Assembly: GCA_012295275.1 (NCBI GenBank)
Contig: CM022670.1
Coordinates: forward strand, 41,664,001-41,728,000
DNA from: Chrysomallon squamiferum
Lineage: Eukaryota > Animalia > Mollusca
Length of the DNA: 64,000 nucleotides
Direction: 5' to 3'
Position 1 is the first letter of the stretch; every line of letters begins with the position of its first letter. The notes under the pieces are model-generated. The model was given only the letters and a program-made list of their open reading frames with translations. It made no database searches and was not told where the DNA came from. The position numbers and the translations under genes are program-made. Positions 1 to 64,000 of this stretch are shown piece after piece.

Positions 1-3000
1 TGTCATGCACGTGCTCTGACTGTTCAGCTTTATCAATGATCTTACTCAGTTTGTCAACTCGCTCTGTCATAATGGCGTCTCTCAGTTCTGACAAATTAAT
101 GGTAATAAGAAGAAGAACAACAATAATCGTATGAATTTTTGACACCTGTGTCTGTCTGTGTATTTATTATTATGTGTTTGTATATGTAGTATGTGTATAT
201 AGTTGAGTATGTATTTATGTATGTATATGTGTGATTACTCTCAGTTACAGGAAAGAGTTTGATATGTATCTAACAAATACGCATTTTCATTCTATTACAA
301 AAAAGAGTTTGATACGTATATGACTAACAAACACGTATTTTTTCTGTCACAAGAAAGAATTTGATACGTACGTAAATAACAAATACGTATTTTCATTCTG
401 TTACAAGAAAGAGTTTGATACGTATATGACTAACAAATACGTGTTTTCATTCTGTTACAAGAAAGAGTTTGATACGTATATGACTAACAAATACGTGTTT
501 TCATTCTGTTACAAGAAAGAGTTTGATACGTATATGACTAACAAATACGTGTTTTCATTCTGTTACAAGAGTTTCATACGTATATGACTAAAAATACATA
601 TTTTTTCTGTCATATGAAAGAGTTTGATACGTATATGACTAACAAATACGTGTTTTCATTCTGTTACAAGAAAGAGTTTGATAGGTATATGACTAACAAA
701 TACGTGTTTTCATTCTGTTACAAGAGTTTCATACGTATATGACTAAAAAATACGTATTTTTTCTGTCACATGAAAGAGTTTGATACGTATATGACTAACA
801 AATACGTGTTTTCATTCTGTCACATGAAAGAGTTTGATACGTATATGACTAACAAATACGTGTTTTCATTCTGTTACAATAGTTCGATACGTATATGATT
901 AACAAATGCGTGTTTTTATTCTGTTACAAGAAAGAATTTGATACGTATATGACTAACAAATACGTGTTTTCATTCTGTTACAAGAGTTTCATACGTATAT
1001 GACTAAAACATACGTATTTTTTCTGTCACATGAAAGAGTTTGATACGTATATGACTAACAAATACGTGTTTTCATTCTGTTACAAGAAAGAGTTTGATAC
1101 GTATATGACTAACAAATACGTGCTTTCATTCTGTTACAAGAAAGAGTTTGATACGTATATGATTAACAAATACGTGTTTTCATTCTGTTAGAGAAGAGAG
1201 GTTGGTAAATATTTGTCCAACAGATACAGATATTATAAATTTAGCGAATTATCCTCACCCTGACACAGTGTCACTACGTTCAGTCTGGCCTTCACCTTTG
1301 ACACGAGATCTCCGTCACCCATCTTAAATTTCTTAGCTTTTTCTATGATTTGCGACATTTGTTGTGAGTCTCTTGTTTTCACAATACTTTTCAGTTCGTT
1401 ATTGATCCTCCTCTCAGTAGCATTCTGTTTTCAGAAATACATATTATTTATATAATATTATGAATATTATATTATAACATAAACATATACATTTTAAATA
1501 ACAATATGTAAAAAAATTGCATAAAAATAGATGTTTCAATTTAACAGCCTATAAAACTGAAATAAAAATATAAGATATTGAATAAAACAGATAAATATTA
1601 AATTAAAACAATATTAGTAAAAAACAAGAAAATTAAATAAAGTAGAGACATTGAAATACGTAAATATTATATAAATAAATAAATATTAAACAAAGAAAAA
1701 CAAATCTAACAAAGGTTAGAGTATTAAAAAAGATTAACTAACGAAGTTAGAGTATTAAAACAAGTCAATTAAATAAAGATTAACTAACGAGGTAAATTAA
1801 AACAAGTCAATTAAATAAAGATAAACAGAGTCTAACGAGTAAATTAAAAAAAGAGAATCTTACGAGGTAGGGCTGTTTCTTTCGTGACTGTCTGTGTTGT
1901 GACGTTATCATGTAGTTCAGCGTGTTCTCTTCAGGATCGCCTGGTTTGTTGGTGTCGATAACAACAGCGTAGTCATCGTCATCAGGCGGACTGACTTCAA
2001 TCTGAACAGAGTGTTTGTTTTGTTTTAATTTCAAACAGACTTTCAGTTCATCTTCTTCTTTTCTGTTGTGCTTCAGTCGTGCACGCACCGCCATCTTGAA
2101 TTTCAAGCCAAACGTAATTGTAACCTTCTCGTCTGGCTTGGCTACAATTGTGCCGTCAGTATGAGAAGGGGAGACAATTCCCTTTTCTTTTGCAGTTGTG
2201 CCTGGTCCCCATCCAATCGTGGGGTTCAAAGGGTAAGGGTCACTGTCTGTCCAAATGTCTTCACAGATCAATTTGAAATCACAAATCCACTTTGTGACTT
2301 GTTTTTCTTTTGTGAAGATACTTAGTCGATAGATTCCTATCACTGGAAATCGTATATGGAATCTGACCCGGTTTTCCGAATTGGGATTAGAAAGAATGAC
2401 AAAGCGCTCTGCTGTGGATGACGGGAAAGTGCGACCATCTTGTTCTTTATAAAACAGCTTGTACGTCAGCTGACCTTTCCATCGAGGGTTTTTAGTGAGA
2501 ATCTCCAGATCACATTCTCCTCGACTCGAAGTAACAGTGTTTAACTGACCTGGCTTGAAATCTAATCTCGCTTTGCTTTTCACAAACTCAGGTCGTTATG
2601 AACGGTTGTTTGATGTACATATTCTCAGTTATCGGAACCTTCAGCAGCTGCCATTTCTTGTGTTCATCTGTTGGGATACAGAAATATCTAAAAGCATCGG
2701 GATTAGTCAGAAAGTAGAACATATTTTTACAGAATTTAGTAGATCCTGCAGCACCTGTCATCTGTTGGTGTGTCTGTTTTCCTTCTTCTTCTATTTTAAT
2801 CCAGCCAGGTTTTGTATGTCCAACGACTGCCTCGAACGCCCACCGAGGTATAACAATCCTCCACGAACCAGAGATGTACGCCACGTTCCAGTAAATTTCA
2901 CCTTCCACGCTGTCATCTCCAACCTCGTAATCTGCTCCTTTAGCTTTTCCTTTCAGTGTAACACATGGTATTCTAGCAGCTCTGAAAATATTAATACTGC

Positions 3001-3318
3001 ATGGGTCAGTTCACACGGCTGTCTCTTTGTCTGTCTGGATATGGGTGTTTCTGTATATTCCGTGTGTATTGTTTATGCTGATATGGGTGTATTTGTAAGT
3101 GTATATGTATATGTATAAATAACTACCATTATTTATTTATGTGTATAAATAAGCATTATTATATTAGTTTTTTCTTTTTATAGGCATGTGTATGTACCTA
3201 TAATTGGGTATTTTTGTATGAGTAATAAATTTGTTAAAATATATGTATTTGTATCTTTGTGTGTTTGTGCGATTGTGTGCAAGCGTTTATGTGTTGTGTG
3301 TCTGTGTGTGTATATGTT

Positions 3319-3358
<40 letters not shown>

Positions 3359-4606
3359 TCGTTGTCATACACGTGGTACCAATATGTTGATGTGCTAGAA
3401 ACAGAAGATTGTACCGCATCAGAGTTTGAAATGAACTGTGATACTTCTCTGGTGTTTTGTTGAAGAACTGCCCCATAGCTGAGTTTTCATCCACTTTGGT
3501 TTTCTTCATCTTTTCGTCGAGATCAGATGAGCCAATCCAAGAGAAAATTGCCCACGCCTTCTCTACGTCATCTTTGAGCCCGTCAGTGAGACGTTCCACC
3601 AACTGCTTCAGAGACGTCTGCGGATCTGGAAGTACCTACAGCAGCAAACAGCAGAACACAATCCACAAATACACGTCTCCAGTACATGAATCTGATTTAC
3701 ACATTAAAACAGTGTTAATCTTCACAAATTATACTTTAACAAGATATAAATATAATAATACTTTTCTCTTTTTTTACTTCTATTTTTTAAAGAATCGCAT
3801 CTCTTTAACAACATGTCAAATTTTATATAAACATACACATTAAAACATACATACATACAAACATATATACATACATACATACATACATACATATACACAT
3901 ACATAAACACACAACATATATACACAAATATATCCATACATACATATATACACAAACATATACATATATATAAACACACACACACATACATACACACATA
4001 CATACAACTACAGACATACATACATACATAAATAAACAAACATAAACACGTACATAAATACACATAAATACACATATACACAAACTCACACATAGATATA
4101 CAAATGCATATACACACAGATACATAAATATACATACAAGCATACATACGTTATTATTATCATTATTATTATTTTATTACGATAATGAATCAAAAGGTAT
4201 AAAATGGAGTTACAAGGTCAGACATTATTGTTGTCATAGTGAATGCCTCGAATTATTGATTTGACTTAAAGAAAATATTACACAGTCATTCATCACACGA
4301 CTACAAAACAACCTTTCGCAGTTTCTTACCTTCTCCACCTTTGCTTCAATTTCTTTATATTTTGTGTCCTTTTCATCAAATATGTCTTCTCTGGGGTCTT
4401 TTGGAGGCTCGGGTTTAGGATAATTTTTTGGAAATGGTGATGAATCATAATTCTGTTACGAAATGTAATTAACAATTAGTATTTGATCATTCTAATTACA
4501 ACAACAATAACAATACCAGCAACAACAGTAGCAGCAACTACTACTTCTGTTACTGCAATTACTGAATCAAATACAGTGACCACTGCTATCACTATTATTA
4601 TCACTA

Positions 4607-4668
<62 letters not shown>

Positions 4669-4835
4669 TGATGATGATGATGATAATAATAATATTGACT
4701 AATCTCTTATTATTATATAATGATTATAATTAAAGCAAGTTATACCGTAAAGTCTGACGAATGATTGGCACATACTTCTTCTCTTCTAGGTTCATTGATG
4801 ATTTTCTGTGGCTTGTTTTCAGCTTTCTTTACCAT
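1..4835 (-). CDS. Kyphoscoliosis peptidase (KY)/hillarin/LTD-1-like transglutaminase-fold protein; 3'-partial; one apparent +1 frameshift near 2596
   Basis: GT/AG exons 4835-4746 (MVKKAENK..), 4452-4330 (NYDSSPFPKNYPKPEPP..), 3635-3415 (LVERLTDGLKDDVEKAWAIFSWIG), 2981-1864 (AARIPCVTLKGKAKGADYEVGD..YWNVAYISGSWRIV..FYFLTNPDAFRYFCIP..WQLL..FPVIGIYRLSIF..YPLNPTIGWGPG), 1424-1259, 87-<1. Intron phases chain correctly except that the large exon is 1 nt too long. Motifs match KY/hillarin-family proteins as I recall them. Confidence 0.8.
250..1190 (+). repeat. Intronic minisatellite, ~54-bp unit (50-bp variants)
   Basis: Tandem AGAAAGAGTTTGATACGTATATGACTAACAAATACGTGTTTTCATTCTGTTACA; period 54 between 421 and 475. 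Confidence 0.95.
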
Positions 4836-5089
4836 GTCTCAGACACACTTGGTGTGACTGTAAATAAAACATATTTTTAAAAAAAATGGATGAAAATAAT
4901 AATTTTTGTAAAAAACGTTTATTACTAAACAAAATGTTCTCTGTGATAACAAAAATGTCTGCGACAAATTATGTTATTTAATTACATTTTAAATAAATAA
5001 ATAAAAATAAAATAATAATCAATAAAAAAATAAAATAAGAAAAGATACTATCCTTCCTCTGAAAAAAAGGTAAAAAAAAAAAAAAAACG

Positions 5090-5122
<33 letters not shown>

Positions 5123-5730
5123 AAGAAAACGTTAACAATCAAGATGTTATTATTTAAGGGTCAGTTATTTTAAATGATGAAATATTTTGAATTGTAAACG
5201 TGCAATGAACTGTAGATTATTAAAAATAACGTAAAACATTAAAACGATTATAATGTAACTAATCCAGGCATAAATACATTAGAGTACAGTAATCACTTTA
5301 GGCCAAGAGCCAGCACTGAAATATATATGTATGTATATCCAATTATAGATATACACTTGGGAAAGGTCGGTGGTAAGTGACGCTGTAGTTGCTCTGTCTG
5401 TGTTCGCGAATGACTGACTCTCGAGTACTATTAAAACTGATTTACATCCTGTTTGTTTGTTCAGTGAATACACAATCATTATAAAGCTGCTTTCATTGTT
5501 TCATCACAGCCTTTTAGAAGAAAATAATAATAATAAAAAAAAAAAGTTAAATTTAAAAAATTAAAAATAAGTAATTTCAAATACAGAAAAGAAAATAATT
5601 ACCCCCCCCAAAAAAAAAACGGAAAAATAAAATGTTTAATACATGCAGAAAGATTTATTAAAATCATCTGCGTCCTTGAATTACCCAGCAACGGGCACAT
5701 GCGCAGTGGAATATGAAATACCTCTACCGT

Positions 5731-6229
<499 letters not shown>

Positions 6230-7119
6230 TGTGAAGTATAACCGTATTTTATATAAAAAGAAGAGCAGTTTATTTTTATGTATTGTTTTGTAAGGTATTA
6301 TTTATTGTATATATTTACATTACAATGTTAAATTATTTCATAATAATTTTAAATGATTAGCAATTTAACTATTACCCCAGCGAACTGCTTTTTGACTTTG
6401 TGTGTAAAGTTGAGGGTAACGAATACTGTAAAATAAAAATTCCTTACCTTTAAGTAGAATGCTTTACCTGTGTGTTTTCTCATTAAGATTAACACTGCTA
6501 AATCATTGGCTACTGAATTTTATTTACCTTCCTTGTTGTCATGTGACAGATCAAATCACTACTCTACCCGACTAGTTGAGGGTAACAAGCAACAATTGGT
6601 CTAAAGTATTTAAAGCTGACAGGTATCTAAAGTTCTGCAACAGTGAACAGAAAATTAGGTTGATTAAACACGATATTACACTGACATTAACAGCATACAA
6701 CAAACACGCAGCCATATACATACACAGAGATATATAGATTATTATACATGCATACATTCATACATATATACTTGCAAACGTAGATACATAGATACATACA
6801 TATATGCATGCATTCAATTCATATATTTATACTGATATGATTAAAAAAGACAATAACAATAACACTCGTTGTTTTGACATACTGCTTTATTTATTTATTT
6901 GTTGGTTACTTGTTCAGAGTGGCTTCCAGTATTAACATGTTTTATTATAAATGCAAACGTCGCAAATCAGCTGCTTTGCAGCAACGTCACCATTCTGAAG
7001 AGCTGCCAACTGAGAGGTCAGAGTCTAAAAAAAAGGTAGAAACTAGATTTCCAAAACATGATGACACTGACAGACACAACTGATACGTTTGTGACACAAG
7101 CGACTAGAACGGCGGCAAA

Positions 7120-7250
7120 TCAGGGTTTGTTTTGTTCGAATGGATCACAGCTGATTTCTCTGAGGTGTTTTAGTGGATAAAAAAGATCTTCAGGTGGTGG
7201 AAAATCTCTCCAGTCTCGCCACGACCAACCTGAAAAATTATAATAATAAC

Positions 7251-7311
<61 letters not shown>

Positions 7312-7445
7312 TAATAATAATAATAATAATATAATAATAATAATGTTTGTAATAATAATAAATATAATAATAATAACTGTAATAATAATAATAATAATTA
7401 TAATAAAGAAACAAACAAACAAACAAATAAATAAACAAATAAATA

Positions 7446-7484
<39 letters not shown>

Positions 7485-9741
7485 ACAGAATAATGTTAAT
7501 AATGTTTGTTTTGTTGGGGTTTTTAGTTTTTGTTTTTTATCAGATATAATTTTTTTTTATGACATTTCTAGTCGTAAAATCAAATTTTTATGACACCAGC
7601 ATCTGTCAGTGCGTTGTCACGTCACTTTCATAAAACTAGTTTTTCGTGGAATTTGGAAAGTTTATATACTATTTATTCAGCAGAGAGAGAGAAAGAGAGA
7701 GCAAAACAAAACAATTATGATACTGGTAACAGGTAATAGCAAGCCAGAAATAACAACACACACACACACACACGTTTGGACCTTGAACCTTGAAAAAACT
7801 AACGTGCTAATCAGAGCTAGCTGTTGTGAAGCACGTCTACGACGGGCACACTTTCTGACAGGTCAGCGGGCGTGTCCGTCGCAGAAACGTATACACACGT
7901 GTCTGTGTGTTAAATACATTATTCGATCTAGTTGGGGGGTTTCTCTAGGGATTTTAATCTTTTATTTTACACACACAAACACACACACGCACACACACAC
8001 ACGAAATAATAATAATAAAAAAACAACAAGAAAAAAACAAAAACAAAAACAAGAACAACATAACGGAAAAAACACACACAAAAAAAACTGTTAACCTTCA
8101 CATTTGTGAGGTTCGAGTGTTTGTGGTTCTTTACGGTACGCAAGGTCTACTTCTCCTTGTACAGATATTTCCTTTTTCCCGTCCCTCTCGTACACATGAA
8201 CACAACGAACATTAATCAGTTTTAATCCAGTTTCTTCCATCGTTTCTCTGATAGCACACTCTTCCCAGGTTTCTCTGTGCAAAAACAAACAAAACAAAAA
8301 CAGAATAAAATAATAATAATAATAATAATAATAATGAATAAATAAATAAATAAAAAAAAAAAAAAAAAAAATACACAAAAAACCCTAAAATAAAATAATA
8401 AACAAATAAACACATAACAAAACACAAACAACACAACATAATACGTATTTAAAAAAAAAAAAAACATCTTTCTGTTCAACGACATGCGAAGAGTTTGAAA
8501 TATAAATATTTATCTGATGTCAAACGGTAACAGAGAGAAACAAAACAAGCTATTAGAACATTTAGCTACATTCTATGAACGATATATGATAGTTTGTTGT
8601 TTACATACACTAACACTGCTGGATATTTTCATTATTTTACTAATTATACAAGGGCAGTAGGTTTAACCATTTAGCTCATTATTATTACTATTACATATTT
8701 GTTACCTATATATTTTACATTTTGTCAAATCATCTATTTATTTATTTATTAAATATTTAACTTTTAAATTATTACTTTTCTTTAATCCTTGCTCAAATGA
8801 TCTTTCTTCAATTTATATTTTATTCATTTATTTAATTTTTTTTAATTTTGTTTTTTCTTTTCGCTGGATCTGTAGTTGTAGCTGTCGTAATCGTCGTCGT
8901 CTTCACATTATCGATGATAATAAGTAGCGTTGTTGTGGTACTAAGTAATAGTTGTAGTGATACTATATAAATAATTGTCGTAGTGGTATTAGTGTTCTAT
9001 GCTATTGCAGCTGCAAAAAGGAAAAGCAAAAAAAAAAAAAAAAAAGCATTATTATTAGTGTATTATTCGCATTTGTTGCTGTAGTCATAGTCTTATTTTT
9101 GAATTCGTAGCAGCAGCAGCAATAACAATGATAAACTTTGAGTAGTAACTAGTATTTCCATTTTTTCAGTTTATTATTATTATTATATAAAATATGAAAT
9201 AATTTACACGCTGTGTGTCTGGCTGTGTCAATATATATTAAACAAAAGCCCATTCATGCGTAATGCACTGATACTACAGTTACAGTGGAGGTCCTAAAAG
9301 CTATCAACGGAGCAGAAAGGTTAAAGTTTTTGTTTTTTTAGTTTTTTTTTACAGTAATTGGGTCAGCTAAATTAATTCCTGAAACATGGAACAGATATTT
9401 TTGAATTACCATGCGTTCGGTATGCGTAAAATAAAAATGTATTAGGTGGAGTAACAATGACAACAACAACAATAAAATAAATAAGGGGAAACTACTCTAT
9501 TTGGTCATCAGTTTATGCTTGCTTGATTAGTAACCTTTTTGGGTTTTTTTCTTTGAAGAAAACAAAAGTTGAAAAAATGTTACCCTGATTCGAGATGGCC
9601 GCCAGGGAGAGCGTATTTTCCAGCTCCAGCTGCACCTTTTCTAACTCCGAGAAGTACACAGTTAGGATGCTCACTGCTTAACACAAAAACACCAACACCA
9701 TCTTTCCGTCGTTCCTCTGTTGGCATGCATGGTCCCGCCAT
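7120..9741 (-). CDS. NUDT15: NUDT15/MTH2-like Nudix hydrolase, 3 exons, ~148 aa
   Basis: Exons 9741-9584, 8274-8096, 7229-7120 join in frame. The Nudix box spans intron 1 (LPGGHLESG|[17 protein letters not shown]); N-terminal [22 protein letters not shown] and C-terminal EPHKCEGWSWRDW..LFYPL..DPF match the NUDT15 pattern. The start codon choice is inferred. Confidence 0.88.
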
Positions 9742-10069
9742 ATTTATGTTAAGTTTGTTTACAATTAATACGGAATTTCTTTTTAACAACGCTGTTGCTT
9801 TTTTCATTGCTATCATTTGAAAAATGGTATTATTAGCTAACAATATTAAATTATCGTTTTGTCTGTGTTAATTTTATTGTTTCTTTCTGTACGCAGAAAC
9901 CTTTACTACGAATTTGTAATTTTGTTTTCCACCATTTTAACAAGCGAATCCATTTGTTTACAGAGAGCATCAAATACAAACAGAAAATTAAAATTTTATT
10001 TTTAAAATTAATTAATTAATTTATTTACGTTTAAAAAATGCAAACTTATTTTATCAAGCCAGAGAGGAA

Positions 10070-10210
10070 ACGTGTTTTCATCAAAGCAGTCCTAAATGAC
10101 AGTCAGTCTGTCTGTCAAAAGATTTAAGGGAGATAACAGATATTTTCATCTCTCAGTAACAGTAATTTTCATAACATCTGTCTCACAAAAACAGAAATCA
10201 TACCTGATTG
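10070..10210 (+). promoter_or_regulatory. Conserved non-coding block between NUDT15 and gene A, recurring upstream of cluster genes
   Basis: CAGTCAGTCTG..AAAAGATTTAAGGGAGA..TTCATCTCTCAGTAACAGTAATTTTCATAACATCTGTCTCACAAAAAC recurs at ~28005-28085(-), 37975-38120(-), 43575-43710(-), 48020-48125(+), 54800-54945(+) and ~60540-60585(+, partial). A regulatory role is inferred from position only. Confidence 0.4.
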
Positions 10211-10315
10211 TTATGACATGTACAAAACAAGTACTTGAAATAAACAAATAAATTAAATATAATGCTACATATTTTAAATATTTAGGATTATTACAGTTCT
10301 AATGTAGGCCTGTAT

Positions 10316-10355
<40 letters not shown>

Positions 10356-10504
10356 TGTGTGTGTGTGTTTGTGTGTACATGTGTGCATGTGTGAGAGTGT
10401 GTGTGTATGAGTGTGTGTGTGTGTGTGTGAGTGTGTGTGTGTGTGTGTGTAGTGTGTGTGTGTATAAGTGTGTGTGTGAGTGTGTGTGTGTGAGTGTGTG
10501 TGAG

Positions 10505-10583
<79 letters not shown>

Positions 10584-11064
10584 GCAGGACCACTGTAATG
10601 ATTGTGACATTGTGATAACGGACTAGTGATGCTGAATGCTGAGCTTGGTGGTGGGCACTTAGCATCAAGCTGCCCCCTGCAAAACTTTGAAAAGTAGATG
10701 CTGAAAAAATAATTTCAATGTCATCTGAATATTATAAATAATATTTGACTCAAAGATTGTCATAAAAATTAAAAAGTGTTCCTATTTTATGTAATTTCAA
10801 ATTGATGTAAAAAGAATGGTGGTTGTTTATCACTGACTATTCAACATAATTATAATCATAGTGGACAGGAATATTATGTAGATGTATAGTGATAAAACTG
10901 ATTTGCAAAATAAATGCAATTTTATAATGGTCTAATATTGTTTAGTATTCAGCTGGTCTAACTGGACAACATATGAAAATTACAACATTCACGCCTTAGC
11001 CATTTATCAGCTTATAACTGATTTTATGCGCCTTTCTACAGACTGGGTGTAATACGCTGTTGAC

Positions 11065-12140
11065 TGTTTGCTAGAAGGTAACACATGCTGTGTTTGCTAG
11101 CAGGTAACACTTGCTGTGTTTGCTAGAAGGTAACGCATGCTGTGTTTGCTAGCAGGTAACACTTGCTGTGTTTGCTAGAAGGTAACATGCTGTGTTTGCT
11201 AGCAGGTAACACTTGCTGTGTTTGCTAGCAGGTAACACTTGCTGTGTTTGCTAGAAGGTAACACTTGCTGTGTTTGCTAGCAGGTAACACATGCTGTGTT
11301 TGCTAGAAGGTAATGCTGTGTTTGCTAGAAGGTAACACTTGCTGTGTTTGCTAGAAGGTAATGCTGTGTTTGCTAGAAGGTAACACTTGCTGTGTTTGCT
11401 AGAAGGTAACACTTGCTGTGTTTGCTAGAAGGTAACACTTGCTGTGTTTGCTAGCAGGTAACACATGCTGTGTTTGCTAGAAGGTAATGCTGTGTTTGCT
11501 AGAAGGTAACACTTGCTGTGTTTGCTAGAAGGTAATGCTGTGTTTGCTAGAAGGTAACACTTGCTGTGTTTGCTAGAAGGTAATGCTGTGTTTGCTAGAA
11601 GGTAACACTTGCTGTGTTTGCTAGAAGGTAACACTTGCTGTGTTTGCTAGAAGGTAACACTTGCTGTGTTTGCTAGAAGGTAATGCTGTGTTTGCTAGCA
11701 GGTAACACTTGCTGTGTTTGCTAGAAGGTAATGCTGTGTTTGCTAGAAGGTAACATGCTGTGTTTGCTAGAAGGTAACACTTGCTGTGTTTGCTAGAAGG
11801 TAACACTTGCTGAGTTTGCTAGCAGGTAACACTTGCTGTGTTTGCTAGCAGGTAACACATGCTGTGTTTGCTAGAAGGTAATGCTGTGTTTGCTAGAAGG
11901 TAATGCTGTGTTTGCTAGCAGGTAACACTTGCTGTGTTTGCTAGAAGGTAATGCTGTGTTTGCTAGAAGGTAACACTTACTGTGTTTGCTAGCAGGTAAC
12001 ACATGCTGTGTTTGCTAGCAGGTAACACATGCTGTGTTTGCTAGCAGGTAACACTTGCTGTGTTTGCTAGCAGGTAACACATGCTGTGTTTGCTAGCAGG
12101 TAACACTTGCTGTGTTTGCTAGCAGGTAACACTTGCTGTG
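11065..12140 (+). repeat. Minisatellite, mixed 26/22-bp units
   Basis: TGTTTGCTAGAAGGTAACACTTGCTG and TGTTTGCTAGAAGGTAATGCTG in tandem. Confidence 0.95.
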
Positions 12141-12883
12141 TAAGGAAATATCCTATGTTGTTTAACTAGGGCAAAGTGAAATCAGAAACAGCTGTCAGTC
12201 AGTAAAAGCAGTTACACATGTGTTCTGTCATTAATGATGTGGCTGATGATGACTACAGCAAACGCAATAATACTGTAAATTATATGAACAGACTCATCAA
12301 AATGCTCACTGACTTACATTGTCTTAAAACATCATCTGATTCATTTGTGTCATCTGCTTAAAAATATGAGATTTTGATGGCATATGAGATATCCCTTCTT
12401 CCATTGAAGATTTGTAGTTTCAAAAGCTCAGCCATTCATAACATAAGGTTGTATAATTACAACATTTTTGTTTATAACAAAGAAATGTTTCCCTAAATAG
12501 TATAATTATGAAATACTCAACAGTAATGTTATATTACAGTCATATTGTAATATTCAGCAGGCAAAATATTTATTGAGAAACATTGTTCAGCAGATACCTG
12601 TTACATTTTCTATTGCATACAAATTGATAATTAGATTTTATATACTGCACTAAACAACTTTTTACACCCAATTTTTTTTTTAAACAGTATATATTTACTG
12701 TCTGTTTGTGAAGTTAGCAATATGAGGATTACATTTTTTATAAATAAAATGATAAAAAAAAAAAAAAAAAAAAAAAGCCATTGGTGTCTGTCAGATCATG
12801 TGTTGTAATATTGTCGGGTATTGATAGAAATGCTGTGTAAATGTATTCACTGATAGTTGAAGAGATACACACCACAGTCAGAC

Positions 12884-14697
12884 ATGTTGTACTTACTGGC
12901 AGCATCTGTTTTTTTTTCTATAAATGTTTACATTTCAGGTATTTACTTTTTCATATCTACTGAATATCTGTTTATTTTGTTTCAGTTTCATTATTTCATT
13001 TTCAGCAATTTTTTAAATACTTAAATGTGTAATAATGTGTTTTTTTTCTTCAAATCATGCAGAATTTGTCCAGTTCAATTTTAATTGCTTTGTCAGTTTT
13101 TTAATTGTAGAAAAAACAACAACATTAATCATTATAATAACAGTACTGCTGCTACACCTTCTATTACAATTACTACTACTACTTCTACTACCACTACTGT
13201 TACTAATACTGCTGTTACTAATACCACTGTTACTGCTGCTAATAATTTTACTTCTACTAGTAATAGTACTGTTACTACTACAATGTTGTATTACTATGAC
13301 TGCTACTACAATTACTAATTTTTATAATGACAAACCAATATACTTATAATTACAAAGTTAAATGACAAATTAATTTATTCATTTGATAGATCAAATAAAA
13401 TGTAATAATAATTACACACATCAGGAGCAGTATGGAACATTAGGTTCCAGTTTTAGTGGATTTACCTTATTTACTGATATGTTCCTTAACTTCACATACG
13501 TATAAATGAGAATATTGCTAACAGATATAATGATTATTCATCTTTAATGCTGGGCTAGCTACTCTGTAGTATCTGTTCAGAAGAGTAGTGATTGAACATG
13601 GAAATTATAACTATGTTTTGAATAATAATTACACTATTGACAAGAAAGTTTTAAAGGTGTTTTTTCATGTGTGAAGAATTAAAAGAGTAGGAGAAAGATA
13701 CCTTATGGGTAGCGCTAGCAGCATGCAGATCTGTTGAAATATGAAATTGGGAACTGCTGCTGTGACATAAGAAAGAATATGTGTGTGTGTTTGTATGTAT
13801 GTATATGTGCATGTGTGTGTGTATTATAGATATAGAAACACAATAAAATAAAATAAAAAATACTAAATAAAAATATTTTCATTAAATATTTTCTTGTCAC
13901 AATTATAAAGTAGTTTTACTTTTGCTTACTTCATTTTAATTTTACATTGGCAGCAATAAAATATCACTGCATGTTAATGCACATTATTTGTATTTTTATA
14001 TTTAATTAAGTTTCATTCAATATGGAATGTTGATAATCCATTAATCAAGTAAAATTATGTTTACAGTTAACACATACTTATCTATGAATACTAGTATATA
14101 TTAAATAACAAGTATTTTGATAGATATACTTACAAATATATGAATTAAATTCAACAACAACAAAATATATATATATAAAATAATGTATAATTATGAAATG
14201 TAATAATCAACATATAAATAGGACTGACCAGATATATTTTAGAATACCTACATGTGCAGTTTTTGAACATTATAATTTATTGCAGTCAACGTATCAAAGC
14301 TGTTTATTCCATGTTTTTATCATTTATTTTCAGAACCACATGGTTTCTTTGATGGTAATTACTTTATAATTTCTATTTAACATTTAAAAATAATATTTTA
14401 AAATTAACAACAGGACCTATGACAACAAGAACAACAATAATAAAAAGGAAATGAAACAGTAACATCAACTATATTTCTTTACTTCTCTTGTTACTCCTTC
14501 ATTTATTATTGTTGTTGTTGTTGTTGTTGTTGTTGTGGTCATCATCATTTAATTGAAGAGTCTTTTTTTCTTGTTTATTATTTATTATACTTTTAATCTC
14601 TAATAATTTTTATCTTTATAATCAGCTTATGTCAAAATGTCTAATAATACACTTTCTAATTTCAGTCAAAACATTTTTACTCAGATTATATTATATG

Positions 14698-14760
<63 letters not shown>

Positions 14761-17700
14761 TTTGTGTGTGTGTTTTGAGGGTTTAGAGCCAGAAGGTGGT
14801 AACAGCATTTTTGCCAACTTGAGAAAAAAACAAAACAAAGTTTCAGTTCTCTGGCATTTTCATATGTACTGACACAGGTTTTTGAAATTACATGTTTACT
14901 GCTTGTTGAACAACTCATCTGTTCAGAATTGTTCAGTTCTAGTCATTGGCTCACCTCAGAATCACTTACAACATTTTGGCATATGAAGTGCAGATAAATT
15001 TGCATATTTTTACCAAACAATATCTTATATCCAATGCAATTATAATCCATATAATCTTAAAACATGTTAAAATACAGTAAAGTGTAGAACTAGTTAGAAC
15101 AAATGGCCAGGTATAAAAACCTGAAACGCAGATTCCAAAAAGTTAATTTGATGTAATAAAACTATTATTTACAAATTAAACCTTTTAATGTTCACCTTCA
15201 CTTGTCAATCTGATGTTTATGATTCATGTTAAAACTGTATTGACATATCTTTGTCATGGCCAAAATAACATTGTCAACATGTTTGGGCAGAAGTGTTATA
15301 TTGTATATAAGGAGTCCAAATCTTTTTTAGTTATTGTGAATGGAGGATCTGAGACAGAGTCATCTGAAAAACCTAGATTTGAAATGTCTGATTTGACATT
15401 TTGTGATATTTTAAAAAGTGTTCTGTAGCATTTTCGTTTTAGTTCATTCTCTGTTAATAACTTGTCTGAAATTTGACTTTCTAAAGTAATATTTCATCAG
15501 TATCAAAGATCCTTCTGACTTCATCCCAGTTCTCCTCTGTATGTTCATACTCCATTCCTGTAAATATTGGATGTACAAAAACAGTGTTATGTATATATAT
15601 GTTTTATCTGTTTGAAAAGGATTAAGTTATGTGCTTAATTAACGTAATGCAGTACTAACCAAATAAGAGCAATAGTCCAATAACAATAATTAAGTTGACA
15701 TATTATTTATAACTAATGTCACTATATTTTTTTTATTTTTTTTTATTATCGTTTAACAAAATTGAAGTAATAATGCCGAGGTGGTTGCATATAAAATATA
15801 TAAAGTGGCATTTGTTTTATGACAATTAAATTATTAATATTTAACTTACATTTTTTTGTTCAGCTGTTGTCTTCTCAAAATAATCATTATTTTGAAGAAG
15901 ATGGGATAAAAAAAAAATAGAACCTCTGTCTAATAGACAAATGTGCCAACGTTTTAATATAAAACACCAAGAAAATGTTGACATGAGTTTAAATAACTGG
16001 GAGACTGACAGGAGGGTAATCTGTTAATTAGCAGATCAAATTAACAGTGCTCTTGTAACAATGGCTACAACCATAAAGTCATAACTGCCCATACTCTTTC
16101 TCATCCTGGCTGGCTTAATATTTTAACACAAATGTACTGACTTCATTGGAACCAAAATGTTGTCAGTGCAGTTACGATTTTTTGGCACTAACAAATATTC
16201 ACTTACTATCCATACTCACTTACGACTATGTGGTTCTGATTGATATCTCAAAACATTATTCTGCTACTAACTTGATTGATAAATGAAAGAATATACTGTT
16301 GTAGTGTATTAGTGGTAAAATGTCATTTTCGTAGAAAATGCACTTAAATCCTTCGGGCTCTAACCCCTCTATATATGTGTGTGTATATATGAAGGTGTAA
16401 AATAAAATAAATAAACTGAAATTGTTTTAGACGATTTTATACTAACGGGACCTACAGAAGTCAAAGAGGGTCAAAGAACTGAGTATCTGTGTAAAATCCC
16501 TATGAAGCCAATAATCGAAGTACCTATGGCGTTTTCTGTTTTTGGAGAGGTAGTGTGTGCTGTCTTCCCCAACTGCAGTGTTATTATTAATGTGCCAGCT
16601 TATGAATGTAGCTGTGTGAACTCCACAGACTTGACTTCTAACTACAGAATGACGATGAAATATCCGACTGTAAGATATGGTCCTGGACTGTATTGTTCAT
16701 TTGCAGCTCAAATGAGCAATACAATTTATCTCTCGATTTACAGTAAGTTCTCTTTAATTTCTGGGCTGTTTGTCCCTATAACTCCCGAGATACACATACA
16801 CACCAGGATCCAAAAGAAACTTTACCATATTTTTAAACAAAAATTCTAGTTGAAAACATAGAACAATGATATACGCATGAAGTAAAATGTGTTGAAAAGA
16901 ACAATATGTCGACGTAATAAAAACTACAAAACCATAGAGCATCCGATAATAATGTCAGAATTAGTCAAAATGATGTGAGGTGTTAAAATGAAACCTTTAA
17001 CTTCAATGACCACACCCTCAACAAAAACAAAAAAAACAAACAAAAAAAACTGATGCATGGAATCAGGTCACTTTGGTCACGTAGCCATTCTCTTTCTGTG
17101 ACCTGAATCATTTCTTGTTGGACTGGCTGTGGGTGTGGATGTTTTCTAACACGAAGGTTCGTGTTGTCTCACAGGTGCACTGTTGAGGAGTGTGGTGAAC
17201 ATGCAGATTGTTGCAAGGTGTTGAGCTTGTTCGTTCCAAACACTTTTTGTATAATTCTGGAAAGATGACAGCACGACGCTGCTGTTTGAGAATTGGAAAG
17301 ATATCGGAAGTTGAATATCGTCGATGTTTTACGCTGGGCTGTCACAATTCTTGTCCACGGCAGCTTCCTGAGCACTTCCAGATTGAAGCACATTACACTG
17401 AGAAGATCGCTGAGAGGCTGCTTGAGCTGTAGCCCCAGATAGTAAGAGGCCTGTCAGCTACCTTTATTTCAGAACTCTCAAAAACCCTTAAACTGTACAA
17501 ATAAATATTTGCACGTTCAGTTGCGATTGTTCGTGCTTTTCGCGTATTCGTCCGAAAACCTGTTTGCATTATTGTCTACATACACTGCACTTGGATTGTG
17601 TTTTACCTTGTTTAGGTTTCAATTTGACAATGGTGAAGTTTCTGTTGGCTAATGTCACACATAAACATATACACTTACAGCCACACACGCAAAAGGACTA

Positions 17701-19231
17701 AATAGTAAACATGTTATTTTACAAATGTATGTTAAATAAGTGTGTTCATACACAGAAAATAATATTAAATTTGTGCATTTTCAAATACAGATTTACAAAT
17801 GGACATTAAATAATAAATATGTTCAGATAAATATCTAAAATCACACACGAAACAAAGAAATAATTATGTTCATACAGTTTTACATTAACTTATTAATGTG
17901 ATAGTACTAACAAATAGTCTACGTTTATATTAACTTATTAATGTGATAGTACTAACAAATAGTCTACGTTTATATTAACTTATTAATGTGGTATACTAAC
18001 AAATAGTCTACGTTTATATTAACTTATTAATGTGATAGTACTAACAAATAGTCTACGTTTATATTAACTTATTAATGTGGTAGTATTAACAAATAGTCTA
18101 CGTTTATTTTAACTTATTAATGTGATAGTATTAACAAATAGTCTACGTTTATTTTAACTTATTAATGTGATAGTATTAACAAATAGTCTACGTTTATATT
18201 AACTTATTAATGTGATAGTATTAACAAATAGTCTACGTTTATTTTAACTTATTAATGTGATAGTATTAACAAATAGTCTACGTTTATATTAACTTATTAA
18301 TGTGGTAGTACTAACATAGTCTACGTTTATATTAACTTATTAATGTGGTAGTACTAACAAATAGTCTACGTTTATATTAACTTATTAATGTGATAGTATT
18401 AACAAATAGTCTACGTTTATATTAACTTATTAATGTGATAGTACTAACAAATAGTCTACGTTTATTTTAACTTATTAATGTGATAGTACTAACAAATAGT
18501 CTACGTTTATTTTAACTTATTAATGTGATAGTACTAACAAATAGTCTACGTTTATATTTCCAAGTAATTCCTTTATTACTTTTACTTCTTGCTACACTTC
18601 ACCTATAGTGGTGCTAACAAATAGTTTCAGTATATTCTGCATGTGTCAAAACACTGTTTTAGCTGTTTAGTGTACAATCTGCTTGTATCATCGTATTATT
18701 TATCACGTACAGACCGCGACTGACAGTCTGACACATTATATAACACTTCCACGAGCACAAAGACAATATGATGATAAAAACAATAGTAATTCCTGATAAC
18801 AAAAAATCTGCAATCTGAAACTTAAATAATATTGATGTTTAACAAAGAAAGAAAACTCAGAATTACCACCTTCGTATCCACGACACTTTTTAATTTATTT
18901 ATTTATTTATTTGTCTGTTTTTATTTGTGTATTTTGTTTTCAGGGGAATACAAGTTCTTCACTGGTATTTACTTTCACTTTTCTGTTTACTAATAATAAT
19001 TTAACAAAAGCAACACAGACATCATCAACAACAACAACAACAAAAAACCCACAACAATAACAATAATTCTGTATCGTCCTTGTTCGTTTTTCATCATCAT
19101 CATTATTATTCAAAAGAATCTTTGTGTTATTTGTGTTTCTTAACAATTTATTTCACTTATTTATCCTTTATTTACCTTTTTACTAAGCTTATGTCAAAAC
19201 AACTTTATTCAAAATATTTTTACTGAGTTAG

Positions 19232-19267
<36 letters not shown>

Positions 19268-19639
19268 AACAAAAAACAAAGTCAACCCTAAAAATTGTTT
19301 TAGAGGATTTGGTCCTATCGGGACCGAACAAAGTGCTGGAGGGTAATCGAACTGAGTATGTGTGCAAGATTCCTGCGAAACACATAGAAAAAGTACCTAT
19401 GGTTTTTACTTTATTCGGAGGAGTGGTATGTGGTGTCTTCTCAAACTGCAGTGTTTACAGTGCCAGGCCTGGCTATAAATGTAATTGTGAGAATTCCTCT
19501 GACAGTGCTTCTTTCTACAGCATGACGATTGAAAATCCCAAAGTGAGAATTGGTTATCTGTTTTGCTCATTTCAAGGCCAATTAAGCAATAAAATTAAGC
19601 TACAAATCTACAGTAAGTTTTTCACATAACTATAGCTTT

Positions 19640-19737
<98 letters not shown>

Positions 19738-19789
19738 ATACTTATAAAAATATACACACACAACACATAAATGAATTACATTATAAATC

Positions 19790-19834
<45 letters not shown>

Positions 19835-21277
19835 CAATAATTATCATTTACATAAATTATAATTCTGAAATATAATAATCAACATCACCAGCGTGTAAAA
19901 AGATCTATATAGTACCAGATGTATTTTAGTTAGAATACCTACATGTCCAGTTCTTCACGATAACATTATAATTTGTGGTAGATAACATACGAGCGCTATT
20001 CTTACTACATATTTTTCTATGTTTTTGTTTTATTTTCAGAGATCTACCGGTTCTTTCCAGGTATTTACTATAGCTTTTCTATTTAATATTCCAAAATTAA
20101 AGTTTTAATAATTACAACTACTAACATTACTGCTCCTTCTACCATACGAACAACAACAACAATAATAATATGGTTCTCATTTGTTTTATTTTATTTATTA
20201 TTATTGTTGTTGTTGTTCTTACTATTATTATTATTGTTGTTTTTATTTTTATTATTATTATATTTGTTATTCGAAAAAATTAAAATGTTTCCGCTCGCTA
20301 TTTGAATTTACTTATTTTCATCTTTCTATCACTCACTTATTCTTATATTTAATTCTTAATAATACGTTAAGTAACATGAATCAAAATATTTGAACCGAGT
20401 GAAAACATTTTATTTTTTTTATTTTAGATGATTTGATACTGACGGGACCTAGAACCATCGGATTCGGCAAACTTGTTCAGTATCAGTGCAGAGTTCCTGA
20501 GGAAAAAATTGAAAACGTTCCTCTGGTTTTTGGGACCATAAACGTTTAGTTTGTGCCGTCATGCCAGACTACAGCGTTCGTGATTGGGTGGATGGCTTTG
20601 CATGTGAATTTTTGCATTCTTCAGTAGATGCTTCTTACTTTGCCATGACGATTGATATTCCACAAGTGGAACACGCTCATTTGATAACCTGCTCATTCGA
20701 GGGTCAACGGAGCAATCAGATTGAGCATAAGATAGAGTAAGTTTTTTTGTTTTGTTTTTAAGTGTTGTAACTATAGTTGTTGTTATATGAAACTGTGCAA
20801 AAGAGTGCAGAGTAGGTTTTTCATATTGTAACTGTAGTATGTGCAAAATAGTGTATAGTAAGTGATATATATATATATCGTAATTATAGTTCTCATATCT
20901 TTTGTTACATGAAATTGGGCAAATGTTTTTTTTTTTTTTTTTTTTTATATAATATTGTACTATAGTTGTTGTTGTATATCTATGTAGTGGTTTTTAACCT
21001 CTTTTTGTTCTGACACACACACACACCCTTATATACATACATTATATAGCTGCTTTTGTTTTAAATGTCATTTAGCGGTGTTCAGTTCACTATTACTTAG
21101 CTGAAAAATGAAATCGGTGTATGTTTATAAATAGAAGACAATAACAAATAAATAAAAAAAAAAAAAAAAAAAAATAAATAAAAGGAAAATAAAATACATT
21201 AAGAAAGATATAATAAAAACATTTGTATTCTTTTCAGACAAGAAAATCTGCAGCCCGGGTATAACACAACTATTTGA
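12884..21277 (+). CDS. Cluster gene A: secreted protein with 3 Cys-rich Ig-like domains (~362 aa if a 1-nt deletion near 20530 is repaired)
   Basis: Signal exon 12884-12938 (MLYLLAASVFFSINVYIS); micro-exon 14334-14354; domain 16431-16742; micro 18944-18964; domain 19304-19612; micro 20040-20060; domain 20428-20736 (frameshift in a T run); tail 21238-21277. All junctions GT/AG with compatible phases. Confidence 0.78.
14777..16369. mobile_element. Non-autonomous DNA transposon with 20-bp GAG-initiated terminal inverted repeats, in gene A intron 2
   Basis: GAGGGTTTAGAGCCAGAAGG (14777-14796) and CCTTCGGGCTCTAACCCCTC (16350-16369) are 18/20 complementary. The intron is ~1.6 kb longer than the equivalent intron in paralogues. 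Confidence 0.65.
16980..17640 (-). mobile_element. Possible degenerate Tc1/mariner remnant
   Basis: GC-richer block with no counterpart seen in paralogous introns; broken minus-strand translation only weakly resembles a Tc1 HTH region. Confidence 0.3.
17885..18556 (+). repeat. 45-bp minisatellite in gene A intron 3
   Basis: TTAACTTATTAATGTGATAGTACTAACAAATAGTCTACGTTTATA in tandem; period 45 (17885 to 17930). Confidence 0.95.
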
Positions 21278-21888
21278 AAAACGTGGCTGATAATCCATGT
21301 ATATATATATATATATGTATAAAACCACATCTAATTACGGCCATTAATCATTGTCGTTTGCTTGTGTTGTTATTCATTCCCGCTGTAAACTACATCTCTA
21401 ATGTGGTGCAGAGGTTCAATTCTTGAACGAAGCTCTGAACCCTTCAAGTCCTGTTTTTTCTCCTCTGCGACACCATACTGCTACACACAGACACTAACGC
21501 ATAATGTACAGACGTAATTGTGTACGACGTAATATTTGGGCATGACGTAATATGATTTAATATGTGTGCATGACGTAATATGGCATAATATGTGTGTATG
21601 ACAGTATTACGTTCTATGTGTGTATGAATAATAAGACGTAATATGTTTGTATGACAGTATGCCAAAATATGTGCGTATGAAGTAATATGTGTGTATGATG
21701 TAATATGACGTAATATATGTGTTAGAATACAGTACCACGGTGTGTCGAAAAGAGCAGTTGTGACAGTGATTATAGGACTACTGGTTCTCTGATATTTACT
21801 TTCACTTTTTACTATAAAAACAAAAACAACATTAATAATAGTATTGTTCTCGTTGTTGTTTTCTTTATTATTTTTGTTGTTATTGTTA

Positions 21889-21929
<41 letters not shown>

Positions 21930-22901
21930 GTCACACAGATTAAAACAAAGTTCATGTTTTGGTCTACATAGTCACTGCCATGCTACACTTCATCTATTCT
22001 CAGTATGTATGTATGTATGTGTGCATGTATGTATGTATGTATGTGTGTGTATGTGTGTATGTATGTATGTATGTGTATGTGTATGTGTGTATGTATGTAT
22101 GTGTATGTGTGTATGCATGTATGTGTGTGTATATGTATGTGTCTACGTATGTGTGTATGTATGTGTGTGTGTGTATATGTATGTTGTGTATGTGTATGTG
22201 TGTATGTGTGTATGCATGTCTGTGCGTATGTATGTATGTATGTATGTTGTGTATATGTATGTATGTATGTGTGTGTGTATGTATGTATGTGTGTGTGTAT
22301 GTTTGTTCTGTATGTATGTATGTATGTATGTATGTGTGTATATATATGTTTGTATTTTGTTTTTATAATTTTATACAAGTCGGTGTTAATGGTTAACCAT
22401 TGTTTATCAAAGGCCATTCTATGGGAAGGAGAATATAATAGATTCGTGACTGCTAGCTGACAACAAAGAATGTAGGATATAAACCGCTATGACAAAAACC
22501 AGCGAATAGTAATCCTCCAGTGGTTTTGCAATGTGGAACAAAAGACACCCCCCAAGTGAAAAGAAAAATGGTATGACAAAAGAACCCAGCCGCCTCACCC
22601 CCAAAGAATAAAAAAGCTATGTTCATATCTCAGTTAAGACTAGGATACAGTTTGAAGAGAAAATTTACATGAAACCACACTACAGTTACCTGACACAAAA
22701 TGAGAATATAGTACATTTTGGGAATTTCACCTTTTTGAAAATTGAGAATAATTTACGAAACCAATATCAGAAGATTACGAAATTTGAGACGTCACTGGAT
22801 ATAATGACTTGATGACAAAGCCATTTCGTACATTCTGACATGTTTGCTATGTCTCTAGTATGCATGCAATGTGGATCAGCAGTTATTTTATTTATTACTT
22901 T

Positions 22902-23046
22902 TTAAACAAACATTCCCTTCATAAACATCTTCAACTTCCCAAGGGAAGTGTTTAATCTGAAAGTAATACAAAGGTTTTTACAATACCTTTCTGCATGTGT
23001 GAACGCTTTTGTTCTATAATTATTATTATTATTATTATTATCATCA

Positions 23047-23123
<77 letters not shown>

Positions 23124-23357
23124 GGATTTAGAATACAAACGTACTCTGATTTTAAATTTTTAGTTACATGACCAAGTGTGCGTGTGTTCTTGTGTGTGTG
23201 TTTGTGTGTGTGTGTGTTTGTGTGTGTGTGTTTATGTGTGTTTGTGTGTGAAGAAAGAGTGTTTAAACAGTATACAAAGATAAAACGAATGAATTAGTTA
23301 TAAAAAAAGAACAAAACAAACAATACAAAAAAAAAAAAAAAAAAAATAATAAATGAA

Positions 23358-23393
<36 letters not shown>

Positions 23394-23991
23394 AAAAAAA
23401 ACACTACTTACTCTACACCCTGCAGGTAAATGATATTGCTGATTTGACCATGAAATGCACAATACACCAAAGGACCATACATGACGTCTTTGGGATTTTC
23501 AATAGTCATAAGGTAGTAAGAAGCTTTGTCTGTGGACATCACACATTTACATTTATAGCCGTTCGACTGATTAGGAACACTGCAGTCTGGGAGCACAGCA
23601 CACGTAACGCGTTCACTGACCAGAAAGAGCATAGGTACTTCTCTTATTTGTTTCACAGGAATTTTGCACACAAAGTCAATTGAATCACTATCTACAATTA
23701 TTTCAGGTCCCGTCAGTTCTAAATCGTCTAAAATAGTTTAAGAAGAAACAATCTGAGTGAAGTTTGCAAAAGTATTACTGGATGTTTTGTCAAACATTTA
23801 ATGTGAAGCTAACTCAGGAATAAACAGGTATACTATGTTCAGGTAATATAGATAAATAGAATAAGGATTCTTTCGAATAAATACATAAAGAGTGAGAAAA
23901 AAAAAAAAAAATAAAAATAACATCAACAATAATAATAACTATAAGTAATAATAACAAGAAGAGAAACAACAAAAAACAATAATAATAATAA

Positions 23992-24062
<71 letters not shown>

Positions 24063-25043
24063 GATTACTATTGTGGTTGTCGTTGTTGTAATTATTATTA
24101 TTGTTGTTGCAGCTGTTTTTATTATACTTTTATTTTTTTATATTAATTACAAAAAGGAATTTTTACCACAATAATATCGGTGGATTTCTGAAAATAAAAC
24201 AGAAAGATATGAAATCGTGACATAAATAGCTTCGATACATTGAAAAGAAGAAACTATAACGTTATATGTAGATCTGAACATATAGGTGTCTCAAGTACAA
24301 TATTACACTTCTTTATATATGTTGATTACTACATTTCGTAATTCTCATTTGTATTGGTATAAACGTGTTTATTATTGAATATACATTTGTGAATAGGTGT
24401 ATAAAACTATTTATTTGTTATTTAATGTATATTTGTAAATGTGCATATTAAAATATACATAAATATTATTGTAAATGTATGTGTTTCTAAGCATGTGTGT
24501 GTTGGTGTGTGTGTCTATATATATATATATGAGTGAGAAGAAAGGGCTTTCTAAATATCAGGATAGAAATATAACATGTTACAGTATGAAAAGCTCACCG
24601 TAGACTTGTATGCTAATTTCGTTACTCAGCTGATCGCTAAACTTGCAAGATGCAGAGAATCCGTAAACCTCTTTGAGATTCTTCATCGTCATTACGTAGT
24701 AGGAAGCTCTGTCTGTGGAGTTCACACATTTGCACTCATAGCCGTAGTGAACGTCAACTGCTTTGCAGTTTGGGAAGACAGAACAAACCACTTTGCTAAG
24801 CGTAAGAAAACTCACAGGCAAGTCCTTTATTTGTTTGACAGGAATTTTGCACACGTAATCAGCGCGTTTACCAGCTTCAACTAACATCGGTCCAGTTATT
24901 ACCAAATCCTCTAAAACAATTTATTATTTATTTATTTATTTATTTTTATCTCAGTAAAAATATTTTCAATAATTATTTGAAAAAACCCAACATATTAGAT
25001 GTTTTGACAAAATGTGAAATATATAGGTAACAAAGGTAAATGC

Positions 25044-25110
<67 letters not shown>

Positions 25111-26364
25111 GACAAGAAACCAGTGACTAATATGAGAAGAGATCGATTGTTGTTGATGCTGTTTTTGCTCTATCTTGTTGTTGTTGTTGCTGTTCTTTCA
25201 GCTATTTTTCATTTTTTCATTTTTGTGTTTTTTAATTGAAGCTGTTCTTGTTACTACAAATATTATTTTTGAATATTAAATAGCAAAATAAAGTTAGTAC
25301 CAAAGAAGACTCGACCGGGTTCTGAAAATAAAAGTAAAAGACAAAAACGTGGCAAACATATATTTAACATATGCAAATTATAATGCCATAATTTAGAACG
25401 AAATATACTGAAAGTAAATTTGTACATGATACTTTCAGAGCTGCTTTCCAAATCTTTCTCCTACAACTTTATGTCTATTCAGTTAGTAAGGAAAAAAAAA
25501 TATATAAAGCTTTCATTTTAATATGTTGTACCAAGCACAACACCAATATAAGTGCAGTTCGATGATTTTGTCACTTCAATTTCGAGTAGCTGTCATAGCA
25601 GAGATGAATAATCGTAATTGTTTAAAACAAAGAGAAATAAGGTAAATTCCCTAAAAGTGAAACCGAATTTTTCCAGTGGCAGAGGTTGCAAATTGAAATG
25701 AGGTTCCTTCCGCTAATTTATGTTAAAATGTATTACATTTAAAAAAAGATAATAAAGCAGTAGCTTAGCTTTTCAGCTATCAGTATGTTGCTTTATTATT
25801 ACCATACTTCGTAATATTAGTAAAAGTAGTAGGATTGGAAGTAACAGTAGCTGTACAGTAGTAAGTGTAGTACAGTTATTATTATTAGTAGTAATAGCAG
25901 TAGCAGTAGAACGGTAAATGCAGCAACAGTCGTAGTAGTAGAAGTAGCAGTAGTTGTTACAGTCATATTGGCACAGCTGTGTAAGTAGTGGTGTAGTAAT
26001 AGTAGTAATAGTATCTTTAGTAGTAGATGTAGTATTATTAGTAGTAGTAGACGTAAACATAGTAATAGTAGTAGCAGTAGTAGTAGTAGTAGCAGTATGA
26101 TCTGAGTTTTTCTATCATTAACTGAAAGTTATATGATCTGGAAGAAGGTTCATTTTGTATCTCAGAAGCAATAACAATTTTAATTAATAGTTTCTAAAGA
26201 AAAAAGAAGACATTATTACACATATAAGCACTAAGGAAATTGCTGAATAAAATACTATCTAGTTTGATAGAAAATCAACTAATCAATATTGAATAGAAAA
26301 ACTAAATACCTGAGATGTGTACATTTATAGAAAATAAAACAAATGCTGCAGGTAAAAAGAACAT
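22902..26364 (-). CDS. Cluster gene B: secreted 2-domain Cys-rich Ig-like protein (~259 aa), intact
   Basis: Signal exon 26364-26310 (MFFLPAAFVLFSINVHIS); micro 25321-25301 (EPGRVFF); domain 24910-24599; micro 24187-24167 (EIHRYYC); domain 23727-23412; tail 22956-22902. Confidence 0.82.
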
Positions 26365-27769
26365 GTCTGACTTTGGTGTGTGTGTGAGTGTCTCTACAAC
26401 AATCAGTGAATATATTTACACAGCGTATGTGCCTATACCAGATGTTATTAACACACACTTTGTCACAGGCACCAGTCGTTTGTTTGTTTGTTTATTTGTT
26501 TATTTGTTCATTTATTTATTTTTTGTTTATTTATTTATTTTTTTGTTTGTTTATTTCCATTTTAACAGAAATAAATGTAACCCTGATACTACCAACCTCC
26601 TAGCAATATGAAATTACTGAATGTATAATCAACAAATGAATTAATCAATAAATATTAGTATAGCGATATCATTCAAGGTATGGTTATGAAATCAGATACA
26701 ATGATTTAAAATAAATATATAAATATTAATATGACTTATATTAATCAATCTCATTTGCAGTTGGTAAGTCTTGATATCACAATGGCATGTTGAAGAAGTT
26801 AAGAGGTCTTTGACATGAGTATGTAATCAGAGTCAGTGTAGCTTTTCCCGACATATTTTTGTTTCTGGTCACTTTATACTTGGCTGCTATGTCTATAAAT
26901 AAAGCGTGTTATAAAGGATGTAGATAATTGTTATTTCATAACAGACGATTAAACTGGAATGTTGCTAATGGTGAGATTACTTATCTCACTTAGAAACAGG
27001 TTGGATGAAAAGGTAAAAGATGTTTATTGCAGTTCTGATTTCCAAGTCGAATGCATTTGGTTCAGAAACAGAAAACGTATCAGGCGTCTAGAAGACGTCA
27101 TTACTCAGTGGTTGTTAAGGTTTTGTTCAGTGAATATCAGGACATTATCAGCAGGTGACACCCGTGAATGGAACTGTGGTTTGAACAAATGAAGTAAATC
27201 AGCGAGAATTTCTCTGGTTTTGGTTATACGACATGTAGTAACATTATGTTTCTTGTAAAGCCATCATCAGCCACGTCGTTAACGACAGAACACACGTGTA
27301 GCTGCTTTCTTACTTTCTAACAGCGACTAATGTAAGTTTGTCAATGCGACTCAAACTGTTCTTGGTAAATATATATATATGTGTGTGTGTGTGTGTTTTT
27401 GTGTGTTTGTGTGTGTGTATACACACATATTCATACATACATGCATACACACATTCATACACACATACATAAAAACATGCATACATACATAAAAAATACA
27501 CATGTACAAACAAACATACATACATGCATAAAAACATACATGCGTACATAAACAAACATATTCGAACTACAAAGCACATATTAAATACATACACAAATAC
27601 AAGTACACACGCATACGCTATTGTGATTGTTGTTATTCATACAATTAGTGCGTAAACGTAAGATAACTGAATTTTTCCTCTACGTGATATTAATATTTAT
27701 AATGAGAATTATAGTTAATTTATTCGCATATTTCAATAATTTGCTTTTTTTCTGATTAAAACCAGGATG

Positions 27770-28020
27770 TTTGATGGGTTTTTCTGATATATCATGTTTG
27801 ACGTTTTTTTCTGATATAACAGACATGTTTGACGTTTTTTTCAAATATAACAAGCATGTTTGACGTTTTTTTCAGATATAACAAGTATGTTTGACGTTTT
27901 TCAGATATAACAGACATGTTTGACGTTTTTCTGATATAACAAGCATGTTTGTCGTTTTGTTTCTGATAAAACAAGCAGGTTTGATGGGTTTGTTTTCTGA
28001 TATAACAGACATGTTTGATT
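27770..28020 (+). repeat. Short minisatellite, ~30-bp unit
   Basis: ATGTTTGACGTTTTTTCTGATATAACAAGC-like tandem that merges into the conserved upstream block. Confidence 0.85.
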
Positions 28021-28312
28021 TTTGTGACACAGATGTGAAAATTAATGTTACAGACAGAAGAAGATTTGCATCATCTCCCTCACATGATACTCGGTACCTC
28101 GCTCCGTTAATCTACAACCAGATATCACGTGATGATATAATCTGCCGCCATTCGACACCCCCGGCAGTTGGTGGACGTGCTTGCCAGGAATTCAGTGCTC
28201 GGAAGTGGAGCTTGGTGTATTTGAAATACGAGCTCTTGTACATCTCATCCCTTTGCCTTTAATTTAAAACAGCTGAGAGTTTTGTTTCAATACAGTTGGT
28301 TTACTACTACTG

Positions 28313-28347
<35 letters not shown>

Positions 28348-28398
28348 GTTAATAATAATAATAATTATTATAATTATAATAACAGTTATAGTAATAGT

Positions 28399-28458
<60 letters not shown>

Positions 28459-28747
28459 CAAACAAAGAAACTAAATCGATCCTTTGCTGTAAGCAAACTG
28501 ATCAGTAGTTGTTATCTGTTTGATGTTTAGATATTTGTTTTGTGTCTGTTTTACCTCAAATAAATAGTTTTATTACATTTGCCATCATACAACAAGAACA
28601 TTTCATCGTTCAGTGATTACATACACATGCATTTTGTTTATTAGACTATCAATCAGCAGTCATTTTTAAAATTATTATTATTTTTTAATTACAAGAAGCT
28701 TTTTACATAAGGTCTTCTTCTTTTATAAAGTTTGTAGAATTTTCTGA

Positions 28748-30654
28748 TCTGAAAAGGACAGAAAAGTTTTTATTATATATTTATAAACAAAAGGTCAAAT
28801 TCAAGATCAAAGTGAAAAGCAAAATGGCACCACTCTTCAAATCGTCACTGAGGACGCGTTGTGAAATTACCTTTCTAGAAATACTCATTTCAGCACGATC
28901 ATCTGTTATTTGTTTGCTGAGCTACGTTTGAATAGTGGCTGATTCATCCCCAATTACCCCTAACACCTGTTTTCAGTAGAACTGGATACAGCGAAATTTA
29001 ATTTTCTCATTATTTTGTGTGGTTTGACGTGAATGATCAAGACGTAGTGACAATATGTTCAATTTCCATTGCTTCGAAGGAACCTACAAATATTTATTTA
29101 TTTTGAGCTAGGTGATCGTCGTCTAACACCACTAAATTATATTTAAAACAGAACTTATATAATATAATGTATGTAAGTAAGTGTGCATGTATATGTTTTA
29201 GGAGAAAGAGTTGTTAAAAACCACCACCACTACACACGCACGCACGCACACACACACACACACCTACACAAAACAACCACAGCTATGCTATGAAAAAACG
29301 TACTATATCATTTTGTTCGTAATTGCATTACTTCGTTGACCCTCAAATGTACAAGTTATCAACTGAGGTACACTCTTGTTGAAGTTTTTAGGCGTCATGG
29401 AAAAGTGAAGACTATGTTCTTCTTGAAGCAAAAACTCACATTCGTAGCCGGGTACTAAACTTCGATGACTGAAATCTGGGAAGACAGCGCATAGTGACTT
29501 TTTATAGTCCCAAAACATCACAGGTACTTTTTGAATTTTGTGGTCAGGAAGTTTGCACACAAACAAAATCTCTTGGCCGTCTTTAAATACTGTCATTTCC
29601 AAATCGTCTGAAACAGTTTCTTTTTCTGTTATATACATATAAAATACACATATAAAAGAAAAGGTGTAATAAGTTATTTCACAAACAAAACAGAGATTTT
29701 TTTGAATAAATAATAATACTAATAATACTAATAGTAATAATAATAAGATTGATAATGAGAACGATAATGAGAATTATTGTTGTCGTTGATTGTGTTGTTG
29801 TTGTTGTTAAAGTTACTGGTTTTAAATGTTAAATAGAAAAATGATAATAAATACCAGTGAAGAATCGGTAGGGCCCTGAAAAACAATTGAAAAAAATAAA
29901 AAGTAAAAATAATAAAAATAATGGCTCGGTCATGTAGAAGTGTATACTTATATGTATGTATATGTATGTATATATGTATGTATGTCTGTAAGTACGTACG
30001 TAAGTATGTATGGGTAATTCCACGACTGAAGGCACATGAGGGAAACAAATTTCATTGTGTAAAGGGTCAACATTTATTCACAAATGTTCTAATTTATAGA
30101 AAAACTGTAAAATTTTGTTGACGCATAATTTGTTTTCTCATGTTTCTGACATGAACACGTGTCACACAATTTCAAGGGTACAAACTACATATAAATAGGA
30201 TTATTAAGCCTCTCAAATCATCCACACTTAAATTGGCTTTGACACTTCGTTTTATTCAATTTATAATATCAGTTTAAAGAAATTGGAAGCTCAAACTATT
30301 TTCTGAAAGTTAGTAGCCAAAAAACTGGATTTAAGGTAAAAAAGCTCAGACAAGGTAAGCCCGTCACAAAAAATTGCCACTGAGGATAGTTGCTACATCC
30401 CCTTCATTCGGACAAATGACGGGGTGGACATTTCTGAATAATTCATCTGCGTGGTGGTAAGAAGGAAGAAGAGCCAATCCAGTTAATGAGGGTTGCTTAA
30501 CACAGCCTGTGACAACGAATTACTCTTGGAGAGGTAAAGAATATTGATGATGGGAATTTGGACCCTCTAAATGTAACACTTGTTACCGTGGAAGTGCCTA
30601 TGTATGTATGTGTGTATGTGTATGTGTATGTGAGTGTGTATGTGAGTGTGTGTG

Positions 30655-30685
<31 letters not shown>

Positions 30686-30970
30686 GTTAGGAATTGATTA
30701 GACTCTGCAGATAAACAATATCGAGGAACGCACAGGAGGTTAAAGAACCTACGGCACCCATTCTCGCGCACACCGAAGTACAAATGTATATTAAATAATA
30801 AATATATCCATTGTCACACACTGTGTGTGTGTGTGTGTATGTATGTATAGATACATACATATACATACATACAGACATACATATACGTACACATAGACAC
30901 ACATATACACAGACACACACACACACACTTTATTAAGTTATATATGTGTTTGTGTATTTGTGTATGGAAC

Positions 30971-31064
<94 letters not shown>

Positions 31065-31516
31065 TAACTATATACTATCTAGAAAAATAACTAAAGCCAG
31101 TCTTCCAATAATTGTTAAGAAAAACTTACCGTAAACAACGAGCGTAATTGTGTTGCTTTCTTTATTTTGATATGAACAAAATATGCGTAAGTTATACGTC
31201 TTTTGGGCTTTGACGATCGTCAGAACGTAGACAGAAGCATCCTCTGTGACGGTTCCACATTTACACTGATATTCCCTGGACACAGCATGAGCTGAGCAGC
31301 CGGGTTTGATCACACAAACTAACCGTCCGAGCGCGGAGAACACAACGGGACCATCTTGTATTTGTTGCATGGGAACTTTGCACTGGTATTCGACTCGTTC
31401 AAAAATTCGGATTTTTGTTTTCCCCGACAACACTAGGTTACCTAAAACAGTGTGTTGGGAAATGCATTAACAGATGCGTGGACAATAAGCCGAATATAAT
31501 GATGACAGAGATTTTG

Positions 31517-31548
<32 letters not shown>

Positions 31549-31589
31549 AAATTTAATACTGCACAAATAGTTCAAATCTCTTTCAGAAA

Positions 31590-31644
<55 letters not shown>

Positions 31645-31710
31645 AATAATCTGTAAAATAAATATGTAATAAACTCAAATCGCACAAAAATTATTTCGAA
31701 TAAATAAATA

Positions 31711-31748
<38 letters not shown>

Positions 31749-34047
31749 TGATGGTAACAACAATAAAATTAATAATAATAATAAAGACGTCGACGACAGT
31801 AACAACCACAATAATAGCAATAACAATAATAACAATAACAATAATAATAACAATAACAAAAACAACAGCAACAATAATAATAATAACAACAACAACAACA
31901 ACAATAATAATAATAAAAAAGAAGAAACAGTGAGTAACAAGCGAACGTTGTTGCTGTATAAAATGTGGAAGAGAACGTTTGATGTGTTGACTACCTGATA
32001 GTGTAGAATTTATCAAATATCAGATCATCTGACAATCCTTTTTATTTCTTTACTTCTACAATTCATAATCCTTATTGTGATTACTATTGTTTCTTCTTCT
32101 TCTTCTTAAAACGCTGTGTTAATCGAATGTCTATTAAAAATAATGTAAAATAACACCCCTAAAGACCACCCCAATTTTTTGTAATGTGTTTTTTCAATAA
32201 GAAAAATGTATGTATAAATGACAAATGTTGTATAAAAACAAATAAAAGGGAATGTAAAGAAATAAGTTGGTTTTGTGAAGTGTACATGGTTAGGGTTTCT
32301 CCATCTTTTCATGGACAGATGTCCTCCGCTTAGAAATTATTTTAACGCCTTTGGCTGGAGTTCTAGCCTTTATTGACTCCTGTTTCAGTATGGTACATAT
32401 CGTAAAAGTACTACGCTCATACTGCCTAGCCATGTTGACTACACCATCACGTCGCTCATGTTTTTCTATGATTTCCTGCTTTAATTAAATGGACATCAAC
32501 CGCTTCTTCTTCTCAGCACTGTCCTTTGCACGCACTTTCTTAGGATCAATGGAAATTTGGCAAAATACTGCACAAAACACGAGCACAACACAACAGAGAT
32601 GCTTTTACGGCAAGGTAATCACGTGAAGTAAACGAGTATGATGCGGGATGCTGGGCAGATGCTGTGTTGTTCGCTGCACCAATAGTGGCGGCGTCTCTGA
32701 AGCTCGCTCGTAACTCAGATTTTGGCTCGCAACTCAAAGCAAGAACCGATTGTGCATATCGACCGCTTTGTGACGTCATCGGTGTCGCACATGGTGACCA
32801 GTTTACGTATACCAGTAATGTGGGTGAAAGTGAAAATGGAAGGGGAAAACACCGCCGATAACAAACAAAAAAGAAGTAAATCCACTAAACAGTTAATGAT
32901 GTCACAAAATGATCTCTTTGGACATTAGTGTATGCTTCAGCAGTATTTTATTTATTATTATTTTTTAAAATTAGTTAACAAACAAAAATCGTGACTCAGA
33001 GAACTAAGTGAAACAGAAGTACTATGAACATATTTTAAAATAGTTTTGACATAATGTAGATTTACAGATATATATTTGATAACGCTGAACATATCTGATA
33101 GTTTTACTCAGTTTAATGGATGCTACAATATGCCATGTTAAATGAAACTGTTAATCAAAAGCATTGTCCCAGTGTTTGATAAAAACAATCAAGATCTATT
33201 CTATTCTTCTGAAACCTTTAACGGTGTCAGTGTAGAGACAGAAAGTTTCGGAACATCACTCACCTACAAAAATCTGGCAGCCACAGTATAAAACACAGAC
33301 TGATCAAAGGCGACTGTTTCGTGGAATGAGCACTGAACTCAGTGTGTTCACTGAGGTATACAACAAAAGATCTCAACAATTCATGTTTGCCTCATGCAAT
33401 CTTAATTATCTTTGTTTATTATTTATGTAAAAAATGCAGAGGACAGCTAATGCAAGCCTAAATCATTAGACAGCTTCAAAATTTCAGATAAAATAAACTG
33501 TATTGCATTAAGTGTCAGCCTGTAACAATCTCATGCTATAGAGGAATGTTGTTTCCAAAACGTAGGAAAGCTCATGATACAGTTTATACATTCTTATGAT
33601 CTAATAAATCCTTTAAATCCTCTAAAAATGTGATCTAATACTTTAAATCCTCTAAAAATGTGATCTAATACTTTAAATTCCCTAAAAATATGATCTAATA
33701 CTTAGTTTGTGGATGATACACAATTTGAAGTATATTTGTTTTTTTATGACAAAACTTAGTTGTAGCAGTTGTGGTGATGGTGGTGGAAGGAATAATAGAC
33801 GTATATCGTTAATCCTATAATAATTACTTTCTAGAGGTTATAAAAAGTTCCAGAAATTGTTTTTCAAACACATATAATTTAAATAAACACATTTGCATGA
33901 TAAAGAGAAACAGAATTGCTGAAAATAAAACAATGTCTACTTTGACAGAAAATAAACAGATCTATATTCAATAGATATGAACATGTAAATACCTGAAATG
34001 TGCAGACTTATAGACAATAAAACAAATACTACAGGTAAAAATGACAT
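28748..34047 (-). CDS. Cluster gene C: secreted 2-domain Cys-rich Ig-like protein (~230 aa); first micro-exon not found
   Basis: Signal exon 34047-33993 (MSFLPVVFVLLSISLHIS); domain 31441-31130; micro 29875-29855 (GPYRFFT); domain 29607-29304; stop formed as TA|A across the last intron (acceptor before 28748). Confidence 0.75.
30012..30599. mobile_element. Putative DNA transposon fragment inserted in a (TATG)n tract of gene C intron
   Basis: Imperfect terminal inverted repeats GGGTAATTCCACG / CGTGGAAGTGCCT (10/13) with TATGTA repeats on both flanks. Confidence 0.4.
32130..32820 (-). mobile_element. Internally deleted Tigger/pogo-family transposon
   Basis: Minus-strand 32550-32290 translates IDPKKVRAKDSAEKKKRLMSI*LKQEIIEKHERRDGVVNMARQYERSTFTICTILKQESIKARTPAKGVKIISKRRTSVHEKMEKP, resembling the CENP-B-type HTH N-terminus of Tigger transposases. 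Element ends are approximate. Confidence 0.8.
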
Positions 34048-34682
34048 CTCTGAGTTTGGATCTTTACAGTTATCAATGAATATATTTAGATAGCGTGTGT
34101 ACGTACAGCAGATGTTATTACAGCACATGACAGATATCTAACATAAACTGTCTGTGGCAACATGTATGTCGCATTAATTTTAATGAATGGGGTTTGATTT
34201 AACACGGCATATTGTAGCATCCATTAACTGAGTAAACTATCAGACATGTTCAGAGTTACTAAATATATATCTTTAAATTCACATTACGTAAAAAATATTT
34301 TACAATCTGTTCGTAGTCATAATTAATTTTATAAACAAATATTACATAACTCATAAATATGTTCACATAAATATTTGCAACTAAACATAAACTACTACTA
34401 CTACTGCTGCTACTACTACTACTACTACTACTACTACTAGTACAACTACTACCACTACTACTATTACTGCTACTAATCATAAACAGCAACATAAAACAAA
34501 TAAAATCATTATTGATTTTGTTCTTCTTTCATTAGTCATTCGTTCTTTTTATCATCGTTATCTGAATCTTTGTGCTCTTTATGTTTATCACATAAATATT
34601 TTACTGCTGTCTGCATCCTCTATCTTTGTATTCAGCTTATGTCAAAACAACAGCTAACAAATATCATAACAAATTGTTTCAG

Positions 34683-34988
34683 ACGATTTGATTCTAACGG
34701 GAAGTGAATTCGTCCAAAAGGGTCAAACTTCCTGTGTGTAAACTTCCTGTGAAAAAAAAAAAAAAGTACCCGTGGCGTTTGTCGTAGATGGATGGTCGGT
34801 GTGTGCTGTCTACCCAGACTGCAGTCGTCGTGGTGTTGTGGGAGGATATCAATGTAAATGTCTGAGCTCCACGGACGAAGCTTCTCACTACGTAATGACG
34901 ATTAGATATCCCGAAAAGAAAAATGGGTTTATTGTAGGTTGCATATTTCTAGGTGAAAAAAGTAACAGAATTAGGGTAGTGGTACGCA
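34683..34988 (+). pseudogene. Orphan frameshifted Ig-like domain exon, near-identical inverted copy of gene D domain 1
   Basis: AG|ACGATTTGATTCTAACGGGAAG..GTACGCA|GTAAGT; stop after ..KGQTSCV; no signal exon or micro-exon found on + upstream. Confidence 0.85.
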
Positions 34989-35958
34989 GTAAGTTTCTAA
35001 TTTTGTAACTGCTTTTACTTACATTTCTAAATAGTTCTCTCTCTTGTTTTTTAATTTATTTATTTATTTATATTATTTTTTATACAGGATAAGAAACATA
35101 CATTAAATAACAAATATGTTCACATAAGGATTTACAGATATACATTAAAAAACGCAATATGTTCATGCCTAAAGTGTTTAACTGATTAAAGTTAATAATA
35201 ATTCCTGCACAGCGATTTCATGAAAAATATGAAATCTAGAACTTAAATAATATACATGTGTACTAGAGAAAAACATTTCATTATTATTATCCATTTTATA
35301 ATTTTGGGGCCATGATCCAGACGCCATCCTTACGTACAACCATCTCGTTATTGGTCTGGCTTAACAAAGCGTGGTTTGCACATAAAAAGTATATGCTGAC
35401 GTGTCCTGGCCCATCTGCTTGCGTTTGTCAACCAAGCTTCTTGAGACGTGACTAATACGTAATAAAGTTTGATCTTATACATGATGCAGTAAGCTGTGTA
35501 AATAAAAAACTAGAATATTTAATGAAAGTTAACATGTATTTTAACTTTGTTATATTGTATATTCAGCAAGTGAGCTGTTTGAGTACAGCATACTTAAAAA
35601 GGTCATGAATATTTATCTTGTCAGAATATGATTAGTATTATAATAACAACGCTTAGAAAAGGCTTTTTAAAATTTGTTGTTGAGTTAGTGAAGCACATGC
35701 AGTAAAACAGCGTAATAGCATAAAGTTTAGAGCACGTTTTCTTTAATAAAGTACAAAATACACATAACGAACATCGCGTGGGTAGTGATTCTCTTTATCA
35801 CGACAAACTTCAAACGACATCGTTTCTACAAGTGAACGACACGTTTGGCTAACTGTCGTTAACTCAGTCGTTGCGTTGTCGTTAGCGCCCTTCTACAACG
35901 TCGTTATCATATAAGGACTGACATCTTCTGGAACTGGCAATGCTAACAACATATCTTA

Positions 35959-36025
<67 letters not shown>

Positions 36026-36200
36026 TAAAACCATAGAAATTATAATGCTCCGATTTTATTTGATGCTCTCTGTAAATGGAGGAATTTGTTGTTAAAATAG
36101 GAGAAAACAAAAAGTTATAGGTTTGTAACAAAATTGTGCACAGAAAGAAACAATAAAATAAACATAAACAAAATGGTAATTTAATGTTATTTGTTAATAA

Positions 36201-36260
<60 letters not shown>

Positions 36261-36352
36261 GTGAAGAAAAGGAACTAGCGGTGTCAAAAACAAACAAATA
36301 ACAACAAAAAAAAAGAAGAAAAAAGAAAATTGTAAACAAACTTGACATACAT

Positions 36353-36515
36353 ATGGCGGCGTCAGCAGACGTCACGCCAAAAGACGAAATGCGGAAAGAT
36401 GGTGTGGGGGTTTTGTGTTAAGCAGTGAACATCCTAACTGTGTACTTCTCGGAGTTAGAAAAGGTGCAGCTGGAGCTGGAAAATACGCTTTCCCAGGCTG
36501 CCATCTTAACTTAGG
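36353..36515 (+). pseudogene. NUDT15-like exon 1 copy (frameshifted; PGGHLESG changed to PGCHLNLG); exons 2-3 not found
   Basis: Near-identical inverted copy of 9584-9720, including the GG|GTAAGT donor; 1-nt loss in the GGGGGTTTT run. Confidence 0.85.
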
Positions 36516-36793
36516 GTAAGTTTGTTTAATAACAGATACAGTAGAGCAGTTATTTCTCTTAGGTTTCAAGTAATATATAAACAGAAAGAAGTTAACTGTT
36601 TTAAATCGTAAATTACAAGTAATTTATGGAAGAAAAAAGTTCAGTACTGCATAAATGTATATTATCGTCATGGTATCTTTTAACGAAAAGTATTATTATT
36701 ATTACATTTTTTAAAATAGTTTTGAGCATTCATTTGATTAACAAAAATAAAAAAAAAATAATTAAAATTTGATGAGCAAAAAAAAAAAAAAAA

Positions 36794-36826
<33 letters not shown>

Positions 36827-37349
36827 AATAATAATATTAAAAACTTTAATTTATTTGTATTCTTAGTAAGTGAATTTCAAGCCATGCTAGATAAACAAAA
36901 TTATCAGTTCCTATACCGTATTAACTTGAAGATCGTGTTGATGATAACCGACTGGTGTATTTAATGTATATTTTAAATTTTTATTCCGTGATCTCTAGTA
37001 TTCTTGTTTATGACCAGTGTTATTTCAGTAACAATGCTGTATCACAATCAAATTGCAATATTCACTAACAAAATGGTAATCTGTAGACATTGATGTAATG
37101 TAACCAGTGTGTATAACAAATAAATACGTGTGCTGTCAGTTGTGCTCATAATAAGTTCTGTGTTTACTCACCTCTGTGATGTCCAGTGAGTGTTCAGTCT
37201 GCACAATCATAAAACAGCAATTCACCTACAGTTAACATCCACCGACTTAACATTCCATGTATTGGAGGTTTTGCTTTCAAGTTGATGTTTTGTAAACAAA
37301 ATAAAGAATTTTTCAAGTTTGCCAGTTCCGGCATCATTTAATACGTAGA

Positions 37350-37500
37350 CTGATTACAACTGACAATAACTGTATTTGTTATACAAACTAATTACAACTG
37401 ACAACACGTGTTTTTGTTATACTCTGATTACAACTGGCAACATGTGTAATTGTTATACTGATTACAACTGACAACACGTGTATTTTTTATACACACTGGC
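37350..37500 (-). repeat. Short inverted homologue of the 38-bp minisatellite at 48645
   Basis: About 4 copies of CTGATTACAACTGACAACACGTG..TTGTTATA. Confidence 0.8.
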
Positions 37501-38349
37501 TACATAACATCAAAATTAATATATTAATATTATAAACTCTCAATATTTAGGGAAATGTTACCTGTAATAGAGAAATATGGTCACTGAATCATGTTATCAG
37601 TGTGTGAAAGAAACCTGGTTTAATTTTCTAAAGTTTGTTGAACAGATGGACCAGTTGGTCATCCAAATCATCAAAGTAGTTTGATATTTTTTCCGCAGGT
37701 GTTAGTAATTACTGGATTGTTTGTCTCAGATATGAAAAATTGGTTACAAAGATAAAACATTTACCTTTTTTATAGTATATAAAATCTGATTATAAACCTG
37801 CAGCAACACATCGAACCACACACACACATTCAAATACTTATAGAGAATTACAGTCGCACAAGAAACAAATCCCAAAACACACACACACACACACATGCCA
37901 GAACTGTAAGAATCATCTGTACAGTTACAGTTAATTTATTTGTATGTTTCAAGTAGTTTTTTTGCTCGTGTCACAGTCATGTTTGATTTACGTTTTTGTG
38001 AGACAGATGTTATGAAAATTACTGTTACTGAGAGATGAAAATATCCGTTATCGTTTTCAAATCCCTTGACAGACAGACTGACTGCCGTTCTTGGTGCTTT
38101 GATCTAACTGATGAAAACAATATCGATTATTTCTTTTTTAGTTTCATGAAACAATTCTACAGTTAAACATAATAATAATAATAATAATAATGACGATGAT
38201 GATGATGATGAAAGCAATAGTAATAGTACTAGTAGTAGCAGCAGCAGTACATAAACAGCAGCATATAAAACCATGCAAATTTTAATTCGTTATCTGTAGC
38301 ACATCATTTCTTTAAATGGAAGAATTTTCTAGATAATATGGTGGATAAT

Positions 38350-38470
38350 TCGAATCAAGAAGACAGAAAGGTTGTGTGAGTGTTTTTGTGTAAACATTGA
38401 ACATCCTGTTTGTGGACTTGGAAAAATTTCATTTAGAGCATGAAACTATTCTTGCACCTGAGAATTAATG
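38350..38470 (+). pseudogene. Highly decayed NUDT15 exon-1 relic
   Basis: GTGTGAGTGTTTTTGTG..TGAACATCCTG.. resembles the GVGVFV..EHP coding sequence; upstream flank is homologous to the NUDT15 upstream region. Confidence 0.5.
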
Positions 38471-39107
38471 TAGCTTTTTAGAAACATTTTCTCAGGTGAT
38501 AAGAACTATTACTCAAGAAGTTACTGATGAACAATTTTCGAATACTTTCGACATTGTTGTTGTTGTTGTTGTTATCGATGTTGTATTATTGTTGTTATTA
38601 TTAGTAGCTGTATTGTTGTTATAGTTATCCATCTCATGTTTTGGGGATTAATTTCACAGCAGTAAACATTTAGGATTCGAGAACTGTAAATTTGAAAATC
38701 TACTCACACCATGAAATAATTTCTGAACTCTGGCTTTTGATAAACGAACTTAGAATTTCCTCAGTGGACTGAACATTTCTCAGATTTAACTTTCATGTGA
38801 CACATTCTTTTGTTTTCGACATATGAATGAATTCCTTTTAAATACTTAGGGAATTGAACCGTAAGTTCATACCCGGTTAACAATGTTTGAAATCCCAACT
38901 GTTTATTACCGATATCAAACAAATGCCGGTATGGACATCGCTGTTACATACAGCTTGTATACAGCTTGTTAGATGTAAACACCATTAAGAATACGGATTA
39001 TCATTCAATAGTTATTTATTAATTTATTATTATTATTATTATTATTTATTATTATTATTATTATTAAAAAATAACTATTTCAAAGACGTCTTCTGTTTCC
39101 TTGGGAA

Positions 39108-39832
39108 CTATAGATTTTTCGCTCTGAAAGGAATAGAAATGATTTATTATAATTTTTTATCTGTGTTAAGTTTTTTTTTTTATTCTTTTTCATTACCATA
39201 ATTATTATTTATTTAACTTTCATGCTTCTTCTTTTTCAAAACTAGGCGGTAAACATAGCTTGATTGCATTTTTCAGTTAAGTGGACATTTGAAACAAAAC
39301 ACGTCTATATAACGTTTGTAAATAAGTGTGTGTAGATGTCCCAGCAGAATGTCCTATTAAAAACACCACAGAGATAACAAATTAATAATAACAGTAACAG
39401 TAAACAACTTACTTACATCGTTTTCCTAATTCGATTGCTTCGTTGACCCTGAAATGTGCATATTATCGAGGGAACAAGTTCTGTTTTATGATTTTCAATC
39501 GTCAAGACAAAATATGAAGCATCTTCTGAGGAACGCAAATGTTTACACTCAAAGCCATCCACCCAATCACGAACGCTGTAGTCTGGCATGACGGCACAAA
39601 CTAAACGTTTATGGTCCCAAAACACCAGAGGAACGTTTTCAATTTGTTTCTCAGGAACTCTGCACTGATACTGAACATGTTTGCCGTCTTCGATGGTTTT
39701 AGGCCCCGTCAGTACCAAATCATCTAAAACAATTTGTTTTGTTTTTTTACTGCAGAAAAAATATCTTGTTTCATATTCTGGAAATGTTATCTATCTTTCG
39801 ACATAAGCTGAATATAAAGATAAGTTGGGAAT

Positions 39833-39865
<33 letters not shown>

Positions 39866-39906
39866 AATTAATTATAGACACAAAGAGTCCAACGATTCTT
39901 TCGAAA

Positions 39907-39950
<44 letters not shown>

Positions 39951-40202
39951 AACGACAAGAAGAAGAATAAGAATAAATACAACACTAAAGGAATCAGATG
40001 AATAAGTAACGAGAACTATAGAATCATAATATTTACTGTTGTTTGTTGTTATTGCTATTGCACTTTTTGCAGTTAATGTTGTTTTTATTAAAGCTATTAT
40101 TTTTAAATGCTAAATAGAAAGATATAAGTAGATACCAGTGAAGAACCGGTAAGGCTCTGAAAAAAATAAAAAATAATAATAATAATAAAAAAATAATAAT
40201 AA

Positions 40203-40239
<37 letters not shown>

Positions 40240-40539
40240 ATTTTTTTTTAAAGTTAAAAAGAAAAGAACATCTGACAAGAATAGTTTAGACATTAATTGC
40301 TGATTTCAGTAAATTATTTTATCGTGTCTAAATAAACAACTAATATATATATATATATTATTCAAATATATATATATATATATGTTATATAAATTTTCGA
40401 TCTAATATTTCTGATGGTTATCCTTTTTTCTATTCATAAGTATGAAAGCGCAGCGTTATTGTGATTTGTGTCCGTGGAAATGTCATAGAGATTACAGATT
40501 ATTTGCTTTTACTATCCCACTTAATTTAATCATTAATGT

Positions 40540-40590
<51 letters not shown>

Positions 40591-43114
40591 TGTATTAACG
40601 TACATTTCTAAACGTGTGAAGTATATTTGTAACCCTGTGGTTGAACATATTTATCACTTAAGATACATTTGTAAATCAGTGAATAAACATTTCCTAAAAT
40701 AATGTTTGTTTTGAAACATGTATTATATGAACATATTCGTTACGTAATCAATTTTTAAGTCTGTATACGAATATACTATTTAATGTATTTGTAAATATAC
40801 GTAAAAACATATTTGCAATTATAGTAAATAATTAAATATGAGTATGAACTTTTTCATTATTTAGTATACATTTGTAGCTGTATATTAGCATATAGATGTA
40901 TGCATGAATATATTAATTATTTAATGTACATTTGTAACTATATATGAATATATTTGTTTTGCTTTACATTTGTAAATAGGTGTGTGTGTGTGTGTACATG
41001 AACATATTTATTATTTAATGTATATTTGCAGATATTTGCAGAACTATTTAGAAATGTGAGTAAAAGCAGTTAAAAAATTAGAAACTTACTGCGTACCACT
41101 ACCCTAATTCTGTTACTTTTTTCACCTAGAAATATGCAACCTACAATAAACCCATTTTTCTTTTCGGGATATATAATCGTCATTACGTAGTGAGAAGCTT
41201 CGTCCGTGGAGTTCAGACATTTACATTGATATCCTCCCACAACACCACGACGACTGCAGTCTGGGTAGACAGCACACACCGACCATCCATCTACGACAAA
41301 CGCCACGGGTGCTTTTTTATATTTTTTTTTCACAGGAAGTTTACACACATAATTAGCTTGTTGACCCTTTTGGACGAATTCACTTCCCGTTAGAATCAAA
41401 TCGTCTGAAACAATTTGTTGTGATATTTGTTAGCTGTTGTTTTGACATAAGCTGAATACAAAGACAGAGGATGCAGACAGCAGTAAAATAAATATTTAAT
41501 AAACATAAATAGCACAAATTTCTTTTGAATTATTATTAATAATGATCATGATGATGATGATGATGATCATCATCATCATCATGATAATGACGGTGATGAT
41601 GGTGATGATGATGAAGATATGACAAACAGTTAAGTAACGGCAGAAAAATAGAACTAAAAGGACTGTTTTTATTGTATTTTGTTGTTGCTGTTCCTGTTAT
41701 TATTATTATTATTATTATTAATTTTTATTATATAAATTATTATTTTTAAATGTTAAATAGAAATGTGTAAATAAATACCAGTTAAATATTGGGTATCTGA
41801 AAATGAAGTAAAAAACGAGAAAAAAAACGTGTTAAGAAATAATGTTTCTGGATTACTACATTTCATTTTTATTTACTCTTTCTTTATGTGAATCATTATT
41901 TAATGTATATATTTGTAAATATGTTTATGTACTGTTTGTTAATATGTATGTGAATATATCTATCTATCTATCTATATCTGTTGTTTGATGGATTTGTAGG
42001 TGATAACTGTGAACGTATTTATTTTACACGTTTAATGGATGGCCCAAAATGCAGTGTTAACAGAATAATATATATATATATAGATGGATGGATGGATGGA
42101 TGGATGGATGGATGGATGGATACATACATACATACATACATACATACATACACAAGCACATAATTTAAAATAACATAAATCAGCAATGATTTTTCGAAAT
42201 GCCTTTCTTCTTCTTCTTCTGCTTCTTCGTAATATTATTATTATTCTACTAATATATTAATATAAAAGAAAAATATTTTTTTTTTGCACAATTTATCTGC
42301 TAAAATAATTTTTAACGAAAAGTATTATTTTTATTACGTTTTTGTATTTTATTATGATTTTTTTTAATAAAAATATATGCAAAGTAATTTTGGACACATT
42401 CTTTGAAGTCTGTTCCTGTTTCCAGTACTAAACTCCAGTGTTCCATTATTTTATCACTTCGATTTCGTGTGGCCAACATAGGAGCTGAAGTTGAACCCAA
42501 GTATGTGACCATGACGTGTCTCTGTACACAAAACTACTACTACTACTACTACTACTACTAATAATAATAATAATAATGAAAATTCTTCTGCCGGAGAGTG
42601 TCCATAACATGCATTATAAGTATTCAGATTCTTTTTCATCTATGAAATTAAAAACTGAAACTATCGTGGAACTTTCTAATCTTAATTATATCGATTTATC
42701 ATTAAAGTAGTAGCAGCAGTGGTAATAATAACAATGGTAACTAGTAGCAACAGTACTAGTTGTGATTTTAGTAGTAGAGTTACCAGAGATAGTAGAATAA
42801 TAGTGGTATGACTAACACTAGTAGTGGTATGTTATTTTTATGATAACTACTGGCAGATCAGAAAAAACTGACAAAGCGATAATCACGTAACTGACTCTGC
42901 TTGTGGAAATAACTGAAATGAAAAAACGTTGTGTATAATTTGATGAGAAAAGAAAATATTATCTCATGTATAAGAACTAACAAAACTGCAGAACATAAAA
43001 CAGTGTCTTGTTTGCTAGACAATAAAAAGGGTATCCAATAGACAGAAAAAAGTAAATACCTGAACTGTGCAGAGTTATAGAAAATAAAGCAAACACTGCA
43101 AGCAAAAGCAACAT
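39108..43114 (-). CDS. Cluster gene D: secreted 2-domain Cys-rich Ig-like protein (~243 aa), intact
   Basis: Signal exon 43114-43060 (MLLLLAVFALFSITLHSS); 18-nt micro 41796-41779 (DTQYLT); domain 41404-41090; micro 40156-40136 (KPYRFFT); domain 39723-39417; tail 39123-39108. Confidence 0.82.
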
Positions 43115-43437
43115 CTCTGAGTTTGTTGCGTGTCTGTCAGTGAAGATATTTAGACGGCGTGTTTACGTGTACCAGGTGTTGTTTGAGCAGACGACCTGAC
43201 AATGTGCACTGTGTAAATAATAATTAAGGAATAATTCTATTTTCTGCAGAGAAGAAACGCTTATTGGAAATCCGGATCATCAAGCTATTTTGATATCTTT
43301 CGGTTGAAGTTACTAATTATGGGACTGGTTGGTTTTGTTAAAAAAAATAATATATAAAATCTGATTATGAATATGTTTACTTTTGATTAAGAGAGAGAAT
43401 CTATTTTCAAAAAATCATAGTTCATTGATTATCACAC

Positions 43438-43473
<36 letters not shown>

Positions 43474-43808
43474 CCATACAGAAAAACACTGGAGTTATAA
43501 TAACCATTAACATTTAACATGTGTCGAACTGTACTTAATGTATTTGCATACATTCAGGTAGTTGTTTTGCTGACGTGACAGTCATGTGTGATTTCTGTGA
43601 GACAGATGTAGTGAAAATGACTGAAGATGAACACATCCATTATCTCTTTTAAGTCTTTTCACATCACATACAGACTGAGTGCCGTTCTGGATGCTTCATC
43701 TAACTGATTTATTTCTTTAGTTTCATGAAAGAAATCTACAGTTAAATATAATTAATAATAATGATGATGATAATAATAATAACAGTGATAGTAGTAGTAG
43801 TAGTAGTG

Positions 43809-44144
43809 CAGATACCGGTCCAGTTATCCGGACACCTTGGGGCCTGAGGCAATCCCGATTTCTGGATTTTCCGGTTTTCTGGTACTAAGGCATCTAAATA
43901 TGTAAATAATTAGGCATAAACATTTTAAAATTAAAAACATAAAGAAAATTGACGATACACAACTGTGGCGACTCGACACGTAAACAAAGGCGAGTGAATA
44001 AACGCCACGTGGCTTGAAAGTGTAGTTCCGGTCTGGTCGGGAGAACACACGCGCCCGCGAACTATGAAAATAGCGTCGGGAGAAAATTTCCTGTTTTCTA
44101 ATCTTTCCGGATTTCAGGACGCCGGATAATTGGGCCGGTACCTG
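43809..44144. mobile_element. MITE of Tc1/mariner-pogo type, 336 bp
   Basis: TIRs CAGATACCGGTCCAGTTATCCGG and CCGGATAATTGGGCCGGTACCTG (20/23); TA on the right flank; empty paralogous site at ~38215-38260. Confidence 0.8.
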
Positions 44145-44367
44145 TAATAGCAGCAGCAGCAGCAACAGTAAATTTAAATATTAAACAATGGAAATAGTAG
44201 TTCGCTATCTGTAGTAGAAGCTCACTTTAAATGGAAGTACATGCTTGTTAACACAGAGTCTACACTGAAAAACTCCGCCTGGATTAAGATATTCTGAACA
44301 CGATACTTTGCTTTGAATGAAATCATTATAATGTACTGAGAGATCAATATAATCTATTAAGAATAAG

Positions 44368-44423
<56 letters not shown>

Positions 44424-44506
44424 ATAAAATTGATTAGATTCCTTTGTAGCAAAACTTTCTTTTATTAAATTTATGCCTTATCTTTATAATGTGCAAAAAC
44501 TTAGAA

Positions 44507-44584
<78 letters not shown>

Positions 44585-44729
44585 CGGTACGCAGACATAA
44601 AACAGAAAGACATTTATAGATATACACAGACATAAACGCATAGACACATGCTGTTTCAAGTGTGTGACAGTAATTTATTAATGTATTTCAAGGACTACAT
44701 TCGACAGATGTTACGAAAATTAATTGTTT

Positions 44730-44820
44730 AGAGTGAACATCCTAACTGTATACTTCTCAATGTTAGAAAAGTTTCATTTCAAACAGAAAAGTATAATCTT
44801 TCAGGCATCTCGAATTAGGG
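44730..44820 (+). pseudogene. Decayed NUDT15 exon-1 relic
   Basis: AGTGAACATCCTAACTGTATACTTCTC..TTAGAAAAG..CATCTCGAATTAGG|GTAA. Confidence 0.7.
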
Positions 44821-45399
44821 TAAATTTGGCGTGGAAAAAAAATAAAAACCAAAAAAAAAAAAAAAAAAACATAAAAAAAAAAGATTACTTAAGCAAAAAC
44901 GAATGTCCAGTAAAAGTTGTTTTCCCTTATTCGGAAATTATTTTATTATTATTATTGTTATTTTTATTATTATTATTATGTCACCTGTAAAATTTGATTT
45001 TACGGTCTATCGAAAGAACTGTATCAAATATAACTGCGCCATGTTTCTCGAAATAATTTAGAAAGCACAGTTATTATATAAAATATATTGATATAGATTT
45101 TACGACCACCATTGTCGTTTCAATTTACTACGTGATTAGAAAGTTTTCACAACATATTGACAATCGAAAGAGCAAAACAGAGATATTTACAAACGTAAAG
45201 AATGAATATGTTCATAGTTCTCACCTATTTACAGATGTATAATAAAAAACAAATTTGTGCATAAACACAATTAAATTATTCACAGAATAACAAATATGCT
45301 GATTCACACAAGTATGAATATACATTAAATATTTTCCTGCACATATTTACTAAAATATATAGACATTAACGAACAAAATAGTTACGTTATACATAGTTT

Positions 45400-46737
45400 T
45401 ACATTAAGCTGTTATTAAACTGTGGTAGCACTAACAAATACTCTACATTTATAATAACTTATTAAGTTTGTAGTACTAGCAAATACTCTACGTTTATATT
45501 AACTTATTAATGTGGTAGTACTAACAAATACTCTACATTTATAATAACTTAAATAGTTACGTTATACATAGTTTTACATTAAGCTGTTATTAAGCTGTGG
45601 TAGCACTAACAAATACTCTACATTTATAATAACTTATTAAGTTTGTAGTACTAGCAAATACTCTACGTTTATATTAACTTATTAATGTGGTAGTACTAAC
45701 AAATACTCAACATTTATAATAACTTAAATAGTTACGTTATACATAGTTTTACATTAAGCTGTTATTAAGCTGTGGTAGTACTAACAAATACTCTACATTT
45801 ATAATAACTTAAATAGTTACGTTATACATAGTTTTACATTAAGCTGTTATTAAGCTGTGGTAGCACTAGCAAATACTCTACGTTTATTTTAACTTATTAA
45901 TGTGATAGTATTAACAAATAGTCTACGTTTATTTTAACTTATTAATGTGGTAGTACTAACAAATAGTCTACGTTTATTTTAACTTATTAATGTGGTAGTA
46001 CTAACATAGTCTACGTTTATTTTAACTTATTAATGTGGTAGTACTAACAAATAGTCTACGTTTATTTTAACTTATTAATGTGATAGTACTAACAAATAGT
46101 CTACGTTTATTTTAACTTATTAATGTGGTAGTATTAACAAATAGTCTACGTTTATTTTAACTTATTAATGTGATAGTATTAACAAATAGTCTACGTTTAT
46201 TTTAACTTATTAATGTGATAGTACTAACAAATAGTCTACGTTTATTTTAACTTATTAATGTGGTAGTACTAACAAATAGTCTACGTTTATTTTAACTTAT
46301 TAATGTGATAGTACTAACAAATAGTCTACGTTTATATTAACTTATTAATGTGGTAGTACTAACAAATAGTCTACGTTTATTTTAACTTATTAATGTGATA
46401 GTACTAACAAATAGTCTACGTTTATATTAACTTATTAATGTGGTAGTATTAACAAATAGTCTACGTTTATTTTAACTTATTAATGTGATAGTATTAACAA
46501 ATAGACTACGTTTATATTAACTTATTAATGTGGTAGTACTAACAAATAGTCTACGTTTATTTTAACTTATTAATGTGGTAGTACTAACAAATAGTCTACG
46601 TTTATATTAACTTATTAATGTGGTAGTACTAACAAATAGTCTATATTTTAACTTATTAATGTGGTATACTAACAAATAGTCTACGTTTATTTTAACTTAT
46701 TAATGTGGTAGTACTAACAAATAGTCTACGTTTATAT
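45400..46737 (+). repeat. 45-bp minisatellite, same unit and flanks as 17885-18556
   Basis: Same unit; downstream flank AAGTAATTC..TTATTACTTTTACTT..TGCTACACTTC shared with 18562-18600. Confidence 0.95.
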
Positions 46738-47734
46738 ATCGAAGTAATTCGTTTATTACTTTTACTTGTTGCTACACTTCAGCTCACAATTAGTTTCAGT
46801 AAATTTTGTGTCTCTAAACAATGTGGTTTTGTTTGGTTAAAGTGTACAATCTACTCAATCTACTTACTGTTGATCAAGTTCAGACAGCTTATTATGTATT
46901 ATAATAAGTAATATTCGTGACAGAAGGAGGGTCTGGTGATTGTGTTGTCATGGTATCAATCACATATAGCCTGTCTAAGCTGTTGCATGTCATACCACTG
47001 AACAATTTGAATACGTGAAAGTACTGGCTTAATACACTACATCCATTTCCGTAAAATGTTAATGAATTAGCACTAGAAAACCTGAACCTTATGAAACCTG
47101 TCATAGCATAGCTTAACATAGTACAGAAAACAAAATACAAGAAGACAACACAAGATAGCATGCATTTAAAAAACATTTTCATGACGTTTAATGTCTTATC
47201 AACTATTTCTCTGTCAGTCTCTTTTTTGTCTTTTATTTTTATATATTTATTTATTTTTTAAATTAGTTTACCAGACCAGTTCAGTGTTTATCTCCATTTA
47301 CTCAAATACATAGATGAACACACCGACATAAACATATACACACAGATACACACACAGATACACATACAGATACACACACAGATACACATACAGATACATA
47401 TCTGCATGGCTACTCAGACACTGACAAAGACACACAAATAAACAGGTGCTAGAGTGATGGTCCTAACAGATGCAGTGACGGAGCAGAGGGTAAAGTTGAC
47501 TTCTACAATAAATTAAACCCTCAAACATGGAACAGATATTTTTTTTCGCTAGAAAGTAAAACAAAACTGGAAAGATGGAACAACAGCAATAACAACAACA
47601 GTAATAATATTACTCTATTTTAATATGGGTTTGTTGTCAAGAGTAACTTTTTCTATATATATATATGTATATATTACATATATGAGTGTGTGTGTGTATA
47701 TATATATATAAGAAAGAAAAAAGCGTGTAACAAA

Positions 47735-47870
47735 CTTGATCTAATTCGAGATGGCCTCTGAAAGATAAAACGTTTCTGTTTGCGATGAATCTTTTCTAAT
47801 TCTGAGAAATAAACAGGATGTTCATTCTAAATATAAAACACACTCACACCATCTTTCCGTCTTTCGTCAT
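47735..47870 (-). pseudogene. Decayed NUDT15 exon-1 relic with part of intron 1 (47450-47600)
   Basis: CTAATTCGAGATGGCC..ACACCATCTTTCCGTC matches 9588-9710; GGTCCTAA..ACGGAGCAGA..AAACATGGAACAGATATTTTT matches 9290-9400. Confidence 0.7.
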
Positions 47871-48644
47871 ATTTGTGCTATGTTTTTGTACAGGAATACA
47901 GAATTCATTTTCAGCTACGTGATTGCTCATTTCATTGATTTATTTTAAAATGTTATTTGTTAACAAACAATATCATGTAATAGTTTCGTTCATTTAATTT
48001 TATTCTTCTTTTTCATCACATTGTCAAAAGATTTAGAAGAGATAACGGATATTTTCATCTGTCAATAACAGTAATTTTCATAACATCTGTTTCATAAAAA
48101 CAGAAATCAAACATCACTGTCAAATGAGCAAAACTATTACAAAAACTAATAAATTAACTATAATTCCACACATTTCAAATATTAATTGCTATATAGTTCT
48201 AGTGTGTTTATGTCTATGTCTGTGTATGTGTGTGTGTGCGCGCGCGCTCATATAAAATAATATTTGCAAGTGTACGTTTATGTATGTTTTATAGTTTTGT
48301 TTTGCATATATAGTGTATTTATATATTTGTATATGTATTTGCATGAATATATACGAAAGATATATAATTCAGTCAGTAGGCAAGTATTTACAGTTAGCAG
48401 TAAAGATTGTCCTTTGATAAGCACTCGTCGAAAATTGCCTAGGACTGACTGTGTAAAATAAATAAATACTGTCATAATTTTTCTGTTTCTTAATAATAAG
48501 TATTGATGTTTATATTTTATGTGCTGCAATTAATAGCTTTTACCTGCTTGTAGCTGAGATAAGCAGTTTCCTAACTGGTAACATATCAGGTTCATATATT
48601 GTTATTCAAAAACATTTTTAAAACGTATAAAAGTGTAAAAAATA

Positions 48645-49545
48645 CACGTGTTGTCAGTTGTAATTAGTGGATATAACAAATACACGTGTTGTCAGTTGTA
48701 ATCAGTGTGTATAATACATATACGTGTTGTCAGTTGTAATCAGTGTATATAACAAATACAGGTGTTGTCAGTTGTAATCAGTGTGTATAACAAATACACG
48801 TGTTGTCAGTTGTAATCAGTTTGTATAACAAATACACGTGTTGTCAGTTGTAATCAGTGTGTATAACAAATACACGTGTTGTCAGTTGTAATCAGTTTGT
48901 ATAACAAATACACGTGTTGTCAACTGTAATCAGTGTGTATAACAAATACAGGTGTTGTCAGTTGTAATCAGTGTATAACAAATATACGTGTTGTCAGTTG
49001 TAATCAGTTTGTATAACAAATAATAACAAATACAACAAATTGTCAGTTGTAATCAGTGTATAACAAAAATACAGGTGTTGTCAGTTGTAATCAGTTTGTA
49101 TAACAAATACACGTGTTGTCAGTTGTAATCAGTTTGTATAACAAATACACGTGTTGTCAACTGTAATCAGTGTGTATTGTAATCAAATATACGTGTTGTC
49201 AGTTGTAATCAGTTTAACAAATACACGTGTTGTCATAAACAAATACACGTGTTGTCAGTTGTAATCAGAGTATAACAAATACACGTGTTGTCAGTTGTAA
49301 TCAGTTTGTATAACAAATACACGTGTTGTCAGTTGTAATCAGTTTGTATAACAAATACACGTGTTGTCAGTTGTAATCAGTGTGTATAACAAATACACGT
49401 GTTGTCAGTTGTAATCAGTTTGTATAACAAATACACGTGTTGTCAGTTGTAATCAGTTTGTATAACAAATACACGTGTTGTCAGTTGTAATCAGTTTGTA
49501 TAACAAATACAGGTGTTGTCAGTTGTAATCAGTGTGTATAACGAA
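48645..49545 (+). repeat. 38-bp minisatellite upstream of gene E
   Basis: GTGTTGTCAGTTGTAATCAGTTTGTATAACAAATACAC in tandem. Confidence 0.95.
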
Positions 49546-50234
49546 TACAATTTTGTTTTGAATAAAGAATCTTTTAGGTTTTTCAAGTACTCTTTTTAGC
49601 ATCACTTAGCACATATCCGTTAGATGAAATGATGCATGAACTCATTGAAAACAAAAATACGTTGGTAGAAACTGTTATGCATCTGGTTACAAGCTGAAAT
49701 GCTAATTTAAACACTCTGGTTTGGCATGAGCGGGTGTTGTTGTGTCTGAATGTGTTAGCAGCACAGAGATTTGATTACAAATTCAGTCCTCTTCATTGCT
49801 ACTGGACTGTTTTTCTGACTCAAAACTTCGAAGTGAGGCACATCAGAACCAATGTAATTTTCTTCCTTTATAATGATTATGTGTGTATATGTGAGTATTT
49901 TGATGAATATATACAGTTCCTGTTTTTATGAGAGAAAAACGTTGATATGTAAATGAATTAATCAAGAAACATAATTGTTCCAACAAAAGATTGATATTTT
50001 CATGAAGATGCGTTTTGAATAATATCAGAATAAAAAATTATGGCTGCAATGTTCATCATTATCTCTGACAGAAGTAATGTTAATATTGTTCCAACTTAAA
50101 ACTGATTCACTCAATAATATTTACGGTTAAATTCAGATCAAGATATAATTAAACATTTATTGAAAATAATAGAATTTGACACTCAGTTATGTTTTACTCG
50201 TGCCTGTCAGATCGAATCTTTGAAAAACAGCTGG

Positions 50235-50268
<34 letters not shown>

Positions 50269-50324
50269 TATATGTAAACTACCTGTCTATATTCACTGAT
50301 AGTTCTACAGATGCAAACTCAGAG

Positions 50325-52790
50325 ATGTTCTTTCTATATCCAGTATTTGTTGTGTTTTCTATGAATCTGCACATTTCAGGTATTTACCTTTTCGAATCGA
50401 CTGAATATAGACCTGTTTATTTTACATCAGACTAGATATATTGTTTTCATTTCAGAATATAGTACTTAAATTTCATTTTTCAAAAAGATTATACACAGAA
50501 TTATAGACATAATCAATTTCTATCACACTGCCAGATCTAAGACAAATCTTCCAGTTTAGATAACAGTTCCTCTATAGCAGAAAAAAAAGAGAAGTTTTTT
50601 CGTAATAAAACTACGACTCGTACCACCAGAACGACTTACGCTAACAACTCTTACTACACTGCTACTGCTGTTACTAGCACTCTGTTGTTGCTACCACTTA
50701 CATTAATACCAAAATTGTTACTACTACTACGACTACTAATCTTTACTATCCTAATAATAATAACACTCTTACTACTACTACAACTACTACTGTTACTAAC
50801 ATTACAAATTCTTGTAATAACAAACCAATATATTGAGGACTAAAAAGTTAAACTATGTCTTCATTTATTCATGTGACAGATCAAATAAAATGTAATAATT
50901 ATTGTAATAAAAAATGGAACATTTGGCTACAGTTTTAATGGATTTACCTTATTTACTGCTATGTTCCTTAACTCCTCCAATTTGAAAATGAGAATATTGT
51001 TAACAAATGATTATTCATCTTCAACTACAATGATAACCACTGGAATTCGAATCAATCAAGTTATAATGGTATTCTGCTTATTGCTCTGAGCATTAAAGAG
51101 AAAGCTTTAATTTCCTTTGTGAACAGTTGTTGTGTTCCTTCCCTCCAAATACTGTACACAGAATACTGTTTAAAAAATACGATTAGATTTCCCTAGTGTT
51201 TCGTTAGCCAAAAGGAGTCATAAAATGATCGAATACTGCTTTTATGATGATATTCTGCTTAGTACTTAAACTATTAAAATGAAATCTTTAAATTGCTTTT
51301 TTGCGTCGCTAAATAAAACTAAAGCGATAGGAGAAAGAGATTTTCAAGGCAAACATTCAGTGATGCATACAAATCTGCCGAAATATTTATGAAGTTTTTG
51401 AACTGCTACGACAGGAAAGAAAAATAGAAGAATACTAGTCACAAATTTGTATCAGTATGTTCAACTCTACATTATAGCATTATAGTTGTTTGTTTTTCTT
51501 TCCATTTTAATAAAAACTATTTTTGCTACGTTCTTAATCTTTGTTTTATTTTCAGAGCCAGGCCGAATGTTCACTGGTAATTACTTTAGTTTTCTGTTTA
51601 GCATTTAAAAATAATACTTTTAATGACAATAACAGCAGCAGCAGTAATAACAACAAAATAACAATAAAATACCACAAAATGAGAAACAAAAATAAGGTTT
51701 CTGTTCTTCTCGAGATTTATTCAATTTTCTTGATTACGATTCTTCTTCGTCTTATTATTATTATTACTGTTATTATTATCATTATCATTCTTATTTTAAC
51801 TGTTATTATCATTATTATTATTGTTATTACTGTTATTATTATTATTATCATTATTATTGTTACTCTTATTATCACTATCATTCTTATTTTTAGTGTTATT
51901 GTTGTTATTATTATTATTTTCATCACTATCATTGCCATTATGACTACTACTGCTACTCCTCCTCCTCCTCCTCCCTCCTACTACTACTACTATTACTACT
52001 ACTATTACTACTACTACTACTACCACTACTACTACTACTACTACTGTTTCCGTTTTAGAGGATCTGGTTCTGACGGGACCATTAGTAGTTGCAGACGGGA
52101 AACGCGCTGACTACGTGTGCAGGATTCCTGTCAAACAAATAGAGGAACATCCAGTGATTTTTGTTTCGGCTGGAAAGACGGCATGCTCTGTTTTCCCAGA
52201 CTGCAACGTGCGCGGTGCTATGTACGGCTATGAGTGTAAATGTGTGAACTCCACAGACACAGCATCTTACTACGTAATGTCGATTAAAAATCTCAACGAT
52301 GACGACGGACTTTTAGTACATTGCTCATTTCACGGTGAGCGAAGTAACAAATTGTGGGCAATGGTTTATCGTAAGTTTTCCACATTCTGTCAGTATTCAT
52401 ATTCTATGCAGCTGTGTTTATTAGTTATTCAGTTGTACATGATACTATTAAAAATCGAAAAATTTGAATAATATACATGTATAATAAAGAAATACAAAAG
52501 TGAATTATGAAAAGTAGTAATCGGCGTATAAAAAGAACTGCATAATGATCAGATATATTTTAGTTAGAATACTATATGTTCAGTTCTGCATGATATAATT
52601 TGATAAAGTCAGTATATCTTCATTCTTTTCATTTTTTCAGGAACCCAACGATATTTCACTGGTATTTAATTTCTCTTTTCTATTAAAAAGTAACAACAGT
52701 AAGCAACAGTAGCAACAACAAAAACAATAAGAAATGCAACAACAACAATAATTATCCTAGTGTTCTCATTATTACTTTATTTTCTATTTG

Positions 52791-52834
<44 letters not shown>

Positions 52835-53353
52835 TGTCATCATTATTTATCTATTTATTTATTTTAAAAAGCCTGTGCTATTTCTCTTTATTTCATACAC
52901 AGTTTCAATATTTATTCCTCAGTTAGTTTTACATTTAACGTTTGTCGAAACATCAAGTAATACTATTACAAACTTCAGTCAGACTGGTTCTACTGAACCT
53001 GTTTTAGACGATTTAGAACTGACGGGACCTACAACGATTCACGATAATGAACCGACTGAGTTCGTGTGCAGACTTCCTGTGAAACAAATAAAAGAAAGAC
53101 CTGTGACATTTTTTGTGCACACAGTGGCAGCATGCGCAGTGTTCCCAAACTGCACGCGTGTCGCGCACATGAACACGTATCAGTGTAAATGTGTCAACTC
53201 CACAGCCAGTGCTTCTTTCTTCCTCATGACGGTTAAGAATCCTAAAGAGATGTGTGGTCCTTTGGTGTATTGTGTTTTTAACGGTCAACTGAGCAACGTA
53301 ATTGAGGTACAAGGTGTAAAGTAAGTTTATATCTGTACATCTATATGTAATAA

Positions 53354-53406
<53 letters not shown>

Positions 53407-53742
53407 GATTACGGCTTATGTTTGATTTATAGGGATGGTTTTTAATGATTCTTTCCCCTGACACACACACTCACACACAAACACACACACGCACACAAAA
53501 ACACACATGCACACGCACAGACATACACATAGACACACACACACGCATAGAAATAACACACATACACACTCACACACTTACATTCTAGAGACGTGCTATT
53601 TTAAATGTCATTTAGCGATATTCAGTCCATGATCGTTTTCCAACTGTATAAATAATACAGATCATACTAATACTAATATTACTACTAATACTAATAAAAA
53701 ATAATAATAGAGTAGTATTAGTAGTAACAATGGTAATAGTAG

Positions 53743-53775
<33 letters not shown>

Positions 53776-53886
53776 TGTGGTTTTAGTACTAGTAATAGTG
53801 GTAGTAGTAGTATGAACCTACAAGCAAAAAGATATAGTAAAAACATTTGTATTGTTTTCAGACTAAAGGATCCGGAGATGCAATAG
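50325..53886 (+). CDS. Cluster gene E: secreted 2-domain Cys-rich Ig-like protein (~248 aa), intact
   Basis: Signal exon 50325-50379 (MFFLYPVFVVFSMNLHIS); micro 51556-51576 (EPGRMFT); domain 52059-52370; micro 52641-52661 (RTQRYFT); domain 53008-53320; tail 53862-53886 (KLKDPEMQ*). Confidence 0.85.
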
Positions 53887-55118
53887 ATGTCTTTGAAAGC
53901 CTAATAAATAAAAGTTACTGTTGGTCGATACCCCCTGTACATATAAATTGTTAGGAACGTATGAACAATGGCAGAACAACAAAACGGTACCACTGTTCTA
54001 GGAAAAAGTGTTGTCGTGATATGAAACACTTGTAGCCAATGAAAATTATTATATACAATAAATGTAACTGTTTCAGCAAGTGGAAATCCTGACTAAATAC
54101 ACTGGTACGTGCTAACATCAGTCAGTAATATTAAATACCATTGGAAAACCAGTACGTTCTTAAGGTTATCGCAACACAGCATACCTAAACTACGCTACCC
54201 TGACCTAACCTAACCTAACATGACCTGACCTGACTGATCTGATCTGACCTGACCTGACCTGACCTACCCTACCCTACCCTACCTAACCTAACCTAACTTA
54301 GCCTAACTTAACCAAATATAAGATAAAGTAAGATAAGATGTAACAAGACGTGACAAAATATGATAAAAATAGTATACACAAATACCCAGTAAGTCCATAT
54401 GACAGTGATGATTCTAAAACGTGTATGAACGGAGCAGGGATAATAAAGTTGTCCTGAGAAAGATTAATTCCAGACGGCCTCTGGGAGATCATACTTTGTC
54501 ATCTCGAGTCGAAACTTCGAGAAGAACACTGTTAAGATTATCGTTCTAAACACAAAAACGTCGTGTTTATGTTGTTTATGTACAGCTAATACGGAATGCA
54601 TTTTTTCAGTAACATCGTGACTCTTTTCCACTTATTTATTTTGAAATGTTTATTGTTAACTTACAGCATTACATCATCATTAGTTTTAATTCTTCTGTCA
54701 AAAGAGAGAGCTAATTTTCTTACAGTTTTATTCTTCTTCTTTATGATTAATAAATGTAGGTTGATTTTGTGAAACTAGAGACAAAAATATGTTATTTTCA
54801 CCAGTTAGATGAAAGCAGACCAGAACGGAAGTCAGTCTGACAGTCAAAAGATTTAAGGGAGAAAATGCATATGTTCATCTCTCACTAACAGTAATTTTCA
54901 TAACATCTGTCTCACAAAAACGTAAATCAAACATGACTGTGACACGAGCAAAAAAAACTACTTGAAACATACAAATAAATTAACTGTAACTGTACAGGTG
55001 ATTCTTACAGTTCTGGCATGTGTGTGTGTGTGTGTGTGTGTTTTTTTTTTTTCTTGTGCGACTGTAATTCTCTATAAGTATTTGAATGTGTGTGTGTGTG
55101 TGTATGTGTGTGTGTGTT

Positions 55119-55149
<31 letters not shown>

Positions 55150-55263
55150 TTGTATGTGTTACTGCAAGTTTATAATCGGATTTTATATACTATAAAAAAG
55201 GTAGAACAAGTCTGTGTGTGTGTGTATGTGTCTGTGTGTGTGTCTGTGTGTCTGTGTGTGTAT

Positions 55264-55309
<46 letters not shown>

Positions 55310-56188
55310 CTGTGTGTGTATGTGTGTGTGTCTGTGTATGTGTGTCTGTGTGTGTTTGTATATATTTTTGTATTTGCATATATGTTTGCATGTATGTATA
55401 TTTTTGTATATGTTTTTGTGTTTGTGTTTGTATGAAAGTATATTTATACAAGTGTATGTATATATAACTAAAAAAAAAAAAAATCAAGATAAAAAAAGAA
55501 GAAAACTATGGTTATCAGTTAGCAATAAGAAATCTTTTTTATGTTCCTTCCGATAAACTTGCCTTTGAAAAACAATGGTTGAACACTGAATAGAAGGTAA
55601 CAGTGTGTCAAAAAAAAAAAAAAAAAAAAAAAAAAATTAGATTTCAAACATACATTAGTCGCTGTTATCACGTAACAAAGCAGCTACATGTGTGTTCTGT
55701 CGTTAACGACGTGGCTGATGGTGACTTTACTTACATACAGTAACACTACATGTTGTACAAGCAAGCCAGCGAAATTCTCACTGATTTGCATTGTTTCATT
55801 GTGGTTATGAAATACATCCGACAATTACTTCAACATCCTTTTAAAATATTTAAACTTAAGACTTCCAAATACGAGTGAATCATACAGTTGCTATGTAATC
55901 ATCTTAATATTTTTTTTTATTTTGTGTATTATAAATTGATTTTTTTGGGGGTGGGGTGGGGATAGTGTCTGCCTGTGTTAGTAGGACAGAGGTGTGGATT
56001 ACAGATTCAGTCCTTTTCATCGCTATTGGACTATTTCTATGACTCATCAAGTGACACATAAAACTTATGTAATTTATTAGTTCATTCATTGGTGTGTGTG
56101 TCAGATTATATGTTCTAATGACATCTGTTGTACGTACACACGCTATCTAAATATATTCACTGATAACTGTAAAGATCTAAACTCAGAG

Positions 56189-56385
56189 ATGTTATTTTTA
56201 CCTGTAGTACTCGTTTTATTGTCTATAAATCTGCACATTTCAGGTATTTACATTTTCATATCTATTGAATATATATTTATTTTGCAGCAAACTAGACATC
56301 GTTTTATTTTCATTAATTTTGTTAGAATTTATGAATCTAATATTTTATTATTTAAATATATTATTATTATCACACACACACACAT

Positions 56386-56416
<31 letters not shown>

Positions 56417-57157
56417 GAACTTGTCCATCTCAATTTTTATTGGTTTGATATACGGAAAGTACGTCATTTATTAAAATCGAATAATAAATAAATAAAATAA
56501 AATAGAATAATAATTTTTTAATTTAAAAACAAAATCGATTTTGTTGCCACTTTTCACGAATGATTCGACGACTTTTCAAGATCGCATTACATTTATAACA
56601 TTCCCACTACATTCCTTAACTCCGAACATTTGTAACTGAGAATTTTAACAGAGATACGATTATTCAACCTTAGTGATATGCTAGTCATTTGAAATCGAAG
56701 TGATAAAATGATCGAACACTGCAGTTGTCATAGTGTTGTACTTATTAGTATTACAATGAAAGCTTTAAATATTTTTTCCCTTTAAAGAGATAAAGCTGTA
56801 GGAGAAAGAGATTTTGGAGGCAGAATACAAATCTGTAGAAATAGTCATAAAGCTTTGAGCTTCTCTGAAAGGAAAATAAAATAATGTCCAGAATTACTTT
56901 GGATAAATTTTTTTTCAGTACCTTTAGTACCACATGATAACATTGCACATTTGTTGTTGTCAGTATTTCAATATATAAGTAATTTTTGACATCTTTTTAT
57001 CTTTTTATTATTTTTTTTTCAGAGCCCACCCAACACTTCACTGGTATTTACTTTTATTTTTCTATTCAACATTTTCAAATAAAAGATACAATATGTCAAC
57101 AGCAACAGTCAAACATGCAGTAATAGTTCCATTTTCTTTCATAGCTCATTCGTTTTC

Positions 57158-57229
<72 letters not shown>

Positions 57230-57895
57230 GTTGTTGTTGTTGTTGTTGTTGTTTGCTTTGAAAAATCTTTGTGCAATCTGTTCTTATCATTGATATATTA
57301 TACTTATTATGTTCATTTTTTTGTCAAAACGTCTAAAAATACATTTCCCAACTTCAGTCAAATTATTTTAAATAATCATTTAAAAATTATATATATATAT
57401 ATATCGCAAAAAAAAAAAAAAAAAAAAAAAAAAACAGAAAAAAAAACAACTAAATAACAACAACAACAACAACAAAAAAATAAAAAAATAAAACAAATAT
57501 ATATATATATATATATTTATTTATTTATTTTTTTGTTTTTATTATTATTTTTTTATTGTTTAGTGCCTATGGTGCTGACGGGAAAACATTTCGCTGTAAA
57601 CGACAAACTAGCTGAGTATCTGTGCAGAGTTCCTCTGAAACAAATCCATAAACTACCTGTGGCGTTCACTGTGAATAAGTGGGCGATATGTGCTGTCTTC
57701 CAGGACTGCACAGTTCTTGGTGTTGTGGACGGATATGAATGTAACTGTGTGAACTCCACGGACAATGCTTCTTACTACCGTATGGCCTTTTTTAATACCA
57801 AACTGAAAAATAAATTTGATGTAAAATGCTTATATGATCATCAAGAAAGCAATAACCTTAAAGTCGTGGTTTACAGTAAGTTTTGCATATCATAA

Positions 57896-57980
<85 letters not shown>

Positions 57981-58823
57981 CATAAACATGTTCACTGTTC
58001 TTATACACACACTAACGTGTAAATTATAGTAAATGTGTTCACACATATTTACAAATATGATTTAAATAACAAATATTTTCATACACATATTTACAAATAT
58101 TAATGTAAAAACAAAACTTTGCACAAACACATTTTTCAATACAATTTAAATAACAGCTATGTTCACACAGATATTTACAAATACAATTAAATAAATATAT
58201 TGAACACATTTCCAGATATAATTTACATAGCACACATGCTCACACATATATTTACATATTTACATTAAATAACAAATGTTTTCACACACACATTTACAAA
58301 TGTGCATTAAATAGGAATAATGAAAGTTGCTTTATCTATTTCTTGTTAAAGTGTACAAACGTCTTTTTATCAGCCCCGTGTAGAATACCGGCCCTGTTCA
58401 CAACCTGACACATTTTATGATACTTCCGCAGACACAAAGACTAATGACACTGTGATGATAAGAACAACAGTGATTCGTCACACAGCGATTCGTTAAAAAT
58501 CTGAAATCTGTAACTTAGATTATATACACGTATAGTAACTAAATAAAACCTAGAACGAGCAAATGTAGGATTATTAAAAAAAAGGATTGGATGGTGACGA
58601 GATACATTTTAGTTAGAATACTACACGTCCAGTTCTAAATGACAGACTTATAACTGGTTGTATATCAAAGATATACTTGCCACACTTTCATATATTTTAA
58701 TTTATTTTCAGCTAACAGAAACTTCTTCGAAGGTATTTTCTTTCTTTTCTATTAAAGTTTAAAATTATTATTTTAATAATAATAGCACAATAATTATTTT
58801 TCTCGTTATTTATTAATTTATTT

Positions 58824-58854
<31 letters not shown>

Positions 58855-59437
58855 GGATTTTGTTGTTGTTGTTGTTATTATTATTAACTTCGTCGTTATT
58901 ATTGTTATTATTATTATTGTTATTATTATTAATCTGAAGAAACCTTTGTGTTATTTGTTTTTATTACATAGTTATTTACTATTCTAGTCATCATTTATCT
59001 TTGTATTCAACTTAGGTGAGAATATCGAATAATACTTTATCAAACAACAATGAAAATATTCTTACTGAGATAATAAATAAATAAATAAATAAATAAAGGA
59101 AAGCCAGTACAAGAAATGTGAAACTGTTTCAGAGGATATGGTTCTGACTGGACCCACAGTCACCCGGCAGAACGAGCCAGTCGAGTACGTGTGTAAAATT
59201 CCAGTCAAACAAATTACAGACGTACCCATGGCTTTCTTCGTCTCTCAGATGTCAACATGCGCTGTGTTCCCAGACTGCAGCACTCGTGGTGTTCTGAACG
59301 GCTATCAGTGTAAATGTGTGAACTCCACGGACAAAGCTTCCTACTACCTCATGAAAGTCAAAAATCCTGAAATGCTGTATGGTCCTTTGGTGTCTTGCGG
59401 ATTTCAGGATCAGATCAGCAACATAATTGAGCTGTAG
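56189..59437 (+). CDS. Cluster gene F: secreted 2-domain Cys-rich Ig-like protein (~237 aa); TAG just before the final donor
   Basis: Signal exon 56189-56243 (MLFLPVVLVLLSINLHIS); micro 57023-57043 (EPTQHFT); domain 57564-57875; micro 58712-58732 (TNRNFFE); domain 59133-59445 with TAG at 59435-59437. Confidence 0.8.
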
Positions 59438-59549
59438 GTTGTAGGGTAAGTTTTTGTTTTGGTTCTTTTAAAAAAAAAATATTGTCATATATACGCAACT
59501 GCACACGCAGACACATAAAGTACCACCATCATCTAATTATCCAAACTAA

Positions 59550-59608
<59 letters not shown>

Positions 59609-60170
59609 AAACAACAACAAAAAAATACAAAAAAAAAAAAAAAAACCAATAAAAAAACAATTATTATATTTAAATAAAATAAAAGCTTTGACACATAAAG
59701 AAGGATATAATAAATATATTTGATTTAATTTCAGTGCAATGAATCGACCACTCATTGGAAAGCAGAAGTAAAAACATAAAAGAATAAAATAAAATGAAAT
59801 AAAGAAAACTAGATTCTGATTGATAACCCGTTGTACATATAGTTTGTAAGGGAGGAGGAATACACGATGGAAAAAATAATTTTAGCGATAAACGCAACAA
59901 AACTGATCGAAAACAGCAAATACTGATAACTGAGATTCTAACAATGTAGTATTGCTGTTAATCACTATGAGACAAATACATACATAGACTGAACTATGTC
60001 AGTACGTGAATATACAACGTATTGCATACACTTATACGCAAACCTCAGTCAGTCAATAATAATTATGTTAATTAGCATCAGAAAACCAGCACGTTTTTAG
60101 GAATATAACAGTTCAACATAGCACAACATGATATAACGTAACATAACTCAATAACACAACAAATGCCACA

Positions 60171-60220
<50 letters not shown>

Positions 60221-61694
60221 CATACAAATATACATTTTTGTAGATGCTACGTTAGTTTACGTGATGCTGTATAATCTTACATTTTCTAAGTTTCTGTCGT
60301 CTTCTGCTGGGTGGTTTCATTATATATTAATTATATCTGGTGCAGCATGTTTAACCATTTAGCTCATTTTATCATCATCATCATCATCATCATCACCGCC
60401 ATCATAATCATTATTATTATTGTTATTTTTGTTTTTCTTTTATTATTATGATAATTATCAGAATCGTCATCATTATTATTTCCCCTTTAATAAATGTAGA
60501 TTTATTTTATGAAACTAAAAAAGAAACGTGCAATATGGCATCGACCAGTTAGACCAAAGCAGTGAGGAATGGCAGTCAGTCTGATAGACGTAACACAGTG
60601 TGTGGAATGTTCAGTAAACACAAAGTTACTAAACAAAGTTACACTGAACCGTCATGTTCTGTAGTCATCTGAAACGTTGATGTTGTTTTGTTTGGTGTTT
60701 TATATTTAACCGAAAGGCAGTCGACTTCGTAATCTAATTTTATACATAACAATAAACATCTCCTACCTTTCCAGCCAACTTATTTATAGCTGAAATAAGC
60801 AATTTCATAATTAACAGATCAGTTTCATAGTTTGTTTCACAAAATAATAAACGTTTACCAGATCTGTAAAATGCCTCATTCAAAGACTGTTTTTTTGTAT
60901 TAGTGATAGCCATTGATGTGATGTAACAGGACTGCATGACAGATGTACGTGTGGTCAAGTATAGTCAACCTACGCAATATTTGTCTACTGATCAAATCCA
61001 CAGACTTCAACATTGTAAGAAGTGAAAGCTTTGTTTTAAACGTATTCATTTTTAGACGGATTAGAACATTTTATTATCTATTTTTCCACACATATATACA
61101 CACACACACATATACACACATACATATACACACATACATAGACACACACACACATATATATATATACACACACACACAGACACATATTTTAAATTTTGTC
61201 AAGTACATTATTAGCATCATTTAATACATATCCGTTTGCTTAACTCTTTAGAAACAAAAGTATATGTCTCTAGTTATAAAGTAGAATGTTAAATGTAAAC
61301 AAAATGCTGTGTTATACGTGGATATGGGTAAGCGATTGCTTTAAAACTTCTTCAACATATTTTTGAAATCTACCATTGTCAGATTTGTGTGACTCATATA
61401 ATGTTCCAAATCAAAACTGATTCAATTCATGCTTTTACAGATGATATTATATTAGTATTTATTTACTTATTTTATTATAAAATCAGCTGTGTGATTATTT
61501 CATACTGCAATAAGGTTAGCAGCATCAGCTTTACAATGTTTTCATTAAAACTAAAATATATAAATAAATGACGTGAAATAAAACTAAACTGTTGATGTCA
61601 ATCTGATAATGTGTCCCACTAACATCTGGTGTATGCAGATGTGCTGTGTGAATATATTCACAGATAGCTTTAGAGACACACACCAGATTCAGAG

Positions 61695-61749
61695 ATGGGT
61701 TTTTTACCTGCAGCATTTGTTTTCTTTTCTATAAATGCACACATCTCAG
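61695..61749 (+). CDS. Cluster gene G: signal-peptide exon only; the rest presumably lies beyond the window
   Basis: 55-nt exon MGFLPAAFVFFSINAHIS-G|GTACTT, with the same TCAGAG-ATG context as its paralogues. Confidence 0.75.
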
Positions 61750-62102
61750 GTACTTAGTTTTTCATATCTATTGTTGAATATGTGTTTATTTTATATATAT
61801 AGCTTTCCCTGCTACATTACAGAACTTTTATTTAATGCTAAGAAAACACTGATCACAACACTACTACCACTGCACATTTTTAAACGATGAACCAATAAAT
61901 TTATAACTAACAAATTATAAGTTAAATCTTTGTTTATCGAGCTGATAAATCATTGAAAGTTTAAATTAGTATTAACCCATTGAGGTGCATCAGTGAAACA
62001 TTTCGTAAACGTTTTACCCAATTTTCTTCTATGTTACTTGTAGCTCCAAATCCCCGTTAACCATAATATTGCTAAAATACTACTACTACTACTACTACTA
62101 CT

Positions 62103-62164
<62 letters not shown>

Positions 62165-62239
62165 GCTAATAATAATAATAATGATAAGTTAATTCATCAT
62201 GAATGCTTCGCTAGGTAATCCAGATCGAAGTGAGAAAGG

Positions 62240-64000
62240 TATACAACACTGCTCTTGCAAAGGTGCGCTGCTTAGTACAACACTGCTCTTACAAAGGTGC
62301 GCTGCTTAGTACAACACTGCTCTTACAAAGCTGCTTAGTACAACACTACTGCTCTTACAAACTACCGCTGCTTAGTACAACACTGCACAAAGCTGCTTAG
62401 TACAACACTGCTCTTACAAAGGTGCTACTACTTTACTACAACACTGCTCTTACAAAGCTGCTTAGTACAACACTGCTCTTACAACTACTACGCTGCTTAC
62501 TACAACACTGCTCTTACTAAGGTGCGCTACTTTAGTACTACTACTACTACTTACTACTAGCTGCTTTAATAATAACAATGATAAGTTACAAAGGAATGCT
62601 TCTGCCAGGTAACACCTCTTACAAAGTGAGAAAGGTATTAGTACAACACTGCTCTTACAAAGGTTGCGCGCTTTAGTACAACACTGCTCTTACAAAGCCG
62701 CTGCTTAGTACAACACTGCTCTTACAAAGCCGCTTAGTACAACACTGTTTTACAAAGGTGCGCTGCTTAGTACAACACTGCTCTTACAAAGCTGCTTAGT
62801 ACAACACTGCTCTTACAAAGGTGCGCTGCTTAGTACAACACTGCTCTTACAAAGGTGCGCTGCTTAGTACAACACTGCTCTTACAAAGGTGCGCTGCTTA
62901 GTACAACACTGCTCTTACAAAGGTGCGCTGCTTAGTACAACACTGCTCTTACAAAGGTGCGCTGCTTAGTACAACACTGCTCTTACAAAGCTGCTTAGTA
63001 CAACACTGCTCTTACAAAGGTGCGCTGCTTAGTACAACACTGCTCTTACAAAGGTGCGCTGCTTAGTACAACACTGCTCTTACAAAGCTGCTTAGTACAA
63101 CACTGCTCTTACAAAGGTGCGCTGCTTAGTACAACACTGCTCTTACAAAGCTGCTTAGTACAACACTGCTCTTACAAAGGTGCGCTGCTTAGTACAACAC
63201 TGCTCTTACAAAGCTGCTTAGTACAACACTGCTCTTACAAAGGTGCGCTGCTTAGTACAACACTGCTCTTACAAAGCTGCTTAGTACAACACTGCTCTTA
63301 CAAAGGTGCGCTGCTTAGTACAACACTGCTCTTACAAAGGTGCGCTGCTTTAGTACAACACTGCTCTTACAAAGCCGCTTTAGTACAACACTGCTCTTAC
63401 AAAGGTGCGCTGCTTAGTACAACACTGCTCTTACAAAGCTGCTTAGTACAACACTGCTCTTACAAAGCTGCTTAGTACAACACTGCTCTTACAAAGGTGC
63501 GCTGCTTAGTACAACACTGCTCTTACAAAGGCCTTTTAGTACAACACTGCTCTTACAAAGCTGCTTTAGTACAACACTGCTCTTACAAAGCTGCTTTAGT
63601 ACAACACTGCTCTTACAAAGCCGCTTAGTACAACACTGCTCTTACAAAGCTGCTGCTTTAGTACAACACTGCTCTTACAAAGGTGCGCTGCTTTTAGTAC
63701 AACACTGCTCTTACAAAGGTGCGCTGCTTAGTACAACACTGCTCTTACAAAGGTGCGCTGCTTAGTACAACACTGCTCTTACAAAGCCGCTGCTTAGTAC
63801 AACACTGCTCTTACAAAGCTGCTTAGTACAACACTGCTTTAGCTTAGTACAACACTGTTCTTACAAAGGTGCGCTGCTTAGTACAACACTGCTCTTACAA
63901 AGGTGCGCTGCTTTAGTACAACACTGCTCTTACAAAGGTGCGCTGCTTAGTACAACACTGCTCTTACAAAGGTGCGCTGCTTAGTACAACACTGCTCTTA
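62240..64000 (+). repeat. Minisatellite, mixed 34/29-bp units, in gene G intron 1
   Basis: TTAGTACAACACTGCTCTTACAAAGGTGCGCTGC and TTAGTACAACACTGCTCTTACAAAGCTGC; runs off the window. Confidence 0.95.

What the first reader, a model, noticed from the sequence alone, without database searches (positions are those of the whole stretch)
12884..61749. Expanded cluster of at least 7 genes for secreted, divergent tandem Ig-like proteins of a family I cannot name
Seen: seven 55-nt signal-peptide exons and 14 ~104-aa domain exons with consensus DLxLTGPxxxxxGxxxxYxC(K/R)xPxKxIxxxPxxFxxxxxxxCxVxPxCxxxxxxxGYxCxCxNSTDxASYYxMTIxNxxxxxxxxxxCxFxGxxSNxIxxxV. The genes lie on both strands, and no transmembrane, lectin or fibrinogen domain is present. 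Known: LTGP..G..YxC (A'/B strands), YxMTI (E strand), a final C (F strand) and SNxIxLxV (G strand) form an immunoglobulin-like pattern, and phase-1 single-exon domains are typical of the IgSF. Here the C-strand Trp and DxGxYxC are degenerate and 2-4 extra Cys are present. Inference: this is a lineage-specific, fast-evolving family of soluble Ig-only binders under birth-and-death evolution, analogous to but architecturally distinct from snail FREPs and amphioxus VCBPs. Immune recognition, gamete recognition or gland secretion are candidate roles.
Basis: partly seen in the sequence, partly recalled or inferred. Interest (0 to 1): 0.9.

Follow-up and report, generated by a model that had tools for sequence, protein, structure and literature searches.

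The report
Secreted antibody-fold gene cluster, diversifying face
A cluster of seven duplicated genes in a probable mollusc encodes small, likely secreted proteins made only of two predicted antibody-like V domains that sequence databases do not recognise, and one face of the domain is diversifying quickly, so they likely act as a panel of binders for variable targets such as microbes.

Summary
In detail: 7 leader exons of 55 nt and 14 domain exons. Two AlphaFold models match V-set Ig domains (Z 14.0 and 11.5), while Pfam, PDB sequences and 1.84 billion proteins give no match. Five genes are open two-domain models (230-259 aa); gene 1 has a frameshifted third domain; gene 7 runs off the window. 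Codon models support a site class with dN/dS about 1.8 (M8a vs M8, p 2e-5). Variation concentrates on the inferred GFCC' face, not on antibody-type BC or FG loops. One gene-conversion tract was found. Best reading: a secreted, V-domain-only binder or decoy family under birth-and-death evolution, probably immune (about 0.5). It works like VCBP V domains or bat PSGs but is not a FREP or VCBP. Expression, tissue, ligand and taxon range are untested. New variant of a known kind; interest 0.6.

The parts
12884..21300 (+). Gene 1: leader 12884-12938; microexon 14334-14354; V exon 16431-16742; microexon 18944-18964; V exon 19304-19612; microexon 20040-20060; V exon 20428-20736 with a 1-nt deletion (frameshift); last exon from 21238
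22850..26364 (-). Gene 2 (open model, 259 aa): leader 26364-26310; microexon 25321-25301; V exon 24910-24599; microexon 24187-24167; V exon 23727-23412; last exon from 22956
   Evidence: domain 2a folded
28640..34047 (-). Gene 3 (open model, 230 aa): leader 34047-33993; no first microexon found; V exon 31441-31130; microexon 29875-29855; V exon 29607-29304; last exon from 28748 (the stop forms at the junction)
   Evidence: domain 3b folded
39020..43114 (-). Gene 4 (open model, 243 aa): leader 43114-43060; 18-nt microexon 41796-41779; V exon 41404-41090; microexon 40156-40136; V exon 39723-39417; last exon from 39123
50325..53960 (+). Gene 5 (open model, 248 aa): leader 50325-50379; microexon 51556-51576; V exon 52059-52370; microexon 52641-52661; V exon 53008-53320; last exon from 53862
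56189..59830 (+). Gene 6 (open model, 237 aa): leader 56189-56243; microexon 57023-57043; V exon 57564-57875; microexon 58712-58732; V exon 59133-59445 with a stop at 59435-59437 that trims the G strand; last exon from about 59735
   Evidence: an X1 contig spans 59109-59476 with one other letter, not at the stop
61695..61749 (+). Gene 7: leader exon only; the rest would lie beyond a satellite and the window end
34569..35035 (+). Orphan inverted copy of gene 4's first V exon (95% DNA identity), frameshifted, with no leader or microexon: pseudo-exon
10051..10305 (+). Upstream element of gene 1, between the NUDIX gene and gene 1. Copies at 28084-27990(-) and 27787-27690(-), 38150-37890(-), 43729-43481(-), 48021-48209(+), 54766-55024(+), 60506-60587(+): one site upstream of each of the 7 leaders, in the same orientation as the gene
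36406..36516 (+). Decayed copy of the first coding exon of the neighbouring NUDIX gene (intact exon at 9741-9583, minus strand); further copies at 44732-44806(+) and 47868-47815(-), each head-to-head with a cluster gene as in the original arrangement
20490..20600 (+). Probable gene-conversion tract shared by V exon 1c and V exon 4b (about 39665-39550, minus strand): 109 of 111 identical, against 96 of 135 in the rest of the exon

Best explanation
The window holds seven duplicated genes whose exons splice in frame, in five complete cases, to likely secreted 24-27 kDa proteins of two predicted V-set immunoglobulin domains with no anchor or lectin domain, and these proteins likely use their fast-diversifying GFCC' face to bind variable foreign targets, most likely microbial or parasite surfaces. 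Shown in the sequence: the repeat unit is a 7-residue microexon plus a V exon; genes are born by local duplication and inversion that carry the upstream region, and lost by frameshift; one tract looks converted. Predicted: a V-set sandwich with the B-F disulfide C20-C88, Phe in place of the core Trp, and two extra disulfides (C42-C59, C48-C61). Inferred: secretion, ER folding and N-glycosylation; each paralogue presents a different front face on a conserved scaffold; two domains give avidity or two specificities; with no effector domain the proteins would coat, agglutinate, opsonise or act as decoys.
For: Fold: pLDDT 89.8 and 88.3; best matches antibody, TCR and CD8 V domains, Z 14.0, rmsd 1.9 over 100 of 103 residues, and Z 11.5, rmsd 2.2 over 93 for the most divergent domain. 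Soluble: hydrophobic 18-aa leaders, no 19-residue hydrophobic segment in 5 of 5 complete models, short tails from a homologous last exon after 6 of 6 last domains, an N-x-S/T sequon in the DE loop of 8 of 12 domains. Selection: M1a vs M2a p 5e-4, M7 vs M8 p 2e-6, M8a vs M8 p 2e-5, with dN/dS about 1.8 on about 31% of sites; 0 of 37 neutral simulations reached the observed statistic (17.9; simulated maximum 9.1), and it held with F61 frequencies (14.2) and without domain 4b (18.5). Face contrast: mean entropy 2.66 bits on 10 outward front-sheet sites vs 1.51 on 9 outward back-sheet sites, p 0.0003, also in first and later domains separately; inward sites do not differ. BC loop 1.42 and FG loop 1.06. 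Analogy: bat PSGs are secreted, expanded, with selected sites on the CFG face, proposed as decoys (PMC5594555, passages); VCBP V domains promote phagocytosis of bacteria (PMC4757023, abstract).
Against: No evidence of expression, tissue or ligand was obtained, so the immune role rests on analogy. Reproductive and host-receptor ligands show the same evolutionary signature (general knowledge). The selection test is my own code on 12 sequences of about 103 codons, with a weakly supported tree, branch lengths scaled from M0, median dS 0.87, and a null without recombination although conversion occurs here. Overall dN/dS is 0.68, so relaxed constraint explains part of the divergence. Inward and outward positions were assigned from DSSP strands and alternation, not from coordinates (supported by 88-92% vs 36-45% hydrophobic residues). 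No signal-peptide predictor was available; the leader has no basic N-region and His or Tyr at -3.
Confidence: 0.5

Rival explanations
1. The proteins are reproductive recognition factors (egg coat, sperm, egg mass or pheromone), with the variable face driven by sexual conflict or species recognition.
For: Secreted, small, disulfide-rich and positively selected; this signature is typical of gamete-recognition proteins (recalled).
Against: The fold is V-set with a B-F disulfide, not the ZP-N fold of mollusc egg-coat proteins (disulfide pattern recalled). Divergence is spread across many co-existing paralogues at 23-61% identity, which suits a repertoire better than a single lock and key.
Confidence: 0.2
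2. The proteins are secreted ligands or decoys for the animal's own IgSF receptors (self-recognition or wiring code), binding through GFCC' faces as adhesion molecules do.
For: The variable surface is the face that CEACAMs use for homo- and heterotypic contact (PMC5594555, passage). Hydractinia Alr genes are a clustered family with equally atypical V-set domains (PMC9546547, section 10).
Against: No membrane-bound paralogue lies in the window. Recent pseudogenes and conversion suggest faster turnover than developmental codes usually show (inference).
Confidence: 0.15
3. The proteins are components of a gland secretion or mucus with a structural or defensive role, amplified for dosage.
For: Extra disulfides and glycosylation sites suit a harsh extracellular setting; a shared upstream element would allow co-expression.
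Against: Dosage selection predicts homogenised copies; these are 23-61% identical with a dN/dS >1 class.
Confidence: 0.1
4. The cluster is a largely silent, decaying array whose divergence reflects relaxed constraint.
For: 2 of 14 domain exons are frameshifted, one has a late stop, one microexon is missing.
Against: 12 of 14 exons are open at median dS 0.87; 9 columns are invariant; all modelled splice sites are canonical; 12 of 12 microexons keep frame.
Confidence: 0.05

Closest known systems
Amphioxus and Ciona VCBPs (PMC2632668 passages; PMC4757023 abstract)
   Same: Secreted; two tandem V domains; clustered, duplicated genes; hypervariable regions displaced from antibody CDRs; one VCBP3 cDNA would encode the two V domains alone.
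   Different: VCBPs have a chitin-binding domain, V domains split over 2-3 exons and phase-0 exons. Here each V domain is one exon with a phase-1 start plus a microexon, there is no chitin-binding domain, and no sequence match.
Gastropod VIgLs: FREPs, CREPs, GREPs and 'free-standing IgSF' genes (PMC7588048, PMC10075465; passages, one section, one supplement)
   Same: Mollusc, signal peptide plus one or two divergent IgSF domains that standard profiles miss, clustered in the genome.
   Different: No interceding region and no fibrinogen, C-type lectin or galectin domain here. The one FREP sequence seen keeps a G-x-Y-x-C F strand and lacks the C'/D cysteines (compared by eye). The free-standing IgSF genes were not characterised in what I read, so overlap with them is not excluded.
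Hydractinia Alr family (PMC9546547; passages and section 10)
   Same: Clustered invertebrate family whose V-set domains escape Pfam and are identified by AlphaFold plus structure search at similar Z (12.6-16.7).
   Different: Alr proteins are mostly membrane receptors, lack the B-F cysteines and keep the salt bridge; this family keeps the cysteines, adds two pairs, and lacks salt bridge and tyrosine corner.
Bat pregnancy-specific glycoproteins, CEA family (PMC5594555; passages)
   Same: Secreted, Ig-only, recently expanded, positively selected sites on the CFG face; decoy role proposed.
   Different: Mammalian, one IgV plus one IgC domain, derived from a known membrane receptor; analogy only, no homology shown.
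Oyster CgCAICP-1 and Lymnaea MDM (PMC6994640, PMC11999971; passages)
   Same: Mollusc Ig-domain proteins implicated in defence.
   Different: CgCAICP-1 has a transmembrane domain; MDM has five C2-like domains and was described as a single molecule.

Membership tests
Ig superfamily, V-set-like domain | V-frame beta-sandwich (A, A', B, C, C', D, E, F, G) | tested here: met
   Predicted models; Z 14.0 and 11.5 to V domains. Prediction, not a solved structure.
Ig superfamily, V-set-like domain | C'' strand | tested here: inconclusive
   2-residue bridge in model 2a, 3-residue strand in model 3b.
Ig superfamily, V-set-like domain | B- and F-strand cysteines (Cys23, Cys104) and hydrophobic residue 89 | tested here: met
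   C20 and C88 in 12 of 12; position 73 Met or Leu in 12 of 12. Criteria from PMC9546547 section 10.
Ig superfamily, V-set-like domain | C-strand Trp41 | tested here: not met
   Phe in 12 of 12.
Ig superfamily, V-set-like domain | Arg75-Asp98 salt bridge and Tyr102 corner (D-x-G-x-Y-x-C) | tested here: not met
   Asp at Cys-6 in 1 of 12, Tyr at Cys-2 in 0 of 12, no conserved Arg before strand D; positions mapped by spacing.
Ig superfamily, V-set-like domain | Gly16 turn | tested here: inconclusive
   Gly in 7 of 12.
Pfam Ig families (V-set, I-set, ig) | Profile match | tested here: not met
   0 of 12 domains hit an Ig family at E up to 1.
FREP / CREP / GREP (VIgL) | C-terminal fibrinogen, C-type lectin or galectin domain | tested here: not met
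   Models end 0-18 residues after the last V domain; no such ORF downstream. Based on genomic models, not transcripts.
FREP / CREP / GREP (VIgL) | IgSF1/IgSF2 profile similarity | not testable with these tools
   The published profiles are not held; only a by-eye comparison with one FREP.
VCBP | Two V domains plus chitin-binding domain; split phase-0 V exons | tested here: not met
   Two V domains present; no chitin-binding exon; single-exon domains.
Alr family | V-set + I-set + Fn3-like + transmembrane; no B-F cysteines | tested here: not met
Secreted immune recognition protein (functional class) | Expression in immune or barrier tissue and binding to non-self | not testable with these tools
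   No suitable RNA data and no assay.

The most novel reading that the evidence does not exclude
An undescribed, possibly mollusc-wide family of secreted proteins made only of V domains forms a germline-encoded, antibody-like repertoire that diversifies the GFCC' sheet face rather than CDR loops, by duplication, positive selection and gene conversion, and is invisible to standard annotation because of its microexon linkers and loss of the V-set motifs.
Probability: 0.35. Interest if true: 0.85.

Novelty: new variant of a known kind. Interest (0 to 1): 0.6.

Why it matters
Known diversified soluble Ig proteins of invertebrates (FREPs, CREPs, VCBPs) carry a lectin or chitin-binding domain, which leaves open whether V domains alone can serve as a soluble recognition repertoire. 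This family has no such domain and a mapped, testable variable surface, so that question can be tested directly. It also shows a class of mollusc Ig genes that profile-based immune surveys miss, and it records how the cluster grew: copies dragged along the upstream region shared with a NUDIX housekeeping gene.

Tried and rejected
No whole genome is held, so copy number elsewhere is unknown. Sequence searches without a hit: Pfam Ig families, PDB sequences at E up to 10, 5.8-billion-protein search with domain 2a (4 candidates) and with the alignment at longer lengths (5317 candidates), 1.84 billion representatives, metagenome contigs by protein (58 stretches, none confirmed) and by leader-exon DNA pattern, exact look-up of 8 translations, Rfam. 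These libraries are mostly microbial, so the blanks are weak evidence of novelty. A search with the flanking KY-like exon gave no hit and did not place the organism. Expression: no RNA holder listed; contigs of three RNA runs (X2-X4) did not cover the V exons of genes 5 and 6; this is no evidence either way. Complex prediction of domains 2a and 2b gave no verdict (score 0.13, mark 0.34). Foldseek on domain 3b gave no match at E 0.001 or better (best 0.0024, nanobodies); the full aligner resolved it. VCBP and other invertebrate V domains were not among the 50 rows shown, which does not exclude them. A transmembrane exon downstream was sought: 10 hydrophobic windows in 6 regions, none shared between genes (judged by eye, splice sites not checked). 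A coding last exon in frame 0 was considered (see noticed) and not adopted: the last V exons read best as ending in phase 2 (4b also offers a donor just after a stop) and last-exon indels are not consistently frame-keeping. Of 78 exon pairs only 1c/4b passed the corrected conversion threshold. Ten literature searches listed no description of this family; the library lacks most subscription papers, and I read listings for most hits.
Full report
Setting. The window is 31% G+C, rich in microsatellites, with spliceosomal introns. No genome is held. Upstream lie exons of a KY-like Ig-repeat gene and a NUDIX gene. The taxon is not established; the only pointer is the ESM Atlas, whose nearest clusters are unnamed proteins of 105-121 aa, commonest in Mollusca where a phylum is recorded (12 of 57, 6 of 111 and 6 of 62 members have one).

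Observation. Seven 55-nt leader exons and 14 domain exons are present at the stated span. Twelve domain exons are open; 1c and the orphan exon at 34.7 kb are frameshifted. Open domains are 23-61% identical, median 42%. Contigs of run X1 match exons 5b (in part), 6a and 6b with 1-2 other letters each; X1 may not be independent of the window's source.

A self-comparison of the masked window showed three more conserved features. First, a microexon flanked by TTTTCAG and GTA, 21 nt in 11 copies and 18 nt in one, lies before 12 of 14 domain exons. All 12 are open in the phase required and give a 7-residue linker of the type x-P-x-R-F-F-T. The splice pattern gives 13 hits in the window (the 12 plus gene 1's last-exon acceptor) against a mean of 1.2 in 40 resampled windows, and 0.05 at these lengths; the pattern was drawn from the copies, so this null is lenient. 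Second, a homologous acceptor and last exon follow all six last domains; in the phase set by the donor they add 0-18 residues that do not form a membrane segment. Third, an element of about 250 nt lies 0.4-3.9 kb upstream of each leader in the gene's orientation, and three decayed copies of the NUDIX first exon lie upstream of genes 3, 4 and 5. The duplicated unit therefore included the region shared head-to-head with the NUDIX gene. Whether the element is a promoter, enhancer or untranslated exon is unknown.

Gene models. Genes 2-6 splice through GT..AG introns to open frames of 259, 230, 243, 248 and 237 aa, 24-27 kDa after the leader, with no transmembrane segment. Gene 1 has three domains, the third frameshifted. 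Gene 7 is cut by the window end. These are genomic models; no transcript confirms them.

Fold. No sequence search names the domain. AlphaFold2 with the 12-sequence alignment gives pLDDT 89.8 for 2a and 88.3 for 3b. Foldseek places 2a with antibody V domains (TM up to 0.85); the full aligner against 48,161 chains gives Z 14.0, rmsd 1.9 over 100 residues, and the rows shown are antibody, TCR or CD8 entries; 3b gives Z 11.5. Antibodies crowd this library, so the rank order names the fold, not the nearest relative. [quoted passage not shown] C48 and C61 are lost together in 3b and 4b, which implies that they pair; C42 and C59 are invariant and would form the other pair (inferred; I had no coordinates).

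Evolution. Mean dN/dS is 0.68 (M0). Site models prefer a class above 1: M1a vs M2a 2dL 15.1, M7 vs M8 26.0, M8a vs M8 18.6; about 31% of sites at 1.8. None of 37 neutral simulations reached the observed value, and the result held with other codon frequencies and without 4b. Recombination was not simulated. Nineteen sites have naive posterior of 0.9 or more; they lie on A', the C-C' hairpin, the C'-D segment, the DE loop, alternate residues of F and G and the FG turn, and none on the outward B, D or E positions. A model-free test agrees: outward front-sheet sites 2.66 bits, outward back-sheet sites 1.51, p 0.0003; inward sites alike. The BC and FG loops, which form CDR1 and CDR3 in antibodies, are comparatively conserved. 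The tree groups (2a,5a), (3b,4b) and (2b,5b,6b) with 93-99% support and is weak elsewhere. Exons 1c and 4b share a run of 82 identical polymorphic sites (permutation maximum 47; the only pair of 78 under the corrected threshold), consistent with gene conversion.

Mechanism. Shown: architecture, duplication history, uneven variation. Predicted: fold and disulfides. Inferred: secretion, and binding through the GFCC' face, the surface that CEACAMs use and where bat PSG sites are selected (PMC5594555, passages). With no effector domain the proteins would coat, cross-link, opsonise or decoy. I put microbial or parasite targets at 0.5, reproductive recognition at 0.2, host-receptor ligand at 0.15, gland or mucus component at 0.1, decaying array at 0.05.

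Comparison. It works like VCBP V domains or bat PSGs but fails the defining tests for FREP/CREP/GREP, VCBP and Alr. Snail genome papers mention free-standing IgSF genes and 36 IgSF profiles not linked to fibrinogen, so Ig-only mollusc genes are known to exist, though not characterised in what I read. Papers seen: PMC9546547 (passages, section 10), PMC7588048 (passages, section 25, supplement search), PMC10075465, PMC11999971, PMC6994640, PMC2632668, PMC13428168, PMC5594555 (passages), PMC4757023 (abstract); all others as search listings only. Supplements of the other papers were not read and could hold related sequences. An earlier scan note describes a skate cluster of secreted Ig genes with a shared promoter and leader; it is an unchecked parallel, not support.

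Verdict. Real, well-supported gene family with an atypical V-set domain and a clear diversifying surface; new variant of a known kind.

Noticed in passing
window:1810-3635 (-): Exons of a KY-like gene; Pfam PF23265 (KY-like Ig domain) at E 2.5e-26 on the ORF 2595-1810.
   Followed up: partly
window:8094-9741 (-): NUDIX hydrolase gene (PF00293; the name NUDT15-like is recalled), head-to-head with gene 1.
   Followed up: partly
window:22956(-), 39123(-), 53862(+): Read in frame 0, three last exons give an open 19-25-residue stretch with E/I-D-V-F/Y-E, although the upstream donor sets frame 1. Possibly a relic of an older coding tail; unexplained.
   Followed up: partly
window:32290-32900 (-): Decayed transposase-like stretch in gene 3's first intron, next to what may be the remnant of the missing microexon. 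The Tigger/pogo label is recalled; Pfam gave no match.
   Followed up: partly
window:21779-21831 (+): Weak, degenerate microexon-like match after gene 1's last exon (E 0.024); perhaps the remnant of a lost copy.
   Followed up: no
window:12780-12884 and the six homologous regions: About 100 nt upstream of each ATG is conserved, with an ATTCACTGATA-like core and TCAGA(C/G)ATG; GATA-like sites or an acceptor, untested.
   Followed up: no
window:17853-18688 and 45336-46783; 48520-49663; 11036-12225; 62240-64000: Minisatellites of about 45, 38, 22-26 and 30-35 nt; the 45-nt one occurs at two sites in the cluster.
   Followed up: no
window:46895-47257 (-): 121-aa ORF with a weak Pfam hit below the cut-off (DUF6768, E 0.003); probably chance.
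   Followed up: no

Follow-up and report, generated by a model that had tools for sequence, protein, structure and literature searches.

The 12 micro-exons of the window (the whole 64,000-nt stretch of DNA that was analysed) are, with fair probability, constantly included, each adding a spacer of 6–7 residues before a predicted V-type Ig domain of a predicted secreted protein. Within a gene, the peptide of the first micro-exon would extend the N-terminus behind the signal peptide, and those of the following micro-exons would link the domains. The micro-exon may have arisen once and been copied as a phase 1-1 module that includes the domain exon, and later by duplication of entire genes; such a single ancestry would explain the frame neutrality of the copies. 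A T-rich acceptor of unusual strength, together with the shortness of the intron that follows, could account for their splicing, and on current evidence the mechanism is probably an ordinary one. The proteins are likely to act as fast-evolving extracellular binding molecules. If the micro-exons are constitutive, this corrects gene models in an Ig family that is lineage-restricted and evolves fast, and 12 paralogous micro-exons become available for studying how such exons persist.

Six tandem gene models were obtained (Table 1), each consisting of a signal exon, two or three pairs of micro-exon and domain exon, and a short last exon. The predicted products of the two-domain genes are secreted proteins of about 230–260 aa. 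The spliced frame was open across both domains in g2, g3, g5, g6 and g7 (in g7 a stop stands 3 codons before the donor), and g1 has three domains, the third being frameshifted. All six models, which are models and not transcripts, stop at most 18 residues past the last domain, either by read-through or in an inferred last exon. Seven of the 12 micro-exons are located between Ig domains; in g2, the micro-exons make up 42 of about 780 coding nt. Only seven intact domain exons are of phase 1-1. In all six genes, the final domain exon is of phase 1-2 and therefore cannot be skipped in frame. Thus, the preliminary description, according to which any micro-exon or internal domain exon can be skipped without a frameshift, was right for each micro-exon but fails for these six domain exons. 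In intron 1 of g3, no micro-exon was detected by nhmmer or by a scan for AG..GT intervals of 3n length, and an insert in this intron, checked as a transposon, had no Pfam match. As g3 keeps an open frame without micro-exon 1, the first-micro-exon peptide may be dispensable.

Table 1. Exons of the six gene models and related features, in positions of the window.
Gene	Feature	Position	Strand
g1	Signal-peptide coding exon, from the ATG up to a phase-1 donor	12884..12938	+
g1	Micro-exon 1, EPHGFFD	14334..14354	+
g1	Ig-like domain exon 1, phase 1-1	16431..16742	+
g1	Micro-exon 2, REYKFFT	18944..18964	+
g1	Domain exon 2, phase 1-1	19304..19612	+
g1	Micro-exon 3, KIYRFFP	20040..20060	+
g1	Last domain exon; reading frame shifted by 1 nt in a T run (assembly error or pseudogene)	20428..20736	+
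g1	Inferred last exon, part that codes for a short tail up to the stop	21238..21277	+
g2	Inferred last exon, coding part	22902..22956	-
g2	Last domain exon, phase 1-2	23412..23727	-
g2	Micro-exon 2, EIHRYYC	24167..24187	-
g2	Domain exon 1, phase 1-1	24599..24910	-
g2	Micro-exon 1, EPGRVFF	25301..25321	-
g2	Signal-peptide coding exon	26310..26364	-
g3	Last domain exon, with the stop reached by reading through or over the junction with an acceptor at 28748	29304..29607	-
g3	Micro-exon, GPYRFFT	29855..29875	-
g3	Domain exon 1, phase 1-1; no preceding micro-exon found; signal exon joins in frame	31130..31441	-
g3	Signal-peptide coding exon	33993..34047	-
	Broken inverted partial copy of g5 domain-1 region (95% identical); without micro-exon or signal exon	34683..34988	+
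g5	Inferred last exon, coding part	39108..39123	-
g5	Last domain exon, phase 1-2	39417..39723	-
g5	Micro-exon 2, KPYRFFT	40136..40156	-
g5	Domain exon 1, phase 1-1	41090..41404	-
g5	Micro-exon 1, 18 nt, DTQYLT	41779..41796	-
g5	Signal-peptide coding exon	43060..43114	-
g6	Signal-peptide coding exon	50325..50379	+
g6	Micro-exon 1, EPGRMFT	51556..51576	+
g6	Domain exon 1, phase 1-1	52059..52370	+
g6	Micro-exon 2, RTQRYFT	52641..52661	+
g6	Last domain exon, phase 1-2	53008..53320	+
g6	Inferred last exon, coding part	53862..53886	+
g7	Signal-peptide coding exon	56189..56243	+
g7	Micro-exon 1, EPTQHFT	57023..57043	+
g7	Domain exon 1, phase 1-1	57564..57875	+
g7	Micro-exon 2, TNRNFFE	58712..58732	+
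g7	Last domain exon, phase 1-2, with an in-frame TAG close to its 3′ end	59133..59445	+
g7	Inferred last exon (past early stop)	59735..59771	+
	Seventh signal-peptide exon; no micro-exon or domain exon after it within window	61695..61749	+

All 12 micro-exons were found at the positions given in the preliminary description, with TTTCAG directly 5′, a final G and then GTA; the length was 21 nt in 11 of them and 18 nt in one. A micro-exon is present upstream of 12 of the 14 domain exons, always on the sense strand. The peptides, 6–7 residues with the junction residues included, were recovered from the spliced gene models in 12 of 12 cases, and nine of them contain an adjacent aromatic pair. The preliminary description was thereby confirmed in its phase 1-1 splice sites, the near-universal micro-exon before a domain exon, the list of peptides, the single length variant that is still a multiple of 3 (in g5) and the largely kept di-aromatic motif. 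The pattern TTTCAG-N17-20-GGTA resulted in 15 matches, 12 of which were the micro-exons, compared with a mean of 0.49 and a maximum of 5 in 100 shuffles; this pattern was derived from the micro-exons themselves, and the ranking by splice matrices is the fairer test. The acceptor and donor matrices were trained only on signal, domain and last exons, with the micro-exons left out, and the pool contained 22,479 AG..GT pairs of 3–51 nt on both strands. The micro-exons ranked 1, 3, 4, 6, 7, 9, 11, 13, 14, 17, 48 and 144, with 10 of the 12 within the top 17 candidates. Their GC content was 46% compared with 24% in the upstream flanks, none had an in-frame stop, and the sole indel among them is of 3 nt. 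Judged from the splice ranking and the GC content, together with the conservation of exon and donor flank, they appear to be genuine coding micro-exons under maintenance. The contigs of run X5, possibly the assembly's own sample, cross both g2 micro-exons with no difference listed inside. Extra family copies were considered from the X5 depth and rejected, as the in-window paralogues map across.

The ancestral micro-exon was possibly a signal-peptide exon that had been duplicated and had shrunk to its 3′ end, an origin that we hold tentatively, at somewhat below even chances, and that is compatible with constitutive as well as cassette use. The copy would have retained its donor together with the start of the intron, and the T-rich codons for its hydrophobic residues would have turned into the polypyrimidine tract of the new acceptor. 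Intron positions +7 to +30, a range that excludes the splice consensus, match in register between the 7 signal exons and the 12 micro-exons with a score of 0.508. This register was the best of 22 shifts (column-permutation p = 8e-5), whereas the 14 domain donors used as a control scored 0.331 (p = 0.71). All 7 signal introns had p < 0.05 under the micro-exon matrix, and the 11 matches of a motif scan were all at signal or micro-exon donors. In addition, GTTTTATTTTC occurs 6 times in the window, 3 times in micro-exon acceptors and once in a signal exon, 20 nt before the donor. The in-register match of the intron starts is hinting at a shared origin of the signal exon and the micro-exon. However, the likeness was noticed post hoc, the copies are not independent, the exon bodies are unlike in frame (H-I-S versus F-F-T), and the signal would look the same if many genes of the animal shared a splicing element at a fixed distance. 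The acceptor-side test was unspecific, the domain-exon control passing with p = 0.04, 0.001 and <0.001 at three offsets, and the idea that the acceptor tract and the signal exon are homologous was set aside for this reason. The match at the intron starts provides a testable route for the birth of a micro-exon from a duplicated first exon.

The acceptor tracts of the micro-exons contained on average 17.0 pyrimidines of 21, compared with 11.0 in the domain exons (p = 3e-5). The T fraction at −20 to −6 was 0.67–0.87 and fell further upstream in all 12, and the median length of the downstream intron was 395 nt. Neural microexons of the SRRM3/4 type are marked by UGC close upstream of the acceptor; TGC was present within 20 nt upstream of none of the 12 acceptors and within 40 nt of three. 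TGCATG was absent from the 6,392 nt searched, a mild result with about 1 expected from the window rate. Constant inclusion is favoured because of the strong T-rich acceptors, the short downstream introns and the lack of TGCATG and proximal TGC. The micro-exons share their donor type, G|GTATTTA, with the signal exon, whose use is obligatory. GTATCC is the donor motif of U12-type introns, and an intron of this type was rejected since the donors lack it. About 81% of micro-exons in human brain are constitutive, with strong sites, proximal T and short introns, according to the part of PMC4317164 consulted; such human rules may not apply to molluscs.

It is rather unlikely that the micro-exons are regulated cassettes whose inclusion varies by tissue or challenge, shortening the linker from about 8 to about 1 residues and altering the tandem-Ig geometry or the partner, in the manner of mini-exon meB in PTPRD. 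The 3n length, previously taken as a sign of such cassettes, did not prove to be one. All 12 are 3n and phase 1-1, but this is equally demanded of a constitutive exon between phase-1 sites and was likely inherited from one ancestor by copies that share descent, so frame neutrality is no evidence for alternative splicing. The location of seven micro-exons between Ig domains and the open signal-to-domain junction of g3 would suit regulation, as would the precedent of PTPRD meA/meB (PMC12598525, consulted section); against it, the domain exons, which are obligatory, have weaker acceptors than the micro-exons, and both the proximal TGC and the downstream TGCATG are missing. A conserved downstream flank marks alternative micro-exons in vertebrates (PMC4317164, same part), yet the conserved element found here also follows the obligatory signal exon. 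With regulated inclusion, each Ig domain of a secreted invertebrate family would have its own linker switch, which would be relevant to immunologists and splicing biologists. A fuller version, in which an undescribed gastropod family of secreted V-type Ig proteins carries a per-domain regulated micro-exon switch born from the duplicated signal exon, with up to 2^n linker isoforms per gene, is improbable; if true, the family would use splicing to diversify recognition molecules of invertebrates in a way that differs from Dscam, FREPs and MEGs.

The exon and donor flank were more conserved than the distal intron: the identity downstream was 0.55 at +7 to +30 and 0.42 at +31 to +60, whereas the distal introns were at the background of 0.32–0.34. 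The determined pN/pS was 0.88 in frame compared with 1.21 and 0.94 out of frame, and selection on the peptide itself appears weak. The earlier proposal of selection thus holds for the maintenance of the micro-exons, as indicated by the splice ranking, the exon-like GC and the exon and donor-flank conservation, but much less for the peptides. The micro-exon similarity did not track the domain similarity overall (Mantel rho −0.21, p = 0.89, 11 pairs); the closest domain pairs had micro-exon similarities of 0.71, 0.67 and 0.67 compared with the mean of 0.52, and the pair g2d2-g7d2 had only 0.24. This negative Mantel test, the weak peptide constraint, the conserved downstream flank, the open frame of g3 without its first micro-exon and the negative search of RNA runs X6–X8 for g2 exons and g6 words are observations against constant inclusion.

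It is very improbable that the micro-exons are unspliced relics, i.e. decayed exons or conserved intronic elements spread by duplication, with the mRNAs joining signal to domain and domain to domain directly. Direct joins are in frame, as in g3, and the pN/pS is near 1. No transcript was seen among g2 contigs or g6 words in the RNA runs, which is no evidence of absence: g2 was followed by contigs and g6 by words only, RNA runs X6–X8 resulted in 0.00 of the g6 words with no g2 exon covered, and X1–X4 in 0.05 of the g6 words. However, all 12 have kept an intact acceptor and donor with distal introns decayed to background identity, and the absence of in-frame stops, the exon-like GC and the 3-nt size of the only indel also speak against relics.

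The structure model of the domain exon alone had a pLDDT of 89.3 (93 for residues 1–10). It was superimposed on VH with Z 13.8 and rmsd 1.9 over 100 residues, model residues 1–103 lying on VH 3–111, and in Foldseek the TM to VH/VHH was about 0.77. C20 and C88 were invariant in 12 of 12 aligned domains, the B and F strands being assigned from the structure model. The domain exon alone is predicted to form a complete V-type Ig domain, a beta-sandwich superimposable on V domains, and the peptide would therefore be a spacer or linker and not a core strand. The earlier idea of a toggled N-terminal strand was not supported, as the V-like fold is complete with the domain exon only and its residue 1 is aligned to VH residue 3. 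None of the 12 domains matched a Pfam Ig family at E up to 1, and the V-set clusters of the ESM Atlas scored only 0.90–0.91 against the domain. Signal peptides are typically cleaved at small residues. A reading of the first micro-exon as the latter half of a split leader peptide, similar to exon 2 of FCR/FCRL and removed along with the signal peptide, is hardly probable: the size and position match in four of six genes (g1, g2, g6 and g7) and the 21-bp exon 2 is a precedent (PMC7940838, in the part consulted), but the same exon type precedes seven internal domains, which have no need of a leader, the peptides carry bulky aromatic residues at their C-terminal end, and g3 has a full leader without a micro-exon.

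Homologues of the domain were not detected by a word search among longer proteins (0 of 3,479 candidates), by HMMER against 1.84 billion representative sequences (no match at E ≤ 0.001) or in metagenome contigs (0 of 401 pattern matches confirmed). Mollusc clusters of the ESM Atlas scored 0.94–0.95 and are leads only. A gene next to the cluster indicates that the animal is likely a gastropod. In the literature, searched mostly as open-access main texts, no description of such a micro-exon/Ig layout in a mollusc was found; the layout is an unusual arrangement of a known kind. The VCBPs of amphioxus and ascidians resemble the models in being secreted, in having two tandem V-type domains and in forming a gene cluster; they carry a C-terminal chitin-binding domain, which is absent from the mollusc models. 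The signal peptide with one or two IgSF domains is shared with the FREPs, although g1 has three. In contrast, a FREP needs a fibrinogen domain (Biomphalaria; PMC7588048, consulted part) whereas the mollusc models end in a tail of 0–18 residues; there was no sequence match, and that part of the paper describes no FREP micro-exons. In FCR/FCRL, a 21-bp second exon between the signal exon and the Ig-domain exon is kept across a duplicated family, as described in the portion of PMC7940838 consulted, and no sequence relationship of that family to the mollusc genes was found; here a 21-nt exon follows the signal in four of six genes, g5 having 18 nt and g3 none. The meA/meB mini-exons of the LAR-type receptor phosphatase PTPRD are likewise in-frame short linkers beside Ig domains, but they are proven alternative exons of a membrane receptor (PMC12598525, same section), whereas the mollusc models are small, predicted secreted and Ig-only, with splice signals favouring constant use. 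The schistosome MEGs also encode secreted proteins with very small exons; in these, up to 75% of the coding sequence consists of micro-exons, whose skipping has been demonstrated (PMC4015677, in the text consulted), whereas in the mollusc genes the micro-exons are about 5% of the coding sequence and alternate with folded domains of 100 residues.

The 12 micro-exons named in the preliminary description were all found as it had them, with TTTCAG acceptors, lengths of 21 nt in eleven cases and 18 nt in one, a final G and GTA donors. The pattern TTTCAG-N17-20-GGTA resulted in 15 matches, 12 of them the micro-exons, against a mean of 0.49 in 100 shuffles. Since this pattern was derived from the finding itself, an independent splice-site scoring was added, in which acceptor and donor matrices trained only on signal-peptide exons (signal exons), domain exons and last exons were applied to 22,479 AG..GT pairs of 3–51 nt. 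The micro-exons ranked 1, 3, 4, 6, 7, 9, 11, 13, 14, 17, 48 and 144. Their GC content of 46% is close to that of the domain exons (42%) and above that of the upstream sequence (24%); they held no in-frame stops, and the other two frames held 1 and 2. No thirteenth micro-exon was detected with an nhmmer model built from the 12. Judged by these signals, the micro-exons look real.

The window contains 14 exons for V-type Ig-like domains (304–316 nt; 306 nt in the broken copy) and seven signal exons, in each of which 55 coding nt lead up to a phase-1 donor. Six gene models, g1, g2, g3, g5, g6 and g7, are spread over both strands, and in each the signal exon is followed by two pairs of micro-exon and domain exon, or by three pairs in g1. 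The frame is open throughout in g2, g3, g5 and g6; the last domain exon of g7 carries a TAG close to its end, and domain 3 of g1 is disrupted by a 1-nt frameshift. A micro-exon precedes 12 of the 14 domain exons, one exception being domain 1 of g3, which the signal exon joins in frame. Seven intact domain exons are of phase 1-1. In every gene the last domain exon ends at a phase-2 donor; 289–555 nt further on comes a conserved acceptor, followed by a coding tail of 0–18 residues, and read-through of the donor leads to an immediate stop. Because neither ending gives the models a membrane anchor, secreted proteins are predicted. The phase-2 donor GTAAGT of the last domain exons (e.g. 23412, 39417, 53320) supplies an in-frame TAA on intron retention, so the proteins made with the last intron retained or removed would be nearly identical.

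The AlphaFold2 model of the domain, based on an alignment of 12 domains, had a pLDDT of 89.3, with residues 1–10 at 93. VH/VHH domains were retrieved by Foldseek (TM about 0.77), and VIA-align gave a Z of 13.8 and an rmsd of 1.9 over 100 residues, pairing model residues 1–103 with VH 3–111. The single-sequence model of the last-type domain was weaker (pLDDT 65) and again started with a strand, at 3–10. As the domain exon already contains the first strand, the micro-exon peptide is predicted to lie outside the domain core. No sequence homologue of the domain was found; in the ESM Atlas, unnamed mollusc clusters scored 0.94–0.95 and V-set clusters 0.90–0.91. Cysteines C20, C42, C59 and C88 are invariant. 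The last domains at 20428-20736, 29304-29607 and 39417-39723 form their own clade (support 100/99), and the joint loss of C48 and C61 in its two aligned members suggests a C48–C61 disulfide in the other domains. The mean domain identity was 42% and the median dN/dS 0.63 (65 of 66 pairs); such fast evolution fits, rather than shows, a recognition role.

The DNA identity of the eleven 21-nt copies was 0.52 in the exon, 0.55 at intron positions +7..+30, 0.42 at +31..+60, 0.34 at +61..+120 and 0.32–0.38 upstream. The micro-exon peptides were 37% identical; 11 of 11 had an aromatic fifth internal residue, and 9 of 12 contained an aromatic pair. The pN/pS of 0.88 in frame, compared with 1.21 and 0.94 out of frame, points to a weak protein-level constraint. 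The similarities of micro-exons and domains had no overall correspondence (Mantel rho -0.21, p = 0.89), and thus it is the repeated layout, not matching trees, from which we infer duplication of micro-exon and domain as a module.

The donor type G|GTATTTA is common to signal exons and micro-exons, while domain donors are GTAAGT. The resemblance extends beyond the splice consensus: at +7..+30, the signal-exon and micro-exon profiles agreed best at zero shift of 22 tried (0.508; permutation p = 8e-5), and domain donors did not match (0.331; p = 0.71). This suggests either that the micro-exon is what remains of a signal exon that was duplicated, or that a splicing element at a fixed distance serves both. 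The exon bodies are unlike each other and the acceptor-side test of likeness was not specific; a common origin of the two is proposed only tentatively. An extra acceptor-like tract (TTTTATTTTC or ATTTTCAG), at 12998, 33931-33919 and 56301, lies about 60 nt past three signal-exon donors; in g3 no 3n exon follows it.

From the splice signals, constant inclusion of the micro-exons appears moderately probable. Their lengths, read earlier as a sign of frame-neutral cassettes, are indeed multiples of 3, but the cassette inference does not follow: with phase-1 sites on every side, an exon that is always included has to be 3n too, and in 12 paralogous copies the length proves nothing. Regulated skipping is rather unlikely. 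It is favoured by the conserved downstream flank and by g3, which shows that a gene can lack the first peptide, whereas the acceptors argue against it, with 17.0 pyrimidines of 21 compared with 11.0 in obligatory domain exons (p = 3e-5) and T enriched at -20..-6 in 12 of 12. Also against it, TGCATG was absent from the 6,392 nt searched and TGC from the 20 nt next to the acceptor; UGC is the SRRM4 motif. The downstream intron has a median of 395 nt. According to PMC4317164, about 81% of human brain micro-exons are constitutive, with traits like these, and the alternative ones have conserved flanks and a downstream TGCATG. The RNA runs X6–X8 contained next to none of g6 and covered no g2 exon; run X5 passes through g2 introns as DNA, with no listed difference in the two g2 micro-exons.

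VCBPs were among the systems compared. The 21-bp second exon of FCR/FCRL genes is single and completes the leader (PMC7940838), whereas the window micro-exons are repeated before domains. PTPRD meA/meB, described in PMC12598525 as alternative Ig mini-exons setting ligand choice, serve as the model for regulated skipping. FREPs require a fibrinogen domain (PMC7588048), which the window models lack, and schistosome MEGs are mostly micro-exon (PMC4015677), compared with about 5% in the window genes. A literature search of incomplete coverage and without supplements found no description of the layout in molluscs. The micro-exon mechanism is probably ordinary, and what the models present is a repeated micro-exon and Ig-domain module in an undescribed Ig family with predicted secretion. 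That this family carries a per-domain regulated micro-exon switch born from a duplicated signal exon is very improbable.

Features in and around the gene cluster (window positions)
Feature	Position	Strand	Remarks
Hillarin/KY-like transglutaminase-fold gene exons	1807-3635	-	Pfam Ig-like_KY E 2.5e-26
NUDIX hydrolase gene exons	8091-9867	-	Pfam NUDIX E 4.4e-6 and 0.0029
GC-richer segment, 64-codon open frame	~32290-32900	-	g3 intron 1
Broken inverted copy (95%) of g5 domain-1 region	34683-34988		without micro-exon
Seventh signal exon, then long satellite	61695-61749		rest of gene may lie past window end
45-nt minisatellite, same at two sites	17858-18717; 45376-46888		first site inside g1 intron 3
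Other satellites	244-1190; 11065-12141; 48636-49549; 62082-64000		

The hillarin-like neighbour was 45% identical to Gigantopelta aegis and 33% to Lottia, which makes a gastropod the likely source of the window. A diverged copy (64%) of the NUDIX region 9367-9683 was located at 45061-44725. The GC-richer segment had no Pfam match; its open frame presumably resembles the N-terminus of a Tigger/pogo transposase. The segment sits in the sole intact gene without its first micro-exon.
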